Source: a virus
Virus record (IMG/VR): IMGVR_UViG_3300037851_000215
Span: 1 to 64,000 of that record
Reading direction: 5' to 3' (one strand)
Length of the DNA: 64,000 nt
Shown: positions 1 through 64,000 of the stretch, piece by piece
Layout of the letters: each line of letters opens with the position of its first letter
How positions within the stretch are numbered: the stretch's first letter is position 1
Position numbers and translations under genes: made by a program
Notes under the pieces: generated by a model
The model's database searches: none
The model's input: the letters and a program-made list of their open reading frames with translations, nothing else
Told to the model about the DNA's origin: nothing

Positions 1-14
1 AATTTATTTCACTT

Positions 15-452
15 ATGTCACTATTAAATCTTCCTTTATCTGACTTAGCAGTATCAATTAGATTATTAAATATACTTGCTTCAGCTAATATCACTACACT
101 TTCTCAACTAGTTGAAAAGAGTGCTAATGAATTAATGGCAATTCGATACTTTAGTAAAAGAAATTTGAAAGAAGTGTTAGAATTGGTAGAATTGTATGGA
201 TATAAATTAAAAATGAAACAGTTAAAAGCAACTGCAAAAGAAGATTGCAGTATAACTGTATCTATTAATCTAAATTCATTTAGTTCGAATAACAAGTGGT
301 TTGATAAAGGTGAAAGTATATCAGGAGATGTATATATAGATAAACCTTTACCTGGAATATTAAATAAATTAGGTAATAGAGAAGTAATATTCTATATACG
401 AGGATTTTATTATATTACTTATTCAAAGTATTTTGAGTATTCGGAGTTATAA
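15..452 (+). CDS. RNA polymerase alpha-subunit C-terminal domain (alpha-CTD) homolog fused to an unknown C-terminal domain
   Basis: aa 1-66 (LLNLPLSDLAVSIRLLNILASANITTLSQLVEKSANELMAIRYFSKRNLKEV..LYG) follow the alpha-CTD pattern LL..P..DL.LSVR..N.L....I..L.DLV......L.....FGKKSL.E. Confidence 0.8.
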   Translation: MSLLNLPLSDLAVSIRLLNILASANITTLSQLVEKSANELMAIRYFSKRNLKEVLELVELYGYKLKMKQLKATAKEDCSITVSINLNSFSSNNKWFDKGESISGDVYIDKPLPGILNKLGNREVIFYIRGFYYITYSKYFEYSEL

Positions 453-456
453 CTCC
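443..456. repeat. 14-bp perfect palindrome GGAGTTATAACTCC over the stop codon; possible hairpin or weak terminator
   Basis: Self-complementary sequence read directly. Confidence 0.5.
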
Positions 457-477
457 ATTTACTATACGATTGTCACT

Positions 478-588
478 GAATGATGCTATATCATTGCTGA
501 TAGTGAGAATAGCTGAATAATCACCTTGTATTAAATCATACTCTTCAGAAAGGTTAGATGTAAATATACAAGTAGCATCATTCTTTTT
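478..588 (+). ncRNA. Candidate structured RNA: perfect four-way junction followed by a U-tract
   Basis: P1 478-488/573-583 (11 bp), P2 489-493/498-502, P3 503-506/521-524, P4 525-531/566-572. All pairs are Watson-Crick with no unpaired junction bases; the region is intergenic. Confidence 0.55.
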
Positions 589-626
589 ATTAACTTTTGG
601 ATATTATTAATTTAAACTTAAATAAG

Positions 627-917
627 ATGATAAATAAAGATGATTTTACAGTTATAATGTGGCCTGACATACAGGATTACATGGATAAAGAAAGATTTGC
701 TGAAAATAGCGAATTAGTTAATGGTAATTTATTAGATGAATATGGTTCATCTGCTTATTTTGTACGTAACAGTTGGTTATGTAAAAATAGTAAAACATTT
801 ACTCAGGAAGAACTGATGAATGAGATTAATACATTCAGAAAAAACCATATTGGTATTTTAAATACTGGTGATTTGCAAACTTTAGTAAAGTTTGTAATAG
901 AATTGTTTGAAAAGTAA
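627..917 (+). CDS. Hypothetical early protein
   Basis: ORF 597..917; the ATG at 627 follows an AT-rich leader and is preferred to the TTG start. Confidence 0.7.
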   Translation: MINKDDFTVIMWPDIQDYMDKERFAENSELVNGNLLDEYGSSAYFVRNSWLCKNSKTFTQEELMNEINTFRKNHIGILNTGDLQTLVKFVIELFEK

Positions 918-923
918 TTGTTC

Positions 924-1007
924 GCCTACATGATGGAACTGGTAGACATAAAGGACTTAAAATCCTTTGAGCTTTTGCTCGTGCAGGTTCGACTCCTGTT
1001 GTAGGCA
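924..1007 (+). tRNA. tRNA-Leu (anticodon UAA)
   Basis: Acceptor GCCTACA/TGTAGGC with discriminator A; D-loop GG; anticodon stem AAGGA/TCCTT with loop CTTAAAA (TAA at 958-960); long variable arm GAGC-TTTT-GCTC; T-loop GGTTCGACTCC; followed by CTA rather than CCA. Confidence 0.95.
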
Positions 1008-1014
1008 CTATTGT

Positions 1015-1032
1015 TTAACTTAAAACTATTTA
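1015..1032 (+). repeat. 18-bp gene-leader repeat TTAACTTAAAACTATTTA (exact copy 1273-1290, 2-mismatch copy 1465-1482)
   Basis: Direct comparison; each copy lies 1-4 nt upstream of an ATG. Confidence 0.75.
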
Positions 1033-1036
1033 AACT

Positions 1037-1276
1037 ATGTACATTTTAACTACAATTAGAATTAATAACGATACTAAAGTATTTGAAAATACTGAAGAAA
1101 ATCGTTTTATGACAGAAAATGAAGTTATTAATGAACTTACTTCTGTTGGTGTATCTAATGAACAATTAACAAGATTTCATGAATTGGCACGTTATTGTTC
1201 ACTTACTATTCAAACTGTTATTACAACAGGTATTAAAAGAGGTACAAGATTTGTATATATTCATAATATTGGTTAA
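1037..1276 (+). CDS. Hypothetical early protein
   Basis: ORF preceded by the leader repeat. Confidence 0.7.
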   Translation: MYILTTIRINNDTKVFENTEENRFMTENEVINELTSVGVSNEQLTRFHELARYCSLTIQTVITTGIKRGTRFVYIHNIG

Positions 1277-1291
1277 CTTAAAACTATTTAT

Positions 1292-1468
1292 ATGGAAACT
1301 TGTATTATTTCTTTTTATCATCTTACCAATAAAAATCATTTTATTGAAGAAATTAAATCTTTTACATTATCAGAAGCTATTGAATATGTTCGTATTAAAT
1401 ACAATTATAATGTATTTATTTATGAAGCAAGATGGAAAAACTATAAAAATATAATTGATACATTTTAA
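1292..1468 (+). CDS. Hypothetical 58-aa protein (METCIISFYHLTNKNHFIEE...), not in the ORF track
   Basis: Translated by hand; starts directly after the leader repeat and fills the gap between neighbours. Confidence 0.7.
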   Translation: METCIISFYHLTNKNHFIEEIKSFTLSEAIEYVRIKYNYNVFIYEARWKNYKNIIDTF

Positions 1469-1486
1469 TTTAAAATTATTTAAATT

Positions 1487-1834
1487 ATGAAAACATTTAT
1501 TTCTATTTACATTAAAAATCATCCTATAGTTAGGAAGATTAAAATGTATCTTTTTCCAAAAAGATATATAATGAGTAATTACAACCTAAACGCTAGACGA
1601 GTTACTACTGTTATAGCTAATTGTCTTCCTAAAACAACTAATATTCGTTCATTACAAATAACAGATGTTAAAGTAGAAATTAAAAAACAGGTACATATTA
1701 CTATTACTTTAGCTAGACCTGGATTATTAATTGGAGAAGCAGGTAAGACAATTGATGATATAACTGCAATTTTATCTGATTATTATTCACGTACAGTTAT
1801 TATTCATATCAAAGAAAGTCATATATTTTTATAA
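1487..1834 (+). CDS. Ribosomal protein uS3-like type II KH-domain protein (stand-alone fragment)
   Basis: ITDVKVE..KQVHITITLARPGLLIGEAGKTIDDIT.....RTVIIHIKE matches the S3 N-domain signature (I.I.TARPG..IG..G..I..L........I.I.E). Confidence 0.8.
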   Translation: MKTFISIYIKNHPIVRKIKMYLFPKRYIMSNYNLNARRVTTVIANCLPKTTNIRSLQITDVKVEIKKQVHITITLARPGLLIGEAGKTIDDITAILSDYYSRTVIIHIKESHIFL

Positions 1835-1900
1835 TTAATATATTGCAGGTAGTGAAATTGAAAGTATAACTCTAATTAAAACATTAAATTAATTACAACT

Positions 1901-2080
1901 ATGAAATCACTTATCATTGTTGCACTCAGTCTTAGCATTGCTTTTACTTCATTTATACTTACTTTATTATTTAAAGATGTTGATACAAATGATATGAATG
2001 AAATAATAGGAACAATATTAGTAGTTGCACTAGACTTATTTCTTATCATATCATTAACCTTAACTTGTATATGTATATGA
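1901..2080 (+). CDS. 59-aa two-TM membrane protein, not in the ORF track
   Basis: MKSLIIVALSLSIAFTSFILTLLF..IIGTILVVALDLFLIISLTLTCICI; ATGA overlap with the next gene. Confidence 0.65.
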   Translation: MKSLIIVALSLSIAFTSFILTLLFKDVDTNDMNEIIGTILVVALDLFLIISLTLTCICI

Positions 2081-2388
2081 AAACAATTGAAATTCCTAAT
2101 TTAATTGTAACGACTAATAAAGGATTAAATCCAATTGATAGTCTTAGAATTGATTTAGCTAGTGCTTGTCATCAATTTCTCAATACTGAATTTAATATTG
2201 AAAGCGATGTAATAAAAGCTGCTGCTGCTCTTGTTATTGCACAACGTATTGCATTGCATTCTTATATTACAATAAATAAAGTACAACAATTTGCTAATAA
2301 TACTGTCAAAAATGATAATATTACATTAACAGAAGAAATAAATAATTTCAGTAAAAAATTTAATAAACATTTAAATTATGAAAAATAA
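2077..2388 (+). CDS. Hypothetical protein
   Basis: ORF 2065..2388; start at 2077 inferred from the ATGA overlap. Confidence 0.65.
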   Translation: MKTIEIPNLIVTTNKGLNPIDSLRIDLASACHQFLNTEFNIESDVIKAAAALVIAQRIALHSYITINKVQQFANNTVKNDNITLTEEINNFSKKFNKHLNYEK

Positions 2389-2743
2389 TTATTTTTCTAT
2401 CAGACATACCAATACAGTTGGTATAATATTAGCATTACTTGCATTTATATGCTTTGCTATTGCTTTTTCAAGTTGTTCTATTCTTTTTTATGAATCAGAA
2501 CCTATTCTTAGTGAAGGTGAACGTAGATACGAAGAATGGTGTGCTGAACAACGTGATTATTGGAAAAGAGTTTACGAATATACACAAACTGAAGAATATA
2601 AACGTAAACATGGTGGTATTAATAAAGCTGCTAAAGGTGTACATGATACTGGTTCAGAAAGTATTATTGGTACACGTGCCGATCAGCTTAGTACTATACG
2701 ATATGCTCCAGTTGTTACTCATTATAATTTTACAATAAAATAG
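2378..2743 (+). CDS. Putative lipoprotein or membrane-anchored protein
   Basis: Hydrophobic segment ending in a Bacteroidota-type lipobox (AFSS-C). Confidence 0.55.
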   Translation: MKNNYFSIRHTNTVGIILALLAFICFAIAFSSCSILFYESEPILSEGERRYEEWCAEQRDYWKRVYEYTQTEEYKRKHGGINKAAKGVHDTGSESIIGTRADQLSTIRYAPVVTHYNFTIK

Positions 2744-2803
2744 TTTTAATTCAGACACATTATTTATATTATTATTTGTAAAATTATTACTATTTCTATT
2801 TAA

Positions 2804-2835
2804 TTTGGAAAATTCAATTTAATTATTTATCTTTG
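2804..2835 (+). promoter_or_regulatory. Bacteroidota housekeeping-sigma promoter (-33 TTTG, -7 TATCTTTG)
   Basis: TTTG 2804-2807, 20-nt spacer, TAnnTTTG 2828-2835; ATG only 5 nt downstream. Confidence 0.75.
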
Positions 2836-2840
2836 TAATT

Positions 2841-3116
2841 ATGGATGGATTTATTAAAGCTAATACAATATTAGTTACTGTAAAAGATGTTCGCACGAGT
2901 TGTGGAATTACATATGTTCGTGAAGGAAGTATCATTAAAGTAAAAAGTGATTCTAGTGAATATAAAGAATCTGTTAGAATATTTCGCAATCAGAAAGCTG
3001 AAAGTGATGATAATTGGCATAATGTACCTAAAGATTCAGTACGTCTTGCTAAAGAAGTAGAAATACGTATGTGGGATAAAGAAATTTATTTTGTTACATC
3101 TGTTAAAACATACTGA
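2841..3116 (+). CDS. Hypothetical protein
   Basis: ORF directly downstream of the promoter. Confidence 0.7.
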   Translation: MDGFIKANTILVTVKDVRTSCGITYVREGSIIKVKSDSSEYKESVRIFRNQKAESDDNWHNVPKDSVRLAKEVEIRMWDKEIYFVTSVKTY

Positions 3117-3117
3117 T

Positions 3118-3582
3118 ATGACACTTACACTTTCTTCTCATGTATTGAGTATTCTAATACTTAGTGTTATTTGCGGTTTTGTTGGATTTGGATTTAGACG
3201 TATGCAAGACGATGGTATGATATTTGAATGGTATAGAAATATGCTTATTAATATTAGAAATGCTAAAGTTAATACACCAGCTTTATGCATTTCTTTATTT
3301 ATGGGGGGTGATACAACTAATTCAAATAGATTTACTATATGGCTTCTTTCAAAGGCAATTAAAATCGGTATGATTAACACTCCTTATATTATCAGAGAGC
3401 TTTTAAAACCACTTGGTTTGTGTGAAATATGTAATACTACATGGATAGGTATAATTAGTGTAATATTATTAACTAAAAAATATACTTGGATTACTCTTTT
3501 AGATTGTGTCTTTGTAGGTGTTGCAAGCGCTGCTGTTGTTATTTTAATTAGCAATTATTATCATAAATTACAACGTGAATAA
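3118..3582 (+). CDS. Membrane protein with CxxC...W motif (DUF1360-like)
   Basis: Three hydrophobic segments; KPLGLCEICNTTW; ATG 3118 follows the previous stop. Confidence 0.55.
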   Translation: MTLTLSSHVLSILILSVICGFVGFGFRRMQDDGMIFEWYRNMLINIRNAKVNTPALCISLFMGGDTTNSNRFTIWLLSKAIKIGMINTPYIIRELLKPLGLCEICNTTWIGIISVILLTKKYTWITLLDCVFVGVASAAVVILISNYYHKLQRE

Positions 3583-4027
3583 AATAATAAAGTTATCTAA
3601 TGGAATAAATATAGCTATCATTGGGAATGTATATCCATTACTTCTTGATGATGCTATGTTTATTCCTAGATATATCAATCCAAATAACATTCCTGATATA
3701 TATGTAACTGGAAATAAAAATGTAATCAAATCTGTAAATAAAAAAACAGTTATGATTGCTGATGTGGTGTTTGATATAGCTGATTGGGTTAAAGATGAAT
3801 TAGATATGTTTACTGAAGAAGTATTATTAGGCAACATTGATTTTGTTATAGCTAATTCAGTTCAATTATTTCCTGCTTATAACTACTTGAGGAGTATTAA
3901 TAGCTCACTTGAATTATATACATTTGATGTATTAGATAATGTTAATGGAATGGATATAGCACGTATAAATTTATTTCTTAAATTTAATCTCAATTTACCA
4001 GTTTATGATAACTTTAAGAATTACTAA
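3575..4027 (+). CDS. Hypothetical protein
   Basis: ORF in a tightly packed operon. Confidence 0.65.
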   Translation: MNKIIKLSNGINIAIIGNVYPLLLDDAMFIPRYINPNNIPDIYVTGNKNVIKSVNKKTVMIADVVFDIADWVKDELDMFTEEVLLGNIDFVIANSVQLFPAYNYLRSINSSLELYTFDVLDNVNGMDIARINLFLKFNLNLPVYDNFKNY

Positions 4028-4553
4028 ACAGAACTTTGTTAAACATAGTTTTGTTATATTTAAAGGTACTTCTGTACAAAATGCTCTTAATAGTTTTGGT
4101 TTCATAAAAGAAATTAAAAATAATAGAGTATTATTATGGTGGTATGATAATTTCGTTCGTAGTGAAGAATGGACTACACTAATTAATTTACAAAAAGATT
4201 ATAGAAGTGTATATCCATATTATAATAATCATCAACTACGTGGTAATATATGGAAACATAGCTTTCTTACTTTATTAAATCGAATAGATGAAAATAAAGG
4301 ATTTAGTAAAATTGTAGTTGATAAACTAACTTACAAGAAAACTCCCCATAAAAATGATAATGTGATTATTAGTAATGCTGTTTTTGTTTTAAATAATAAT
4401 ATAACTAAACTTGAAGGTAAGATAGTTTATATGTATAAAAAGACGAAAACTTATAAAGTAGTTACTGTTGAAGGTAGTTATATACTTAGACGTAGTAATT
4501 TTACTTTATTACCACAAGATTATTTCATTCTTTTATCTATAAGATGTAATTAA
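4005..4553 (+). CDS. Hypothetical protein
   Basis: ORF in operon. Confidence 0.65.
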   Translation: MITLRITKQNFVKHSFVIFKGTSVQNALNSFGFIKEIKNNRVLLWWYDNFVRSEEWTTLINLQKDYRSVYPYYNNHQLRGNIWKHSFLTLLNRIDENKGFSKIVVDKLTYKKTPHKNDNVIISNAVFVLNNNITKLEGKIVYMYKKTKTYKVVTVEGSYILRRSNFTLLPQDYFILLSIRCN

Positions 4554-4554
4554 T

Positions 4555-4779
4555 ATGAAAGTAGAACTTAAAGATGTAGAAGAAGATTATACTACTTGCA
4601 ATTTTTGTAATATATCAATAGAGCATAATACTGATAAGGGAATTGTATCAAAACGTCCATATACTAAAGTAATTGAATTTAGCAATACTAATAATTATCC
4701 AATTGTAGTCAGTATTTGCAAAAATTGTTTATTTGAACTATGTGAAAAAGGAGTTGCTTTATTTAATAGATGTCATTAA
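4555..4779 (+). CDS. Small zinc-finger protein
   Basis: CNFC ... ICKNC pairs. Confidence 0.6.
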   Translation: MKVELKDVEEDYTTCNFCNISIEHNTDKGIVSKRPYTKVIEFSNTNNYPIVVSICKNCLFELCEKGVALFNRCH

Positions 4780-5171
4780 ATATGTTATTTAGTTTTATAA
4801 ATAAAACTGTTGATACAGTTGTTAGAACTCCTGGACGTAAAGTCAGTGCTAGAGTTAAATGGAAGTGCAAAAAAGAAATCTTTGTTGCCATTGTAAATAA
4901 GATTGAATATCCAATTTATAATAGTAATGTACTAGATAAAGATTATATTTTTGCACTTCCTAGTAATACGTTTGTTCCTGCATGGACTAAACGTAGTTAT
5001 TCTATTGTCAATCCAGATGCAGAAGTGTTAGCAATGACTCTTCGATTTTGGGGTAAATACTTTGATAATATGATTATTTATGGAACAGTCGCTAATAATA
5101 TTTTTTATGAAACCAGATATATAAAAGAAATTAAACATGAACCCGATATTTCAGAAATTGTTACAGAATAG
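4770..5171 (+). CDS. Hypothetical protein
   Basis: ORF in operon. Confidence 0.6.
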   Translation: MSLNMLFSFINKTVDTVVRTPGRKVSARVKWKCKKEIFVAIVNKIEYPIYNSNVLDKDYIFALPSNTFVPAWTKRSYSIVNPDAEVLAMTLRFWGKYFDNMIIYGTVANNIFYETRYIKEIKHEPDISEIVTE

Positions 5172-5475
5172 TAGTGGAATTCGTCCTTTTTTAGAATGGT
5201 ATGTAATGAAATATAAAACTATTGAAGTATTTCAACATTTACCATTTACTCATCAAATTGGCGTTTATCTTGAATATTTTGAAGAGATATATAGTTTAGT
5301 TGTATTAGTCAGCCATGTAGGATATAAAGTACAATTTAAAGATAAACGTAATATGATACAAGTTAATCCTGAATATAATCATCATAGATTTACTCATAGT
5401 GAACCCAAGAGTATTATATATGGATATGAACTTGCTATATTTTGGTTATTTGAAAATTTTGATTTACCATTTTAA
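5137..5475 (+). CDS. Hypothetical protein (C-terminal DLPF)
   Basis: ORF in operon. Confidence 0.65.
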   Translation: MNPIFQKLLQNSSGIRPFLEWYVMKYKTIEVFQHLPFTHQIGVYLEYFEEIYSLVVLVSHVGYKVQFKDKRNMIQVNPEYNHHRFTHSEPKSIIYGYELAIFWLFENFDLPF

Positions 5476-5482
5476 AATAATT

Positions 5483-5692
5483 ATGTTATATTTAGAAAAA
5501 AAAGCTATTGCTGATGCATATATAGCTAAAAAAACAGGACTTCTTGGATGGGATGATTTATCTGATATGAATAGTTTACATGATTGTGATACTCAAGAAG
5601 ATATAATCGCTGCTTGTGATGCCAGACTAAGTGAAGCTGGATTTCCAGATAATGAAGATGAATTAAGTTTTTCAGATTTTTGGTATGACTGA
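5483..5692 (+). CDS. Small acidic hypothetical protein
   Basis: In-frame ATG at 5483 within ORF 5399..5692; D/E-rich. Confidence 0.65.
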   Translation: MLYLEKKAIADAYIAKKTGLLGWDDLSDMNSLHDCDTQEDIIAACDARLSEAGFPDNEDELSFSDFWYD

Positions 5693-7157
5693 TTTCAAAG
5701 GTAAAGTAGCTAAATACAGTGGATATAATTTCACTAACAGTCAAGAACAAGCATTAGATGCTTTAACTGATTGGTATAATAATCCTGATGAGATTTGTTT
5801 TACACTTAAAGGAAGAGCTGGTACAGGTAAAACCTATATTCTTAAGTATTTTCTCAATGATATAGTTAAACAATCTGTATGTGTAACAGCTCCTACTCAT
5901 AAAGCTGTAAGACAAGTAGAACGTAGTACTGGTCGCAAAGGTAAAACATTGCAAAGTCTTCATGGATTACGTCCTAATATTAATTTAGAAGATTTTGATT
6001 TAGATAATGTTAAATTTGATACATTAGGAGTACCTACAATTAATAACTATAAATTAGTAGTTATTGATGAATGTAGTATGATTAATCAGTCATTGCATGC
6101 ATTAAATTATAAACGTGCTAAAGACCTTAATGTTAAAATTCTTTACGTTGGTGATCCTATTCAACTTCCACCTGTAAACAGAGGAGAAAAAGAATCAGTT
6201 GCTAGTCCTACATTTAAAATTAATTCTTTTGAATTAACTGAAATAATAAGACAAAAAACTGATAATCCTCTTACTAAATTACTTCAATTATTAGTATATG
6301 ATGTACAAAATAATAGTAGTAATTTTTATTATTACTTAAAAAAGTATCCTAAGATAATAAATGAAATAGGAGAAGGATATATTACTTATACAAATCACTC
6401 TGAGTTTTTAAAATCAGCTATTGATTGTTTCAAAGATAGTAAATTTAGCGATGATCCTGATTATGCTAGATTAGGTGCTTGGAAAAATGCTACAATATTA
6501 GCATATAATAAACATATTCGTAATACTCTTATTCCTTATTTTAATGAATCATTTAATAATGAAGTAATTGATTATAATGATTTATTAATTGGATATAAAA
6601 CTATTACTGATGAGTTTAATGATTTAGTTATTACTAATAGTGAAGATTATGTAATTAAATCTATTGTACCAAGAACAGCACAAGATGGATTTGCCAGCTA
6701 TGGTATAACTATTGAACCAAGGCATGGTGGTAAAGCTGTAGATATCAATCTAGTCAATCATTTAGATGAGTCATTTAGAGTATTTTATGAAAAGATAAGA
6801 CAATATTACTTTAAAGCTATTCATGCTCATTATAGTGATAGACGTACTAAATGGCGAGAGTATTTTGATTATAAAAATTCACATTTAACTCTTGTTGATT
6901 TTCCTATCATGGAAGGAGATAAAGTAAAGACAGTTGTAACTAAAGATTTAGATTATGCTTTTAGTTTAACTATACATAAGTTACAAGGCAGTACTATAGA
7001 AAACGTATTTATTGATGTACATGATATGTTATATTATAGTACAGGTAAAATTGTAAATAATACTCCTTTTGCTCCAAATGCTATAGAAATTAGAAATAAA
7101 CTAATTTATACAGCAATAAGTAGAACTAGTAAAGTTGCACATATTTATTTAAAGTAA
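5685..7157 (+). CDS. SF1B DNA helicase (Dda/RecD-like)
   Basis: Walker A GRAGTGKT, APTHKA, DECSM, GDPIQLPPV, LTEIIRQ, TIHKLQGST, YTAISR. Confidence 0.93.
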   Translation: MTDFKGKVAKYSGYNFTNSQEQALDALTDWYNNPDEICFTLKGRAGTGKTYILKYFLNDIVKQSVCVTAPTHKAVRQVERSTGRKGKTLQSLHGLRPNINLEDFDLDNVKFDTLGVPTINNYKLVVIDECSMINQSLHALNYKRAKDLNVKILYVGDPIQLPPVNRGEKESVASPTFKINSFELTEIIRQKTDNPLTKLLQLLVYDVQNNSSNFYYYLKKYPKIINEIGEGYITYTNHSEFLKSAIDCFKDSKFSDDPDYARLGAWKNATILAYNKHIRNTLIPYFNESFNNEVIDYNDLLIGYKTITDEFNDLVITNSEDYVIKSIVPRTAQDGFASYGITIEPRHGGKAVDINLVNHLDESFRVFYEKIRQYYFKAIHAHYSDRRTKWREYFDYKNSHLTLVDFPIMEGDKVKTVVTKDLDYAFSLTIHKLQGSTIENVFIDVHDMLYYSTGKIVNNTPFAPNAIEIRNKLIYTAISRTSKVAHIYLK

Positions 7158-7158
7158 A

Positions 7159-7323
7159 ATGAAAGTACATAGAAAGTATAGTAAAAATAGAAAACATTAC
7201 ATTGGTTTAGAAACCAATATAGAAACTGCTATAGGTTTAGGATTAGCTATTGGTGTTGATTCTAATGCTTTTGTTGTTCACTGTTTATTTTTATGTTTTA
7301 ATTTAAGATTTGAAATAAAATGA
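7159..7323 (+). CDS. 54-aa hypothetical protein, not in the ORF track
   Basis: MKVHRKYSKNRKHYIGLE...FNLRFEIK; fills the gap with an ATGA overlap into the next gene. Confidence 0.55.
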   Translation: MKVHRKYSKNRKHYIGLETNIETAIGLGLAIGVDSNAFVVHCLFLCFNLRFEIK

Positions 7324-7631
7324 AAGACAAACAATTTTTCAAGATCGAAATTGAACATGATTTAACAAATGTTATAGATGTAAATTATTATGTAATTGTT
7401 GAATTTACACACAAAAATAATAGTAAATCAATAACTAGACATAATAATGGATTTGAAGGATTTAGATTATTAGGTCTATTACAATGGTGTGTAACAGAAA
7501 TTACTAATATGTTAATACCTAGAAAAAGTGATTTCACACTAATCAAACGTACAGGTAAATATGGCACTAAATTTGAAATGATAGAAAAGAATGACAAAAC
7601 TAATTCAACTGACAAAACAGTATCCAAATGA
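7320..7631 (+). CDS. Hypothetical protein
   Basis: ORF in operon. Confidence 0.6.
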   Translation: MKDKQFFKIEIEHDLTNVIDVNYYVIVEFTHKNNSKSITRHNNGFEGFRLLGLLQWCVTEITNMLIPRKSDFTLIKRTGKYGTKFEMIEKNDKTNSTDKTVSK

Positions 7632-7785
7632 TACAGATTTAGGTAAGGAAGTTCGTAAATATATAAATGAGATTAATTCTAATGAACGTCTTAAATTAAG
7701 TATGTTGATATTAGATTTAAATTCAAACGATACTATTTATAAAATTCTTCTTTCTAGACTTAAAACAATAGAGTTAGATCAATGA
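7591..7785 (+). CDS. Small hypothetical protein (YPND..LG..VR motif)
   Basis: ORF; motif typical of small phage proteins. Confidence 0.6.
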   Translation: MTKLIQLTKQYPNDTDLGKEVRKYINEINSNERLKLSMLILDLNSNDTIYKILLSRLKTIELDQ

Positions 7786-8357
7786 TACCTACTCACTGTA
7801 CCAAATGCGATATATGTTTAATCAATAATTATCATCCACTTGAAGGTGATGGTAATAATGATGCTAATATTCTATTTATAACTAGAAATCCAACATCTTT
7901 TGATGTTAAAAATAATGTTCCTATGATATCTAAAGATGGAATGTTATTTCAAGAATATTTAGATATGTTCAATTTTAACAGAGATTTAATTTATATAACA
8001 AATGCGGTAAAATGTAGAACTCCAGGTAATAGATATCCTACTGATAAAGAAATTTATAATTGTAGAGGATATTTAGATTTAGAAATAAGCAAAATAAATC
8101 CTAAAATTATAGTTTTATTAGGTTTAACTGCGGTTAAATCTTATTTTAAACTTGCATTTAGTACGATAAATCTTAATATGGATATGCTTAATTCTAAATA
8201 TATTGTATCTAATGGACGAATTATATTATTTATGGTTCATCCTGTTCATGGATTAAATTCCATAAGTGGTAGAATTAAATTATATAATGCATTTCTATCA
8301 CTATTACGTTTGTATTATATTATTAATCCAGCTCATAAAATAAGTATTAGAATTTAA
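7782..8357 (+). CDS. Uracil-DNA glycosylase family 4-like Fe-S protein with a divergent active site
   Basis: CTKC..., GDGNNDANILF, YITNAVKCR.P.NR.PT..EI..C..YL..EI..INPKIIVLLG, HP motif. Confidence 0.85.
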   Translation: MIPTHCTKCDICLINNYHPLEGDGNNDANILFITRNPTSFDVKNNVPMISKDGMLFQEYLDMFNFNRDLIYITNAVKCRTPGNRYPTDKEIYNCRGYLDLEISKINPKIIVLLGLTAVKSYFKLAFSTINLNMDMLNSKYIVSNGRIILFMVHPVHGLNSISGRIKLYNAFLSLLRLYYIINPAHKISIRI

Positions 8358-8376
8358 CGAATTAAAAACTAATATT

Positions 8377-9054
8377 ATGTTACAGATGTTTCAACAATTT
8401 CATTTTAAGGTATTAGGAATTATTTCATTTATTGCATTTTCAGTTTTACTTACAGCAATTATTCCAAATCATGCTGATGATGTAATAGCAGCTTCACGCA
8501 ATGTAGAATATATTATGGATACAGTTGAAGTTAAAGTTCCTATTATTAAAGATGAATTAGTATCCTATTTGTACTGTATTAGATTGATTGAAGCTAATTT
8601 AAATTACAATGCCAGACGAACTGGTAGTCAATATGTAGGTGGATATCAAATTGGTAACAGTGGAAGAAGTGAAATTGGTTTAAAACATATGAATAACGAA
8701 GGTGCATATTCTATTATTTTAAAAGATGATGTACTGCAAGATATGATTATGTTACGTTATTTACAAAATCAATGTATTGAATTACATGATTATTTTATTA
8801 AATATAATAATACTCGTGTAGGTGCTTGGTTTGTAACTAACAGTGGTATCTTAGCTATGAGTCATTTATGTGGTACTAACGCTACTAAAGAATTTTTAGA
8901 TAGTAAAGGTACTAAAATAGCTAAAGATGGCAATAAAAAACCAATGACTGATTATTTACAACTCAATAATTTCAACATTTATGTCGATAGTATTAGCAAT
9001 GATGCTTATTTAAAAAGAATTTTATTTGATTCTAATTTTAGTAACCCCCTTTAA
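8377..9054 (+). CDS. Lysozyme-fold peptidoglycan hydrolase/transglycosylase with N-terminal signal/TM segment
   Basis: N-terminal hydrophobic helix; IEANLNY (candidate catalytic Glu), YVGGYQIG, SGILAMSHLCG, KDGN...TDY. Confidence 0.7.
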   Translation: MLQMFQQFHFKVLGIISFIAFSVLLTAIIPNHADDVIAASRNVEYIMDTVEVKVPIIKDELVSYLYCIRLIEANLNYNARRTGSQYVGGYQIGNSGRSEIGLKHMNNEGAYSIILKDDVLQDMIMLRYLQNQCIELHDYFIKYNNTRVGAWFVTNSGILAMSHLCGTNATKEFLDSKGTKIAKDGNKKPMTDYLQLNNFNIYVDSISNDAYLKRILFDSNFSNPL

Positions 9055-9067
9055 AAAAGAAATATGA
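9046..9067 (+). repeat. Dispersed motif copy CCCCTTTAAAAAAGAAATATGA (identical at 26235-26256)
   Basis: Exact 22-bp match; both copies sit at gene junctions and end in a start codon. Confidence 0.85.
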
Positions 9068-11145
9068 TTGGTGCGTATTTTGATATTGAAGTATTTGAGA
9101 ATTATGTTAGTCTTCTATTTTTAGATATGAATGTCGATCAACAATGGATTGATGCTTATATTGAAGCTGATATAATAAATGATGAGATGGGTAAGAAATA
9201 CGCACTCAATCATATTGATTATAAACAATTTATTCTACACAATGATAGATATGATATAGAAGCATTTTATCTTTTCATGAAAGATATTAAACTTCTTATT
9301 GGATTTAATAATAAGCATTATGATGATCTTATTATTGATTTTTTGCATATAAAGAAAGATATTGCTACAAATCCAGACACTCACTGGTGGTTAATTCAAA
9401 ATGTTAAAATGTTATCTGATAATATTATAGGTAACAGTGTTGGTAATTATAGATATGTACATGATGAATTAAAATTGTATGCATCTCCATATACTTCTAT
9501 TGATTTATTTTTAGCTTTATTTGAAACCATCAATAGAAAAAGTTTAAAACAATCTGCAATTAATATTAAATGGTATAGAATTGAAGATTTACCATTAAAA
9601 CCAGGTAGTACAGTTACTTCCGATCAATTTAATACTATATTTGAATATAACTTTAATGATGTTCTTATTACTAGAGCACTACATAAGTTAAAACATAAAG
9701 AATTTGAATTAAGGATTAATATTGGTGCTAGATACAATGTTGATGTATTATCTTCTAATAGAAGTGCTATTGCTGATAAATTAATGATTAAATTTTATCA
9801 ACAATATACAGGACTAAAGTATTATGAATTTAAAGATGCTAGAACTCCAAGAACTATAGTTAAATTTAAAGATATTTTAAATCCTAAAATTACTTTTACT
9901 ACATCAGCATTACAAACAGCGTATAATGATATATATAATACAGCTTTTTATGTTGGTAAAAAATATTATAAAACTGTTATATTCAATAATAAAGGTTACA
10001 CTATTGCTACTGGTGGACTACATAGTATTGATCGACCTAAGAAATTTTTTGCTAATGAAAAATATGATATAATTGATGCAGATGTTTCTTCTTATTATCC
10101 TAAATTAATTTATAATGAAGGTGTATGTCCAGCACATATTGCACCTGTTGCTTTCAGTTACATTGTAAATATGATAACAACAGATAGATTAGAATACAAA
10201 ACTAAAAGCAATGATTTAAAGAAATTAGCTAGATATGCTGAAGCAGCTGATTATCAAGTTGGAGCTGAAGCATTGAAGATTGTTGCTAATAGTGGATTAT
10301 ATGGTAAATTAGGATATGATGGTTGGTTATATGATCTTAAAGCAATGTATCAAGTAACATTAAATGGACAATTATATTTAATGATGTTAATTGAACAATT
10401 AGAACTTGCTGGAATACATGTAATTAGTGCTAATACAGATGGTATAACTGCTTATGTAAGCAAAGATAAAACAGATACATATTATACTATTTGTAAGAAT
10501 TGGCAATCTTTTACTAAATTAGAATTAGAGTTTACAAAGTATATTAAATATATACGTACTTCTGTAAATGATTATTTAGCTGTTAAAGAAAAATGGTTAA
10601 CTGATCCTAATGGAGAAGAAGTATTTAAACGTAAAGGTGATTTTCTAGTTGATGTTGAATTAAGTAAAGGATTTAATGCGCCTATTGTAGCAATTGCTAT
10701 AAATGAATATTATATTAACAACATTCCTGTTGAAAAAACTATTAAAAAACACACCGATATTTATGATTTTTGTATTAGTGTTAAAACAGGGAATGATTTT
10801 GTTAAACAAATCCATAATATGAAAGATGGTAATTATAATATTCAAGATTTATCTAAAAATTTACGATATTATGTATCTAATTTAGGTGGTACATTATTAA
10901 AACATAGTACTCAAACACACAATCATATTAATATGTTAAAAGGATATTTAATAACTCCTTTTAATGATTATTTTAAAGTAAATAAGTTTAGTGAATACGA
11001 TATTAATTATAAGTATTATGTCAAACGATGTAACGATATAATATTAAAAATTAATAACGAATTTTCTAAACCGTCTGCTACTAGGCGAGTAACTGGTAGA
11101 CGAAGTGGTGTAAAAGAGATTGGTAATTTATTTGATAACATTTAA
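9064..11145 (+). CDS. polB: Family B DNA polymerase (crAss-type) with 3'-5' exonuclease
   Basis: Exo motifs FDIE, GFNNKHYDD, YNFNDV; pol motifs DVSSYYP, KIVANSGLYGK, ANTDG. Confidence 0.93.
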   Translation: MIGAYFDIEVFENYVSLLFLDMNVDQQWIDAYIEADIINDEMGKKYALNHIDYKQFILHNDRYDIEAFYLFMKDIKLLIGFNNKHYDDLIIDFLHIKKDIATNPDTHWWLIQNVKMLSDNIIGNSVGNYRYVHDELKLYASPYTSIDLFLALFETINRKSLKQSAINIKWYRIEDLPLKPGSTVTSDQFNTIFEYNFNDVLITRALHKLKHKEFELRINIGARYNVDVLSSNRSAIADKLMIKFYQQYTGLKYYEFKDARTPRTIVKFKDILNPKITFTTSALQTAYNDIYNTAFYVGKKYYKTVIFNNKGYTIATGGLHSIDRPKKFFANEKYDIIDADVSSYYPKLIYNEGVCPAHIAPVAFSYIVNMITTDRLEYKTKSNDLKKLARYAEAADYQVGAEALKIVANSGLYGKLGYDGWLYDLKAMYQVTLNGQLYLMMLIEQLELAGIHVISANTDGITAYVSKDKTDTYYTICKNWQSFTKLELEFTKYIKYIRTSVNDYLAVKEKWLTDPNGEEVFKRKGDFLVDVELSKGFNAPIVAIAINEYYINNIPVEKTIKKHTDIYDFCISVKTGNDFVKQIHNMKDGNYNIQDLSKNLRYYVSNLGGTLLKHSTQTHNHINMLKGYLITPFNDYFKVNKFSEYDINYKYYVKRCNDIILKINNEFSKPSATRRVTGRRSGVKEIGNLFDNI

Positions 11146-11148
11146 CCT

Positions 11149-11562
11149 ATGGCTAAAAAAAGTACATACAATTGTATCCTATATGATATAGGAGATAAAG
11201 TTAAAGAGAAACACGGTTCTGATGAAGTTTTAGAAATTGAAAATGCTACTGTACGATATGTAGGAATTTATCCTTGTCAATTTCTTAAATTTAAGAATAA
11301 AGAAGATGATCCAGGTAATTTTAGTAATCTATTTATACCTGCTGCTGAAACTGTAGAAAAGTATAAAGATGGATTAAAGTATTTTGAAGAAGTTAAAGTT
11401 AAAACAAAACAAAATGATAAATCAATTAAAACTGGTACTAAAATCCATGAACAACTTGCTAAAGTTATTCGTGCTAAATCTAATGTTCTTACTGAAGAAG
11501 ATTTAAAACCAAGAGTTGTTCCAGTTGGTATGTTTAAAACTAAATCTAGTAACAATGGATAA
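11149..11562 (+). CDS. Hypothetical protein
   Basis: ORF in operon. Confidence 0.65.
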   Translation: MAKKSTYNCILYDIGDKVKEKHGSDEVLEIENATVRYVGIYPCQFLKFKNKEDDPGNFSNLFIPAAETVEKYKDGLKYFEEVKVKTKQNDKSIKTGTKIHEQLAKVIRAKSNVLTEEDLKPRVVPVGMFKTKSSNNG

Positions 11563-12061
11563 ATTAAAAAGTATTCCGTTTAGTATATATGATTATAAAA
11601 CATTAGGTACTATTAATAAATGTTGGTATTGTGGTAAAGTAGGTAAAACTAATGCTGACCATTTTTATCCAAAATCTAAAGGTGGTAAACTTAAAGTTAG
11701 ATCATGTGTAAAATGTAATACTGAAAAAGGATGTAAAACTCCTTTAGAATGGATTGCTGTATTGGAAGATGAAGCACGTTTATATTCTTGGAGTATTATT
11801 CAAACACAAAGATTACAACGTATGATACATGCTGTTAGTACGTTATGGAACAGAGTTAATCATTCATTAGATAGTTCTATTTATATCAGTTGTAATGATG
11901 ATAGATGTTTACATAATATTAATGTAGTGCATATTTGTAAAAATAATAGTGTTAATTTAGTATTAAAAGAAAATAGCACTACGCATAGACATTGTTTTAA
12001 TTTTGTAGATAAAAATAAATTAGATATTTTTAAATTAAAAAATCAATTAAATAATAATTAA
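11555..12061 (+). CDS. HNH endonuclease with a C-terminal Cys-rich domain
   Basis: CWYCG...DHFYPKSKGG...SCVKCNTEKG; likely start MDKLK at 11555. Confidence 0.85.
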   Translation: MDKLKSIPFSIYDYKTLGTINKCWYCGKVGKTNADHFYPKSKGGKLKVRSCVKCNTEKGCKTPLEWIAVLEDEARLYSWSIIQTQRLQRMIHAVSTLWNRVNHSLDSSIYISCNDDRCLHNINVVHICKNNSVNLVLKENSTTHRHCFNFVDKNKLDIFKLKNQLNNN

Positions 12062-12063
12062 TT

Positions 12064-12762
12064 ATGAAAAATAAAGGATTTATTATCAGTACAAGTATTA
12101 TAATACTTGTTTTAATTTGTATTAATGTTCTTACAATTTTTAGTAATAAATTAAAAACTAAAGAATTGAAAGAATTGAATACACTTTACCAAACTGCACA
12201 AAGTGATTTAACAATTTCACGTAATCAATATGATGAAGAAGTTGCTAAAGTAGAAGTACTTACAAGTGAAAAGAGCACTTTATTTATTAAATTAAATATT
12301 GCTAATGCTGAAATAATTGAATTACAAAAATTAGTTGCACAAGCTAAAAAAGAAAATAAAGATCTAAATACTGCTTTAATTATAAGTACTGAAAGTAATT
12401 TAAAACTTAAAGATAGTATTAGAAATTTAATTGTTGGTTATACTCCTGATCCTATTAATCCAGATCAACTTTATCCTGTATATGAAAAAGAATATGTAGC
12501 AGAATGGAGTTATGGTAAAATAACTATGGGATTAGATAGTTTAGATTTAAATATTGTAATTAAAAATAAATATTCAGTTACAATAGGTGATGAAAAAGTT
12601 AGTTTATTTAAGAAGAAATTGTATGCTGATGTAACTAATCATAATCCTGATACTGAAACTAAGACTATGAAAGTATATCAAGAAGAAGAAGTAAAAGATA
12701 ATACTATAAAGAAAGTAGGAATAGTAGGATTAATTACATTTTTAATAGGATTAGCAATATGA
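12064..12762 (+). CDS. Membrane-anchored coiled-coil protein (spanin-like candidate)
   Basis: N-terminal TM, long heptad coiled coil, beta-rich region, C-terminal hydrophobic tail. Confidence 0.45.
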   Translation: MKNKGFIISTSIIILVLICINVLTIFSNKLKTKELKELNTLYQTAQSDLTISRNQYDEEVAKVEVLTSEKSTLFIKLNIANAEIIELQKLVAQAKKENKDLNTALIISTESNLKLKDSIRNLIVGYTPDPINPDQLYPVYEKEYVAEWSYGKITMGLDSLDLNIVIKNKYSVTIGDEKVSLFKKKLYADVTNHNPDTETKTMKVYQEEEVKDNTIKKVGIVGLITFLIGLAI

Positions 12763-14264
12763 ATTTAGATATAAGTAAAAGAGATCGTCAACAAAGTGGT
12801 ACATTAAAATGGAGAAATGCTAGAGGAATAGGTACACTTAATTGGCCACCTAGATTTGGCAAGACATTTGGTACTATTGAGTTTATTATTAATCCACATT
12901 TAAGAAATAATAGCGATAATTTAGTTATAATTCTTGTTCCATCTGATATTATAAATAAACAATGGATTGATAATCTTAAGAGTTATGGTGAAAATTTAGA
13001 TAGAGTAGCTGTTATATCTGCTAATTGGGCTGTTAATAATCTTACTGATGATAAATGTAGTTTAATAATAGTAGACGAAATACAAAAATTTACTACACCT
13101 GATAGAAAAAGATTATTAGACGGTACTGTAATTAAACATCATTATAGACTTGCATTAACAGGTACTTATCCAAGTGGAGTTGATTGGATTGAAGAATTAT
13201 ATCCAATAGTAGATCATATCACTGAAAAAGAAGCTATTGATAATAAATGGATTGCACCTTTTATTGAATATAATTTATTAATTCCTTTACCAGAGAATGA
13301 TAAAGCTAGATATCATCGTTTTACTAATCCTATTAGTGAAACATTAGAATTATTTAAAGATAAACATAAGTTACTACCACGTGGAAATGAATATCTTCTA
13401 CCTGATGAATTTAGTTTAATACAGGCTTGTCATACTGGATTTAAAACTATTGATCTAAATGGTAAAGATATTTGGATTACGTATGATAGATTATGTAATT
13501 CACTAGCTTATAAAATGGGTTGGCATACTGAATTAAATATAAGCACTCCTGAAAATGCAGAATTACACAAAGTTTGGAGTCCTGTTGCAATTCATGATAG
13601 AGCTAAACAATTTATTGATTACATTAAACGTAGAAATGAGATACTTATTGATAATCCAGCTAAATTACATTTGATTGGAGAAATAATAAGTAGAAATATG
13701 GTATCTACTATATGTTTCAATGAAAGTACTAAGTTTGCTGATGCTATTGCAGATTACATAAATGCTAAATTTGATAGCAATTATCGTGCTGTATGTTATC
13801 ATTCTAAAATAAATAGTAGAACAGTAATTAATCCAGATACAGGTGATTATTTTAAATATACTACTGGAGATAGAAAAGGTTTACCTAAAATATTAGGTAA
13901 AGATACTATTAAAAGGATAGTAATAGATGGAGCTAGATCTGGTTATTATAAGTTTATTTCTACAGCAAAAGCATTAGATGAAGGAGTTGATATTCCTGTT
14001 ATCGAACAAGTTATTTGTACTGCTGGTACAACTAATCCAATTACTTATCAACAACGAACTGCTCGTGGTAAAACTATTGATTTTTACAATAGTGATAAAG
14101 TTACCAAAATAATTAATCTTGTATTTGATGATTTTGTTGATATTGATGGTAATGTTGTAAAAAATAGAGATAAAACTAAATTAATTTTAAGACAACGTGA
14201 AACAGGAAACTTGGTACACTGGATAACTGATTTGAATGAACTTAATTTCAATCAGAATGAATAA
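12759..14264 (+). CDS. SF2 helicase
   Basis: PRFGKT, IIVDEIQ, LALTGT, LDEGVDIP, QQRTARG. Confidence 0.85.
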   Translation: MNLDISKRDRQQSGTLKWRNARGIGTLNWPPRFGKTFGTIEFIINPHLRNNSDNLVIILVPSDIINKQWIDNLKSYGENLDRVAVISANWAVNNLTDDKCSLIIVDEIQKFTTPDRKRLLDGTVIKHHYRLALTGTYPSGVDWIEELYPIVDHITEKEAIDNKWIAPFIEYNLLIPLPENDKARYHRFTNPISETLELFKDKHKLLPRGNEYLLPDEFSLIQACHTGFKTIDLNGKDIWITYDRLCNSLAYKMGWHTELNISTPENAELHKVWSPVAIHDRAKQFIDYIKRRNEILIDNPAKLHLIGEIISRNMVSTICFNESTKFADAIADYINAKFDSNYRAVCYHSKINSRTVINPDTGDYFKYTTGDRKGLPKILGKDTIKRIVIDGARSGYYKFISTAKALDEGVDIPVIEQVICTAGTTNPITYQQRTARGKTIDFYNSDKVTKIINLVFDDFVDIDGNVVKNRDKTKLILRQRETGNLVHWITDLNELNFNQNE

Positions 14265-14280
14265 AAAAGTATGTATTTTA

Positions 14281-14311
14281 TTTGCATATTCAAAAACTTT
14301 TTATACCTTTA
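14281..14311 (+). promoter_or_regulatory. Bacteroidota-type promoter (TTTG-N19-TACCTTTA)
   Basis: Spacing and motif match with one deviation; intergenic. Confidence 0.6.
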
Positions 14312-14338
14312 TAGTCCATTAATAACCAAATAACCATT

Positions 14339-15280
14339 ATGAGTAATGAAATTGTTAAATCTAGTAAAAGCATAGATGAAACTATTGCTACTTTTGCTAA
14401 GATAAAAGAGATTGCTGAATATGTAGCTACATCTGGTATCTTTACTGCTGGATATGAAATTAAAGATAAAGAAGGAAAGGTAGTTATAGATGAGTCTACA
14501 GGATTACCTAAAGTTAATATAGCTGATGTAGCTATGTCAATAGTAACAGGTTATGAATTAGGTTTAGATTTAGGTGGTTCACTTCTTTTAGGTAAGAAAC
14601 TTAATCCTGCTACTTATCTATCTGTTATAAAGGGAAAAGAAATAGGTGTAGGTATTGCAACTGCACTTGAAAAAATAGTTTCTATTCCTACTAGAAATGG
14701 ATTGATAAGTTATACAATGGTAGATGTAATTAGTGCTAAATTAATTGAAGGTGGTGTTTCTTTTCTACCATTTTTACGTAATTTTGCTCCTTTTTATAGA
14801 TACTATGATGCCAGTAGTAAAGAAGAATTAGATTTAGATGTTGTTTTAAATGAAAATGATTTTTTAAAAGAAGATTATTTTCTAGTTAATGCTGGTACAA
14901 CACCTGAATTATTAAAAGAAGCACTTACTGCTGGTAAGAAAACAGTTACTAGAATTAGATATGGTGAATTTACTAAAGCTAAATTTGTAAGAAAAACTTC
15001 AGCTGGTATAGTTACACATTATCAAAGATTTTCTACATTAGATGCTCAACGAGCAGGATTACTTCCAGTTTATGATAAAGATGGTAAAGAATTAGCTAAA
15101 GGTAAAGATAATTGGATAAGTAATACTCCACAGATGATGGCTAATAGAGTAATATCTATTGGTGGTAGAATAATAGGAGCAGATCTAATTCATGGTTTGT
15201 ATACAAAGGAAGAACTTATAGATGCTAAAGTAATTACTGAGCAACCTGCTACAGTAGATGCACAAGCAACTGTAATTTAA
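14339..15280 (+). CDS. RecT-like ssDNA annealing protein
   Basis: C-terminal W...PQMMANRVIS..GR...AD.I.GLYT.EEL pattern of RecT-type recombinases; AQRAGL. Confidence 0.6.
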   Translation: MSNEIVKSSKSIDETIATFAKIKEIAEYVATSGIFTAGYEIKDKEGKVVIDESTGLPKVNIADVAMSIVTGYELGLDLGGSLLLGKKLNPATYLSVIKGKEIGVGIATALEKIVSIPTRNGLISYTMVDVISAKLIEGGVSFLPFLRNFAPFYRYYDASSKEELDLDVVLNENDFLKEDYFLVNAGTTPELLKEALTAGKKTVTRIRYGEFTKAKFVRKTSAGIVTHYQRFSTLDAQRAGLLPVYDKDGKELAKGKDNWISNTPQMMANRVISIGGRIIGADLIHGLYTKEELIDAKVITEQPATVDAQATVI

Positions 15281-15285
15281 TATAT

Positions 15286-15389
15286 GATAATTGTTTATAA
15301 TAAAAATGAAAGACTAAGGAAAGGTTCTTAAACCAATAATGCTAGTTAAGCAAATAGGTCTAATTCATTTAATAAAAGTAAACTTTATC
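15286..15389 (+). ncRNA. Candidate structured 5'-leader RNA
   Basis: Nested pairings GATAA/TTATC, GTTTA/TAAAC, AAATGAA/TTCATTT, AGAC/GTCT enclosing hairpins GGTT/AACC and TGCT/AGCA. Confidence 0.4.
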
Positions 15390-15438
15390 GAATTAATAAT
15401 TGTTTTAAATTTATTGTTAAACTTAATTAAACAACAAC

Positions 15439-16038
15439 ATGGAAAACGTTTCAAGATTTTCAAATTCTTTTAAAGGTAAATTAGTAGTCAGTGGAAGTAA
15501 AATGTCAGGTAGTGCGTTTCCTACACTTACCGCTACATCAACCAAAGACAAATTTAATCTTAATCAAAAAGCTCTTGCTCTTATGGGACTTGCTCCTGGT
15601 AGCAATGTAGTTATGATTGATATGAATAAAGGTGAGGTAGTTGAAACAGATTGCAATAAGAGGTGGTATCTCACAGCTGGTTATGATAACGGACGTGGAG
15701 ACAAAACTGGTGCTAAGATAAGTAATACTGGTGGATTTTCATATGCTGGTATTTATGGTGCAATGGTACTTAATCAGCCTGATATTTCTGAAGCTAGTGT
15801 TAAAGATCTAGTTGACGCTGGTAAAGGTATATTCCGTGAAACTCCTAAAGAGAAACAAGCGTTTATAGGACTTCAGAAAGTTAATTTTAAAGTTGAAAAA
15901 CTTGTTGATGAAGCAGGTAATGATATATTTGAAGTTGCTGAAGGAGTATATCAGAAAGTATTTGCACTTACTGAAAGAACAGAAGAAGAACACGATCCTA
16001 AAGCTCCTGCTGGCGCAGATGACGAAGATACTGAATAA
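15439..16038 (+). CDS. Replication-module protein with acidic tail (SSB-like candidate)
   Basis: Beta-rich; C-terminal ..AGADDEDTE; flanked by a long leader and a terminator, suggesting high expression. Confidence 0.5.
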   Translation: MENVSRFSNSFKGKLVVSGSKMSGSAFPTLTATSTKDKFNLNQKALALMGLAPGSNVVMIDMNKGEVVETDCNKRWYLTAGYDNGRGDKTGAKISNTGGFSYAGIYGAMVLNQPDISEASVKDLVDAGKGIFRETPKEKQAFIGLQKVNFKVEKLVDEAGNDIFEVAEGVYQKVFALTERTEEEHDPKAPAGADDEDTE

Positions 16039-16048
16039 TTTTCATTTG

Positions 16049-16084
16049 AAAGAGTAGCTTTTAATTAAGCTACTCTTTTCTTTT
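16049..16084 (+). terminator. Intrinsic terminator
   Basis: AAAGAGTAGCTT / AAGCTACTCTTT hairpin plus T-rich tail. Confidence 0.85.
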
Positions 16085-16113
16085 CATTTATTAACCTTAA
16101 TAATAATACAAAT

Positions 16114-16962
16114 ATGGCATTACTTGATTTAAATGCACAAACAACCAGTAGATTAGGATTAGAACCAATTAAAGATGCTCAGGGAAAATATTTATATAAT
16201 GGCTGTATTCCAGCTGTTATAACAAATATTCATGTTAATACGCAAAAACATACGAAAGGTGAATTTGCTAATATGGATGTTCCTGTATTACAAGTTGAAT
16301 TTGAGAATTTAAAACTTACTTCTGACGAAGTAGATAGATTTTATACACATAGTTTTAAAGTAGTAGGTTCAAAACAACTTGTTGCTAATACTACAGATCA
16401 GTATGAAGATAGAAAGGAATTAGATATACTGAATGATACAACTGATCTGTGGAAAGGAATTAAACATTTGCTTGAGAGTTTAAGTGGTAGTCCTAATTAT
16501 AGAAATATAATTAATATATCTAAAACAGATTTTACTAAATATTTTGATTTACCTGGATTAGGTGCTGCTGCAGATAGACTTACTGCTTATCAGTTATTCT
16601 TTGATTATATCGTTGCTTTTGTAAAAGGTGATGATAAGGATATTAAATCACAAATTGTTGGAGCAGATGGTAAACCATTACCAATTTGGATTAAAATGCT
16701 TCCTAATTATGATAAAGATCCTAAGAGAAATGCTAAATATTATGCTATTTCTAGATTTATTAATCAAGGAGTATTTGAACCACTTGTACTTAACAAAGGA
16801 GTAGTAGTTCCACCAAAAGTAATTAGAGTTAAACCTAGTGAAAGTTTGGAATTAATTAAAACTGCTCCAATACCAGGTGTCAATACAGCTTTTGAAAATG
16901 GAGCTGGACTTGGTCAAGGATTAGATCCTACTGTTGCTAGGTTACTGCAAGGTGGAAGATAA
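16114..16962 (+). CDS. Putative single-stranded DNA-binding protein (crAss-type)
   Basis: Directly upstream of primase; VPVLQVEF and PIWIKML motifs; flexible Gly-rich tail. Confidence 0.55.
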   Translation: MALLDLNAQTTSRLGLEPIKDAQGKYLYNGCIPAVITNIHVNTQKHTKGEFANMDVPVLQVEFENLKLTSDEVDRFYTHSFKVVGSKQLVANTTDQYEDRKELDILNDTTDLWKGIKHLLESLSGSPNYRNIINISKTDFTKYFDLPGLGAAADRLTAYQLFFDYIVAFVKGDDKDIKSQIVGADGKPLPIWIKMLPNYDKDPKRNAKYYAISRFINQGVFEPLVLNKGVVVPPKVIRVKPSESLELIKTAPIPGVNTAFENGAGLGQGLDPTVARLLQGGR

Positions 16963-16977
16963 GTTAGTATTAATAAT

Positions 16978-17009
16978 AAAGGGATAGTAGAAATGCTATC
17001 CCTTTTTTT
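16978..17009 (+). terminator. Intrinsic terminator
   Basis: AAAGGGATAGTA-GAAA-TGCTATCCCTTT plus T-run. Confidence 0.9.
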
Positions 17010-17021
17010 ATTCATTTTGTT

Positions 17022-18128
17022 ATGAAACTAATTGCAAATAATGATTTAAAAACATATATACTACAAAATTATGATCAAGTTAATATATTCGCTACATATT
17101 TGGAAATACCTGCAAGTGATATAGATTATTGTTTACAACACACTTCTAACAAAATAAACAATCCATTAAGAGATGATGTAAATCCATCATTAGGCTTTAA
17201 ATATAGTACAGATAAGCAAACTGGTGAAGTTAAAATAAAAATGTATGATTTTGCTGATTCATATTATAGAGGAGATTGTTTTGATTTAGTAGGCATAATT
17301 CGTAGATTTAATGTACGAAATGGAATAGATTTTATTACTATTTGCAGAGACATTATATATACAATGGATAATGCTGATTTACATAACAATATTAGTAGTA
17401 AAATAGTTGTTCCTATAAGAGAAGTATTTACAGATATTCATATTGAAGTTAGATTATGGAATAAATATGATATTGAATTGTGGAATAGTTTTGGTTTGCC
17501 TTTTAAAGAAATTAGTCATATTATATTTCCATTACAAAAAACATTTATTTCTAATTTTAACGATTATCGTTATGCAGAAAATGATCCAGGATATGCTTGG
17601 ATTAGTGGATATTATGACGGTAGAACTTTATATAATCTTTATTTTCCCTATCGTACTGGTAAAGACAAATATCGTCCAAGATTTAAAACTAATAATAAAT
17701 ATTATCAACTTCAATGTATAAGTGATCTTAGACCTGCTGATATTTTAATTATAACAAAAGCAATGAAAGAAAGATTACTTATAAAAAGACTTTTACCTAA
17801 AATATATACTACACATAAAATTGAAGTAACTGCTATAAGTAGCGAAAGTATTGTATTATCAGACTCTTTTGTATTAAGTTTATATGATATTTATCCTACT
17901 ATTATAACTAACTTTGATTTCGACTACGCAGGTTTACGTACAAGTGGTGAACATAAACGCAATTATGGAATGTTACGATTTATGTTAACTAACGGTAAAT
18001 ATGCTACACATAATTATGGTGGTAAAGATTTATGTGAAGTATATAAAAACAAAGGTGAAGGATATTGTTTATTGTTATTACAAGAAGCATATAATTACTT
18101 AATTAATCAATTAAACCTAGAAATATGA
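17022..18128 (+). CDS. DNA primase (crAss-type DnaG/TOPRIM)
   Basis: NPLRDD.NPS.GF, DF....GDCFD, IITK, DFDYAG (DxD), GKDL. Confidence 0.85.
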   Translation: MKLIANNDLKTYILQNYDQVNIFATYLEIPASDIDYCLQHTSNKINNPLRDDVNPSLGFKYSTDKQTGEVKIKMYDFADSYYRGDCFDLVGIIRRFNVRNGIDFITICRDIIYTMDNADLHNNISSKIVVPIREVFTDIHIEVRLWNKYDIELWNSFGLPFKEISHIIFPLQKTFISNFNDYRYAENDPGYAWISGYYDGRTLYNLYFPYRTGKDKYRPRFKTNNKYYQLQCISDLRPADILIITKAMKERLLIKRLLPKIYTTHKIEVTAISSESIVLSDSFVLSLYDIYPTIITNFDFDYAGLRTSGEHKRNYGMLRFMLTNGKYATHNYGGKDLCEVYKNKGEGYCLLLLQEAYNYLINQLNLEI

Positions 18129-18625
18129 CAACATTTCCATTAAATCCTGTTAGAATAGTACTTAGTGTACAAACTAATGTTAGAACTGGTGCCAAAGAAG
18201 TAATATTGTTTACTCCCCTTAAAAAAGAAGAATGTGATTTACTGACAGTTGATGTTAGACGTTATATTCAATTTCCAAAAACTAATTCTGCTAAAACTGA
18301 ACTAGATGCTGCTTTTTTACGTGTTCATAAATTTTCACTATCTAATATACTTAGTATAGGAGATACTAAGTTAGAAACACGTTTAGCTAATATTTATATA
18401 GAAAATACTAGCAGTAAATATAGTGATATATTAAAACGTAACTATAAATGTTTTGTAAATGCTGATTGGAAAAATCCTATTAATAAAGTAAATTTACCAT
18501 ATCACGAAGATGGTGGATGTAGTTGGAATTGTCTTATGGATAAATTAAGACGTCCTGAATTTGGTGTTATTTATACAATGAGTCTTGACATATTTAAAAC
18601 ATTAGAAAATGCAAAAATTGATTAA
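18125..18625 (+). CDS. Hypothetical protein
   Basis: ORF with ATGA overlap. Confidence 0.65.
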   Translation: MTTFPLNPVRIVLSVQTNVRTGAKEVILFTPLKKEECDLLTVDVRRYIQFPKTNSAKTELDAAFLRVHKFSLSNILSIGDTKLETRLANIYIENTSSKYSDILKRNYKCFVNADWKNPINKVNLPYHEDGGCSWNCLMDKLRRPEFGVIYTMSLDIFKTLENAKID

Positions 18626-18902
18626 TTATACAGAAGAACATAGAGCTTATTTATATAATATGAGTTTAAGTCAATATAAAAATTTAAATAAATTAAGAAT
18701 ACATAATGATTATAATGTATTTAAATTTAATATTGATGAAAAAACTATAGTATTAGATAAGAATTCAACTAAATCTGGTACAATTAATATTAAATTTGAA
18801 CTAGGTTGTATTTATATATTTGCATTAAATGAACGTAATGCTATTCGTAAAGTAAATACAATACTTAATTTAATAAGTAAGCAAATAAAAGCCAGTGGTT
18901 AA
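18609..18902 (+). CDS. Hypothetical protein (ALNERNA.RK motif)
   Basis: ORF in operon. Confidence 0.6.
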   Translation: MQKLINYTEEHRAYLYNMSLSQYKNLNKLRIHNDYNVFKFNIDEKTIVLDKNSTKSGTINIKFELGCIYIFALNERNAIRKVNTILNLISKQIKASG

Positions 18903-18906
18903 CAAT

Positions 18907-18929
18907 GCTTTCTTTTTTAAGGGGAGTGA
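18907..18929 (-). repeat. Dispersed motif copy TCACTCCCCTTAAAAAAGAAAGC (intergenic); direct-sense copy at 18212-18229
   Basis: Read directly; its 14-bp core TTTAAGGGGAGTGA recurs exactly at 30227-30240 and 51511-51524. Confidence 0.85.
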
Positions 18930-18963
18930 TCGAATTAAAACAACTAATATAATAATAATTTAA

Positions 18964-19284
18964 ATGCAAACACTGTATAGTATAGAAGATCATGAAACAG
19001 GGGGAATTAAAACATTACTCCATGTTACTAGTTATACTAGTATTGGTTTAGCTGTTGTTATTTATACATCAGATGAATATGGTACACATAAAAGTACAGT
19101 TCGTAGAACATTTTTACGTACTTTGGAATATGCTTATCACGTTAGTTTACGTAAAAAAATTAAAGAACAAGGTGGTTTAATTCATAAAAGAATTTCAGAT
19201 ACACCATTACCTAAAACTAAACGGATAGTTAGTCAATATGAAGGTAGAGATAGTAAAGGTAGATTTATAAAGAAAAGAAAATAA
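18964..19284 (+). CDS. Basic hypothetical protein with C-terminal RDSKGRF motif
   Basis: ORF; short motif common in phage proteins. Confidence 0.6.
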   Translation: MQTLYSIEDHETGGIKTLLHVTSYTSIGLAVVIYTSDEYGTHKSTVRRTFLRTLEYAYHVSLRKKIKEQGGLIHKRISDTPLPKTKRIVSQYEGRDSKGRFIKKRK

Positions 19285-19286
19285 CT

Positions 19287-19574
19287 ATGTCAGAACTAAC
19301 AAATGAAATTCCATATGAAACTAAGTTTGAAGATGGAACTGAAATAACAGATTATTTAGCAGTAGGAATTGCTGAAGGATTTGAGAAAGCTGATTGTGAT
19401 GCAGATGTAATTCGTGCTTGGAGTTATATCTGTGGTAAACAACTATATAGATCATTACAAGGATTTTTTGGAAGAAATGTTGAAGCATTAATAGAAAAAG
19501 GAGTTTTTAGAGGTAATGGTAAAGTAGATTGGGATAGATATACTGAATTATTAAATGAATTTTATAGTACATGA
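19287..19574 (+). CDS. Hypothetical phage protein (LQGFFGR motif)
   Basis: ORF in operon. Confidence 0.65.
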   Translation: MSELTNEIPYETKFEDGTEITDYLAVGIAEGFEKADCDADVIRAWSYICGKQLYRSLQGFFGRNVEALIEKGVFRGNGKVDWDRYTELLNEFYST

Positions 19575-19606
19575 TTGGGATAGATATACTGAATTATTAA
19601 ATGAAT
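19527..19606 (+). repeat. 34-bp exact direct repeat separated by 12 nt
   Basis: GATTGGGATAGATATACTGAATTATTAAATGAAT at 19527-19560 and 19573-19606. Confidence 0.95.
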
Positions 19607-19611
19607 AAATT

Positions 19612-20145
19612 ATGAAAATAGGTACTAAAAGTCTCCTTTTTGGAGTACATCAATTTATTATTCATCCTATTTGTGTAGCTATAGCTTGGTGGAAACTTTA
19701 TGGTTTTCCTAATAAAATACAATATTGGGTAGCTTTTATAGTACATGATTGGGGATATTGGGGAAAAGCTAATATGGATGGTAAAGAAGGTGAAGAGCAT
19801 CCTGAATTGGGTGCTAGGATAATGCATAAATTATTTGATAAATGGTTTATTAATATTTGTGGTAATAAATATCAAACTAAAATTTGGTATAATTTTACTC
19901 TTTATCATTCTAGATTTTATGCTAAAGCTAATAATCATCCTATATCTAAACTATGTATAGCTGATAAATATGCTTTTACTATTCCACCTAAATGGTTATA
20001 TATTCTATTAGGTACATTAAGTAGAGAAATATATGAATATATGCACAAAGGTAGAAGTAGTTTATACTTTCATAGTAAAAGTGCTTGGTATGATTATATA
20101 TATGCTTTTATAATTAATTGGGTTAAAGAAAATAATAAATTTTAA
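19612..20145 (+). CDS. HD-domain phosphohydrolase
   Basis: H..IH, VHDWG, EHPELGA, YHSR, CIADK. Confidence 0.75.
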   Translation: MKIGTKSLLFGVHQFIIHPICVAIAWWKLYGFPNKIQYWVAFIVHDWGYWGKANMDGKEGEEHPELGARIMHKLFDKWFINICGNKYQTKIWYNFTLYHSRFYAKANNHPISKLCIADKYAFTIPPKWLYILLGTLSREIYEYMHKGRSSLYFHSKSAWYDYIYAFIINWVKENNKF

Positions 20146-20148
20146 ACT

Positions 20149-21015
20149 ATGATTATAGGTGTTAGTGGTAAAATAGGAAGTGGAAAAGATACTGTTGGTA
20201 AAATAATACAGTATCTTTGGATTTTAGAAAATCAGCATATATTAAAACTTCTAAATCTTAATCCATTTGAAAGTCTAATAGAACGTAACTTTCCTTTTAA
20301 TAATTATTCTACTTGGCAAATTAAAAAATATGCTGATAAACTTAAAGAATGCGTTAGTATTATTACTGGTATTCCTAGAGCAGATTTAGAGAAGATTGAA
20401 GTTAAAAATAGTGATTTAGGAGATAATTGGGAAAGATGGTATAATTATCATTATAAACTAAAAGGAGAAAATAATCCAAAAGGTAAATTAGATAATTATT
20501 GTGCTACAGAATTAGAAGTAGAAAGACAACATGATAAATGTTCTAATTTTGTAAGTGGTCACTGTTTTGTAAATGAACGAGTAACTGTAAGAATTTTTCT
20601 TCAAGAACTTGGTACTGAAGTTGGTAGACAAATACATCCTAATTTTTGGATAAATGCTTTGTTTACTGATTACAAAGAACAACATCATTCTGTAAATTAT
20701 GGAACAACTGATAATGGTGAAAGAATTCCAATTAGTACAAACATTACTTTTCCTAATTGGATTATTACTGATGTGCGTTATCCTAATGAATTAGAAGCAA
20801 TAAAAAATAGAGATGGAATTATAATTAGAGTGAATAGAAATTCAGCTCCAGTTAGTAAAAATTTAAAATTAGTAGATAATTCATTTGTCAATGAACATCT
20901 TTCTGAAACTGCTTTAGATAATGCTGAATTTGATTATACTATTGATAACAATGGTAGCATTGAAGAATTAATTGAGAAAATTAAAACAATCTTAAAAATA
21001 GAGAAATTGATATAA
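20149..21015 (+). CDS. Deoxynucleoside monophosphate kinase
   Basis: GKIGSGKDT, ADKLK, R..LQ.LGTE.GR, IITDVRYPNE, H.SE. Confidence 0.9.
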   Translation: MIIGVSGKIGSGKDTVGKIIQYLWILENQHILKLLNLNPFESLIERNFPFNNYSTWQIKKYADKLKECVSIITGIPRADLEKIEVKNSDLGDNWERWYNYHYKLKGENNPKGKLDNYCATELEVERQHDKCSNFVSGHCFVNERVTVRIFLQELGTEVGRQIHPNFWINALFTDYKEQHHSVNYGTTDNGERIPISTNITFPNWIITDVRYPNELEAIKNRDGIIIRVNRNSAPVSKNLKLVDNSFVNEHLSETALDNAEFDYTIDNNGSIEELIEKIKTILKIEKLI

Positions 21016-21156
21016 ATGCCTTTGGCGGCTTTGTAAAACCTAGTATTATTATGGATAAACAAACAATTATTAATACGATCTTTTCTCTTAGTAGCATTAT
21101 TGATGCACTAAATAGAGCAGGTAAAAAAAAAGATGAAATTGATAAAGTTATGCCAA

Positions 21157-21483
21157 ATGAGTGATTTAGAATATTATCTTCAAATAGAAGATGATAAATA
21201 TAAATGTAGACCAATATTTAAGATAGTAAATAAATTATCTATTACGTTTCCTAAAATATTATGGGGAAATAGTAATAGATATGAATTAATACTTATTTTT
21301 GCTATTGGTAGAATTTTAGATGCCCTTAATAAAAGAGATTTTAAAGATAAATATAGTATATTAGAATTACGAAAAGAAATAAATAGTCTTGATAAATCTC
21401 ATGAACGTCCTCTAACTAATATTAAACTTAGTGAATTAGAAAACGATATAGTTGAATATTGTACTAAAATTAATCCTATATGA
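21157..21483 (+). CDS. Hypothetical protein
   Basis: ORF 21133..21483; MSDLEYY start preferred because it overlaps the stop of a 37-aa upstream ORF. Confidence 0.55.
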   Translation: MSDLEYYLQIEDDKYKCRPIFKIVNKLSITFPKILWGNSNRYELILIFAIGRILDALNKRDFKDKYSILELRKEINSLDKSHERPLTNIKLSELENDIVEYCTKINPI

Positions 21484-21665
21484 GCTTTGAATTAATTATT
21501 AAATGTAAATCTAAACAACAAGCTATGGATATAGCTGCACATTTTGAAGGAGATAGACCTAGTGAAGAATTTCTTAATGATAGATTGAAAAGAGGTTCTA
21601 AAGCAGTTATTAATAATGTAGATATACATTATGAAAAAGACTTAATAATTATTAATATTAAATAA
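21480..21665 (+). CDS. Hypothetical protein
   Basis: ORF with coupled start and stop. Confidence 0.6.
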   Translation: MSFELIIKCKSKQQAMDIAAHFEGDRPSEEFLNDRLKRGSKAVINNVDIHYEKDLIIINIK

Positions 21666-22565
21666 ATGAAACTAATCAAACCTTCTGCACATATTGTGCC
21701 TTTAAACCCTGATCCTCTTAAACATATCGAAGCTATTGCTAGAACATGTTATAAAAGTGAAGATAAGATTACAGATGAAAGTGCTCCTAAATTTGTAAAG
21801 ATGTTATATGATAGAGGACATTATGCAATGCTTGAATTTTATCCTTTTTATTTTCACGTTGATGTTAATCTTACACGTCAATTATCTCATTTAAATCAAC
21901 TTCCTACAATAAACGGTGATTTTAAATATTATGATAGAGGTACGACCACTGTTACAGCTAGTTGTAATTTACGTACTGTTATAATGTTGAATGAATATGA
22001 TAATTCTTTAAGTGATGAGATTACAGCAACTTATCCTAATTTACAATTTCTATTTAAACAAAATAACGTAGAATATACAGGTGCAGCATTAAATGATATT
22101 ATTGAATTAGATCTTCAATATGAAACTGTACGTTTTATTACTAATCGTGGTGTTACTCATGAATTAGTTAGGCATAGGATGTGTAGTTTTGCACAGGAAA
22201 GCACTAGATATTGTAATTATGGTGGAAAGAATATGGAATTTATACTTCCTAGTCATTTTGAACAAGACCATATATCTAAAGAACCATCACACAGTTATTT
22301 AGTTTGGCTAGATACTTTAATTGATGCTGAAAGTATATATAATACATTACTAAAAGATAAACAAACTCCACAACAAGCTCGTGGTATTCTTCCTAATGAT
22401 CTTAAAACTGAGATTGTAGTTCAAGCTCGCTTATCTGAATGGAAACATATATTTAATCTTAGATGTGCTAAAACTGCACATCCTGATATGCAAGAAGTAA
22501 TGATTCCATTAAGAGATAAATTTATTCAGAAATATCCTAATTATTTTGAAAATGGCAATATTTAA
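21666..22565 (+). CDS. thyX: FAD-dependent thymidylate synthase
   Basis: ARTCYKS, GH...LE, RGVTHELVRHR..SFAQESTRY, ARGILP, LR....AHP.MQ. Confidence 0.95.
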   Translation: MKLIKPSAHIVPLNPDPLKHIEAIARTCYKSEDKITDESAPKFVKMLYDRGHYAMLEFYPFYFHVDVNLTRQLSHLNQLPTINGDFKYYDRGTTTVTASCNLRTVIMLNEYDNSLSDEITATYPNLQFLFKQNNVEYTGAALNDIIELDLQYETVRFITNRGVTHELVRHRMCSFAQESTRYCNYGGKNMEFILPSHFEQDHISKEPSHSYLVWLDTLIDAESIYNTLLKDKQTPQQARGILPNDLKTEIVVQARLSEWKHIFNLRCAKTAHPDMQEVMIPLRDKFIQKYPNYFENGNI

Positions 22566-22731
22566 GAAAGACTTATTTGATGAAATACAATCACTTTGTG
22601 ATATGGACGATCATGAACAGATATTTAAATATATATTTGATTATCTAAGTGTAAGTGATTGTGCTGCATTGGTACAACATATTAAAGAAGAAAAAGGATT
22701 AATAACTAATAACGATAATGAAGATGAATAG
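22546..22731 (+). CDS. Small acidic hypothetical protein
   Basis: ORF in operon. Confidence 0.6.
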   Translation: MKMAIFKKDLFDEIQSLCDMDDHEQIFKYIFDYLSVSDCAALVQHIKEEKGLITNNDNEDE

Positions 22732-23017
22732 ATTTTATGAATTATTAGAATCAGTTTCTAATTTATTTGATAAAAGAATAGGAATTAAAGATAGAAGTAA
22801 ATTACGTAAATTAGTAAGTAAATTTACTCCTAGACAAAAACGAGATGAAAAAGGTAATAAAATTTATTACAAAGTATTTAATAAGCAACAATTAGTTGGT
22901 ACTTTAATTAGAGTTAATAAACACTTAGCTTATAGAGTTATTAAAGGTGTTGAACTAAGTGGTGATGGTAGAATGGTTGATGGTAAACATGAATTAATAA
23001 AAGTTAAACTTAGATAA
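22718..23017 (+). CDS. Basic hypothetical protein
   Basis: ORF in operon. Confidence 0.6.
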   Translation: MKMNRFYELLESVSNLFDKRIGIKDRSKLRKLVSKFTPRQKRDEKGNKIYYKVFNKQQLVGTLIRVNKHLAYRVIKGVELSGDGRMVDGKHELIKVKLR

Positions 23018-23025
23018 ATAAAACT

Positions 23026-23364
23026 ATGGCTACATTAAAAATTACAGGACTTAGCAAATTACAAGCTAATGCAATTACTATGTTATTTGAAGATCAAGAT
23101 GAAATAATTGAACTTATAAATGATAAATTAACAAATAATGATTTATCACCAATTCAATTAGATAATATTTATTATGATGAAAATGGAGATGATATAATAA
23201 CATTAGTAAATAATGATGAAGATGAAGATGAACCTGGATATGAACCAGAAGATTGTGAATGTAGAGCAGAATCAGAAGCACAAGGGATAGAATATGAAAA
23301 AAACTTTACTCCATCTGATGATAAAACTTTCTGGATTTGTGATAATTGTGGTAGGCATCAATAA
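23026..23364 (+). CDS. Very acidic protein with a C-terminal Zn-ribbon
   Basis: About 29 D/E against 7 K/R by hand count; CEC...WICDNCG. Confidence 0.6.
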   Translation: MATLKITGLSKLQANAITMLFEDQDEIIELINDKLTNNDLSPIQLDNIYYDENGDDIITLVNNDEDEDEPGYEPEDCECRAESEAQGIEYEKNFTPSDDKTFWICDNCGRHQ

Positions 23365-23367
23365 GTC

Positions 23368-24534
23368 ATGAGATTATTTGCACGTGATATTAAGGGCAAT
23401 ATTAAAGAATGGAATATTGCCCTTCTTACCAATACTGAAGCAAAAATTAGTACTGGTAGATTAAATGGCAATCTTATTGAAACTATAATTGAATCCCCCC
23501 ATATAGAGAAAGAGATTGCTAGTAGAATTGCTAAAAAGAGAAAAGAAGGATATGTTAGTTTAGATGATCTTAAGTATACACCATATACTAATTTAACTAT
23601 CAATTCATATCTAGAGTCTAATCTTCCTATATTTAATACAGATCATAATAACAATCTTAAACCTATGAAATGTCAAAAGTTTCAAGAAGGTAAGATTACA
23701 TATCCTGCTATTGCTCAACCTAAACTTAATGGTCTTCGTTGTGTACTTCGTTGGGAAACAAATGAACTTGGTGAAGGTATGTTTAAATATAAACACGAAA
23801 GTGCTAAATTAAGAACCAAAGAAGGATTAGAGTATCATATGCCTCATATTACAGATGGTTTGTCTAAACATTTATTTGTTACAGCAGATGGTACTGATTT
23901 AGCATATGATGGTGAATTATATTGTCATGGTATGGGACTTAATAAAATAAAAGCTAGTTGTCCTATGATTAATACCAGAGGTACACTAAGTAATCCATCT
24001 GAAGATCCTAGTAACATATCGTTTCATTGTTTTGATGTTGCTATACCAGATGTACTACAGTATGATAGATTATTTTTTAGAGAAGAATTACGTAATCATA
24101 ATAATATTCATGTAGTAGGTCATATATTTGTACATTCTGATGAAGAAGTTTTAGCATTTAGAGATCAATGTATAATTGGAGGATATGAAGGATGTGTAGT
24201 AAGAGATATACATAGTGAATATGCATTTGGATTTAGACCTAATTTTATACGTAAATGTAAAAAATATCTAGATTCTGAATTTCTTATAATTGATCTTATA
24301 CCAAAGCCTACAGATGATAGTCTTCCATTATTTATTCTTAAAAATGATATAAATGATGAAACATTTGAATGTAATCCTACTGGTGATTGGACTACACAAC
24401 GTGAATGGATGGAAGATAGATTAAATCTTATAGGTAAATGGGCTACTGTTAAATATATGGAACGCAGTGGTGTTAAGAAAGTTCCTTTTCATGCAAATGT
24501 TATTACAATTAGAAATAAGAAAACAGATGGATAA
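23368..24534 (+). CDS. lig: ATP-dependent DNA ligase
   Basis: Motif I QPKLNGLRC, YDGELY, FDV, YEGCVVR, Y..G.R, K.K, C-terminal OB domain ending in VPFH. Confidence 0.92.
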   Translation: MRLFARDIKGNIKEWNIALLTNTEAKISTGRLNGNLIETIIESPHIEKEIASRIAKKRKEGYVSLDDLKYTPYTNLTINSYLESNLPIFNTDHNNNLKPMKCQKFQEGKITYPAIAQPKLNGLRCVLRWETNELGEGMFKYKHESAKLRTKEGLEYHMPHITDGLSKHLFVTADGTDLAYDGELYCHGMGLNKIKASCPMINTRGTLSNPSEDPSNISFHCFDVAIPDVLQYDRLFFREELRNHNNIHVVGHIFVHSDEEVLAFRDQCIIGGYEGCVVRDIHSEYAFGFRPNFIRKCKKYLDSEFLIIDLIPKPTDDSLPLFILKNDINDETFECNPTGDWTTQREWMEDRLNLIGKWATVKYMERSGVKKVPFHANVITIRNKKTDG

Positions 24535-24720
24535 AATGCAATTTCTTTGTGGTCGCAGTCCTACTAAACAATGTGAATTTATAGATACTGCAAGTATGAC
24601 AAAAATAGAATGTGATGTTTGTATTTATACAAGATCGTCTATTCCAGAATATTGTTATAATGAATGTGGTAAAATGAATAGTGAACTATGTAATACGTGT
24701 CCTATGTTAAATCCTGAATT

Positions 24721-25008
24721 ATGCAAAAAGTAACTAAAGATTTATTTCTAAAACTTAAAGCACTTAGACCTTCAGTTCATGCTGTTAGTAGTTATTATGG
24801 TATTCATTGGAAAGATGATAGATCAATTGAACAATATTATCTAGAAATTCCTAATAAACACATTACGTTTAATACTGAAAAAGAATTACAAGATCACCTT
24901 AAAACATTAATTGCTAGTACAGCTAGTGATTTAGGCTTTAGATTTCCTGAGACTACAAGTAAACTTAAAATTGAAACTGGTATTAAAACAGAAGATATGA
25001 AAGATTAA
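24721..25008 (+). CDS. Hypothetical protein (preceded by a small Cys-rich ORF ending at 24733)
   Basis: ORF track. Confidence 0.55.
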   Translation: MQKVTKDLFLKLKALRPSVHAVSSYYGIHWKDDRSIEQYYLEIPNKHITFNTEKELQDHLKTLIASTASDLGFRFPETTSKLKIETGIKTEDMKD

Positions 25009-25062
25009 TTAAAAAATCTTATTTATATCTTTATTTACAAGTTTATTTGTAATCTTATTTAG

Positions 25063-25099
25063 AACAGAAATTAATTTTTACTAATTAATTTCTGTTTTT
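25063..25099 (+). terminator. Hairpin terminator
   Basis: AACAGAAATTAATT / AATTAATTTCTGTT 14-bp inverted repeat plus T-run. Confidence 0.7.
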
Positions 25100-25100
25100 A

Positions 25101-25132
25101 TTTGCATTTCTCAATTAATTTGTGTAAATTTA
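25101..25132 (+). promoter_or_regulatory. Bacteroidota-type promoter (TTTG-N20-TAAATTTA)
   Basis: Same TTTTATTTGCAT context as the 14281 promoter. Confidence 0.55.
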
Positions 25133-25153
25133 ATAAGTAATACTAATGCTATT

Positions 25154-25603
25154 ATGAATAAATATGTAGTTGGTTTTATATTTTTGCCTGATAAAAGTAG
25201 AATTGTACTTATCGAAAAAAAGAGACCTGCTTGGCAAGCAGGATTGTATAATGGAATAGGTGGTCATATTGACGAAAATGAAGAACCTATTGATGCTATA
25301 ATAAGAGAAGTTAATGAAGAAGCTGGAATTGAAACTAGAGAAGAAGATTGGAATTGTTTTGCTGTTGGTACAGAAATTGAAAGTGGTGATATAATTTACT
25401 TCTTTAGTTGTTTTAATGAAATATATAAACACGCATATACAGCTGGAGATGAAGTTATTGTATTAATAGAAATCAAGTATTTATTTCAAAATAAATATCT
25501 AATTCCTAATCTAAATTGGCTTATTCCATTAGCATTAGATGAACAAAATTGTATGGCTAAATTTAATTTTATGTTAAATACTAAATGTAATTCAAATGAG
25601 TAA
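25154..25603 (+). CDS. Nudix hydrolase
   Basis: Nudix box GGHIDENEEPIDAIIREVNEEAG. Confidence 0.92.
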   Translation: MNKYVVGFIFLPDKSRIVLIEKKRPAWQAGLYNGIGGHIDENEEPIDAIIREVNEEAGIETREEDWNCFAVGTEIESGDIIYFFSCFNEIYKHAYTAGDEVIVLIEIKYLFQNKYLIPNLNWLIPLALDEQNCMAKFNFMLNTKCNSNE

Positions 25604-26234
25604 TGTTTTTACTATCGTAAATGAGTATGATGCTCTTTTACAACAAATTGAAGAACTAGGCGGAGAAATAACACCTGAACTTGAAGAACAACTTGTTATT
25701 AAAGAAAAAGAAGTTGCTACTAAAGTACGTGCTTACTATTATGTGATTAAAACTTTAGAAAGTCAAATTGGATTAGCTAAAGGTGAAATTGAAAGATTAG
25801 ATGGTGTAATTAAAACTAAAGAAAATGTTATTAAACGTATTAAAAAATACGTTGATTTAGCATTAGAAGTATTTGGTACAATTAAACCTAGTGGTGCTAA
25901 AGGACTTGATTTACGTGATCTTAAAGTTTGGCAGAAGAAAACTATTGCTTTAAATATAGTAGGAGATATTGATGATGCTAGATTTTGTGAAAAAGAAATT
26001 AAGTTTGTGCTTTCTTACAATGATGCTAAAGAATTATTAGAATATATTGATAAATATCAATCTGTTCCAAACGCATTTGCTCCACTTATTTCTATCAAAG
26101 TAATTAAAGAAAAAGTTAAAACTTGGTTATCTGAAAGAGAAGTTGAACAAACTAATAAAGATATAAACGATGCTGATGATAAAGTCATTAAAGCTGCTAA
26201 TCTTGTTCATAATAGTACAGTTATATTTAAATAA
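25596..26234 (+). CDS. Siphovirus Gp157-family protein
   Basis: GEITPELEEQL, K...Y..VIK.......K.EI.RL coiled coil. Confidence 0.75.
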   Translation: MSNVFTIVNEYDALLQQIEELGGEITPELEEQLVIKEKEVATKVRAYYYVIKTLESQIGLAKGEIERLDGVIKTKENVIKRIKKYVDLALEVFGTIKPSGAKGLDLRDLKVWQKKTIALNIVGDIDDARFCEKEIKFVLSYNDAKELLEYIDKYQSVPNAFAPLISIKVIKEKVKTWLSEREVEQTNKDINDADDKVIKAANLVHNSTVIFK

Positions 26235-26252
26235 CCCCTTTAAAAAAGAAAT

Positions 26253-26555
26253 ATGAGTAAAACAGAGTTTATTAAAAATCTTAATGAGCATTATACTGCA
26301 AATCGTATAGATGCTTGTATTAATTTCATGCATTCTGTAACCAAATTAAGTATTAGTATGTGTGCTAAGATTATACGTAATTTATGGGGATGTAGCGCAC
26401 CTAAGAAATTTGGTACTAATGTATATAACTTGTTAGAAACTACCGCTAATGATGTAGAATATATGCCATTAGTTAGAAAAGATTGTAGTGTTTATTTGAT
26501 TTATCCAGATGAACACGCTGCTGCATTTGCTTTATATAAACTTAAACAAAAATAA
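26253..26555 (+). CDS. Hypothetical protein
   Basis: ORF in operon. Confidence 0.6.
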   Translation: MSKTEFIKNLNEHYTANRIDACINFMHSVTKLSISMCAKIIRNLWGCSAPKKFGTNVYNLLETTANDVEYMPLVRKDCSVYLIYPDEHAAAFALYKLKQK

Positions 26556-26558
26556 AAG

Positions 26559-27608
26559 ATGGCAGATAATATTAATTTTAGTCGTTTTACACAAACACAT
26601 TCGTTTGTTAGTAAAATTGAACCTGCTTGGCATAGAAAAGGTACTATTCTAGATCATGCTTTTACAGCAGAAGAAGCTATTAAATATGCTAATTTAGGTT
26701 ATGTAGTTGACAAGGCAGAACTATATGCTAAGTTTAGTAATGATAAAAATGATCCTAATAGAGGAATGTTAGTAGATAATTATTTTGCTACATACCGTAC
26801 AGATAGTAGAGAAATATTTGGAGTTGTAGGTAGTAGATATGAAATTGTGCAAAATACGGATGCATTTGGTTTCTTTGATGGTATTGTAGGTGAAGGAAAA
26901 GCTATTTATGAAACAGCTGGTGCATTAGGTAAAGGAGAAACTATATTTCTTACTGCTAAACTACCTAATGATATTATACTTCCAGGTGATGATATTGTTG
27001 AGAAGTTTTTAGTATTAACAATGAGTCATGATGGTACTAAACCAATCACTGCATTATTTATTCCTACTCGTGTAGTATGTGCTAATACATTAGCTATTGC
27101 AATGGCAAATGGTTCACATAAAGTTACTATTAAACATACCCGTTCTGCTCATGATAGATTAAATGAAGCTAGAAAGTTAATGAATTTAGTAAATAAGAGT
27201 AGTGATGCTACTAGTGAAATCTTACATACTATGGCTAAGATTAGGATTAATGATGATCAATTAGGTAATTATATTAAACTTATCTTTTTAACTAAAGATG
27301 AAATAAAAAGACTTGCTGAAACAGGTGATCATCGTAAAGCAGAAATTCCTACTAGAACTATTGGTGTAATGACACAAGTATATGATTTTGCTAATAAAGG
27401 GGTAGGACAAAATATGGTGGCTACTAAAGGTACTTTATTTGGTGCATATAGTGGTGTAACTGGTTGGTTATTTAATAATAAAGAATATAAGAATGATGAA
27501 GTTAGGCTTAAAAATCTTATATTTGAAGGAACTGATTATAAATTAAATAATACAGCTTATAATTTAGCATTGTCGGCAATTAATAATACTAATATTTTAA
27601 CTTTTTAA
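26559..27608 (+). CDS. DUF932/DUF945-family phage/plasmid protein
   Basis: PAWH..G, GVVGSRYEIVQN.DAF.FFD, ETAGAL..G, SHDGT, RVVCANTL, I.HT, GTLFGAY. Confidence 0.88.
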   Translation: MADNINFSRFTQTHSFVSKIEPAWHRKGTILDHAFTAEEAIKYANLGYVVDKAELYAKFSNDKNDPNRGMLVDNYFATYRTDSREIFGVVGSRYEIVQNTDAFGFFDGIVGEGKAIYETAGALGKGETIFLTAKLPNDIILPGDDIVEKFLVLTMSHDGTKPITALFIPTRVVCANTLAIAMANGSHKVTIKHTRSAHDRLNEARKLMNLVNKSSDATSEILHTMAKIRINDDQLGNYIKLIFLTKDEIKRLAETGDHRKAEIPTRTIGVMTQVYDFANKGVGQNMVATKGTLFGAYSGVTGWLFNNKEYKNDEVRLKNLIFEGTDYKLNNTAYNLALSAINNTNILTF

Positions 27609-27609
27609 T

Positions 27610-28065
27610 ATGAAACAGATAGTAAGAGTTTACAACGAAAGTAACAATGAATTACCTAAATATGCAAGTGATTTTGCAGCAGGTGTTGATTTATATGCTA
27701 GTGTTCCTGGTTTATATAGGATTATTATACATCCTGGTAAAAGAGTTTTAATTCATACTGGTTTATATGTAGCTATACCAGAAGGGTATGAACTACAAAT
27801 TAGACCTAGAAGCGGATTAGCATTAAAACAAGGTATTACTGTACTTAATACACCTGGCACTATCGATAGTGATTATAGAGGTGAGATTGGTGTTATTTTA
27901 ATTAATCACGGTAATGAAGCAGTTTCATTTGGTAATGGAGATAGAGTTGCCCAAGCAGTTTTAAAGAAAGTTGAAACAATTGAATGGGAACTAGTTACAG
28001 GTAAAGATGGTTTATCAAATACACTTCGTGGTGAAGGTGGTTTTGGAAGTAGTGGTATTAATTAG
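27610..28065 (+). CDS. dut: Trimeric dUTPase
   Basis: AGVDL, RPRSGLA, GTIDSDYRGE, GDRVAQ, RGEGGFGSSG. Confidence 0.97.
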   Translation: MKQIVRVYNESNNELPKYASDFAAGVDLYASVPGLYRIIIHPGKRVLIHTGLYVAIPEGYELQIRPRSGLALKQGITVLNTPGTIDSDYRGEIGVILINHGNEAVSFGNGDRVAQAVLKKVETIEWELVTGKDGLSNTLRGEGGFGSSGIN

Positions 28066-28115
28066 ATAGCGAACTGAGTTTTATTACTCTATTTAAATGT
28101 TGTCATAGTGTTGGT

Positions 28116-28145
28116 AGAAGGGAGATTAATAGTCTCCCTTCTTTT
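28116..28145 (+). terminator. Intrinsic terminator
   Basis: AGAAGGGAGAT / GTCTCCCTTCT plus TTT. Confidence 0.85.
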
Positions 28146-28162
28146 AAATTAAATAAAAAGTT

Positions 28163-28453
28163 ATGTATTTAGATATATTACATAGAACAATAGGGCATCA
28201 TATTGATGAACAAAATGCAAGTAAAAATAAAAAACCTATTATAATTAAACTTACTCCTATATTATATGAAAGTATTCAAGGAGAACTTAATACTGCTTTT
28301 AAAAGAAATACTGATTTGCCTATAACACAAGTTAAATATACAGAGTTTATGGTATATGATCGTACTATTACAATTGAACTTAATACTGCTTTGGATATTC
28401 ATTTTGAAAGAGAATTGGTAACTGAATTAGCAAAGTGCTATGCTCCCAAATGA
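28163..28453 (+). CDS. Hypothetical protein
   Basis: ORF with AT-rich leader. Confidence 0.55.
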   Translation: MYLDILHRTIGHHIDEQNASKNKKPIIIKLTPILYESIQGELNTAFKRNTDLPITQVKYTEFMVYDRTITIELNTALDIHFERELVTELAKCYAPK

Positions 28454-28611
28454 TGTATCAAATAGTTATTCAAATAGTGTTATTATTTCTGTATGCTCTG
28501 GAGAATTGAATATTTTAAGGTGAGCATGGGGAAAGGTACAGAATAATTAATCAGACAGCTCAAAATTATCATTAACATTATTACTATCTTTATTTGTAAT
28601 TCAAATTTAAA

Positions 28612-29178
28612 ATGAACACATTCAATTTCACAAATAAAACTACTACACCTATTCAGAGTAGTACAAAAGGTGGTATCAGAATACCTATTTATAAGAAGAT
28701 TAGCACTAATTTATGGCACGATTTTTCTAATTTGAATTTTCCGGGTGTCTTTAAGATCGGTTCTGCAATTAATAAAAATGAATGTATAATTGATAGTGAT
28801 TATAATATAACACTTAAAATTACCAGACATCTTAATACTTTAATTAGAGGTGATCATTCTGTAATTAGTTTACAAGAATGGTTTAATACACATGGAATTG
28901 ATGCGATTGATATAAGTATGCTATGTAGATGTCCTGCTAATTATGATTATTTTAAAGCAGAAGAGTTGAAATATATTAATCAAATTAGACCTTTATTTAA
29001 TAAAGACATTCCTGCTATTCCTGAACGTGACGCAATTATATTAGATAAACGTAAGAAAAGTAAACCTATTTATGTTATTATAGATCCAGAAACAGGTGAA
29101 GTAACTAGAATAGATAAAAACAAGGAAGTAGTTAAAGTTCCAATTAGAACTACAGTAAGAAATGTAAGATTTACTTAA
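28612..29178 (+). CDS. Degenerate GIY-YIG nuclease-fold protein
   Basis: GVFKI...IN...IIDS..NI..K..RH...L..G.H....LQ..FN.HG....I..L........E..YI....P.FN mirrors the Seg/I-TevI catalytic domain. Confidence 0.65.
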   Translation: MNTFNFTNKTTTPIQSSTKGGIRIPIYKKISTNLWHDFSNLNFPGVFKIGSAINKNECIIDSDYNITLKITRHLNTLIRGDHSVISLQEWFNTHGIDAIDISMLCRCPANYDYFKAEELKYINQIRPLFNKDIPAIPERDAIILDKRKKSKPIYVIIDPETGEVTRIDKNKEVVKVPIRTTVRNVRFT

Positions 29179-29199
29179 TGTAGGAAGTATTAATTAAAA

Positions 29200-29240
29200 A
29201 AGAAAAGCCGTACTAGTAATTAAACTAGTATGGCTTTCTT
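29200..29240. terminator. Bidirectional terminator between the convergent gene blocks
   Basis: AAAGCCGTACTAGT / ACTAGTATGGCTTT hairpin with an A-run on the left and a T-run on the right. Confidence 0.85.
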
Positions 29241-29256
29241 ATTTATTATCTCTATT

Positions 29257-32200
29257 TTATCCTCTAAATAGAATGTAGTATTTATTAAATTTATCAATTC
29301 GTTGTAGTTGCTGAACCTTATTTAAAATCGGCACTAGTTTTATAGCATTAACTTTAAGTTTACTATCTTTAGCATATATACCGCTTTGATAAATTCTTTG
29401 TTCATCACTAACGAATGGATAACTCACTAAATTAGCAAAAGTTTTATATATATCAATAGCTGCACTCTGAACAGCAGCAGGTGATTTTAAAATCTTTTGT
29501 CCTTCATTAATAAGTCCAAATGGAGTATAAAACATTAATTCACTAAGTAGTCTATCTACCTGATATACAGTAAAATCATAACCATAATAATTTTCATCAT
29601 CATCATCATCTGGTTTAAGTGATTTAAGAACAAATCCAGCAGCAAGAACAGCACATAGATAAACCATATCTAATAATGCTCTTCTAACATTACCTTGTTC
29701 AAAATCATCTAATGTATTCCAATATAATCTAATATTAGTAGTAAAATGACTAAAATCAGATAATAATCTAGAAATCATATTCCTAAATTCAATTTCTTTA
29801 CCGTTTTCGTCATATCTATTTCTACCTGATGTACCTTTAAGAAATTGAAATAAACTAACATAACTACCTTTATCCCATTCATCTCTACTTTCAGTCCAAT
29901 AACTACTACCAAATTTACTACCAAATCTTTTATTCCAACCAGGACGCATAAACTTCTTAAATTGCATAATCATTTTACCCATAGCTCTCCTACCAAGAAT
30001 ATTACTATCTTCTCTATTGTAGATACCTTGTTCTTTTTGAACTACTTTAAGTACAATAACTTTAAATGCATCTATTTCATGTTCATCAAGTTTAACATCA
30101 CTTTTAAGTTCAGCAATACCATCCTGATTTAAAATAAATGCATCAATAAATCTAGGATATTTATTAAATTCTTCAACTGCTGTACTATCAAGTTTCTTAC
30201 GTGCCTCAATAAATGCATTTTGTTGATTTAAGGGGAGTGACAGAATAAAATCTCTAAGATAATCTTTTTTAGTTTCTTTAAATTCTTCGTCTCTAAAACG
30301 ATTACTTATATAATTATTTAGACGTTCTTTTTGTATATCAGATAATATTTCATTTAATGCTTGTCTATAATTATTATATTTATATTTAGCTAATGAAACA
30401 ATTTTACCATTTATAATACGATGTTGATTAAGCATAGCAAATAATGTAGTATTTTGTAGATAATGTTCACCAATATCATTCATAAAATACATACTATTTG
30501 TACTTAATAAATCTTTCTTTAACATTCCGCTAGTATAATCTTTTTCATTAGTATTTTGAGTTATATCAAAATATTTAATTAAAGCATTAGTTAATGTACC
30601 TGATTTTAATTTACCTAGTGTATTAATCATATCAGGAATAGCTGCAATATACATTTTATCTGCTTTAGTTAAATCGGCATTATTGAAATACCACCCAGCA
30701 ACAGATTCAAGTTGATTTTGTATTTTACCAAATACAATGTTATTTACACCAGCAGTAATATTAAACCACATATTTTTAGCAGAAGAATATTTAATCATAA
30801 TTTTAGCTATTTTGGTAAAAGTACCTTCATCTATATCAAAATTACCATAATAAATAGCTTCAATCCATTCTGCTAAATGTTTTTCTAAATTAGTACCTTG
30901 ACCCTTTTTAGTACCAATTACTGTTTTATCTAATGTTCTACCTGCTAATTTATTTTTTAATAATTCATTTTTACTATTTCGTTTATTAAAATCCATTTGA
31001 CGTAATCTATGTAATGAAGCATCTATATCAAATTTCATACCCATTTTAGCTTTATATATATTAGCTTCTCGTATAAAATTAGAAAATACTTCATATAGAT
31101 TATAGTTAATACGTTTAGCATTTAATTCAATATTTTCAGCACGTATTTTTTTATTTTTATCACGAACTTCTGCTAATGAATTAAAACTACCTCTACCAGC
31201 TTGTCTTATATCATTTAATACATCTTTTTCATAATCTTCTAGTGTTTCATTAAATCGTCTATCTCTAAACTTAATTTCTTCCTCACGTCCTAAAAATTGA
31301 ACCATTGGAATACCAAGTATATAAACAAGTTCATCATTCATACCGACAAATGAATCACTTTTTTTATTTGCAGCATGACTTTCATACCATGCTTCAAGTT
31401 TTTCACTGATAGACATATTCTCTTTATCAAAAGCAGACATAGTAGGAATAAATCCATCATTCAATATAGTTTTTCTACCAAAGTAATCAGTATATTTACT
31501 AATTATTTCAGTAAGTTTACTATAAATAGGATCATCTTTAATAGCTTTCCATTCAGGATTTATATATTTATCAGAAGGAGTTTTAAACATACTATCTCCC
31601 ATTCTAACATATGTTTTATCTCCTTTCTTAATGAAATTACGCTTTTTCCATTCGTTAAATTCATATTCAATTAATTCTTCTTGTTTTTGACTTATAACTT
31701 TTTGAACTTCTTCATCAGAAACAGCAGTAATTTCATTATCCCTAAACCATGCAAGAGCACCATTTATATAACTAGGTGTACCTTTACCGTAAGTTTTAGT
31801 TAAATATCTAAATCTGTTAGCTTTATCAGTATAATATTGTTCCCAATTATATTTTTGAACTAGTTTACCTGTACGTTTACCATTTTTAATTTCAAGATAT
31901 TTAATAAAATCGGCTTCAGTAATAGCAGTTAAAGGTTTACCTAATTTAGCAATAAGTAAATTTTCAAATTCAACTATATCTACATTACCTTCTCTTTTAC
32001 CTTTATTCATAGCTATACTGAATTTTTTTACTAAATTAGCTACAAATGCATTGTTAGTATCAGATAATGCATCTAACCATAGTTGAACGTAACTTTCATC
32101 ATCAGCTACTTCAAATATCTTACGTAAACCATCTAATATTTCAGGATTACTTGTATAATTTAATAATTCAGCTTCATAATAACTTTCTAATAATTTATTA

Positions 32201-35200
32201 AATTTATTATTAGCATTATCTATTTTAGTACTTAAGTTTTGTAGTTCTTTAATAAGATTATTAATTATACGTTCTTCTTCAATAAAATTATCTCCATCTA
32301 CAGATGTAAGTTCTTTAATATGAACCCACCCCTTTAAAAAAGAAAGTGCCTTTGACATAAAACCAGTAAATTCTTTTCTCTTAATAGGATCATTTATTAT
32401 ATCAGTCATATTAGCATTTTCATACTCATCTAACCGTATAAGTAAACCACCTTTAAATTTATTATCTGGTTTAGAAAGTAATACATTACTTGCATATTGT
32501 AATGTTGCAGTAAGAGCAGTAGCAAAATTAGCAAGTCCTATTTCTGTAATTTCTCTTTCTAATCCTAATCCTTTAAGCATATCAAATAATTCTTTAGCTT
32601 GTTTATTAGCTGTATTAATTCTTATAAGATTAGGAAGATTACCATATATTCTCTTAATAAGTTGATCTGCTGTATTAATTGCATTATTAACTGATTGAAC
32701 AGGAGAAGAAGTATAAGAAGAAAATTTAATGGAAAGTTGAGGATTATCTGGATATAATTCATTTAATATTTCAGCTAATGCTCTTGCTTGATTTATATTA
32801 CTAGTTGCAAATTTATCAGTAAGTACTTTATTTCTAGCATTAATACTTAGTTCACGAATTAATTCAGGATTTTGTTTAGCCCATTCTCTCCAAGCATTAA
32901 GATATGCATTCCATTGTTGTTCTCTAGTAATATTACCTAATGCTGGTTTACCTTTACCTTCCTTAATACTTAAATATCCTTTTACACTTACTTGATAATA
33001 TTCTTCAATAGACATTTTATGAGTAAGTGTACTTAACTGTCCAGTTGTATCATGTAATTGTTCTAATTGTGCACCTGGATTTAAAATAGCATAAAATGCA
33101 CTAAATCTTTTATCTCCTGCACTTGATACTTCATATGATTTAGTAGAATATCTTGACCATGTATAATGAGTTCCTTTAGTATTTATATCTATTTCTTCTT
33201 CTATTCCACTAGCATTATCATTAGCAACTGCATTATCTAACAATTTGTCAATAGTACCAATGTATTTATATTCAAATTGCTGTAAATCATTAGCAGCATC
33301 TAAATGATTGTCATGAATATAAGATATATCCCAACCTTCTTTTGCACTCCATTCTTTTCTAGCAGCAAGTGTACTTAAATCAATCTTATGTGGAGTTCTA
33401 GTAATTTGTATATATTCACTAGTACCTTGTAATCTAACAAATTGACCTATTTTAAGTTTTTCCCATTTTTTAGCTTCATTACCGTGTCTAGTAGTAGCAG
33501 TTCTATGACCGGCTCTAACTAAATCTAATGTAGTAGTGTATTCTTTAAGTTCGTCTCTAAACTTACCATCTTTAATACTCATATTCATAGCAAGATCGTT
33601 AGGATATACATTTTCACTAATTATATCTTTTTCACGCATCTTACTAATTAATTCCCTATATATTTCATCAGATGCTATAACAGTACCATCTGGTAATTGA
33701 TTATTATTTGGAAATATACTTTTAGATTCAACTTCATTTTCATTTAATTTAGGAACAGGATAATAATAATATGTACCAGTTATTTGATCATTTTCATCAA
33801 TATTAACATAGTCAATTACTTGTTTAAAAACAATCCATTCTACTTTATCTTTTTCTCTAATTTGAAGTTTAATGAATTTGGCTTTACGTACATTATTCCA
33901 TGCTCTACTTGTATTTATATCATTCCATTTATTAGCAGGAATAGATATTATTCCATTGTTATTTGGTCTAAATAAAGGTAATTGTATATTTACTTCATCT
34001 CCTTGAAAATCACGAATTTTTGTAAATTGTGCTTCTTTAATTACACCACCATCTGGAACAAGTAAATTATTTCTCCAATTAGTACGCAATATCATATCAA
34101 AATAATCAATTCCAAATAATGAAGCAATTAATTCATTTATTTCATTTTCTTTAGCTAATGTAAGTTTATTTGCAGTAGCTATTCTAAGTTTACTTTCTAA
34201 ATGACTACTTAAATTAATTCCTTTTTCATTATCTGTACCTTCAATAAATGCTTCTGTACTATTTGAAAAAATACTAACAGGAAGTAATTTACTATATGAA
34301 TTAAAACCAAATGTAAAACCAGATGTTAAATATTCGTATTTAACTAAATTTCTAGCAAGTACTCTTTCATATATATCATCACTATACCATAATGTAGTAA
34401 ACGACTCAGTCATAGCATTTGGAATATCATTAGGTATTAAATTAATTAAATGATATCCATTTCTTTCTATATCTGTAATTAGTAATTTAGTATCTAAATA
34501 ATTTAAAATATGATTACTATTATAATTACGTTGATCTAATAATAATTTAATTTGATTAGCTGCACTAAGTTCTTCAAATGCACTTATATTAGTTAAATCT
34601 CTAGTATTTACTTTTAAATTTACATCAGTATTAATACCAAGAATTCTATGTTTTTCTGTAGTATTCATAGTATTTAACCAAGGTAAATCTTTAATAGCAG
34701 CAGTAGTTAGATATTTATTAATTCTATTACTTAACTGTTTATCATATTTAACTTGATTAATATAATTAAATATTTCAGATTTGATATATTTTACTACATC
34801 TGTTTCACTTAGAAAATAATTACTAAATGCTTTAAGACTTAATAAATTAGAAAATGTTAAAAATTGTTCTAGAATAGGATAAACACTTTCTTTATTTATT
34901 CCGAAATATTTAGGATAAATAGCTACTGCTGCATTAGTTGTACCAACATCTAATAGACCACGTTCTGCAAATCTATTTATACTATATTCTAGTGAATTGG
35001 TAGTAGTAAATGTAGGTCCAGCACCAATACTATCAGTATTAAAAATATTTACTGCATCTGTAATTGTTTGTGCATAATGTTTATATACTTTAAATGTTTC
35101 AAGTAATTGTAATTGATAACGTATGTGTTGTTCTAATTGTTCTAATCTAGCTTTATCAGCATTATCGCTTTTTAATATTGCATCTATTTCTTCTGCTGTA

Positions 35201-38200
35201 GTTGTATTTAAATTATCGAACAATCTATTAAATTCTATATTTATAGGTGTGTTATTTTTATATCCTAATATACCATATAAATAAGATTGTGCTTCATCAC
35301 TATATGGAATAAATATATTTTTACCTTTACTAATTTCATTATCCCAAGATTGTACAGATTTACCTGTACGTTTATTTATAAGTTTATATAAAATAGTTTG
35401 ATATTTAGTTTTAATAATACTTATTTCTCTACCACGTTGAATAGTATGTAAATTATCAAAAAAGAATTCACTTAATTCACGTACAATAGGTTGATTAATT
35501 AATGTAGTAGATACATCATAAGTAGAACCAATACTAACTAATAATTTCCAAATAGGAAGAGTATATTCATTAACATTATTAGGCAATGGTTTCCTACCTG
35601 CATCCAATACGTTAGCTGTAATTTGTGCAGAATATGTATCTATATGTTTACCTAAAACGTTAACAAAAGTATTAGCAGGATTATTAGTTAAATATCGATG
35701 TGTTACAATTGCATATTCTTTATTATTACGTGTCTCAAATCTAACATCCTGTTTGTAGTTTTTAATTAATTCTTTTTTATCTATTTCATTAGTAATTTCA
35801 TATTCAATAATAGGTAATGTATCTAAAACAGTACCAATAAATGGACTATTTCTATCAATATTATTTGCTAAAGTAATTCTAGCAATTTGAGCAATAGCAT
35901 TAAACCTATCAATAGAAATAGTAGTTCCTTTTAGATTAACACTTTGTTGTGATTTATCTCTATATTCTTGCTGACCAGCGAATGTAAGAATATTACTATT
36001 TTTACTAAATGGAAATAATACTTTATTTATTTTACTATTTATTTTTTGAATATCATCAAAACTAGAAGTAAAAATAGTTTCTAAAAAATGTGCTGGATTA
36101 GTGAGAATAGAATAATATATATCTACAATCTGATTTTCTCTAGCACGTTTAGTATTTTGTGCTGAAATACTCCAATTTTCAATTATAGCTTTAACTTTAT
36201 TTTTCAAAGCTATATATTCAGGTGTGCTTTTATAATTTATAAATGCTTCTCCGAAATCAGATTGCGTTTTAGCAAACAATTCTTCATGTAAATCAGTAAG
36301 ATTATAAAGTAAAATTCGTTTGTTTTTACCTTTTGATTTAGTAAGTTTAATTTCAATATCACGAATTTTATTTACTACTTGTGTTAATCTAGCATCATTT
36401 TGAATATAATTATTTAATTCAGTATTTTGTTCTTTATATTGTTTTATTAAATTATTGTAATCTGTTAATATAGAAATAATAGTACTTACATTATGTTCTT
36501 GCGATAATACGTGAATTAAATCTTCTTTACTGTCTAATATTGCAGTTACTCTATTATTTAAATCATTTTCTGTAGTACCTGTTATATATTCAATAGTTGA
36601 TATTTTATCAGATTTAACACCATCTATAGTTTCATATTTACGTTGTAAATTATACAACATACTGTATACAGTATCCATATCAAAGTCAGAACCTGTTTGA
36701 GTAATAAATTCATCAGGTAATACTATAGCAGGACTGTTACTATCTGGTAAAAAACCAACTACTTTAAAAACATACATACTATATTTAGCTTCAGTAGGAA
36801 TACGATAACCTATCATAGTCCTTACTTTATCTGGTATAGTATTAATATCAACTAGTTCACCCTCTTTATAAAAATATTTACTCCATCTAGGAAGTAATAC
36901 TTCTGCTTCAATTATTTTTACACCATTTTCATCAAATGTTATATTTGATCGTAATTTAAGATCATTGCGTGAAGTAATTTCATTATGCCAATTTATTCCA
37001 GTAGTATTTTCAAGTTCAGATTGTTTTACTCCTTTCTTTTTATTCATAAATACAGATGACATCTGAGCAGCATGAACTCCAGGAAATTTCTGATTTGTAA
37101 CACCGTTTGTAATAATACTTGTTAAAAGATTTTCAAATTTATTTACAAAAGGACTAAAGAAAATAGGAAGATTAGCATAACCATTATTACCTATATTTAA
37201 TGAATATACTACGTTTTTAGGTAAACCTCTATTTATTGCTTCTTTCTGTAATACTTCTAATATCTTTTCATATTCTATTTCACCTACAATGTTACCATTA
37301 TTATCAATACTAACATCAAATGGTAACATAGTCTTATTTGCACTATGCCATATATTATTATTAAGTAAATCAAAATATTGAGTTTTTAAATCTTTACCTA
37401 ATGTTTCAACACCATTTATATTATATTTAGTATTATCATTTATATTTAAAATAATTTTCTTTGCTATCTGTCGTCCTAATGTATTTACTTCTTCCAATAT
37501 ATGATCTGGAATTTCTAATTGCATATGAAGTCCTTTGTAATTATAAGGACGTTTACCTAAAGTAAGTTCATTAATAATATCGTTATCATCTAGTAATTTA
37601 CCTTTTTTATCTGTTACAGTACCTATATGTAATGAACCTACTTTTTCAGCACTTGCAAAATTAAGTTGTCCAATTCCAACCTGTTTCATTAATTTATTAA
37701 TAGTAGAAAGATCTAGATCTTTAATTAAATCAGGAGTTAATACTATTTCTGCATTTTTAATTTGAACAGGAACCATTTTCTGCAATTCATGTGAATATTC
37801 AAAATCATAAAAAAAATTCTTTTGAATAGCAGCAAATTTAGAAATTTCATCTCTATTTAAAGGTGCTTTATCTCTAACTTTGTCAATAATATCTTTATAT
37901 GAATCATATAAACCAAAACCTTTAATTCTATTTATAAATTCTTCAAAAGTTATTAAAGATACTGAGTCAGCACTATCATTTCTTAGATAAGGGGATGTTA
38001 TATTATATATCTTTAATTCTATAGCAGATAACTTAGGTATATTATTATCTATCTCTTCATCAGTGTATACTTTATTAAGTTTATTTATACGATATGTAGT
38101 AGTACCATCTGGATCTAATATCTGATGTGTCATACGTACTAATTCATTATATATTTTAGATTTTAAAACTACATCTGATACAGTACTAGCATAAAATACA

Positions 38201-41200
38201 CCAGGATTACTGTTAGAAAGACCATTAGCCAATACTTCACCAGCACGTTTGTTTAAGTCGGTTTGTGATATATAATCGGCAATACTACCATGAAATAATC
38301 TAGTTTGTTCTATATTAAATAGATATGTATTTAAAGCATATTCTAATATAAATGTATTATATGTTTTATTTTTTAATAATTTATTAAGATTATCACTATA
38401 AACTACATCTCTATTTTCATTGCGTAAATAACTATTACTAATATAATCATAATATATGCCTAATTTAGAAATAGCTGTATTAGTTTGTTGCTGAATAAAT
38501 CTAAGTACATAATTTTCTAATAAACTTTTAAAATTAGTACCATTCATATCACTAGATAGTGCAACAGCTAAACTAGGACTATTAAGTAAGTGTTCAGTAA
38601 ATGATAAACCATTTAATTTAAAATCATTAAAGGTAGTCATTTTACCTTTATTTATAACACTCATATTTTGTAATGAAAATACATTACCACTATTAGCTAA
38701 ATCAAGTTCTAATTCATTATTTTCATTTAGTTTAAATGATAAATAATTCTTATTTTGATTTTCATCTAATTTATAATGATAATATTTTTGAGTAGATGTA
38801 CTTACATCTGCAATATTAGATTTTAATTTAACTTTACCATCTTCTATTATAACACTACCATCTTCATTTAATTCAAATAGAATTTCTTTAGCAGTTTGCA
38901 TTGCAATCATTTCATCAATGACTACATTAAATAATGCTTTAAAAATAGGAGTATCTTTTATTTTATTTAATCTTTCTTCATTAGGTATATTAGCTGATAG
39001 AATACTATAAAAATTGTTATTTAATTCAATAATAGGTACTTCAAACAACATAGTATGTTTTCTATCAGATGGATTAAGTAAAGGCATTATAGCAGTTTCT
39101 TTACCTACTATTTCCTTTTTACTATTATATTTATATCTACCACCTGCAAGATAATAAACTAAACTTTTAAGTGTCCAATCAAATCTAGCTAAATCTGAAT
39201 ATTCAGTACCTTTATTATCATCACGATTTTTACTACCTTGATATACAAAATTCTTAAATATAGATAGATTATGTTTATTAATACTATTATATCCTAATGG
39301 TATTTTTTTACCTTTTTCTATAGTATAGTTTAATATACCACGACCTTGTTCAATTAAATTACTGTTATCTATACGATCCCCCCATAAAATAAGAGAATGC
39401 TGATTACTTGGAACAAGCGCATATTTAGAAAGAAAAGCAAATATAGATTCATCAGTACCATTACGTAGTTCTTCAAAGAAATTACTAATAAAGCTAGGAT
39501 TTCTAGGATCGAATATTAAATTTCCTTTTGTATTAATAGAACTATGATTAAAATGATCTATTCTAAGAAATTTAACTACATCAGCTAATTCACGTAATCT
39601 ACCAAATTGATTAAAAACTAATTTATTGTTTTTATTATAAAGTTCAATAAATCCATTAGCTTCTTTAGCAAATGGATCACTTTTAATATAAAGAAGTGGA
39701 TTTAATAGTTTATTTATTATATTATTACGATTAAGATTATATTGATGCATTATAGTATCAACATCTATCTCAATACCTATTTTATCAAATAACATAGATA
39801 ACTGTTCAGCAGTTTGATCAGTTATAACTGTAAAATTACGAGTTTGTACAAATAATGCTTTATATGCATCATTCCATTCTTTAATCCAAGTATCATTAAA
39901 TATATTGTTTTCAGCTCTACTTATAATAGTTCCAATCCATTTATTAGCAGTAACATATGAAAATGAATTTCTATTACCACTATCTAAATCGATCTCATTA
40001 CCTAAATAAGTAGTTCTATTTAAATCTATATATGAGTCAATAATAGCTTTATCATATTGAGTAAACCATGTATTAAGTAAATCTGGATCACTTTTAAGTT
40101 TTTGCCAAACTTGTAATAATGATTTACCTATTGGATGTTTACTATTAGATGCAAAATTAAATAGAATATCTAACATTTCTTGCTTATTTAAAGCAGTACT
40201 CATTAAATCTCTAATTTTACCATCTAATTCATTATAATTAAGATAGTTAGCAAACCCTGTTGGAGTTTCAATATTTGATTTAAATATATAATTACCTTGA
40301 TTATCTATAGTAATATTATTAGGATCAATCTCAGGAGTAGTATTAATTAAATTTTTAATTCTATCACTAACTGTTAAAATAGGATGTTGTGAAATAGCTT
40401 GATTTTCATCCCAACTTTTAGATAGATATTCTACTTCATCTTGATAATCATCTATTTCATGAATATTATATCCATTATTTTGAGAAAGTTGAACTTTAAA
40501 TAATTTCCAAAATGCATCATTATTTCTAACTTCATCACGAAGTTTAAATAATAATTCTTTTTGTGAATTAGAAAGTTGTCCTAATTCAGCCGCTTTACGA
40601 CCTTTTCTACCTATATTAGCAAGTATATCTTGACGTATTTTATTCTCAGCAATATCTTTTACTTTAAGATTTTTATATTCATTACTAATTTCAATAAAAG
40701 CAGCTGTCATTAAACTAATAACATTTCTTTCTTCTTCTTCAGAGAAATTAGAACCTGTTTGTTCAGTATTAAGTGTAGAAAGATAAGAAGAAAATTTAAT
40801 AGTTTGTAAATCACGTTCTTCATTAATTTCTACTTCCCACCAATCATTTTCATATTCATCAGTAATACGTTGTGCATTATATAGCTTTTTAAGAATATTA
40901 CCTATACGATTTTCATAAAATGCTTCAATAGGTTTGAGTTTTTCTATACCTTGTGATTTTAAGTCTTGTTTTTCTTTTATTTTATTTTCTAATATATATT
41001 TAACGTTTTCATTATATAATTCAAAAGCTTCATTTTTAATAGTGTTATATCTATTATCAAATTCATTTTTAGTTATTTCTAACCCAGATTTATAATATTT
41101 ATCACCTTTAACACTATGTGTTTTATAATAATGTTCTGTTAATCCATCTTCATTACTATCAAATTTATTAGGATTTTGTAAAGTTGGAAATTTATCAATA

Positions 41201-42489
41201 GTGGCCTTATCGTTTTGTAATAATTCAATTTCTTTATCAATTCTTCTTATCTCATCAGCAATAGTTCCATGTCCTTCAATCTTAGCAGCAGTTTCACCAG
41301 TAGGAAATACAACTTTTTTAAATTCACGTAAAGCACTATCTTGAACTATAGTTTTAATAAAGAAATTTATCCAATTACTTTCTTTATTAAGAAGTTGAAG
41401 AAATTGATTTTTAGATATATCTTGTTCAGTTAATACTGCATATTTATTAAAACTTTTAACAGCTTGTCCTGTATCAAAATATCTTCCTGCTTGTTCATTT
41501 GAAATAGGTTTTAATACAGAATGATATTTACTTGTACCGATAAAATTATCATCTTCATCATAATCATCAGTAATTTCTTGTTCAATTGTTTCTAAAAACC
41601 ATTTTTCTTCATTTGTTTTAATTAAACGATCTCCATCAGATTCTCTTAAATCAAATATTTCTTCAGCTACTATTCCTGTTAGTATATCAATATCTCTAGT
41701 TTTCTGAAATTCAGATTGAACTTCAAGAATACGTCTAATATTAATAGTTTGTTGTACTCTTTCAGTATTTAATTCAAATTCTTTATCATATTCTTCTTTA
41801 GTAATTTCTTTTCCATCTTTAGTAAATTTTGATGTATTATTAACAACATCTATATCTATATTAATATTAGATATTGTTTCAGATCTAATATCACTTCTAA
41901 ACCATCCTATGCTATTAGTAGGAATACCTCTTCCACCAGGATCTTGTGTAAAAGCAGCATGAGATTGCATAATAGGAACTATTTCAGGTGTTCTAATATC
42001 ATATTCACGATAATTAGTTCCACCTGGAGCAGTTAAATTTTCATAATCAGCAGAAGGTAAGCTACCAACATGAGCAATTAATCCACCAGCACCATCATAT
42101 TCTCTATCACTATAATCAAATCGTTTTCCTAAATTAACTTCAATAGAATAAGAAAGTGAACTAGATAAATTTAAAATAAGTTCATCTAAATTAACATCCT
42201 TAGTATTACTTTGTAGATTAAATAATTGTTTATAACTACTAAATCCACCTATTTCATTTAATGTTTTCTCAATAGTCCAATTATTTTTAGCACCTTTACT
42301 AAATATTTCTTTAGCTCTATCAGAACTAAGTAAATCAATTACTTTTAATCCTGCATTAATTGTATATTGATCTAAAGCAGGAGTACTAGTAAAAGATGAA
42401 AATTTATTCTGTGATTGTTGTTTTAAATAACTTTTTAATTCATTCATTGAATTAAAACGCATTCCCTTATATGTAGGTACACAAGCCAT
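29257..42489 (-). CDS. Giant virion-packaged RNA polymerase polyprotein (crAss-type vRNAP plus accessory domains and a C-terminal helical ejection domain)
   Basis: GYRIPT motif and catalytic GSDFDMD (36673-36687, D1935); DxxKR; MAC- N-terminus; position in the virion block. Confidence 0.9.
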   Translation of the reverse strand: MACVPTYKGMRFNSMNELKSYLKQQSQNKFSSFTSTPALDQYTINAGLKVIDLLSSDRAKEIFSKGAKNNWTIEKTLNEIGGFSSYKQLFNLQSNTKDVNLDELILNLSSSLSYSIEVNLGKRFDYSDREYDGAGGLIAHVGSLPSADYENLTAPGGTNYREYDIRTPEIVPIMQSHAAFTQDPGGRGIPTNSIGWFRSDIRSETISNINIDIDVVNNTSKFTKDGKEITKEEYDKEFELNTERVQQTINIRRILEVQSEFQKTRDIDILTGIVAEEIFDLRESDGDRLIKTNEEKWFLETIEQEITDDYDEDDNFIGTSKYHSVLKPISNEQAGRYFDTGQAVKSFNKYAVLTEQDISKNQFLQLLNKESNWINFFIKTIVQDSALREFKKVVFPTGETAAKIEGHGTIADEIRRIDKEIELLQNDKATIDKFPTLQNPNKFDSNEDGLTEHYYKTHSVKGDKYYKSGLEITKNEFDNRYNTIKNEAFELYNENVKYILENKIKEKQDLKSQGIEKLKPIEAFYENRIGNILKKLYNAQRITDEYENDWWEVEINEERDLQTIKFSSYLSTLNTEQTGSNFSEEEERNVISLMTAAFIEISNEYKNLKVKDIAENKIRQDILANIGRKGRKAAELGQLSNSQKELLFKLRDEVRNNDAFWKLFKVQLSQNNGYNIHEIDDYQDEVEYLSKSWDENQAISQHPILTVSDRIKNLINTTPEIDPNNITIDNQGNYIFKSNIETPTGFANYLNYNELDGKIRDLMSTALNKQEMLDILFNFASNSKHPIGKSLLQVWQKLKSDPDLLNTWFTQYDKAIIDSYIDLNRTTYLGNEIDLDSGNRNSFSYVTANKWIGTIISRAENNIFNDTWIKEWNDAYKALFVQTRNFTVITDQTAEQLSMLFDKIGIEIDVDTIMHQYNLNRNNIINKLLNPLLYIKSDPFAKEANGFIELYNKNNKLVFNQFGRLRELADVVKFLRIDHFNHSSINTKGNLIFDPRNPSFISNFFEELRNGTDESIFAFLSKYALVPSNQHSLILWGDRIDNSNLIEQGRGILNYTIEKGKKIPLGYNSINKHNLSIFKNFVYQGSKNRDDNKGTEYSDLARFDWTLKSLVYYLAGGRYKYNSKKEIVGKETAIMPLLNPSDRKHTMLFEVPIIELNNNFYSILSANIPNEERLNKIKDTPIFKALFNVVIDEMIAMQTAKEILFELNEDGSVIIEDGKVKLKSNIADVSTSTQKYYHYKLDENQNKNYLSFKLNENNELELDLANSGNVFSLQNMSVINKGKMTTFNDFKLNGLSFTEHLLNSPSLAVALSSDMNGTNFKSLLENYVLRFIQQQTNTAISKLGIYYDYISNSYLRNENRDVVYSDNLNKLLKNKTYNTFILEYALNTYLFNIEQTRLFHGSIADYISQTDLNKRAGEVLANGLSNSNPGVFYASTVSDVVLKSKIYNELVRMTHQILDPDGTTTYRINKLNKVYTDEEIDNNIPKLSAIELKIYNITSPYLRNDSADSVSLITFEEFINRIKGFGLYDSYKDIIDKVRDKAPLNRDEISKFAAIQKNFFYDFEYSHELQKMVPVQIKNAEIVLTPDLIKDLDLSTINKLMKQVGIGQLNFASAEKVGSLHIGTVTDKKGKLLDDNDIINELTLGKRPYNYKGLHMQLEIPDHILEEVNTLGRQIAKKIILNINDNTKYNINGVETLGKDLKTQYFDLLNNNIWHSANKTMLPFDVSIDNNGNIVGEIEYEKILEVLQKEAINRGLPKNVVYSLNIGNNGYANLPIFFSPFVNKFENLLTSIITNGVTNQKFPGVHAAQMSSVFMNKKKGVKQSELENTTGINWHNEITSRNDLKLRSNITFDENGVKIIEAEVLLPRWSKYFYKEGELVDINTIPDKVRTMIGYRIPTEAKYSMYVFKVVGFLPDSNSPAIVLPDEFITQTGSDFDMDTVYSMLYNLQRKYETIDGVKSDKISTIEYITGTTENDLNNRVTAILDSKEDLIHVLSQEHNVSTIISILTDYNNLIKQYKEQNTELNNYIQNDARLTQVVNKIRDIEIKLTKSKGKNKRILLYNLTDLHEELFAKTQSDFGEAFINYKSTPEYIALKNKVKAIIENWSISAQNTKRARENQIVDIYYSILTNPAHFLETIFTSSFDDIQKINSKINKVLFPFSKNSNILTFAGQQEYRDKSQQSVNLKGTTISIDRFNAIAQIARITLANNIDRNSPFIGTVLDTLPIIEYEITNEIDKKELIKNYKQDVRFETRNNKEYAIVTHRYLTNNPANTFVNVLGKHIDTYSAQITANVLDAGRKPLPNNVNEYTLPIWKLLVSIGSTYDVSTTLINQPIVRELSEFFFDNLHTIQRGREISIIKTKYQTILYKLINKRTGKSVQSWDNEISKGKNIFIPYSDEAQSYLYGILGYKNNTPINIEFNRLFDNLNTTTAEEIDAILKSDNADKARLEQLEQHIRYQLQLLETFKVYKHYAQTITDAVNIFNTDSIGAGPTFTTTNSLEYSINRFAERGLLDVGTTNAAVAIYPKYFGINKESVYPILEQFLTFSNLLSLKAFSNYFLSETDVVKYIKSEIFNYINQVKYDKQLSNRINKYLTTAAIKDLPWLNTMNTTEKHRILGINTDVNLKVNTRDLTNISAFEELSAANQIKLLLDQRNYNSNHILNYLDTKLLITDIERNGYHLINLIPNDIPNAMTESFTTLWYSDDIYERVLARNLVKYEYLTSGFTFGFNSYSKLLPVSIFSNSTEAFIEGTDNEKGINLSSHLESKLRIATANKLTLAKENEINELIASLFGIDYFDMILRTNWRNNLLVPDGGVIKEAQFTKIRDFQGDEVNIQLPLFRPNNNGIISIPANKWNDINTSRAWNNVRKAKFIKLQIREKDKVEWIVFKQVIDYVNIDENDQITGTYYYYPVPKLNENEVESKSIFPNNNQLPDGTVIASDEIYRELISKMREKDIISENVYPNDLAMNMSIKDGKFRDELKEYTTTLDLVRAGHRTATTRHGNEAKKWEKLKIGQFVRLQGTSEYIQITRTPHKIDLSTLAARKEWSAKEGWDISYIHDNHLDAANDLQQFEYKYIGTIDKLLDNAVANDNASGIEEEIDINTKGTHYTWSRYSTKSYEVSSAGDKRFSAFYAILNPGAQLEQLHDTTGQLSTLTHKMSIEEYYQVSVKGYLSIKEGKGKPALGNITREQQWNAYLNAWREWAKQNPELIRELSINARNKVLTDKFATSNINQARALAEILNELYPDNPQLSIKFSSYTSSPVQSVNNAINTADQLIKRIYGNLPNLIRINTANKQAKELFDMLKGLGLEREITEIGLANFATALTATLQYASNVLLSKPDNKFKGGLLIRLDEYENANMTDIINDPIKRKEFTGFMSKALSFLKGWVHIKELTSVDGDNFIEEERIINNLIKELQNLSTKIDNANNKFNKLLESYYEAELLNYTSNPEILDGLRKIFEVADDESYVQLWLDALSDTNNAFVANLVKKFSIAMNKGKREGNVDIVEFENLLIAKLGKPLTAITEADFIKYLEIKNGKRTGKLVQKYNWEQYYTDKANRFRYLTKTYGKGTPSYINGALAWFRDNEITAVSDEEVQKVISQKQEELIEYEFNEWKKRNFIKKGDKTYVRMGDSMFKTPSDKYINPEWKAIKDDPIYSKLTEIISKYTDYFGRKTILNDGFIPTMSAFDKENMSISEKLEAWYESHAANKKSDSFVGMNDELVYILGIPMVQFLGREEEIKFRDRRFNETLEDYEKDVLNDIRQAGRGSFNSLAEVRDKNKKIRAENIELNAKRINYNLYEVFSNFIREANIYKAKMGMKFDIDASLHRLRQMDFNKRNSKNELLKNKLAGRTLDKTVIGTKKGQGTNLEKHLAEWIEAIYYGNFDIDEGTFTKIAKIMIKYSSAKNMWFNITAGVNNIVFGKIQNQLESVAGWYFNNADLTKADKMYIAAIPDMINTLGKLKSGTLTNALIKYFDITQNTNEKDYTSGMLKKDLLSTNSMYFMNDIGEHYLQNTTLFAMLNQHRIINGKIVSLAKYKYNNYRQALNEILSDIQKERLNNYISNRFRDEEFKETKKDYLRDFILSLPLNQQNAFIEARKKLDSTAVEEFNKYPRFIDAFILNQDGIAELKSDVKLDEHEIDAFKVIVLKVVQKEQGIYNREDSNILGRRAMGKMIMQFKKFMRPGWNKRFGSKFGSSYWTESRDEWDKGSYVSLFQFLKGTSGRNRYDENGKEIEFRNMISRLLSDFSHFTTNIRLYWNTLDDFEQGNVRRALLDMVYLCAVLAAGFVLKSLKPDDDDDENYYGYDFTVYQVDRLLSELMFYTPFGLINEGQKILKSPAAVQSAAIDIYKTFANLVSYPFVSDEQRIYQSGIYAKDSKLKVNAIKLVPILNKVQQLQRIDKFNKYYILFRG
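32329..32349 (+). repeat. Dispersed motif copy CCCCTTTAAAAAAGAAAGTGC (identical at 53419-53439)
   Basis: Exact 21-bp match 21 kb apart, inside two different genes. Confidence 0.85.
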
Positions 42490-42501
42490 TATAATTGGAG
42501 T

Positions 42502-42684
42502 TTAAAGTTGAGTATAAATATTAGATAATTCTTTATGTAAATCGTTTATTCGTTCTTGTAATACTAATTCAAGTGCATCTTCTTCATTTTTACCTTGTTC
42601 AATTAATTTATTTACATCAATTATTAACAATGTTTTATCATCATTAGATAATGTACTACTATTAATTTTATCTATGACAGACAT
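42502..42684 (-). CDS. Small helical hypothetical protein
   Basis: ORF packed between neighbours. Confidence 0.6.
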   Translation of the reverse strand: MSVIDKINSSTLSNDDKTLLIIDVNKLIEQGKNEEDALELVLQERINDLHKELSNIYTQL

Positions 42685-42905
42685 ATCAAAAATGATTTAA
42701 TTACCATCAATAATTCTTGTTCATCTTTTAATCCTATAAGTTTTAATGTAACAGTTTCTTCAGAACCATAATAAGGTATTTTATGTTTTCTAATTGTTCG
42801 TCTAGAATCAGCTATAATTAAATCTACAGTCCAATATCCATTTGTAGCAACAGAAGTTTTTTCTGCACTCCAATATCCTTCTGTTGCTATTTCTAATGTG
42901 TTCAT
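42672..42905 (-). CDS. Small protein with a duplicated ATxGYW motif
   Basis: IATEGYW / VATNGYW; C-terminal DEQELLMVI. Confidence 0.6.
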   Translation of the reverse strand: MNTLEIATEGYWSAEKTSVATNGYWTVDLIIADSRRTIRKHKIPYYGSEETVTLKLIGLKDEQELLMVIKSFLICLS

Positions 42906-43453
42906 AGTCTAGTAACTACAGTAGATGTAGCATCACTTTCTATATCTAATGTAATATTATCAGTAGTTCGTTTACCTGTAACTTTATCAACGGTCATAGG
43001 ATTACCTGATACTAGTCCTTGTAGTTCATGAAGTTCACTTAATTTAGTAGCTTGTTCTGGTGTAAGTCCACCACCACCACCATCAGATGAAAAAGATATT
43101 GCTTGTACTGGCTGTTGATAATTAATTCTAACTACCCAACTACCTACTGTATTAACAAATGGATCTCCACCACCTTCAACTAGTAAAATACCGTCTATTA
43201 TATTTAAGGTATGATTTGCTTCTTGTGGTCGTATTTTCCAATCATTTATTAAAAATGCATATATAGGTATTTTAGTTCCAGTAGATGGATCGATATCATT
43301 TCCACCTACTTGTGTTAAAGCAAGTGGATATTTAGAATTATCACTAGTTAAAAACCAATCAACCCATCTACTCCAAAGATCTCTAACACTTACTGTAGTA
43401 GTACCAGAAGTAAGAGTTATAATCTTAGTTGAACCATCTATCGAATATGCCAT
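42902..43453 (-). CDS. Putative virion structural/appendage protein
   Basis: Beta-rich; DLWSRWVDW motif; poly-Gly linker then helix; co-transcribed with the fibre-like genes. Confidence 0.5.
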   Translation of the reverse strand: MAYSIDGSTKIITLTSGTTTVSVRDLWSRWVDWFLTSDNSKYPLALTQVGGNDIDPSTGTKIPIYAFLINDWKIRPQEANHTLNIIDGILLVEGGGDPFVNTVGSWVVRINYQQPVQAISFSSDGGGGGLTPEQATKLSELHELQGLVSGNPMTVDKVTGKRTTDNITLDIESDATSTVVTRL

Positions 43454-43455
43454 AA

Positions 43456-45129
43456 TTAAACAATATATGCTCTATCTGTTTCTGCCGTAAGTGTTATAAT
43501 AATACCTTTACTTTGACTTATAACACCAGTTGCTACTACTGGTTTAGCACTACCTGCATTACCAGCAATAACTGTTACAGGAGCATCTTCTCCTTCTGAA
43601 CCAGCTCCTCTTTGATCATTATTAGTATAATCATATGTAAAGCTAATAGATCCTGCGGTTATAGTACCTACAATTGGATTACCATCTTTATCATTTACGG
43701 TTATAGCATTACCTGTACCATAATCATAACCTAAATTACTACCAGCATCATCATTAGTAAAGTACATTCTATAATAACCTGTACCACCTGAAGTAAGAGC
43801 AGCATTAAAATTAAGTGTACCAGCAGATGCATATGGATATTCTCTAGTAGCAGCACTATTATCATAAAATACAATACTGTTCAAATCAGCATCTTGTATG
43901 CCTTGTATTAATACACCACTACCACCACCAGCTGGGTTTGTAGGTATGTAATAACCACATTTAAGTGAAGGACCAACAAAGTTTAAAAGAAGAGATGCAG
44001 TTGTACCAATAACACTTGTACCACCAGATACAGCATTTATATTACCTGTCTGACGTAGTTGATATTGAATTTTAGTATATATTTCTTTAAGGGTGGCTGT
44101 AACAGGAGTTGCTCTTTGACAAGTAAAAGATAAATTAGAACCTGATGAAATTGTACCAGTAACTGTTATAGTAGTAGCAGTATTACTAACAATAGGAAAT
44201 GAAACACCTGCGTCAGTACCTTCGTAAATAGTAAGAACACCGCCATTGTATGCACCAACTGTCATACCACCTGTTGCAGATGTTAATATAGAACCAGCAC
44301 CAGGAGCTGAACCATCTATACCAGAATGTGTACCTACATCTATAACTATACCAAAGTTTCTACCTGTTGCACTTTCTATTGTACGAGTAAATGAACCAGA
44401 GAAATATTTAATATTTATTTCAGTATATGGTGATATAGTAGCTACATTAGCATCGGTATTTGTAATATCCAAATCAGCACCAACTGCAATAGGTAATGCA
44501 ACTTTAAAAGCACCTGTACTAGTTTCACCTACATCTGTCAGAATAGCATCATCATATAAATAACTTTCTTCTCTACAAAACAATTTAAAATAAGTTCTAT
44601 TATCAAAATTACCATTAGATGCATCACCATATACCTGTATTGCTTCATTTGGAGCATCATCATATGTAAAATTATATGCTGAACCACCAGAAGCTCTTTG
44701 ATAATAAAATTGTGCTCCACTAGGAAAACCAGATGCAAGAGCAACCATACCTACATATTGTCTATTTAATACTCCAGCAACAGAATATTCACTCCATCCA
44801 GCATCTCGTATCATTTGTCTACAAACATCATCATTTGGTTTCCATCCATTATATGTACCACCAGGATCTTGTCCAAATATATACTGACCTGATCTAGCAT
44901 CAAGTACGTTCATTGGAAAAGGATAAGGTTGATATGTAGCAGTAGTCCATAGATCAATAAATTTTGCCCATAATGCATTACCAGTAACACCATCTTTTGC
45001 TACTAGACTACCATACGGAGCAAGATCAAATGTCTTACTAGAAACATCTAACCATATATTTCCATCTACACCTAAATTTCCAGCTGACGAACTAACGATC
45101 AGATCATCTGGATCAATAATTTTAGCCAT
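43456..45129 (-). CDS. Putative virion fibre/appendage protein
   Basis: G/S/T/A-rich, all-beta character; C-terminal DRAY. Confidence 0.5.
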   Translation of the reverse strand: MAKIIDPDDLIVSSSAGNLGVDGNIWLDVSSKTFDLAPYGSLVAKDGVTGNALWAKFIDLWTTATYQPYPFPMNVLDARSGQYIFGQDPGGTYNGWKPNDDVCRQMIRDAGWSEYSVAGVLNRQYVGMVALASGFPSGAQFYYQRASGGSAYNFTYDDAPNEAIQVYGDASNGNFDNRTYFKLFCREESYLYDDAILTDVGETSTGAFKVALPIAVGADLDITNTDANVATISPYTEINIKYFSGSFTRTIESATGRNFGIVIDVGTHSGIDGSAPGAGSILTSATGGMTVGAYNGGVLTIYEGTDAGVSFPIVSNTATTITVTGTISSGSNLSFTCQRATPVTATLKEIYTKIQYQLRQTGNINAVSGGTSVIGTTASLLLNFVGPSLKCGYYIPTNPAGGGSGVLIQGIQDADLNSIVFYDNSAATREYPYASAGTLNFNAALTSGGTGYYRMYFTNDDAGSNLGYDYGTGNAITVNDKDGNPIVGTITAGSISFTYDYTNNDQRGAGSEGEDAPVTVIAGNAGSAKPVVATGVISQSKGIIITLTAETDRAYIV

Positions 45130-45153
45130 ATTTCTTTTATGTTTATATTGTTA

Positions 45154-47427
45154 TTAATTTATATAATATCTATCTACAACTTGTGCTATTGGAATACTTG
45201 TATTACTAGCAGTTAAAAGATAATTTCTAATATAGTAAGGATTGTATCCTGCTTTGAATATTCCTATATCTATATAAGTAGATGCTGCATATTGATAATT
45301 ATATTCATATGTAGTACCACTATTACTTTGGGTATTTTCTAATTCAGTAGTAGTTCCTGCTTCTAATATAGATATATCACTACCATCGACAAGTCCAGTT
45401 AGTGTTAAAATAACTGGATTTTCAACAGTAACTGTAGCACCAGCTGTTCTTATTGATGGAGTAGATCCACCACTAATTGTTATTGTCATTGAACCAGAAG
45501 CAATATTAATATATATTGCTTCATTACCAGTTGATCCATCTGTTGCGGCATATCCACTAAAATCAAGACCTGTTAAAACTATATCTGCTGCTGTACCACC
45601 AATTTCCATAGCATGACCAGTACCAGCAGAAATAAAATTACTATTTGTAATATTTTCAGCATCAGCTGGAGAAGCAATTGTTATTTTAGAATTATCAAAC
45701 ATACAATCATCTAAAACAGCTGAATTTAAAGTAAACATAGGACAATCTATAAAAGACATAGAGCTTAATTCAACTGAACTACGTAATGTGACTGTAGCAT
45801 TAACAACCGATGTACCAGCAAAATCTAAATCTGCACTTGCACTATGACTTGCATTAAATCTCCAATAGTAAGGGCTTTCTGATGTAAATACACAATTTGT
45901 AAAAGCAAGACTATCGCCAGATAAACCATAAAATTCATAACCCATATGATTATTATCTACATGGAAATCAAGATTAGTTGTCTCATTAGCTTTTTTAGGA
46001 TACTGAAATACGTTTAGATTACAGCCTATAAAAGTTGCATCTGCACCGCCAAACTTAATCCTTGTCCATAACATACCAGTAGAACCAGCTACTTGAATAA
46101 GTGGTATATCAGAACTTCCTTTATTAATTGCAGTTACAAGATCATCAAAATTAAGCGGGTTAGATGATGTTCCACCAAGTATCTGCGATTCATTAAGTAA
46201 CCATAATTGAGAAAAATCTAATTGTGTAGCACCATAATATCCTTGTGCTGCAAAATAAATATCATTTATAGCATTGTAAGCTATTGTACCACTAGTTGCA
46301 TAACTAGTATCACTGCTCCCATTAACCTGTATTGCGAAGTTCTGCATATCCCAAGGTTTAGTAGTCTTTGCAAGCTGAGCACCAATAGTCCAAAATTTAT
46401 AATCATTATCTGCATCTGCTATACCAATAAGAACTCCACCAGTAGAAGATATACCAGAATCAAGATAATCTCTAGGACTTGTATATTGCCACATACCAAA
46501 TAACACACCACTACCAGCAGTAAAATCTTCTGCTGAGGTAAATGTTAATTCCTGTCCATATAAAACAGTTGTAGAAGAAGTAGCATTAAATCTTAATACA
46601 CCATGAAAAGGATTATATCCAACGTCAGCACTATTTGTTGTATATGCAACATAAGTTAAAGTTTTTGCTCCTACAGTAGTTATATCAAGTGGAGCTACTG
46701 TTTTTAATGCTCCTCTATTAACAGTAGAAACGTTATTATTTAAAACAGATAAAAGAGTTGCAGGAAGATTACTATTACTTACATAAGGTGAAACGGCTGT
46801 ATTATTACCATCATCTTTTATTGTAATAACTAATGCTCTTGTATCATCTGCTATTGTTCCAGCAAAGAATGACGGAACATATATAGCACCTGCTGTTTTT
46901 TTAAAGTCATACCCAACAACTATTGAGTTAGCTCCTGTATCACCACCAAATAATTGTATTATTCCAGGTAAAGCAAAAGTACCATATACAGCATCACCAC
47001 CAAGACAGTGTATAACTAATTCATTGTTTTGAGTAGTTGTAGCAGACATACCTGTAAATGGAAGAGAACTATCATCAGAACCAGTTGCAGCTGCTTGATC
47101 TATCGCATCAGAACCATCAGTTGTAGAACCATCCCAATACTGTCCACGTATAGAAATTACTACACCTATACAAGTTTCACTTGTTAATGTAAAAGTAACT
47201 GTTTCAGAACTTGATGCAGCTCGTTTAGTATAAATACCAGTAGCATGTCCTGCTCCTAGAATAGTAGTAGCAGCAGACCATCCAGCAGGAGTTGTAAAAG
47301 CACTAGCTGTATCTTTATTTAAACAAGCTACAAGTAAATCACCTGCTTCATGAACAGGCATATTCATTACCATATTTGCTGTAGCAACAGTATAAATAGT
47401 AGTAGCGTGATCTATAATTCTTGCCAT
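45154..47427 (-). CDS. Putative spike/adhesin (N-terminal beta-sandwich, beta-helix-like C-half)
   Basis: P....GDLLV...PAGW motif; FTNCVF/LDDCMF beta-helix-like repeats; C-terminal DRYY. Confidence 0.55.
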   Translation of the reverse strand: MARIIDHATTIYTVATANMVMNMPVHEAGDLLVACLNKDTASAFTTPAGWSAATTILGAGHATGIYTKRAASSSETVTFTLTSETCIGVVISIRGQYWDGSTTDGSDAIDQAAATGSDDSSLPFTGMSATTTQNNELVIHCLGGDAVYGTFALPGIIQLFGGDTGANSIVVGYDFKKTAGAIYVPSFFAGTIADDTRALVITIKDDGNNTAVSPYVSNSNLPATLLSVLNNNVSTVNRGALKTVAPLDITTVGAKTLTYVAYTTNSADVGYNPFHGVLRFNATSSTTVLYGQELTFTSAEDFTAGSGVLFGMWQYTSPRDYLDSGISSTGGVLIGIADADNDYKFWTIGAQLAKTTKPWDMQNFAIQVNGSSDTSYATSGTIAYNAINDIYFAAQGYYGATQLDFSQLWLLNESQILGGTSSNPLNFDDLVTAINKGSSDIPLIQVAGSTGMLWTRIKFGGADATFIGCNLNVFQYPKKANETTNLDFHVDNNHMGYEFYGLSGDSLAFTNCVFTSESPYYWRFNASHSASADLDFAGTSVVNATVTLRSSVELSSMSFIDCPMFTLNSAVLDDCMFDNSKITIASPADAENITNSNFISAGTGHAMEIGGTAADIVLTGLDFSGYAATDGSTGNEAIYINIASGSMTITISGGSTPSIRTAGATVTVENPVILTLTGLVDGSDISILEAGTTTELENTQSNSGTTYEYNYQYAASTYIDIGIFKAGYNPYYIRNYLLTASNTSIPIAQVVDRYYIN

Positions 47428-47429
47428 AA

Positions 47430-48065
47430 TTAATCTGTTAAATAACTTATACCACCATAATGACCAAGTTTAATATTTCTATTGATCCAAATATCTCCAC
47501 CTATCTTTCTCCATCTCATACCAAAAGCAGCATCTTCATGTACAAGTAATTTATTTTCATTATCTATATAAGGTGAATAATAATCATGTATAAGTATTCT
47601 ATTAGGCCCATGTATTAAAGTAGTAACTTTATTAAGTTTTTCAAATACTGATTTTTTAATTAAATTAAAACCAGCACCAACATAATTTACTTTAGTTATT
47701 GGTTCATCTGTTGTTTCTTCACATGGATTAACACAAAGTTCAACTTTTTGCCATTTTTTTAATCTATAAGGAGCAGCTGCAAATTCAACATCCATATCTA
47801 ATAATACTAAAACATCTTTTGGACGAAATTGTATATCTGCATCAATACAAAGTAAATGAGTATAACCTAAATCTAAAAAACTAGCAGCAATATGATTTCT
47901 TGTTGATGGAATAAATGATTCATTAGATGGAGTTATTATATCACAAGCTATATTTTTTTTAGTTAACAGTTTAGATAAAGAAAACAGAGAACTAGCTGTA
48001 TAACTATGCATTTGTGCTCCATAACAAGGAACAGCTACTAATATACCTATTTTAGAATAATCCAT
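47430..48065 (-). CDS. GT-A fold glycosyltransferase
   Basis: VAVPCY, RNHIA..FL, IDAD (DxD), GAGFNLIKKSVF, ED..F, GH.G. Confidence 0.85.
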   Translation of the reverse strand: MDYSKIGILVAVPCYGAQMHSYTASSLFSLSKLLTKKNIACDIITPSNESFIPSTRNHIAASFLDLGYTHLLCIDADIQFRPKDVLVLLDMDVEFAAAPYRLKKWQKVELCVNPCEETTDEPITKVNYVGAGFNLIKKSVFEKLNKVTTLIHGPNRILIHDYYSPYIDNENKLLVHEDAAFGMRWRKIGGDIWINRNIKLGHYGGISYLTD

Positions 48066-48068
48066 ATC

Positions 48069-48560
48069 TTATTTATTCTGTTTAGCAATAATAGTTTTCA
48101 TATTACCATTATTATCTCTAATAATGTCAAAAGACCAACTATTTAATTTATTTAAACTTGTATTTATACTTTTTAATTCATCTTTAAGAGATGAATTTTT
48201 AATTGCACTTTCTATTGCAAGTAATTCTTTTGAATTATTAATTTTAGATATAGTTAATAAATTATTATCAATCTTAGTTAAAACATCTGTATAATCAGTA
48301 GTTTTAATTTTTAAATTTATATCACTAATTAAAATAGATAATATATCAATTAATGATTTAACTTCATCTAATTTATTGTTAATAACAATAGGTTGTTGTT
48401 TTAATTTGATATCAGTACTTAAAACATTAGTAGTACTTGTTAAATTAGATAATGCTTCAGTTAATTTATCTAATAAATCTAGTAATACATTATCTTTTTG
48501 ATTAGAAGATAAAGCAATAATATCACGAAGTTCTTCTAATATTATCTTATATTCATCCAT
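48069..48560 (-). CDS. Coiled-coil protein with a C-terminal beta-hairpin (WSFDIIRDNNG)
   Basis: Heptad-rich ORF. Confidence 0.55.
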   Translation of the reverse strand: MDEYKIILEELRDIIALSSNQKDNVLLDLLDKLTEALSNLTSTTNVLSTDIKLKQQPIVINNKLDEVKSLIDILSILISDINLKIKTTDYTDVLTKIDNNLLTISKINNSKELLAIESAIKNSSLKDELKSINTSLNKLNSWSFDIIRDNNGNMKTIIAKQNK

Positions 48561-48561
48561 A

Positions 48562-51500
48562 TTATAATAATGAATTAAAATCTTTTATTTTACCTCTAAA
48601 TAATCTTTGTGCATCAGATGCTCTCATTTTACCAGCAGATGTATTAACTATTTTATTTCTACTTTTAGTAGGTATAACAAAATTATCTGATCTAAATTTA
48701 TTAGTTTTTCCATAGCAAGGTTCACCTGTTTTATCATCAACAAAAGTAACATCATTTAAATCTATCGGTTCTTGTAAATTATTTGCAGATGGAATATTAC
48801 TACTAAAAACAGCAAGTTTTTCACTTATATCAATATCACTATCACCAAAATCCCAATCATCTTCTGTAAGTCCTATATCAGAAACTACTCCAGTATAATG
48901 TTGTTCTGTAATAAATTGTTCAAATATAGTATTTAATTCATCTAATTTAGTACCAGTAATACCAAAAGCATTAGCTAATTCTCGTATTATTTCTTTTAAT
49001 CTTGTCCAAAAACTAACAGTAACGTTATCTTTTTCTGTTTTAACTGTATCTAAAAACTTAGCAAAATCAACATCAGTAAGACCATATGTTAATATTTCTT
49101 CAACATCTTTATCATTAATAATAGCTAATAATTTATTATCAATTTCTGTTTTATCTGGTTTAGAAACTAATGCTTTATATTGTTCTGTATTTTTTAATTC
49201 ATCTCTAAATGTAGTAAGTGCATTTAATAATTCAGTACGTGCTTCAATTGATTTACTACCAATTAAACTATGTAGTATTTCATGTACTAATATAAGTGTA
49301 GCACTAGTAGGATTGTTTTTATACGCTTCTACCCACTTTTCATTTACAGATATAGATTTATCAGCAACATTATACCAAGCATATCTATTACTATATTGAC
49401 CAGTAACAATACCATTAAATTTAACATTGTCCGATATAACTAATTGATCTAAAATTGCTAATATAAAATCATATCTACTATCTAATTTAAACGTATTACT
49501 AAATTCTCTAAAAGTAGAAGTTTTTGTATTACTATCTAAATTACTTGTGTCAATATTTATTGCTAATGGTAACCCCCCTTTATTATTGACAGCAGTAGGC
49601 ATAAAGTTACTAATCTTATTACCATCTTTGTCAGTAACCATTCCTACATCAGTAACTATAACATTTGTATTGATTAAATATTCACTATAACTATTGTAAG
49701 TATTACCTAAAATATCAGTATATTTATTACCACTAAAGTTTTTATATTTAACAGTACGAGTTAATTTACCTAATTCTTTAGTAAATTGAGCTAAATCAAT
49801 ATTCTTTTCAACTAATAAATCAGTTCCATTTTTACGTTCAATTCTATTATATTTAATAGAATTTTCATAAAAATTATATATAATAACTTGTTCTCTGCCT
49901 TGTTCATCAATAGTTATAAATCTAGCATCCTTATATGATAAATTTAAAATATTCTTTCTAGCAATACCATCATGATAAATTGTAAATATTTCTTCTATTT
50001 TTTCGTATATTGATGTAGCAATAGTATGATTTATTTCAACAGAATCTGTTTTATCAACTCTAATTTTACCATATTCCTGAATCAATCTAACTACTTCAGT
50101 TAATAATGCATTACCATCAGGAGAAGATAATAAATTACCATTTAATGTATTTAAATAAATTGGAACAGGAATAGTTGTATCTCTTCCTTCAACTCCTACA
50201 TATAAACTATGAGTATATTTAGGTTTAATAGAAACATGTGTATCATTAGGATCAGATACATTTTCTATAATTTTATTATGTGATTTAGTATCTAATTTAT
50301 ATAATTTAACTTTACCAGGAGAATTAATAATAGATAAATTATTAAATACCTTATTACCATTCTTATCCAATGCAATAATAACTGATCCACTAGTAATATG
50401 TGAAATAGTAGAAGAAATAGTTACATCAGGATTAGCAGCAATGACTTTACGTATTTTCTTTACATTAATATGATCTCTATATAATTTATCTTTCCAATTA
50501 TATACATTTTGTAAAACATTCTGTTTATTAAATTCAATAGGTGCTGTACCTGTATCACTTTGTCCATAAAATAAAACATTACATATATGCATTAATGCTT
50601 TATTTCCAGCTGTACTTCTAGGATTAATATCACCTAATAAATCAAATATAATTCCAAAACTATCTTCTTTAAGTAATACTTCAAGTTGTTTATTAGCTTC
50701 AGTTATTGTATCAAATTTATTACTATTATACCAACTTTGAATATGTGGAAACAATCGACTTAATAAATCGAGCCTAATATTTGTATTCTTTATATCTCTA
50801 CTTAATTTATCAATCCAATCGGTACCATCAAAACTATATCTTATTCCATGATGTATAGTGTTCGTTGTAGGGATTGCTGAAATGTTAGTAATACCATCTT
50901 TACTTTTTACACCTACAGATATAGGAATTAAATCTGGATTATTTTTATTTTGGCTGAACTCCTGTTGCGTTGAATATTCAGAATTGACCTGCACTATTAC
51001 TGGTGAATTTTTATCCAACTGATTTAAAAGAAGTTTAAGTAAATCAGCATCTTCATTTGAAGACACCATTATATTACCATTTTCAAGAATAGTATAATTT
51101 ACTTCTCTACCACTAAAAACAAAAGTATTGAGACTATTAATTCCACCTGTTTCATTTATGTAATCTATATTATTAAATTCATATTCTTTATTAATGTTTT
51201 CAATACCAAATTCATGAATAATATCATCTGCTGAAATATTATCTACATATTTACGTGTATTATATGTTCTTGTAGTTTTCGTTTCAGGATTAACAGTTGC
51301 ATTACTTATTATTTCATATGCATCTTTTAAATCATTATAATACTCTCTAAATACTTCAGCACCTACTAACTTAGCAAATTTTGCAGCAATAGATTTAAAT
51401 TTAAAAAATGTATTTTTAGGTTTACCATTATGATCAAATTCATTAAATAATGGATCACCATTTGTACTATCATTTATAATACCAGTAATCCATTTATTAG

Positions 51501-54500
51501 CTCTTTCAACTTTAAGGGGAGTGAGTGGATTTTGTGCAGTAAAATCAATAGCTGGTTTAGTATTATCATCTGAATTAACAGCTCTAAATCCAGCAGCATT
51601 ATTAATATGTTCTGAAACAACTGCTTTATTTGCATCTTCTAATGTAATATCAGCAATATAACCACTAAGTAATAATATTTCATTAATTAATTCTTCTAAC
51701 TTATTAAATTTAGAAAAATAATTAAATACAGCAGTTAAATCTTTTTTAATATTCTGTTTAGCTACATCACTTAATTCATTTCCTTGCATAATAGCAAGTA
51801 ATGTATTATAAATATTGTCTGTACCAGCAGCAGCTTTACGTAATTCATTTTCAACTAATGCTATAATACGTTCATCACGTTTACCTGTATATTTAACAGG
51901 TTCTGTGCTTAATTCATTAGTTTTAAAGATATCACTTAGTTTATCTACTATTTCTTGATTACTAGTTGCAATAGATTCACTAACTGATTTTTGTGAAAGT
52001 CGCCTATTCTTTTCTTCAATTAAAAATTGTTTAGTATTAGTTAAAGAAGATGTATATAATTCAATACGACTATTATCTAACTTAGCTAAAGGATCATTAG
52101 CTTCAGCAAATGGATCGATTTTAGTTTCTTTAATAGACTTAATATAATCGTCTATTTTTGCAATTTTAGCATCAATAGTTTCAGCAGTATCTTTATTTTC
52201 TTTATCTAATTTAATTTCAGCATTAATCTTGTCTTTAAACTGCCTAAATTGATATTCTTGTCTATCATTCTTTTCTTTTTTAAGTTGTTTTTCAACAATA
52301 GGAATACTTTTATCAGTATTTAATAATTCTTCGTACTTAGTATTATCAGCTTGAATAAATATTTCAAATAACTTAGCATCAACTTCTTTATCAATTATAT
52401 CAGAAATAGAATTAAAATCACCAAGTGCTTCGTTATCTCCTAACTCTTTTCTCTTAGCTTTAATATCATTTTTAATTTCTTCAGCTCTAGTTTCTAATAC
52501 TTTTCTTCTAGTTTCGTTATTTTCAGAACTAATATATGTATCAATAAAAGAAATAACTCTACTATTTACAATATTTTCTAATGTACCATCTAAATCTTTA
52601 TCTTTATTCTGTTCCTTAAGAGTATCATATGCAGGATTATTATTTTTTAGTTTACTTATTTCAGTTTTAATATTAGCATATGTTTTCTTATAATGATTAA
52701 TATCATTTTTAATAGAAACTGCTTTACCTAGAATAGCTTCTCTTATCCAAGGTTTAGTAACAGTACTATTAAATATTTTACCATAAACTTGTTTATATGT
52801 AGTTTCAGCATCTAATACATGTTGAGTTAAATCAGCTAATGTAGTGTCAAATGTATTTTCATCTGTAATTCCTAGTTCAATCAATTTAGTTTTAAATTCA
52901 GGATGTTTAAGCATATCAAGTAATAAATCAATATTACCATGTCTACTTGCATTTAAACCTAAACTATAACCTAATGATTGAAGTTCTTTTTTACTAAGAT
53001 TATTTATTGCATTTGCTATCTCAACATCATTGCCTTGTAACTTAGTTCCATTATTTGGATTTATACCATTATTAATTAAATCTAATTTACGTTTAGATTC
53101 AGCTATAATTAAAAATCTATTTTTAATTTCTTCTACTTTTGCATCAGCACTATATGGATTTTTTTCATCAAATAACATTTCTTTAGCTGATCTATACAAT
53201 CTAGTACCACCACTAAATGTAACACCACCTAAAAATCCCCAAAATGCTTGTTCCCATGAAGAAGGATCATTTAAATATTCATTTAATCTATCTTTAAAAT
53301 CACTATCTTTTTCTTTACCTAATAAATATTTACCATACCAATTAGCATCACTTTGTGAAATAGCATTTATAAGTTCTTCTGCACCTTCACTGACTTGTTC
53401 ACCGATAAATATAGAACTCCCCTTTAAAAAAGAAAGTGCTGCCACATTAGATTTAGCTGCGGCTCTAACTGCTGATTTACCAGTAGCTCCTAATTCTTGT
53501 TTAACAGGAGTTAATAAATTAGCTTGATATGCAGTAGCTTTTCCAGATTGTAAACCAGCTCTAGTAATAACTTTGTTAGGTTTGAATATAGGAGCTAATT
53601 GCATCATATCAAATACAAGATTAACAGCATTCATTCCATAATTCTTCCATGCTGCTTTACTTGCAATAAATTCAGCTAAACCTGTTTTAGTAGCCGTTTT
53701 ATGTTCTTTGATATATTCTTGTCCAATTTCAGAAGAAAGTAGTTTATTATATTCATTATCATCTGAAATAGTTTCTAATACTTCATTTCTAATAGTATTA
53801 AAAGATTGACTACTTTCTCTCATGTTCTCAGCATTACGCATAGCAAGAGAAGAAGTCATTAATTGTTGCCAATATCTTTCAGTATCAGTTATATCAGAAG
53901 CAATACCTAATCCTTTTCTAATAGCTTTTGTTTTACTAGCTTCAGAAAGTGTTTTTAATAATTTACTAAAATAACCAGTTGCTTTACTAGCACCTAATGC
54001 AGGAATAAACAAACCTGCTGTACTAAATACACTTACAAAATTACCAGTCCACCAACCTAAATCTTTCCAATCAAATGCTTTGTCTGGATTATATCTAAAA
54101 ATAGGATTAGTTTCTTTTAATTCTTCACTTATATTATCTGCTAATTTAGTAAAAAAGTTATTAAAATCAGCATCTTTATTAAAAATCTCTTCAAACAAAC
54201 TAACAGGTAATTCTAATAAACTACCAGCACCACCAATAAATCCTTGAGCTAATATTTCACCTACTCCACCCTGTACAAACATATTACCAATCTTACTACC
54301 AGCAGATTGATTAGCAGCAGCTTGTCTTTCTAAATTAACATTAGGATAAATTTCATTGATAAATTTTCTATATTTATCAATATTTTCAAAATTGTATCCA
54401 ACTAAACTTTCTTGAATAGTAGGTTTAGCAACAACATCATATCCTAATGCCGTATTTATAGATTTAGGTGCTTCTTTAGAACCAGATAAAGCAAGTGATA

Positions 54501-54528
54501 GATCAATGGATTTATTAACTAAGTCCAT
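48562..54528 (-). CDS. Large ejection/cargo protein with TM-like helices and a C-terminal zincin metallopeptidase domain
   Basis: Gly/hydrophobic helices, EGAEE motif, HEILH (49270-49284) plus downstream EE; neighbourhood of vRNAP as in crAss-like phages. Confidence 0.75.
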   Translation of the reverse strand: MDLVNKSIDLSLALSGSKEAPKSINTALGYDVVAKPTIQESLVGYNFENIDKYRKFINEIYPNVNLERQAAANQSAGSKIGNMFVQGGVGEILAQGFIGGAGSLLELPVSLFEEIFNKDADFNNFFTKLADNISEELKETNPIFRYNPDKAFDWKDLGWWTGNFVSVFSTAGLFIPALGASKATGYFSKLLKTLSEASKTKAIRKGLGIASDITDTERYWQQLMTSSLAMRNAENMRESSQSFNTIRNEVLETISDDNEYNKLLSSEIGQEYIKEHKTATKTGLAEFIASKAAWKNYGMNAVNLVFDMMQLAPIFKPNKVITRAGLQSGKATAYQANLLTPVKQELGATGKSAVRAAAKSNVAALSFLKGSSIFIGEQVSEGAEELINAISQSDANWYGKYLLGKEKDSDFKDRLNEYLNDPSSWEQAFWGFLGGVTFSGGTRLYRSAKEMLFDEKNPYSADAKVEEIKNRFLIIAESKRKLDLINNGINPNNGTKLQGNDVEIANAINNLSKKELQSLGYSLGLNASRHGNIDLLLDMLKHPEFKTKLIELGITDENTFDTTLADLTQHVLDAETTYKQVYGKIFNSTVTKPWIREAILGKAVSIKNDINHYKKTYANIKTEISKLKNNNPAYDTLKEQNKDKDLDGTLENIVNSRVISFIDTYISSENNETRRKVLETRAEEIKNDIKAKRKELGDNEALGDFNSISDIIDKEVDAKLFEIFIQADNTKYEELLNTDKSIPIVEKQLKKEKNDRQEYQFRQFKDKINAEIKLDKENKDTAETIDAKIAKIDDYIKSIKETKIDPFAEANDPLAKLDNSRIELYTSSLTNTKQFLIEEKNRRLSQKSVSESIATSNQEIVDKLSDIFKTNELSTEPVKYTGKRDERIIALVENELRKAAAGTDNIYNTLLAIMQGNELSDVAKQNIKKDLTAVFNYFSKFNKLEELINEILLLSGYIADITLEDANKAVVSEHINNAAGFRAVNSDDNTKPAIDFTAQNPLTPLKVERANKWITGIINDSTNGDPLFNEFDHNGKPKNTFFKFKSIAAKFAKLVGAEVFREYYNDLKDAYEIISNATVNPETKTTRTYNTRKYVDNISADDIIHEFGIENINKEYEFNNIDYINETGGINSLNTFVFSGREVNYTILENGNIMVSSNEDADLLKLLLNQLDKNSPVIVQVNSEYSTQQEFSQNKNNPDLIPISVGVKSKDGITNISAIPTTNTIHHGIRYSFDGTDWIDKLSRDIKNTNIRLDLLSRLFPHIQSWYNSNKFDTITEANKQLEVLLKEDSFGIIFDLLGDINPRSTAGNKALMHICNVLFYGQSDTGTAPIEFNKQNVLQNVYNWKDKLYRDHINVKKIRKVIAANPDVTISSTISHITSGSVIIALDKNGNKVFNNLSIINSPGKVKLYKLDTKSHNKIIENVSDPNDTHVSIKPKYTHSLYVGVEGRDTTIPVPIYLNTLNGNLLSSPDGNALLTEVVRLIQEYGKIRVDKTDSVEINHTIATSIYEKIEEIFTIYHDGIARKNILNLSYKDARFITIDEQGREQVIIYNFYENSIKYNRIERKNGTDLLVEKNIDLAQFTKELGKLTRTVKYKNFSGNKYTDILGNTYNSYSEYLINTNVIVTDVGMVTDKDGNKISNFMPTAVNNKGGLPLAINIDTSNLDSNTKTSTFREFSNTFKLDSRYDFILAILDQLVISDNVKFNGIVTGQYSNRYAWYNVADKSISVNEKWVEAYKNNPTSATLILVHEILHSLIGSKSIEARTELLNALTTFRDELKNTEQYKALVSKPDKTEIDNKLLAIINDKDVEEILTYGLTDVDFAKFLDTVKTEKDNVTVSFWTRLKEIIRELANAFGITGTKLDELNTIFEQFITEQHYTGVVSDIGLTEDDWDFGDSDIDISEKLAVFSSNIPSANNLQEPIDLNDVTFVDDKTGEPCYGKTNKFRSDNFVIPTKSRNKIVNTSAGKMRASDAQRLFRGKIKDFNSLL

Positions 54529-54529
54529 A

Positions 54530-56971
54530 TTATTTGTTTAAATATTCTGTTATTAAATAACGCTGTATATCTTGAATTGTAAAGTTCTCTACAAGTTTTG
54601 TTCTTTCATTAGTAGTAGGATTTATTTGATTTAATATAAAACCTTCCATACCATTTTTCATTATACCAGTACTCAATTCAAATAGACCTCTTTTATTAGG
54701 ATCGCTTTTAGAAATAGGAACTCCTCTTAATATTTGAGTAGGAAAATCAGCATATGTAAAATTGGGATTTACAGCTTCCATTACAGCTAAATCATTAAGA
54801 ATAGGATCAATATATGGACCATGTACTATTGTACTTAATGTATTATAAGCATATTCTTTAGCTACATCAGTAGATTCAGAAGCATTATTTAAAACAGTAT
54901 TAACTCTATCCATTAATATAGAGTTTCTATTATTTGGATTAGGTGTTATAATTTTACTAGCTAATTCAGGTGGAAGAGGATCTATATTATCATCATTAGG
55001 TACAAATCGAATAAGATCATAACCAGGTTGCGATTTATTAGCACCAATTTCCAATACAGGTGTATATCTAGATTTATCTATTCCTGCTTCATCATACCAA
55101 TCAGCAAGTGTCATTGGTTCACCTTGTGTATTAAGAGCACTAGGAATAATCCATTCACGTCCATTATTCATAATAACTTCAGCCCATGATTTCATCATAG
55201 GACTAGGTGCACCTTGTTTATCATGAAAAATTACAGTTTCAAATGATGCATTAATATCACCATCTTGAACTGCTTTAGTAAATGCATCTTCAAAGGTACG
55301 TTTTAAATTACCTTTACTTAATTTACTTGCTGCTCCAATTATTGCAGCACTTACTACTATATTTGGAATACTAAAGTTATTACTAGTTATTCCTAATCCT
55401 GGAATACGATTTGTAATAGATAATAATTTTTCGTTCTTATCCTGTCTTTCATTTAAAATATTACTTACTTCAGGTATAACATCGTCTCTAAGTCCAGTTA
55501 AATATTCTACTATTTCAGTTTCGTGATCTTTAAATATTTCTCTTTTAATAGGATCATCAACTAAAGAAATAAAGTCTTCCCATATAGCATCTCTTATATT
55601 AATACCATTAGGTGTCTTTAAAAACGACCTACGTAACATATTATCAACACCTTTGATATTATTTATTCTATTTTGAATATCTTTATACTTATCGCTATCT
55701 GGGCTATATGCTTTTAATTGTTTATTTAATTCAGCAATTTGAGCAGTATTAACTTTAGGATCATAATTTAATCCTGTAATTGGACTAGTACCTTCATGTA
55801 TGCCAAATATATTAGCATCTTCCTCTTTTTTATCTTGCTTGGCTTTATTATACCAATATGCTTTATCTTCAACCAATTGACTATCTTGTTCTCTATAACC
55901 AAATCCTCTAGCAAAATCAATTACTTTATCTGTTTCCAAATCAGTTAAAACTTTACTATACATTCTTTGTAAAGTTTCATTATCACTTAAACCTTGTTCT
56001 CTATATTGTTTATATAAAGGTGTATTTTTAAAATTAGGAGAAATTGCTTGTATAGCAACAGTAGTTAATAAACCATTAATACCAGGTAAATACATTTTAT
56101 TACTTACTGTATTCCATTCATCATCTACATGAATACCTATTTCTCTAAAATCAGCAGGAGTTATAGATTTACTTACAAAGTCACCATTTTCATCAGTTAA
56201 ATATTTTCCATTTTCATCTTTAAGAGTAAAGGCATCAAATGTATATGCATTATTGATATAATCATAATAATCTTTAACCATTGGTGTAGTTTCAATCCAA
56301 TCTGAAACTGCTTTAGCTATTTTTTCACCATCTACCCCTTTAGCAGTTTCACGTAATAAGTAACCTTCTAATCCAGGATAAGGTCTTAGTATTTCAGCAA
56401 CAGGTGTACCATTAATTGTACCAGCAGCTAAAGTATCTTTGTGTTGACTTAATTGATTTACTATTTTTAAAACTTGTTCAGTAGTATCAATTTTATCAAT
56501 AGGAGTAGGTGTATTCCATCTATTTAATACTTGACCTTCTGTATCTAACTCAACTGCTTTACTATTATATCTGTTATTATTAATATAAAATGCGTTTAAT
56601 GCTCTATCATCTATCTTACCTTCTTCATGTCTTTTTTGTAAATCAGTTTTAGTGGCTTGCAATTTAGCATAATCTTCCATAGAAGCTGATAATAACTTAT
56701 CACCAGTTAACCGTTCTTTAGCTTTATATAGTATATTACTAGCATAATGCCATTTACCATCAACGGTTTCTAATAAGTTTTCAACATCACTAGTAGCTCT
56801 TGCTAAAACAGAAAGATTTCTATCTTCTACTTTAGAATTAGCCATAGCCTGTCGAAGAATACTAGTTTCTTCTCTATTTTTATAGTATTTAGCCTCTAAT
56901 TCCTGACCTGTACGTTCATATACATCAATAGGACGAGGTTTATAAGTAGATTGAAATTGAGCAAATTTCAT
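54530..56971 (-). CDS. Virion ejection/cargo protein
   Basis: Likely start MKFAQF (56971); helical N-terminus; sits between cargo genes. Confidence 0.6.
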   Translation of the reverse strand: MKFAQFQSTYKPRPIDVYERTGQELEAKYYKNREETSILRQAMANSKVEDRNLSVLARATSDVENLLETVDGKWHYASNILYKAKERLTGDKLLSASMEDYAKLQATKTDLQKRHEEGKIDDRALNAFYINNNRYNSKAVELDTEGQVLNRWNTPTPIDKIDTTEQVLKIVNQLSQHKDTLAAGTINGTPVAEILRPYPGLEGYLLRETAKGVDGEKIAKAVSDWIETTPMVKDYYDYINNAYTFDAFTLKDENGKYLTDENGDFVSKSITPADFREIGIHVDDEWNTVSNKMYLPGINGLLTTVAIQAISPNFKNTPLYKQYREQGLSDNETLQRMYSKVLTDLETDKVIDFARGFGYREQDSQLVEDKAYWYNKAKQDKKEEDANIFGIHEGTSPITGLNYDPKVNTAQIAELNKQLKAYSPDSDKYKDIQNRINNIKGVDNMLRRSFLKTPNGINIRDAIWEDFISLVDDPIKREIFKDHETEIVEYLTGLRDDVIPEVSNILNERQDKNEKLLSITNRIPGLGITSNNFSIPNIVVSAAIIGAASKLSKGNLKRTFEDAFTKAVQDGDINASFETVIFHDKQGAPSPMMKSWAEVIMNNGREWIIPSALNTQGEPMTLADWYDEAGIDKSRYTPVLEIGANKSQPGYDLIRFVPNDDNIDPLPPELASKIITPNPNNRNSILMDRVNTVLNNASESTDVAKEYAYNTLSTIVHGPYIDPILNDLAVMEAVNPNFTYADFPTQILRGVPISKSDPNKRGLFELSTGIMKNGMEGFILNQINPTTNERTKLVENFTIQDIQRYLITEYLNK

Positions 56972-56972
56972 A

Positions 56973-58751
56973 TTAATAAGTATATTTAATTGATTTACGT
57001 ATCCTACCACCTCTAGCTCTTACAAAGTCAGTTCCAATACTATCTTTCCATCTAGCTTTTAAACTATCCATCATATCTCTATCTCTAAGAATAGTATTAA
57101 ATTCACTAACTGCTCCTTGTACATTTCCTAATCTAGTACTTTCTAAATCACCAAATTGTTCATTAGCTGCTATTTTAGCATTTAATTTCATTAATTCGGT
57201 TTGATTTAGTGTATTAAGATTATTCATATTATTTTGCATAATACCCATTGTATTCTGATTACGCAATCCTATTCCAATTCTATTTTTTTCACCATAGATT
57301 TGATTAAGATTACCTATTCTAGACATATTAGCACTATTTCTTAATGCACTAGCAATAGCAGGATCAATACCACTTAATCCAGAAATAGCACTTGCATATC
57401 CTTGATTAACAGCACTTACATTATCAGATACATCTACATTTTCATTAAGTAAATAATTCTTACTTAATCTAGGAGTATATGATAAAGTTTGATTTAGACT
57501 ATCAGTAATTAGATTTTTCTGCCTACCTAATATCTTATTAGACATAAGTAGATTACCAATAGTACCAGCAGCACCAAATATAGTATTAACATCTAAATTA
57601 CGAATATTAGGTAAATTAAATGACTTACTTCTAGTTGTACTAGCACCAGTATATGGATTATTAGTTTTCTGTAAACCAGGAGTTTTAAACAACTGTAAAC
57701 CAGATGTATCAACTTTCATTGGACCAAGATTTATACCATTATATGCCATTGGTGCCATTTTATTATTTAATCCTATTAATTTAGCTTGTTTAGCTTCAAT
57801 TATGGATTTATTCATTCTATTTTTCATACGATCTAATTTAATAAATTGATCAGCAAAACTATTACCATTAACACCAATTCGTTTACTTAATACAAAAGGA
57901 GTATAAGGCATATCCCTATCAGTAACAAGAACTTCACCTGGTTCAGCATATGCTAATACTCTACCTTTCTTTTTTATAGGGAGATTTTGACCAGATTCAT
58001 GTGTACCAGTAGTAGTACCAGATGAGTTAGTAAGTATTTTATTTCCATTACCTAATCCAATTCCTTTAGCAGCAATTTGACCACCATTAGCTTTAAGTTT
58101 TTTCATTGCAAAATAGTGTTTACTACTAGGCTTATAATGTGGATTATTAACATGTTCTTCCATAGCCCAATATTTCAATCCACCAGGATTAGCTGTTCTA
58201 CCGTGAGTAACATCTATTCCTTTATTCTTATCTATATAATTTAGTGTTTCTTCTGGTGTCATTGTATTCCAAAGTGTTTGAGTAACTTTAGTACTATCTA
58301 TAACACCACGTTTCACCAATTCTGGATAAATACTTAATCTAGTATGAGGTCTCCATACATTATTTCTAACTATTGTAACTGCTTTTGGTGGTTTAATTGT
58401 AGGCTCTTGTACAGCACCACCACTTTTCATAAATAAACTATTCATATTATTTAATTGAAAATCAGATAAATAATTCAAATCATTTAAATAAGTTTGTTTA
58501 GTATTGAGTTTATTTAATCTATTTCTAGAATTAATCATTTCAGAACGCAATAAAGCATTTCGTCTATTCTGTTCACGAAGTTGTTTATTTTCTGATCTAT
58601 TACCAGTTAATGCACCAAGTAATGCACCAGCACCACTTGCAATACCTGCTCCAAGTGGACCAAACATAGAACCAATACTACTTCCTATTTGAAAACCACT
58701 ACTGGCGCCTGTTAATGCACCACCCCAATCTTTTCTATTATATTTTTTCAT
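56973..58751 (-). CDS. Virion cargo protein with a glycine-zipper N-terminus and repeated xxGG motifs
   Basis: GASSGFQIGS..GPLGAGIASGAGALLG; THESG..AEPGEV; N/Q-rich helical C-terminus; follows the muzzle gene. Confidence 0.65.
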   Translation of the reverse strand: MKKYNRKDWGGALTGASSGFQIGSSIGSMFGPLGAGIASGAGALLGALTGNRSENKQLREQNRRNALLRSEMINSRNRLNKLNTKQTYLNDLNYLSDFQLNNMNSLFMKSGGAVQEPTIKPPKAVTIVRNNVWRPHTRLSIYPELVKRGVIDSTKVTQTLWNTMTPEETLNYIDKNKGIDVTHGRTANPGGLKYWAMEEHVNNPHYKPSSKHYFAMKKLKANGGQIAAKGIGLGNGNKILTNSSGTTTGTHESGQNLPIKKKGRVLAYAEPGEVLVTDRDMPYTPFVLSKRIGVNGNSFADQFIKLDRMKNRMNKSIIEAKQAKLIGLNNKMAPMAYNGINLGPMKVDTSGLQLFKTPGLQKTNNPYTGASTTRSKSFNLPNIRNLDVNTIFGAAGTIGNLLMSNKILGRQKNLITDSLNQTLSYTPRLSKNYLLNENVDVSDNVSAVNQGYASAISGLSGIDPAIASALRNSANMSRIGNLNQIYGEKNRIGIGLRNQNTMGIMQNNMNNLNTLNQTELMKLNAKIAANEQFGDLESTRLGNVQGAVSEFNTILRDRDMMDSLKARWKDSIGTDFVRARGGRIRKSIKYTY

Positions 58752-61700
58752 AATACATTTGTTACATCAATGTCAACATTAGATATACGTAATTGATAAT
58801 TATTACTATCATTTAAATATTTCATTCTAGCAATAACAAATTTAGTAATAAATTGTGATTTATCATACCAGTTTTTAGATAAATTAAGTGAAGCAGTTAC
58901 TAAATCAAAATTATTATCTAAAACTGATAAATTAGGAGAAGTTAAATAATCTTTAATATCATTAAATATCCATTCACCATCTTGATATAATGTATTGCCT
59001 ATTTCCTGTAATACATATGGAGCTGTACTACCATATGTATATTCTTTTTTAACTACTGTTATTTCTTCACTACATAAATTTTTAGAATAAAATAATAAAC
59101 TATGAATTGTACTATTCCAATAATTAATGCCAGATTTATATAAATTAGAAGTCCATTTAAAAGACTTTAATAAAAATCTTCTATTTTTATTATCATTAAA
59201 TATCCAATCTATAATAGAATAATTATAAACAGAATTATAATAACCATAGTTACCAGTAAACATTTTTCTAAAAATAGTATTACCACCCGTTTCTATAGCA
59301 TACATCATTCCATTACTATTCCATATATATTTATCAGGAGTATAAGAATGAAATGCAATCCAAAGTCCAGTTTCAAATTGAAAACTTAAAGTTAAATTTA
59401 AAATAATACTAGTATTACTATTTTTAATAGTAACTAATAATCTTTTATATAAATCATCATATCCTAATATAACACCACTACCTATTGTTTCTTTAGTGTC
59501 GAAAGCCATAGTAGTTTTTACAGTAGTTCTAAACCAATCTTCAATACCTAATTTACTTATTTCATTTAATTTATCAGAAATTTGATAAACACTACCTCTA
59601 TTCAAATCAACTACTATAAGTCCATATGGTGTAAGAATAGTACCTTCTCTATTCCATGGTTTAATATAATTACCATCAGCATCGTGTAATTCTTCTAATG
59701 GTCTATCAAACATATCAGTAGATTTAAGAGCAATATCAATATCAGTTGCTCTTAATTTGTCCATTACTATTCCTCTATAAATACTAAATTCAGTTTGAAT
59801 ATATGTAATATAATCATTACCAAGTGCTTTATATATAGCACCTTTATTTGTAGGAATATCGAAGTAATCTAATATCTTATATTTATGCCAATATTTAGAA
59901 CTACTTTCTAATGGTTGTGGTATAGAACTTTGAATACGATTAGGATAATAAGTATTTATATTAGTTAAATCATCATCTATACTATCTTGTCTTAATGTAT
60001 TTAATAAATGATATAAATTGCTATAAATATAATAATTAGCAATACCTGCATCTTGCATTGCTTGAATATATGTTTGTACATTTTCATTATTAAATACAGT
60101 AATATCAGTTAAAGGAAAAAACTTTTCATATTCGTTTTCACCTTCATATCTCATACCAGTATTAAGAATACTTTCAACAGGAAAATACCAAACAGAAGGA
60201 ACTATATCTTCATCATCATTAAGCACAAATCTTAATACAGAATTATGACCAACATAGTTATCCCCCCCATATAAAGAAAATGCACTAGTAGCACCGAGAC
60301 TTTTAATAACACCTGTACTAACTAATTCTTGATTACTAAAATTGAGATAAACATCATTCTTAATATTTATAAAATTAACTAAACGTTTATCAAAGCTACC
60401 ACTTTCTGTTTCAAAATAATAACAATTTTCTTTATTTTCGTTACTAGGTACTGTTGCAGTACTATAAGCAGGTAAATATTTTATAAGATTAACTTCACTA
60501 TATACAGCTGTTTGTAATGTATAATTAGTTATTTCTTTAATATAAGCACCATCTGTATAATCAGTTGATTGTAAATTTAATTCAGCTTTAATATGTGATG
60601 GTATTATATTAAGATTATTAGCCATACTATCAAATCCATGAAATCTATATCCTATACCATCTTCAAATGCTAAACTTTGATCTAACATAAGTTGATCGTT
60701 AAGAGTACGTTTAGCATATAATATTTCCCAACCATCTACAACAGCAGATAAAGAATTTCTTATAGCAATCGGTATATTATTCCAATCTAATGCAATACGA
60801 AGTCCTAATATTTCTTGATTAGAGGTAGCTTCGTATTCAGATATAGTACATCCATTACCTTGTTCAATAGATACAACAAATCCACCATCGCTAGCTGCAC
60901 TTAAACAAGATACTTCTATTGTAATATAATCTCCTGTATTTAATTCAATATCTTCATTACAAGATAAAGTTATTAATTCAGGTGTGGTAGTTGCTACTTG
61001 TGATAGATTTACTATAGTAGACTCAGTATAAGTGCTATCACTATTCTTTTTATATTTTTTAATTAATAAATATGCGCTACCTTTAGTACCACTATATTCT
61101 ATTACTTGATAATCTATATCAAAATTAAGATTTATAGTAGTATTATATTTAGCAGTATATGTATTTACTAAAGATATACCTGGACCAGCTATTGTATAAT
61201 CTCCTAGAGAACCAACTTTATTATTAGTTAATGCTCCATAATAACCATTTGTACTATAATTAAATTCATCTGGTGTTAATGATATAGTATTAACTAATGA
61301 TGCATCATTTACTGTATGTACTACACCACCTTTCCATCCATGTAATTGACCAGCACTTGGAAATCTATGATGACGTACTTTATTATTACCTAAATTATCA
61401 CCATATTTATTACCATATGTTTCATTTTCATTTTCCCAAAATCCCATTTTACCATAATAATTACCTTGTTTACTAGCACTACTAGTAAGTTTGTAATTAT
61501 CTATAGCATCACCATCTACAGTAGTTTGTGCACTATTTTCAGTTCCAAGTGCTTCTCTACCAGGAATATGATAAATTCCATAATATCCACCAGTTTTAAG
61601 TCTAAGACCTAAATATAAAGCATATACTTCATCACTTCTAAATCCACGTTTATTAAAAATAAAAACACTATCTTTATAACTATTTTTTGTAGTAGATAAA

Positions 61701-62971
61701 GATGCTACTGTATCATTTACCCAGTTAACAGTTAATATATCAGTTTTACATGTACCATCTGTTGCACTATCTAAACCTGTTGTTGTAGTATATGTAAATA
61801 CACTAGGACCACTAACAGTAACAACAAAGTGTCCATTATATGCAGCTACACTCCAACCATTCATTGTAACTATATCATTGTTAGTTAAATTATGTGCTGC
61901 ACTAGTAGTTACAGTTACAGTTGTACCATTTCTAGATGCACTTGAAACAGATATAGTTCTAGGAGTTAATATATTATCATATATATCATCTAAACTAAGT
62001 TTAGTAGGTTTAGTTAAATTATATAATCGAAGTCTTTTATTAGACTGTGTAATACTCTTTACTAATGAATATGCTGGTGAAGAAATAACTACTTCATTTA
62101 AATTAAATAAAGTCAAATTATCTAAATCATCTATAATTACATTTACACCAGTACTTGCAATTCTATATCGTTTAGTAATAAAACATTGAATTGATTGTTC
62201 AGTTTTTTGAATTACGGCAATTTTGAAATAAGAATAGTCAGTGTCTAAATTACTTACATTAGCAATTATTGCTTTACTTGTTTGAACAAGACTAGCATTA
62301 CCTTTAAATTGTTTATAAGATGTTAAAGTATCATCTAACGTAATAAAAATTGGATTAGAAATAACACCAAAATTAGTATTAACTTCTGGTTCTAATTCAT
62401 AAGTTAAAGCCAGAAAATATGCAGCAGCAGGAAGATTACCACCATTAATTACACCACCAGTAATTGTTCCTTCTGCTAAATTAAAATTATTATGTTCAAA
62501 TTCAGGAAATAAATATAATTGTTTTAAATCTGCATCAGATGATATAGTTATAGCAGCACTTGTATTCATTATCATTGGTTTGTGAAAACCAGTAGTCCAA
62601 GCTATAATTAATTCACCATCAGAATTATAATAATATACCCCTTCTATATAAATTCCTACATACACAGAAGGATTAATATTAAAAAAAGTAGTACCACCAC
62701 TAATTAAATCAACAACTGTAGCAGTGGCACTTACTTTTTTAATATATGTTTTAGTATTTGAAGTATTCCATAGAAATAAGATAACTTCATTAGGAGTTAC
62801 AATTCTTCCAATAAATTTATGATTAGTTAAAGTAGCAATGTACTCACTATCACCAGGTTCATTTTCAATTTCATCAAAACCTCGACTTAATAGTACATTT
62901 TTAGCATATGCCCATGTACCAGCAGCACTATCACTAAACTTACTATCTAATCGTAAACCTTTTAATTGCAT
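58748..62971 (-). CDS. Tail muzzle / phage stabilisation protein (crAss-type)
   Basis: N-terminal GL..D......W.YAKN; GG.L....YF; F...EVYA......L..G......HIPGR; VRHHRFP; GGDNY; IS..G...WF; GYD..YKR; W..FHSY.P. Confidence 0.8.
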   Translation of the reverse strand: MQLKGLRLDSKFSDSAAGTWAYAKNVLLSRGFDEIENEPGDSEYIATLTNHKFIGRIVTPNEVILFLWNTSNTKTYIKKVSATATVVDLISGGTTFFNINPSVYVGIYIEGVYYYNSDGELIIAWTTGFHKPMIMNTSAAITISSDADLKQLYLFPEFEHNNFNLAEGTITGGVINGGNLPAAAYFLALTYELEPEVNTNFGVISNPIFITLDDTLTSYKQFKGNASLVQTSKAIIANVSNLDTDYSYFKIAVIQKTEQSIQCFITKRYRIASTGVNVIIDDLDNLTLFNLNEVVISSPAYSLVKSITQSNKRLRLYNLTKPTKLSLDDIYDNILTPRTISVSSASRNGTTVTVTTSAAHNLTNNDIVTMNGWSVAAYNGHFVVTVSGPSVFTYTTTTGLDSATDGTCKTDILTVNWVNDTVASLSTTKNSYKDSVFIFNKRGFRSDEVYALYLGLRLKTGGYYGIYHIPGREALGTENSAQTTVDGDAIDNYKLTSSASKQGNYYGKMGFWENENETYGNKYGDNLGNNKVRHHRFPSAGQLHGWKGGVVHTVNDASLVNTISLTPDEFNYSTNGYYGALTNNKVGSLGDYTIAGPGISLVNTYTAKYNTTINLNFDIDYQVIEYSGTKGSAYLLIKKYKKNSDSTYTESTIVNLSQVATTTPELITLSCNEDIELNTGDYITIEVSCLSAASDGGFVVSIEQGNGCTISEYEATSNQEILGLRIALDWNNIPIAIRNSLSAVVDGWEILYAKRTLNDQLMLDQSLAFEDGIGYRFHGFDSMANNLNIIPSHIKAELNLQSTDYTDGAYIKEITNYTLQTAVYSEVNLIKYLPAYSTATVPSNENKENCYYFETESGSFDKRLVNFINIKNDVYLNFSNQELVSTGVIKSLGATSAFSLYGGDNYVGHNSVLRFVLNDDEDIVPSVWYFPVESILNTGMRYEGENEYEKFFPLTDITVFNNENVQTYIQAMQDAGIANYYIYSNLYHLLNTLRQDSIDDDLTNINTYYPNRIQSSIPQPLESSSKYWHKYKILDYFDIPTNKGAIYKALGNDYITYIQTEFSIYRGIVMDKLRATDIDIALKSTDMFDRPLEELHDADGNYIKPWNREGTILTPYGLIVVDLNRGSVYQISDKLNEISKLGIEDWFRTTVKTTMAFDTKETIGSGVILGYDDLYKRLLVTIKNSNTSIILNLTLSFQFETGLWIAFHSYTPDKYIWNSNGMMYAIETGGNTIFRKMFTGNYGYYNSVYNYSIIDWIFNDNKNRRFLLKSFKWTSNLYKSGINYWNSTIHSLLFYSKNLCSEEITVVKKEYTYGSTAPYVLQEIGNTLYQDGEWIFNDIKDYLTSPNLSVLDNNFDLVTASLNLSKNWYDKSQFITKFVIARMKYLNDSNNYQLRISNVDIDVTNVL

Positions 62972-62972
62972 T

Positions 62973-63452
62973 TTATTTACTTTTTTCTACAATTGGAAGA
63001 ATACCTTTCATTTGAGCAGGAGTAATTGAAAATGGAATATACTTTTTAGGAATGGGCTCAAATTTAAATTCACTATCTTTTTCTAGAAATTTAGTAAAAT
63101 CAGATGTTAATGTTTCATGCTCAATAATAACATCTTTATACTTTTCTTTTAGTAAATTAATTTCCTCATCAAATTTAACTGGATTAGAAATAGCAACTCC
63201 TGTCTTAGTGGTTAAATATGTACCATTTTCATTTTTTATTGCATATTCATGTAATATTTTATCAGATGCAATTAAATATGCTTTATAATCATCTGTAGCT
63301 TTAGGACGTAATTTTTCAATATCTCTAATCATTTTTTCTACATCTTCTTGTATAATAGCAAGACGATATGAAAATTCAATAGTATTGTTATTAGATAAAT
63401 TAGCACATGCTACAATACCTCTATTTAAAGAGTATAATTCATTTCTTGTCAT
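62973..63452 (-). CDS. Hypothetical helical protein of the tail region
   Basis: ORF; FSYRLA, YA.K.ENG motifs. Confidence 0.6.
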   Translation of the reverse strand: MTRNELYSLNRGIVACANLSNNNTIEFSYRLAIIQEDVEKMIRDIEKLRPKATDDYKAYLIASDKILHEYAIKNENGTYLTTKTGVAISNPVKFDEEINLLKEKYKDVIIEHETLTSDFTKFLEKDSEFKFEPIPKKYIPFSITPAQMKGILPIVEKSK

Positions 63453-63613
63453 TACGATAATAATATAGTTAATACTATTATACCTACAATAAATCCAATT
63501 GTAATAAGAACCATTTTAGTTCTATTATTTTTAATTGGATTAGTACCACTACCTGTACCATTATCATCTATTGGAGCAGGTGAATCTGTTGAATTGTCTG
63601 TGCGTTTTGCCAT
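63452..63613 (-). CDS. 53-aa protein with a C-terminal TM helix, not in the ORF track
   Basis: MAKRTDNSTDSP...MVLITIGFIVGIIVLTILLS; TAATG overlap with the next gene. Confidence 0.6.
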   Translation of the reverse strand: MAKRTDNSTDSPAPIDDNGTGSGTNPIKNNRTKMVLITIGFIVGIIVLTILLS

Positions 63614-63640
63614 GATTAATAATTTAAGTTAATATTAAAA

Positions 63641-64000
63641 TTAAGGTGGTGTTATTGCATCAAGTGTAACTATTACTGTATCTGTACTATATATACCATA
63701 AGAACAAGTAACATTAACTTGACAGAATACATTATCTGATATTGTAACATTACCACTACCAGCTGCATTTGAATTATGAGTTATACTATATGGTATAGAT
63801 GTACCTGATAAACAATCAATTGTTAAATATAATCTAATTGTTGTATTTCCTTCTAATTCAACATCACCGGTGTATTCATATGCTTCAAAGTTGCTATTAG
63901 CTTCAGAAAGAACAACTTGTACTGCAATAGGAGCTGGTTTAGCTCCCTGCACAACTTCAATTTCAAATTCATTATGATCTGTATCATGAAATACAAAAGA
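63641..64000 (-). CDS. 3' end of a tail-associated Ig/BACON-like protein (start lies beyond the window)
   Basis: Frame stays open to base 64000; EIEVVQGA resembles a BACON domain end; beta-rich. Confidence 0.5.
   Translation of the reverse strand, partial: SFVFHDTDHNEFEIEVVQGAKPAPIAVQVVLSEANSNFEAYEYTGDVELEGNTTIRLYLTIDCLSGTSIPYSITHNSNAAGSGNVTISDNVFCQVNVTCSYGIYSTDTVIVTLDAITPP

Follow-up and report, generated by a model that had tools for sequence, protein, structure and literature searches.

Word definition and copy number

The genome of a freshwater crAss-like phage (94,218 bp, hereafter G000) carries a word of about 21 bases that recurs inside genes and between them. The window analysed here is a 64-kb stretch of that genome. 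Its consensus, YCCCC-WT-WAA-purines-RTG, runs from a C run through an A/G-rich stretch, and the C run is mostly preceded by an A and pyrimidines, ACTCCCC being a frequent head of the word.

In the whole genome about 18 copies were found, namely 17 of the 51 runs of four or more C (C4+ runs) and one CCC variant. In the window 14 of 27 C4+ runs match the consensus, in agreement with the original prediction that a large share of these rare runs belongs to the word. The copies reported at that stage are all present (Table 1), including the exact pairs 9046-9067 = 26235-26256 (22 bp) and 32329-32349 = 53419-53439 (21 bp), TTTAAGGGGAGTGA at 18916, 30227 and 51511, and seven further copies. They lie between genes as well as in sense and antisense orientation within genes, in three frames, and the word is not palindromic, both as first described. 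The proposed 3' end, NTGC, has to be corrected to RTG, which is conserved and follows the C run at a distance of about 13 nt (range 10-17).

Table 1. Copies of the word in the window, with their strand, setting and state in the relatives G001 and G002
Sequence	Position	Strand	Setting
CCCCCCATAAATAAAGAAATG	3288..3308	-	Word copy; antisense in ORF 3118-3582; coding strand ..ISLFMGG with GGG GGT
CCCCATAAAAATGATAATG	4344..4362	+	Word copy; sense in ORF 4005-4553; orthologous G001 site (91294) with word, G002 CCT
CCCCCTTTAAAAAAGAAATATG	9045..9066	+	Word copy; across stop codon of ORF 8377-9054; ATG = start codon of family-B DNA polymerase (9064-11145); 22 bp identical to 26235-26256
CCCCTTAAAAAAGAAGAATG	18215..18234	+	Word copy; sense in ORF 18125-18625; same codons conserved in G001 (13305)
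CCCCTTAAAAAAGAAAGCATTG	18903..18924	-	Word copy; intergenic (18902/18964); place and orientation kept in G001 (14033) and G002 (28706)
CCCCCCATATAGAGAAAGAGATTG	23495..23518	+	Word copy; sense in ATP-dependent DNA ligase gene 23368-24534; G000 only
CCCCTTTAAAAAAGAAATATG	26235..26255	+	Word copy; intergenic; ATG = start of ORF 26253-26555; word at this junction in G001 too, G002 only TTTATT from stop to start
CCCCTTAAATCAACAAAATG	30216..30235	-	Weaker copy; sense in 4410-aa virion-RNAP-like ORF 29257-42489; orthologous G001 site (26615) = full word
CCCCTTTAAAAAAGAAAGTG	32329..32348	+	Word copy; antisense in ORF 29257-42489; word kept in 3/3 genomes
CCCCTTATCTAAGAAATG	37977..37994	-	Copy; sense in ORF 29257-42489; G000 only
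CCCCCCATAAAATAAGAGAATG	39378..39399	+	Word copy; antisense in ORF 29257-42489; conserved in G001 (35832) and G002 (50301)
CCCCTTAAAGTTGAAAGAGCT	51499..51519	-	Partial copy; sense in ORF 48562-54528; ACTCCCC head, weak 3' half
CCCCTTTAAAAAAGAAAGTG	53419..53438	+	Word copy; antisense in ORF 48562-54528; orthologous G002 site (57188) with word, G001 CTCC
CCCCCCCATATAAAGAAAATG	60262..60282	+	Word copy; antisense in ORF 58748-62971; conserved in G001 (51451) and G002 (64494); Gly-Gly codons GGG GGG / GGG GGG / GGG GGT in the three genomes

Excess over chance and selection on the DNA

The form CCCC-W9-GAAA was observed 5 times against 0.05 expected from dinucleotide-preserving shuffles, and words of the motif head the over-representation lists at both k=10 and k=12. 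Two complete relatives, G001 and G002 (about 57% protein identity), were obtained from IMG/VR through an alignment of the family-B DNA polymerase (PolB), a single PolB query having given none; an alignment search with a segment of the virion RNA polymerase (vRNAP) retrieved only these two. Shuffling of synonymous codons, which keeps every protein and the codon usage of each gene, was repeated 200 times per genome. A looser form of the word was found 15 times in G000 against a shuffled mean of 3.5, and 16 against 4.0 and 8 against 2.6 in the relatives; this mean is mostly due to intergenic copies, which were left unshuffled. In none of the three genomes did any of the 200 shuffles reach the observed count, so that the comparison with codon-shuffled controls put forward in the original prediction came out on its side. 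An exact 17-mer of the word gave only single chance matches in IMG/VR. Two other over-represented words, TAATTCA and ACCTTGTTC, correspond to codon-pair effects.

Both relatives carry the word, often at orthologous codons, and at such sites it is kept while the amino acids differ. At 32329..32348, for instance, the peptide varies (LSFLKGW / HSFFMGA / TSFIKGV) and the rare GGG codon is present in all three genomes. GGG makes up 2.5% of Gly codons; it is common to 11 of 23 aligned pairs at word sites, against 1 of 2499 elsewhere. Synonymous-site conservation, whose absence in relatives had been named as grounds for refutation, is thus present. Taken together, the excess over the shuffles and the retention of rare GGG codons at word sites point to selection on the nucleotide sequence itself, as had been proposed. 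The word is shown to be a strand-specific recognition signal on the phage DNA.

These results also bear on the reading in which the signal acts in RNA or protein, or in which there is none, the word reflecting translation initiation, an S-F-L-K-G peptide, complementary early and late mRNAs or composition. An A-rich tract ahead of ATG resembles strong Bacteroidota initiation regions, three copies serve as gene starts, and antisense copies encode similar peptides. Against this, the word is found in either orientation, across several frames and also outside coding sequence, it is lost in codon-preserving shuffles, and its rare codons are conserved. This reading is largely refuted, and we regard it as highly improbable. 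Its particular forms were rejected one by one: the ORFs behind the ATG of most copies have only 1-20 codons, gene starts at large in G000 are without the word, and a peptide motif or cleavage site is excluded by the codon shuffles and the GGG conservation. A MITE-like mobile element was likewise discarded, the flanks of identical copies being unrelated and many copies having arisen by substitution within aligned codons.

Strands and spacing

The + strand is favoured, with + to - counts of 12:6 in G000, 10:5 in G001 and 9:1 in G002. Along G000 the copies of the two strands are interleaved, without an orientation switch, and within each strand they are spaced more evenly than random (+ CV 0.48, P 0.008; - CV 0.42, P 0.03). 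The same was observed for the + copies of G001 (CV 0.43, P 0.006); those of G002 were not significant (P 0.21). When the copies of both strands are pooled the spacing is not even. A recurrence roughly every 4-5 kb had been proposed; this is to be refined, since the evenness holds strand by strand.

Models in which the word works in one direction are disfavoured by this arrangement. A KOPS-like polarity, one of the functions first suggested, would call for one orientation or for a skew that switches at origin or terminus, and is at odds with evenly spaced copies on both strands (12 + / 6 -) that interleave. A vRNAP site for transcription-driven genome entry, another of them, would be expected in one orientation, and both strands are occupied. 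A replication-strand reading of base skew was also rejected, as the skew at 4-fold sites follows transcription only.

Each - copy of G000 has a + copy 0.4-2.1 kb away (P 0.026), a weak result; this proximity was not significant in G001 (P 0.14) or p-crAssphage (P 0.66). Inversion or hairpin pairing of opposite copies was discarded, as there are no joints and the members of a pair resemble each other no more than other copies do. Among public sequencing runs, the one listed as holding the genome is a DNA metagenome, possibly its source sample; in its Logan contigs neither joints nor ends nor variants were seen at the word.

The word in gut crAss phages

A core shared with gut phages (C4+, D-T-D-R-A, purines) has 11, 10 and 6 matches in G000, G001 and G002, 30 in p-crAssphage and 16 in half (50 kb) of PhicrAss002, with 0-2 matches in reversed-sequence controls. 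Neither the core nor the word was found in the first 50 kb of phi14:2. The spelling in p-crAssphage is ACTCCCC or AGACCCCCC followed by GTRGAGGATGGA, and that in PhicrAss002 is CCCCC followed by DTARAGGAG. The T at +2 is present in 38 of 42 copies in the freshwater clade and in all copies listed for p-crAssphage and PhicrAss002. The word described here is an AT-rich version of the dispersed C-run word carried by p-crAssphage and PhicrAss002, new in an environmental clade; this kinship with gut phages was not part of the original prediction.

The likeness extends to several features. Four to seven C precede D-T-D-R-A and a tract of purines, and ACTCCCC is a common head; each genome has 15-32 copies, distributed over the two strands and mainly inside ORFs, with an even spacing per strand and a spelling specific to the lineage. 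In p-crAssphage the + copies have a CV of 0.31 (0 of 3000 random placements as even) and the - copies a CV of 0.50 (P 0.005), and the gene order in the replication module is identical to that of G000. In contrast to the gut phages, the freshwater clade has fewer copies, favours the + strand and has none in its capsid module of about 17 kb (75.8-92.5 kb), where PhicrAss002 does have copies. Its A-rich purine tract exceeds that of p-crAssphage by about 6 nt (RTG about 13 nt after the run versus 7 nt).

Copies share positions within the clade, but over the evolutionary distance to p-crAssphage no common position was found, the single alignable vRNAP site being without a copy. The closest outward-facing pairs of p-crAssphage, three in number and 31-124 bp apart, lie between genes, and two of them adjoin the two RepL genes, which is consistent with the start-site model below. 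For the 1407-aa protein region, no match among phages was obtained. The original prediction knew of no described function, and the literature found on crAss promoters, transcription start site maps and p-crAssphage likewise contains no description of the word.

Candidate readers of the word

Chi and KOPS words, 5-8 nt long, have host enzymes as their readers. With these and with DNA uptake sequences the present word shares that it is oriented, dispersed and kept inside genes. It could be a Chi-like tag private to the phage, at which a helicase-nuclease or translocase moving on one strand changes its behaviour, so that phage DNA is protected or recombination directed. An orientation-specific word, spaced evenly on both strands, would place a correctly oriented copy near any break, and a Dda/RecD-like SF1 helicase as well as RecT-like and Gam-like proteins are encoded. 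Yet the orientation of the copies does not switch anywhere in the genome, and words read by the host should be common to phages of one host genus, while p-crAssphage and PhicrAss002 differ. Bacterial genomes, among the matches listed, gave only single chance matches in unrelated taxa, which is weak evidence. A word of the Chi type with a host enzyme as its reader fits poorly with about 21 nt and a spelling that varies between phage lineages: unlike Chi, KOPS and uptake sequences (5-12 nt, with cellular readers and a range across whole bacterial groups), the word is phage-private and re-spelt from lineage to lineage. Even in its private form, we consider the Chi-like tag very unlikely.

Localized nicks offer another comparison. 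The motifs nicked in T5/BF23, the phiKMV-like phages and tf (5'-TACT/RTGMC-3') are short, lineage-specific, present in about 4-14 or more copies and intragenic regardless of gene direction, and their role is undescribed (PMC3517423). Pseudomonas phage tf has 14 nick sites in a genome of two convergent gene blocks, and the nick consensus of phiKMV is bipartite and spans 19 nt (PMC3517423). The word might be the recognition site of a phage nickase, the packaged DNA being nicked at each copy. About 15-30 intragenic sites per genome, irrespective of gene direction and with a lineage-specific consensus, are comparable to the tf and phiKMV patterns; the phage encodes a DNA ligase, and the + strand is favoured in all three genomes. 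In the described systems, however, all sites are on one strand (PMC3517423), whereas full copies of the word lie on both (12 + / 6 - in G000, 10 / 5 in G001), and opposite-strand copies 31-124 bp apart in p-crAssphage would endanger the duplex. Nick motifs have 7-19 nt. A search for a nickase conserved in the clade was negative, the relatives being without an orthologue of the HNH ORF 11555-12061. A nickase site seems unlikely to us. As a reader, this HNH ORF was discarded along with the alpha-CTD-like protein 15-452 and the KH protein 1487-1834, none of them being conserved in all three genomes.

A different reader would be a phage DNA-binding protein that controls or organises the genome from sites in either orientation; the word could then serve as an operator, as a roadblock, as the site of an IHF-like bender or, on the opposite strand, as a promoter element with a G-run start. 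In each of the three genomes, a copy is located in the intergenic region where the leftward and rightward gene blocks diverge. PolB, ORF 26253 (in G001 too) and ORF 68322-68807 have a copy directly at their start codons, the two intergenic copies agree in all of 22 bp, and IHF-like genes are present. Read on its opposite strand, the word resembles a short promoter followed by a +1 GGGG; in this it is like the promoter and terminator motifs of T7-like phages and of the P23-45 virion RNAP, which are about 20 nt long, vary with the phage lineage and, as promoters, start with +1 GGG. For the P23-45 virion RNAP, conserved motifs act as promoters and a 26-nt motif lies at terminators (10.1101/2022.12.01.518664).

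Phage RNAP promoters lie upstream of genes in sense orientation, whereas 13 of the 18 copies in G000 are fully inside genes, both sense and antisense, and there is no reason to expect even spacing per strand if the copies were operators or gene promoters. No shared motif was seen upstream of the early (vRNAP) transcripts of phi14:2, and the middle promoters of crAss phages are sigma70-like and lie for the most part between genes (10.1101/2020.03.07.982082). With these points on both sides, a protein-binding or promoter site appears rather improbable.

The Bacteroidota sigma-A promoter has TTTG at -33 and TAnnTTTG at -7, and the word holds neither box, confirming that it is not this consensus. 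Host-type -7 boxes (TAnnTTTn) upstream of 4-5 copies were traced to the coding end of the upstream gene.

A tentative start-site model for primer or RNA synthesis

As a working model, we tentatively propose that the word might be a strand-specific start signal for the synthesis of primers or RNA. Template-directed synthesis of RNA, be it a primer or a short transcript, would begin at each copy, on the strand with the C run. The near-invariant T at +2, with the next base, would correspond roughly to the trinucleotide at which primases initiate. On the template, the C run 5' of this T would yield a G-rich, stably paired 5' part of the RNA in a genome of 28% GC, and the purine tract of 12-14 nt on its 3' side would be the recognition part, left uncopied. 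Even spacing per strand would provide a strong start within every stretch, for discontinuous or strand-displacement DNA synthesis.

DnaG starts at 5'-CTG / CTA-3' and the T7 primase (gp4) prefers 5'-GGGTC-3', that is a G/C run beside the initiating T. As a sequence pattern, the word would resemble such sites in its near-invariant T, in the strong-base run on the 5' side, which would be copied into the primer, and in being read on one strand. Unlike them (3-5 nt, frequent and not conserved in position), it is about 21 nt long, rare and conserved.

In this start-site model the reader would be encoded by the phage and would differ between lineages. Neither Pfam nor PHROGs gave a primase or DnaB match in G000 or p-crAssphage, where divergent proteins could escape; the replication module includes unassigned proteins, for example 15439-16038, 16114-16962 and 17022-18128. 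Since no primase is recognisable, the candidates would be the two-barrel RNA polymerase that the phage itself encodes, or a primase that has gone unrecognised. In agreement with the model, phi14:2 has an annotated DnaB and primase and is without the word in its first 50 kb. Its virion RNAP transcribes single-stranded DNA (10.1101/2020.03.07.982082).

Other observations count against the start-site model. The purine tract of 12-14 nt and the RTG end are unexplained by primase sites of 3-5 nt, one copy per 5-8 kb and strand is sparse for Okazaki priming, and the gap in the capsid module does not fit. Several copies abut start codons, which is not predicted by a pure replication signal. The more specific proposal, that the phage two-barrel RNA polymerase or an unknown primase makes G-started primers at regular, private signals of about 20 nt, is quite doubtful. 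If true, replication priming would be a second role of the giant virion RNAP family in crAss-like phages that lack a recognisable primase, a group including the most abundant human-gut phage.

Implications and side observations

A word that is kept inside essential genes, evenly on each strand, and re-spelt by lineage suggests a DNA transaction not described so far, whose reader co-evolves with the word. The C-run word system reaches beyond gut phages into a freshwater clade and accommodates an A-rich spelling about 6 nt longer. The positions that stay constant across spellings are the C run, the T at +2 and the purine tract. From the spellings, oligonucleotides and mutants can be designed for work on carriers that grow in culture, PhicrAss002 on Bacteroides xylanisolvens among them, and the word may serve as a simple sequence marker of this phage group. 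Finally, Rfam and tRNA scans detected a single element, a tRNA-Leu at 924-1008.

Genome context

The phage genome to which the window belongs (G000) is crAss-like, with 94,218 bp and 28% GC, and the window forms its first 64 kb. A 158-bp repeat of 97.5% identity is present at both contig ends, and the sole public run containing this genome is a freshwater metagenome. A rightward replication module, with the same gene order as in p-crAssphage, is followed by a leftward block (Table). In a protein search, relatives of PolB showed 60-66% identity. G001 (92,699 bp) and G002 (92,168 bp), two complete genomes from IMG/VR, share synteny with G000, their median protein identity being 55-58%, and the three are referred to as the clade.

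Table. Features of G000 and of p-crAssphage (positions in G000 numbering unless stated)
Position	Feature	Remarks
15-29178	Replication module, rightward	Dda/RecD-like helicase, UDG, family-B polymerase, SNF2 helicase, RecT-like protein, dNMP kinase, ThyX, ligase, Gam-like protein, dUTPase
15-452	ORF with the alpha C-terminal domain of bacterial RNA polymerase	PF03118, E 1.6e-10, above cut-off; no counterpart in G001 or G002; its head recurs in the terminal repeat, which occupies the final 158 bases
924-1008	tRNA-Leu (anticodon TAA)	Only tRNA of G000; none in either relative
1487-1834	Small protein with KH_2 (uS3/Era-type) domain	E 7.6e-6; in G001, not in the complete genome G002
11555-12061	HNH endonuclease ORF (PF14279)	Two ORFs downstream of the DNA polymerase gene; no orthologue in G001/G002; probably a mobile homing-type gene
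19751-19763	Two C4 runs (CCCCAATATCCCC, minus strand)	Kept in all three genomes, yet not the word; source of most of the CCC Pro codons conserved away from the word
29257-91970	Leftward block	4410-aa virion-RNAP-like giant, large virion proteins, then capsid module
29257-54528	Virion-RNAP-like and 1988-aa ORFs	Separate here; a single ORF in G001 (5824 aa) and G002 (6063 aa)
42502-48560	~6-kb cassette	Between the two preceding ORFs
9064; 26253; 68322-68807	Start codon supplied by a copy	PolB; ORF 26253; ORF 68322-68807
32329, 39378, 60262, 18215, 4344, 30216, 53419, 18903	Conserved copy sites, examples	18903 is intergenic
22904-22935, 28080-28180, 95748-95872 (p-crAssphage)	Three outward-facing opposite-strand word pairs	31-124 bp apart, all intergenic; two adjoin the two RepL-like genes; candidate origins or bidirectional hairpins

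Form, number and placement of the word

Listing every C4+ run of G000 in its own orientation revealed one recurrent context. This word starts with A and pyrimidines, followed by a run of 4-7 C, ACTCCCC being frequent. The run is succeeded by W, a nearly invariant T (38/42 copies, three genomes pooled), W-A-A and a C-free purine tract, and the word ends in RTG, mostly 13 nt after the C run (range 10-17). There are 18 copies in G000, 14 of them within the window, and the coordinates listed in the original prediction all proved correct.

The word is far in excess over chance. CCCC-W9-GAAA was found 5 times against 0.05 expected, and motif words top the lists of over-represented 10-mers and 12-mers. 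When synonymous codons were permuted gene by gene, with proteins and per-gene codon usage left unchanged, a loose definition gave 3.5 matches on average, mostly intergenic copies that were left unshuffled, versus 15 observed, a value reached by 0 of 200 shuffles. The predicted excess over such a control was thus upheld, as was the description of a word lying between genes and within them in either sense: 13 copies are wholly within ORFs (6 sense, 7 antisense, in differing frames), 1 spans a gene junction and 4 are intergenic. Three genes take their start codon from a copy, while the ATG of most copies opens just 1-20 codons. A general translation-initiation region was rejected, other gene starts being devoid of the word. 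The capsid module is free of copies in G000, G001 and G002 alike.

Several other identities were considered. A mobile element was rejected as copy flanks are unrelated, comparison with promoter boxes agreed with the earlier view that this is not the Bacteroidota promoter, and no Rfam RNA matched the word. As readers, the alpha-CTD-like, KH and HNH proteins are unlikely, each being missing from at least one of the three genomes.

Conservation in relatives

About 15 copies were counted in G001 and about 10 in G002, with the same excess versus codon shuffles. Codon alignments place copies at matching codons of two genomes or of all three, bearing out the anticipated synonymous-site conservation. 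They also reveal turnover, some copies being private to one genome and others shifted within the same gene. At 32329 the peptide varies (LSFLKGW / HSFFMGA / TSFIKGV) and the DNA word is unchanged. Only 2-3% of 4-fold sites are G or C and GGG accounts for 2.5% of Gly codons; aligned Gly-Gly pairs with GGG in both were 11/23 at word sites versus 1/2499 elsewhere. The codon shuffles and this GGG conservation led to rejection of a peptide or codon-usage effect. Together, excess and conservation show that selection on the word is at the level of the nucleotide sequence. Across ~1.5 Mb of sequence from PolB relatives further removed, the local spelling showed no excess.

Related words in gut crAss phages

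Of the 71 C4+ runs in p-crAssphage (BK010471), 32 have the form ACTCCCC or AGACCCCCC plus a following GTRGAGGATGGA, and the two strands carry 18 and 14 of them. PhicrAss002 uses CCCCC followed by DTARAGGAG, with some copies (CCCCCTTAAAGAAAGGTG, CCCCCGTAGAAGATG) bridging to the G000-type spelling. One common definition matched 11, 10 and 6 times in G000, G001 and G002, 30 times in p-crAssphage and 16 times in half of PhicrAss002, versus 0-2 in reversed-sequence controls; five other PolB-related loci gave 0-1. As these counts are far above controls, the G000 word is, judged by its spelling, an AT-rich version of a signal that some of the Crassvirales carry, extended by about 6 nt. Literature searches returned no published description of the word; the environmental clade and its AT-rich spelling are new here.

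Strands, spacing and possible function

The + strand is preferred (12:6, 10:5 and 9:1 in G000, G001 and G002). In leftward genes this bias matches the background G-run excess of coding strands, whereas in rightward genes the sense orientation is preferred contrary to that background, so that no single genome-wide polarity was read from it. Same-strand copies are more evenly spaced than random in G000 (+ CV 0.48, P 0.008; - CV 0.42, P 0.03), G001 (+ CV 0.43, P 0.006) and p-crAssphage (CV 0.31, 0/3000 random placements as even; CV 0.50, P 0.005). The evenness is lost when the strands are pooled, as copies on opposite strands can sit close together. For all - copies of G000 the distance to a + copy is 0.4-2.1 kb (6/6, P 0.026; 3288-53438), and in two cases the relative's - partner sits elsewhere, still close to the same + copy; this pairing was not significant in G001 or p-crAssphage.

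Even spacing per strand regardless of gene direction argues for a transaction running along single DNA strands and speaks against a role in transcribing or translating genes. Of the known kinds, two would fit best: start sites at which a primer or RNA is made, and nicking at specific sites. The former is favoured, if only tentatively. The constant features, T at +2 and a C run 5' of it on the template, would match those of preferred primase sites, and a primer copied from the C run would be rich in G and stably paired within an AT-rich genome. The preferred T7 primase site is 5'-GGGTC-3'. The intergenic location of the tightest outward-facing pairs of p-crAssphage, two of them beside RepL genes, is also consistent with start sites. 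Pfam and PHROGs searches of the G000 (5685-18128) and p-crAssphage (1-19314) replication modules gave no recognisable primase and no DnaB-type helicase; both modules contain several conserved 200-430-aa proteins without family. Phage phi14:2 has an annotated primase and DnaB and lacks the word (1 common-definition match in its first 50 kb). Its virion RNAP transcribes single-stranded DNA (10.1101/2020.03.07.982082).

Weak points of the start-site reading are the long purine tract, the sparse spacing and the copies at gene starts. Nicking at the word, which would share the single-strand logic, appears less probable, all described nick systems being confined to one strand (PMC3517423). If the word were bound by a protein with an architectural or regulatory role, or were a phage-RNAP promoter with the G strand as the one read, the intergenic copies would be accounted for but the even per-strand spacing would stay unexplained; this reading is rated unlikely too. 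The geometry would suit a Chi-like tag; word length and lineage-specific spelling do not, and this proposal is rated less likely still.

The divergent intergenic region

The stretch separating the gene blocks lies beyond the window (91970-92690, ~700 bp). It contains ~300 nt of C-poor sequence with repeated RTGATA boxes and one word copy, a copy being present in this region in all three genomes. Immediately before the first rightward gene, a block is kept in 3/3 genomes whose hairpin stem varies by paired substitutions (CCTGTCA..TGACAGG in G000); it may represent an origin, leader or small RNA. In phi14:2, highly transcribed non-coding regions are found at a similar place.

Follow-up and report, generated by a model that had tools for sequence, protein, structure and literature searches.

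Among the phages of the human gut, Crassvirales are the most abundant, and giant RNA polymerase-associated proteins are among their defining and broadly conserved proteins. Outside this group, the virion RNA polymerase (vRNAP) of coliphage N4 is a T7-like polymerase and not a two-barrel enzyme, and to our knowledge it carries no punctuation motif. N4 vRNAP (gp50) is likewise a giant protein that is packaged in the virion and ejected, its flanking regions being needed for ejection and encapsidation; it possesses a zincin-like domain and is reported as packaged unprocessed (PMC5512222). A zincin-like domain was proposed to process polyvalent chains (Iyer et al. 2017, PMC5512222), and P1 DdrB, which carries such a domain at its C-terminus, is processed (PMC5512222). 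Similarly, the fused 'huge polyprotein' of crAss-like phages has been conjectured to be cleaved, with possible involvement of the zincin-like domain of gp65 (Drobysheva et al., bioRxiv 10.1101/2020.03.07.982082). Whether these giants are processed, and at which sites, is a question that was raised both in the paper on the gp66 structure and in the survey of polyvalent proteins.

Module organisation of the 4410-aa polymerase protein

In the window (the whole 64,000-nucleotide stretch analysed, part of a 94-kb genome), positions 29257..42489 of the minus strand constitute a single ORF of 4410 aa, the virion RNA polymerase protein of a crAss-like phage (P0001). A first-pass annotation had described this ORF as being punctuated by KFSS[FY] motifs, and the translation confirmed the three sites, i.e. 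NKFSSF (aa 28-33, 42391-42408) and two copies of IKFSSY (aa 564-569, 40783-40800, and aa 3254-3259, 32713-32730), which have the pattern K-F-S-S-[FY]-x-S-[ST] in common. A fourth FSS[FY] string that the annotation did not mention, GGFSSY (aa 81-86), is replaced by SVPKEQ or GVPKQQ in relatives; it is not conserved and was therefore treated as a chance occurrence. The tripeptide FSS is followed by F or Y in all four cases in the 4410-aa protein, as opposed to none of ten in the other ORFs (87-ORF set). Module borders were taken from homology breakpoints, which are defined without reference to the motif, and each of the three sites was found within approximately ten residues of a homology start or stop relative to other giant proteins, in agreement with the earlier claim that the motifs lie at module borders.

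The protein, all parts of which are encoded on the minus strand, opens with a type-A leader (aa 1-27, 42409..42489) that starts MAC..YKG..F.S..EL and contains Cys3; comparable leaders open phi14:2 gp66, G001_2073, P0034, P0040 and P0041. This is followed by junction motif 1 (NKFSSFTST, aa 28-36, 42382..42408), where homology to P0004 begins (from q32, after 1915 unrelated residues), and by the N-module (aa ~37-560, 40810..42381). The latter had been called an unknown domain of ~530 aa, and it indeed produced no Pfam, PHROG or usable Atlas match; it is, however, a mobile module, aligning to G001_2073, P0004 and P0046, and its match in G001_2073 (aa 314-758) is located in a different protein context in another phage. 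At junction motif 2 (IKFSSYLST, aa 564-572, 40774..40800), high-scoring segment pairs (HSPs) start at q558 (P0003), q564 (P0005), q549 (P0006) and q560 (P0009), and that of G001_2073 stops at q566.

The virion RNA polymerase module (aa ~573-2930, 33700..40773) contains the sequence DFDMD (aa 1935-1939), and residues D1935, F1936, D1937 and D1939 of this DFDxD signature are invariant across seven giants. BLAST aligned it to aa 860-1660 of phi14:2 gp66 (including aa 860-1378 to q1381-1952; E 2e-27), and tblastn matches to crAss-like RNAP genes (crAss002, p-crAssphage gp44 and others) were obtained with E values down to 6e-98. A small conserved domain without a Pfam match (aa ~2940-3103, 33181..33672) closes the conserved block before a cassette slot, and the HSPs of P0004-P0008 stop at its end (q3084-3107). 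The slot is occupied by a swappable cassette, a phrog_9995 domain (aa 3109-3246, 32752..33165; E 5e-31), which phiKZ-like and N4-like phages encode as a stand-alone protein of ~120 aa. Pfam returned no NADAR match for this cassette at E <=1, and its part of the AF2 model was of poor quality. The HSPs of P0004-P0008 resume at q3239-3258, i.e. at junction motif 3 (IKFSSYTSS, aa 3254-3262, 32704..32730). The C-module (aa 3263-4410, 29260..32703) is helical and includes a hydrophobic stretch (aa 4275-4288). It is matched by the C-terminal region of phi14:2 gp65 (gp65 aa 938-1406 versus q3862-4394); 1679 representative proteins match it at E <=0.001, and it also occurs as a separate gene product of ~1250 aa. 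Pfam searches with the whole proteins and five sub-domains returned no match save ART-PolyVal in a relative, and PDB sequence searches returned none.

Conservation, statistics and cassette exchange at the junction motif

The motif was found to be kept in relatives. In proteins that are 41-49% identical, the same junctions carry K-[FPA]-[SV]-S-[YF]-[ST]-S-[ST] while all upstream sequence is unrelated, a combination that indicates selection on the peptide. Both major junctions retain the motif in seven giants: residues K3255, Y3259, S3261 and S3262 are invariant among them, and junction 2 in the relatives reads K-[FPA]-[SV]-S-[YF]-[ST]-S-[STEK]. The more distant P0046 (26-34% identical) possesses four copies of KLA[TV]ITS[SN] at the same junctions, including KLAVITSS at junction 1 and KLATITSS at junction 2, the lysine of the latter being in register with K565; at junction 1, P0004 displays DKSIVSFEGN. 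The broad consensus, distant variants included, is K-[FPAL]-[SVA]-[STA]-[YFI]-[ST]-S-[STN]. At least six unrelated sequences directly follow a copy of the motif, namely the N-module, the RNAP module, the C-module and three distinct cassettes. The motif is therefore more than the opening element of a single fold.

The possibility that these strings are chance matches in a large and compositionally biased protein was assessed by shuffling. The naive expectation for KFSS[FY] in the 4410-aa protein is 0.007, a figure that ignores the look-elsewhere effect, as a repeated 6-mer arises in ~50% of shuffles, and triple 4-mers are also common in shuffles of this protein. In a corrected test, which considered any three 8-residue windows with pairwise identity of at least 6/8, the real protein contained no such triple besides the KFSS trio, and one of 150 shuffles contained any. 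This result, together with the coincidence with junctions, the conservation and the parallel motif in the distant P0046, effectively refutes chance. The relaxed motif pattern produced 22 matches in 578,173 residues as compared to 2.65 in shuffles, and 18 of the 20 matches listed (of 22) are positioned at mapped junctions or cassette borders. Furthermore, motif copies resemble each other more within a protein than between proteins (mean likeness 5.94/8 versus 4.07/8; permutation p <5e-5), a signal that hinges on one lineage, as p = 0.14 when P0046 is left out.

The annotation had asked whether domain gain or loss in homologues maps to the motifs, and cassettes are indeed bracketed by motif copies in P0003, P0006 and P0046. 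In P0003, an ART-PolyVal cassette (PF18760, E 1e-13) resides in the slot before the RNAP with motif copies on both sides; in P0006, an ART-like cassette resides in the slot before the C-module, and the direct repeats flanking a cassette are NIKPSSYTSSI and GIKPSSYTSST; and in P0046 the direct repeats around a cassette are two identical copies of KLATITSS. The place of phrog_9995 is taken in P0004-P0008 by unrelated inserts (105-336 aa). The motifs thus flank swappable cassettes, and the term 'domain-swap junction' is therefore fitting. Several unrelated effector-type domains are carried on one polypeptide and vary between relatives, as is the case for polyvalent proteins.

Such direct repeats (P0046, P0006) are also what would be expected if the motif were a joint for recombination or gene conversion at the DNA level, the microhomology of its coding sequence serving to insert, delete and move cassettes and the peptide being a tolerated linker. 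The 18 bases that encode the two IKFSSY sites are identical (ATTAAATTTTCTTCTTAT), as had been claimed, and occur in only these two copies in the 94-kb genome; the calculated expectation of the same codons for the same residues is ~4% based on the codon usage of the gene. In addition, the serine codons of the motif are TCT in eight of ten cases (window sites 1-3) as compared to 29% across the gene. Conversely, the K, Y and S residues are invariant at 41-49% identity with unrelated sequence upstream, which argues for selection on the peptide, the two sites of the closest relative are no more alike in DNA than their shared residues require, and the polymerase would be lost if sites 2 and 3 of one gene recombined. 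We consider a role of this kind unlikely. A frameshift or slippage event in the T-rich DNA that encodes the motif was also considered and rejected, as there is no canonical X XXY YYZ heptamer and off-frame stops are unremarkable at 27% GC.

The upstream 1988-aa protein and a putative processing signal

The 1988-aa protein encoded upstream (W_1988, 48562..54528, minus strand) corresponds to the N-terminal third of giants that reach ~6000 aa in relatives; its residues 15-1874 share 41-47% identity with the initial ~1880 aa of P0003-P0007. In five relatives W_1988 and the 4410-aa protein constitute one ORF, and the window displays a natural gene fission at junction 1. The two halves are divided by an inserted block on the same strand (42502..48560), which encodes proteins of 163, 211, 757, 557 and 183 aa in addition to two tiny ORFs, and which the fused relatives lack. 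The ORFs of this block show no similarity to the giants; that of 211 aa matches phrog_1574.

W_1988 ends in a zincin-like domain (aa 1671-1877, 48898..49518, minus strand) with the sequence HEILH at aa 1749-1753. The AlphaFold2 (AF2) model of this domain (pLDDT 72-94) is composed of a helix, three strands and the HExxH helix (181-198 of the model), and residues E251/E252 in model numbering (aa 1810/1811), which are invariant, would be candidates for the third zinc ligand. Its fold matches are weak (anthrax LF, PPEP-3 and acel_2062 zincins, Z 4.1-4.9, the maximum of 4.9 applying to matches that cover the whole domain), as is the hhalign comparison with the HEIMH region of gp65 (E 0.049, probability 1%); the Atlas lead was LPD23, present in 18% of one cluster, and neither Pfam nor PDB sequence searches returned a match for the domain. 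In P0046, P0043 and P0009 the signature is HEIIH, and in the five closest relatives (P0003-P0007) its glutamate is replaced by aspartate (HDxxH), the motifs nonetheless being kept. The VFSS string that the annotation had noted after this domain (aa 1907-1910, 48799-48810) proved to be a genuine motif copy in the register K-L-A-V-F-S-S-N (aa 1904-1911, 48796..48819, minus strand), fitting the relaxed motif and KLAVITSS of P0046, although the accompanying zincin assignment derives from the weak fold and profile evidence described above. This copy is located 27 aa past the end of the domain in a tail predicted by AF2 to be disordered, and the corresponding spacing is ~30-42 aa in the fused relatives P0003-P0007 and P0046.

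The motif is best read as a signal for processing or recognition at the borders between modules, and probably as a site of proteolysis. More specifically, we assign a probability of approximately 0.5 to the motif being a conserved peptide signal between the modules of a polyvalent virion protein and a recognition site, most plausibly for a maturation protease. Beginning at the N-terminus, the units set off by the motif would be a large ejection-type protein with the zincin-like domain at its end (here a separate gene of 1988 aa), one or several optional cassettes with effector or accessory roles, the RNA polymerase, then more cassettes and, as the last unit, the C-terminal helical module with its membrane-type hydrophobic segment. 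A single factor would act at all junctions with the motif as its recognition site. This reading draws on the coincidence of the sites with independent breakpoints, their conservation ahead of unrelated sequences, the bracketed cassettes, the parallel variant of P0046, the fission at junction 1, the leader and motif retained by stand-alone C-modules, the predicted coil at motif 3 and disordered tail of W_1988, the similar spacing from the zincin-like domain, and the earlier proposals of processing. The zincin-like domain, which always precedes the first motif copy by ~27-42 residues, was the one peptidase-like candidate to be found. Searches of the genome for head proteases (HK97 S78, T4 S77 and ClpP/S49 types) gave no match to PF04586, PF00574 or PF01343, controls for which were detected, nor to PF03420 (S77), for which the control was also undetected anywhere; divergent proteases could escape these searches. 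If the zincin-like domain cuts, the invariant large hydrophobic residue would suit an S1' pocket, thereby placing the putative cut at K-F-S-S↓Y-T-S-S. The predicted products of the 4410-aa protein, which is 508 kDa when intact, would be a 3.7-kDa leader and pieces of ~62, 309 and 134 kDa, and the 1988-aa protein of 224 kDa would lose a tail of 9 kDa; besides this tail, the motif names F33, Y569 and Y3259 as candidate residues.

A more elaborate version of this proteolytic reading, which we put forward tentatively and regard as the less probable of the two, is that some crAss-like phages possess a true polyprotein with plug-in slots. In this case a zincin-like protease on the same chain would cut a co-evolving K-x-x-x↓[YFI]-[ST]-S site, thus freeing the polymerase, the ejection module and interchangeable anti-defence enzymes. 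Separately encoded modules would instead begin with a short leader, in which an N-terminal Cys is nearly universal, followed by the same site, the leader perhaps being a removable packaging or anchoring signal.

Several observations count against cleavage. The HDxxH variant in the five relatives that keep the motifs speaks against it, as do the unprocessed packaging of an N4 vRNAP that has a zincin-like domain and the weakness of the zincin fold match (Z <=4.9), with Pfam and PDB sequence searches finding nothing. In the crAss002-like relatives P0010 and P0076, a related F-T-S string lies within a helix that appears continuous, and the repeated motif was not found in G001 or in most of the other giants examined; both findings likewise count against cleavage. 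The motif and C-module-start HMMs did not reach the gut crAss-like giants.

Alternatively, the motif may be a linker or docking element in a protein that stays whole, a short peptide exposed at module starts and bound by one common partner, be it the inside of the portal or barrel, a chaperone for packaging or an adjacent module. Such an element could determine the order in which the unfolded chain passes down the tail. N4 vRNAP is ejected without cleavage, the cargo proteins of crAss001 are thought to cross the tail partly unfolded, and in stand-alone C-module proteins the motif is internal, following a leader of ~95 aa. Furthermore, in the AF2 model motif 3 is in coil (pLDDT <50, which may result from the shallow alignment of 13 sequences) directly before the first confident helix of the C-module, and conservation at this site runs ~15 residues downstream of the lysine into that helix, which is consistent with such a linker and also fits a structural start element. 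With an uncleaved linker it is not easy to see why tiny cassettes should have their own copy on both sides, and the similar distance from the peptidase-like domain is left without explanation. We view it as somewhat doubtful, and as only slightly less credible than the plug-in polyprotein. The invariant serines in predicted coil would also suit a Ser/Thr-rich peptide that is phosphorylated or glycosylated in exposed linkers; however, no kinase or dedicated modifying enzyme is tied to the motif, which is kept in fused relatives without the inserted block, and modification is considered very unlikely. Self-cleavage of the intein or Nup98 type was rejected, as the upstream domains are mutually unrelated and no nucleophile position beside the aromatic residue is invariant.

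With proteolytic processing as the favoured reading, the K-x-S-S-Y/F-T-S-S peptide at every module boundary offers candidate sites for the proposed cleavage of the giants. The motif also provides a rule by which unannotated giants may be split into modules and new injected effector cassettes may be found.

Comparison with described systems

The locus shares with phi14:2 gp65/gp66/gp67 a homologous DFDxD RNAP core and the C-terminal part of gp65, and both systems comprise virion-type proteins. The zincin-like domain is located near the N-terminus of gp65, whereas here such a domain ends the upstream protein, and the 4410-aa protein has the N-module and the phrog_9995 cassette in addition. The first-pass annotation had set the protein apart from gp66 with its separately encoded neighbours, a contrast that is weakened by the fused RNAP proteins already known (p-crAssphage gp44, crAss002). 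No cleavage-site motif has been described for phi14:2 or the fused polyprotein, in contrast to the recurrent motif of this lineage. That a zincin cuts such polyproteins has already been suggested in print; the motif at the sites seems to be new.

As in polyvalent proteins, many effector-type domains are borne on one injected polypeptide, the ART-PolyVal domain of a relative being an example. Iyer et al. 2017 (PMC5512222) defined the domains and architectures of such proteins, and a search of the text found neither a mention of linkers nor a site motif, whereas the slots described here are delimited by a conserved peptide. P1 DdrB/DarA and the T4 internal proteins are precedents for the proteolytic trimming of packaged anti-defence proteins. 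The T4 internal proteins shed a short N-terminal targeting peptide through a dedicated prohead protease with an LxE-type site, while the present motif is different and internal to a multi-module chain. Finally, RNA-virus polyproteins combine a cis-encoded protease with a shared site consensus, and here too a short consensus, lineage-specific and uniform within a protein, is present at every domain border, albeit in a virion protein of a DNA phage, for which the cleavage and the protease are putative.

Architecture of the giant polymerase protein

The phage record (IMG/VR, 94,218 bp, with the window as its first 64 kb; 27% G+C) encodes a protein of 4410 aa (29257..42489, minus strand) with 25–27% identity by tblastn to the RNAP genes of crAss002, p-crAssphage and others. 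Residues 1381–2342 align with aa 860–1660 of phi14:2 gp66, the catalytic DFDMD is located at aa 1935–1939, and residues 3862–4394 align with aa 938–1406 of phi14:2 gp65; by homology, the protein belongs to the crAss-like virion RNA polymerase fusions. These matches and the annotation of p-crAssphage gp44 ('RNAP catalytic subunit fused to unknown RNAP subunit') show that an RNAP joined to a gp65-type C-terminal region had been recorded before in other crAss-like phages. The C-module (aa 3263–4410) carries, close to its C-terminal end, the hydrophobic run MVYLCAVLAAGFVL (aa 4275–4288; 29626–29667, minus strand), followed by KPDDDDDEN. This run is kept in relatives and in a protein of 2073 aa from a second phage (G001), and may represent a predicted membrane-inserting segment of an ejection protein.

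Junction motifs and homology breakpoints

Re-derivation from the sequence confirmed all positions that the first-pass annotation had assigned to KFSS[FY] sites in this protein and to a VFSS in the separate 1988-aa protein W_1988. The three sites (motifs 1, 2 and 3, at aa 28–36, 564–572 and 3254–3262) have K-F-S-S-[FY]-x-S-[ST] in common. Since half of the shuffled sequences contain repeated 6-mers, composition-based expectations exaggerate significance. In a look-everywhere test of any three 8-residue windows with pairwise identity of at least 6/8, the KFSS trio was the sole qualifying triple in the 4410-aa protein, and any such triple occurred in 1 of 150 shuffles. A fourth FSSY (aa 83–86) is not kept in relatives and is probably due to chance. 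At the codon level, 8 of the 10 motif Ser codons (32704–32730, 40774–40800 and 42382–42408, all minus strand) are TCT, versus 29% among the Ser codons of the gene, which generates the pyrimidine run TTTTCTTCTTAT; the G002 relative displays a similar tendency at the motif.

The placement of these sites at apparent domain borders was borne out by BLAST breakpoints, which were set independently of the motif and coincide with all three sites. A database search yielded the giant proteins P0003–P0008 (3714–6247 aa, 41–49% identity). At motif 1, homology to P0004 starts at residue 32 of the 4410-aa protein. At motif 2, homology starts at residues 558 (P0003), 564 (P0005), 549 (P0006) and 560 (P0009), and that to the 2073-aa protein of G001 stops at residue 566, while at motif 3 the alignments of relatives break off at residues 3084–3107 and resume at residues 3239–3258. 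The gap before motif 3 corresponds to a phrog_9995 domain (aa 3109–3246; 32752–33165, minus strand), replaced in relatives by unrelated inserts of 105–336 aa. In phiKZ-like and N4-like phages, small proteins consist of this domain alone; the copy in the 4410-aa protein is approximately 40% identical to PHIKZ082.1 (phiKZ-like jumbo phages) and to proteins of N4-like Achromobacter and Delftia phages. Pfam gave no confirmation of a NADAR-like assignment for the domain. Sequence comparison indicates that the N-module (aa ~37–560) has moved between proteins. In G001 (L015, IMGVR_UViG_3300022930_000001, 118.7 kb), it is joined to a C-module-like end in the 2073-aa protein (3174–9395, minus strand), which is encoded after the RNAP gene.

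Conservation, cassettes and leaders

Among relatives, the consensus at both major junctions is K-[FPA]-[SV]-[SA]-[YF]-[ST]-S-[STEK], with K3255, Y3259, S3261 and S3262 invariant in a seven-sequence alignment and nothing alignable upstream of the motif. At least six unrelated sequences were found downstream, which argues against the motif being just the first element of one fold. In an AF2 model of aa 3090–3700, motif 3 lies in coil (pLDDT <50) immediately before the first confident C-module helix, which, because the alignment is shallow, weakly supports a predicted exposed linker.

It had been suggested that domain gain or loss in homologs might map to the motif, and relatives do possess swappable cassettes bracketed by motif copies, the extra copies within their variable regions flanking cassettes. 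In P0003, KPIVSFTSET precedes an ART-PolyVal domain (PF18760, E 1e-13) followed by VKSISYSST; in P0006, an ART-like domain lies between NIKPSSYTSSI and GIKPSSYTSST; and P0007 carries two adjacent copies, back to back, in what looks like an empty cassette slot. A relaxed pattern gave 22 matches versus 2.65 in shuffles (578,173 residues, 189 related proteins), and 18 of 20 among the matches listed fall at mapped junctions or cassette borders. A motif-free scan for repeated triples across 97 giants identified, in P0046 (26–34% identity), four copies of KLA[TV]ITS[SN], located before the N-module, after it (with K in register with K565), after an additional cassette of ~200 aa, and before the C-module. 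Motif copies are more similar within a protein than between proteins (5.94/8 versus 4.07/8, permutation p <5e-5), a signal that depends on the single P0046 lineage (p = 0.14 without it). Such likeness would fit one recognition factor evolving together with its sites, and is also compatible with DNA-level homogenisation of the copies.

The sequence evidence establishes the motif as a genuine, conserved marker that separates modules in a polyvalent virion protein; its best-supported reading is that of a putative processing site, to which we assign a probability of about one half. Stand-alone C-module genes (~1250 aa) encode a leader, the motif and then the module, so that the motif is kept without any upstream domain needing removal; in these proteins, a removable leader and a structural or targeting role would fit equally well. 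Their leader is either ~95 aa (MxxCPNKN..W..VETVG..AY.IY) or short like that of the 4410-aa protein.

Two conserved leader types precede separately encoded modules (window 42409–42489; P0029–P0041 N-termini): type A, MAC..Y.[FY].G..[FY]....E[LF] (~27 aa), present also in phi14:2 gp66, and type B, MxxCPNKN...W..[LM]VETVG...AY.IY (~95 aa). An N-terminal M-x(1-4)-C occurs in 127 of 179 related proteins (P0010–P0180 among relatives), the overall Cys content of which is only 0.16%. Cys3 of the 4410-aa protein (42481–42483) is one of two Cys in 4410 aa, and phi14:2 gp65 (MSC) and gp66 (MAC) likewise possess an N-terminal Cys. Proteins beginning with a W_1988-like module have no N-terminal M-x(1-4)-C. 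Some other proteins without it (P0012, P0175) look like mis-called starts, and in P0121 the Cys-containing leader sits behind a short extension. The tail of crAss001 virions uses disulfide bonds; the N-terminal Cys may serve in anchoring or have a chemical role.

Gene fission and a candidate protease

Residues 15–1874 of W_1988 (48562..54528, minus strand) match the N-terminal ~1880 aa of P0003–P0007 at 41–47% identity, and its counterpart in these relatives is therefore joined to the polymerase protein in a single ORF of ~6000 aa. What five relatives encode as one giant ORF is split by an inserted block (42502–48560, minus strand) of five larger ORFs (163, 211, 757, 557 and 183 aa) and two tiny ORFs. 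The split falls at junction 1: motif 1 comes directly behind the 27-aa leader that opens the polymerase protein, and the C-terminal tail of W_1988, disordered according to AF2, carries KLAVFSSN (aa 1904–1911), similar to the P0046 variant. The VFSS noted in the first-pass annotation proved to lie within this motif copy, in the register K..F-S-S. Within the block, the 211-aa ORF matches phrog_1574, and the 757-aa and 557-aa proteins start alike (MARIID and MAKIID).

AF2 predicts a confident domain at aa 1671–1877 of W_1988, with HEILH on a helix after three strands. Fold scores are weak, the whole-domain matches being the zincins anthrax LF, acel_2062 and PPEP-3 (Z 4.1–4.9), and hhalign paired the HExxH helix with its gp65 counterpart at E 0.049; neither a Pfam match nor a PDB sequence match was found for the domain. 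The best single fold match of the model (aa 1753–1870) was 8vb2_A, one chain from the pre-infection ejectosome of phage PhiM1 (Z 6.1, 84 residues), which covers the helical part only and scores too weakly for interpretation. The HExxH motif reads HEIIH in P0046, P0043 and P0009, and HDxxH in all five closest relatives (P0003–P0007), where it would represent either a tolerated general-base change or a loss of activity. HDxxH extends throughout the P0003–P0007 clade (window equivalent 49270–49284, minus strand), and canonical HExxH is present in four other lineages. The first motif copy is situated ~27–42 residues past the domain end in W_1988, P0003–P0007 and P0046, the spacing that a cis-acting enzyme would need. 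A search of the phage genome for S78, ClpP and S49 proteases found none. The zincin-like domain is a tentative candidate for the enzyme acting at the motif, a proposal we hold to be less probable than the processing site itself.

The literature searched yielded no description of a cleavage-site motif for such proteins, and the crAss001 atlas reports cargo proteins with no mention of cleavage or proteolysis. The general idea of their processing is already published: Iyer et al. (PMC5512222) proposed that zincin-like peptidases process polyvalent proteins, and state that the N4 vRNAP does not undergo processing. What appears to be new is the set of sites, the rule of slots and cassettes, and the parallel variant seen in a single distant relative.
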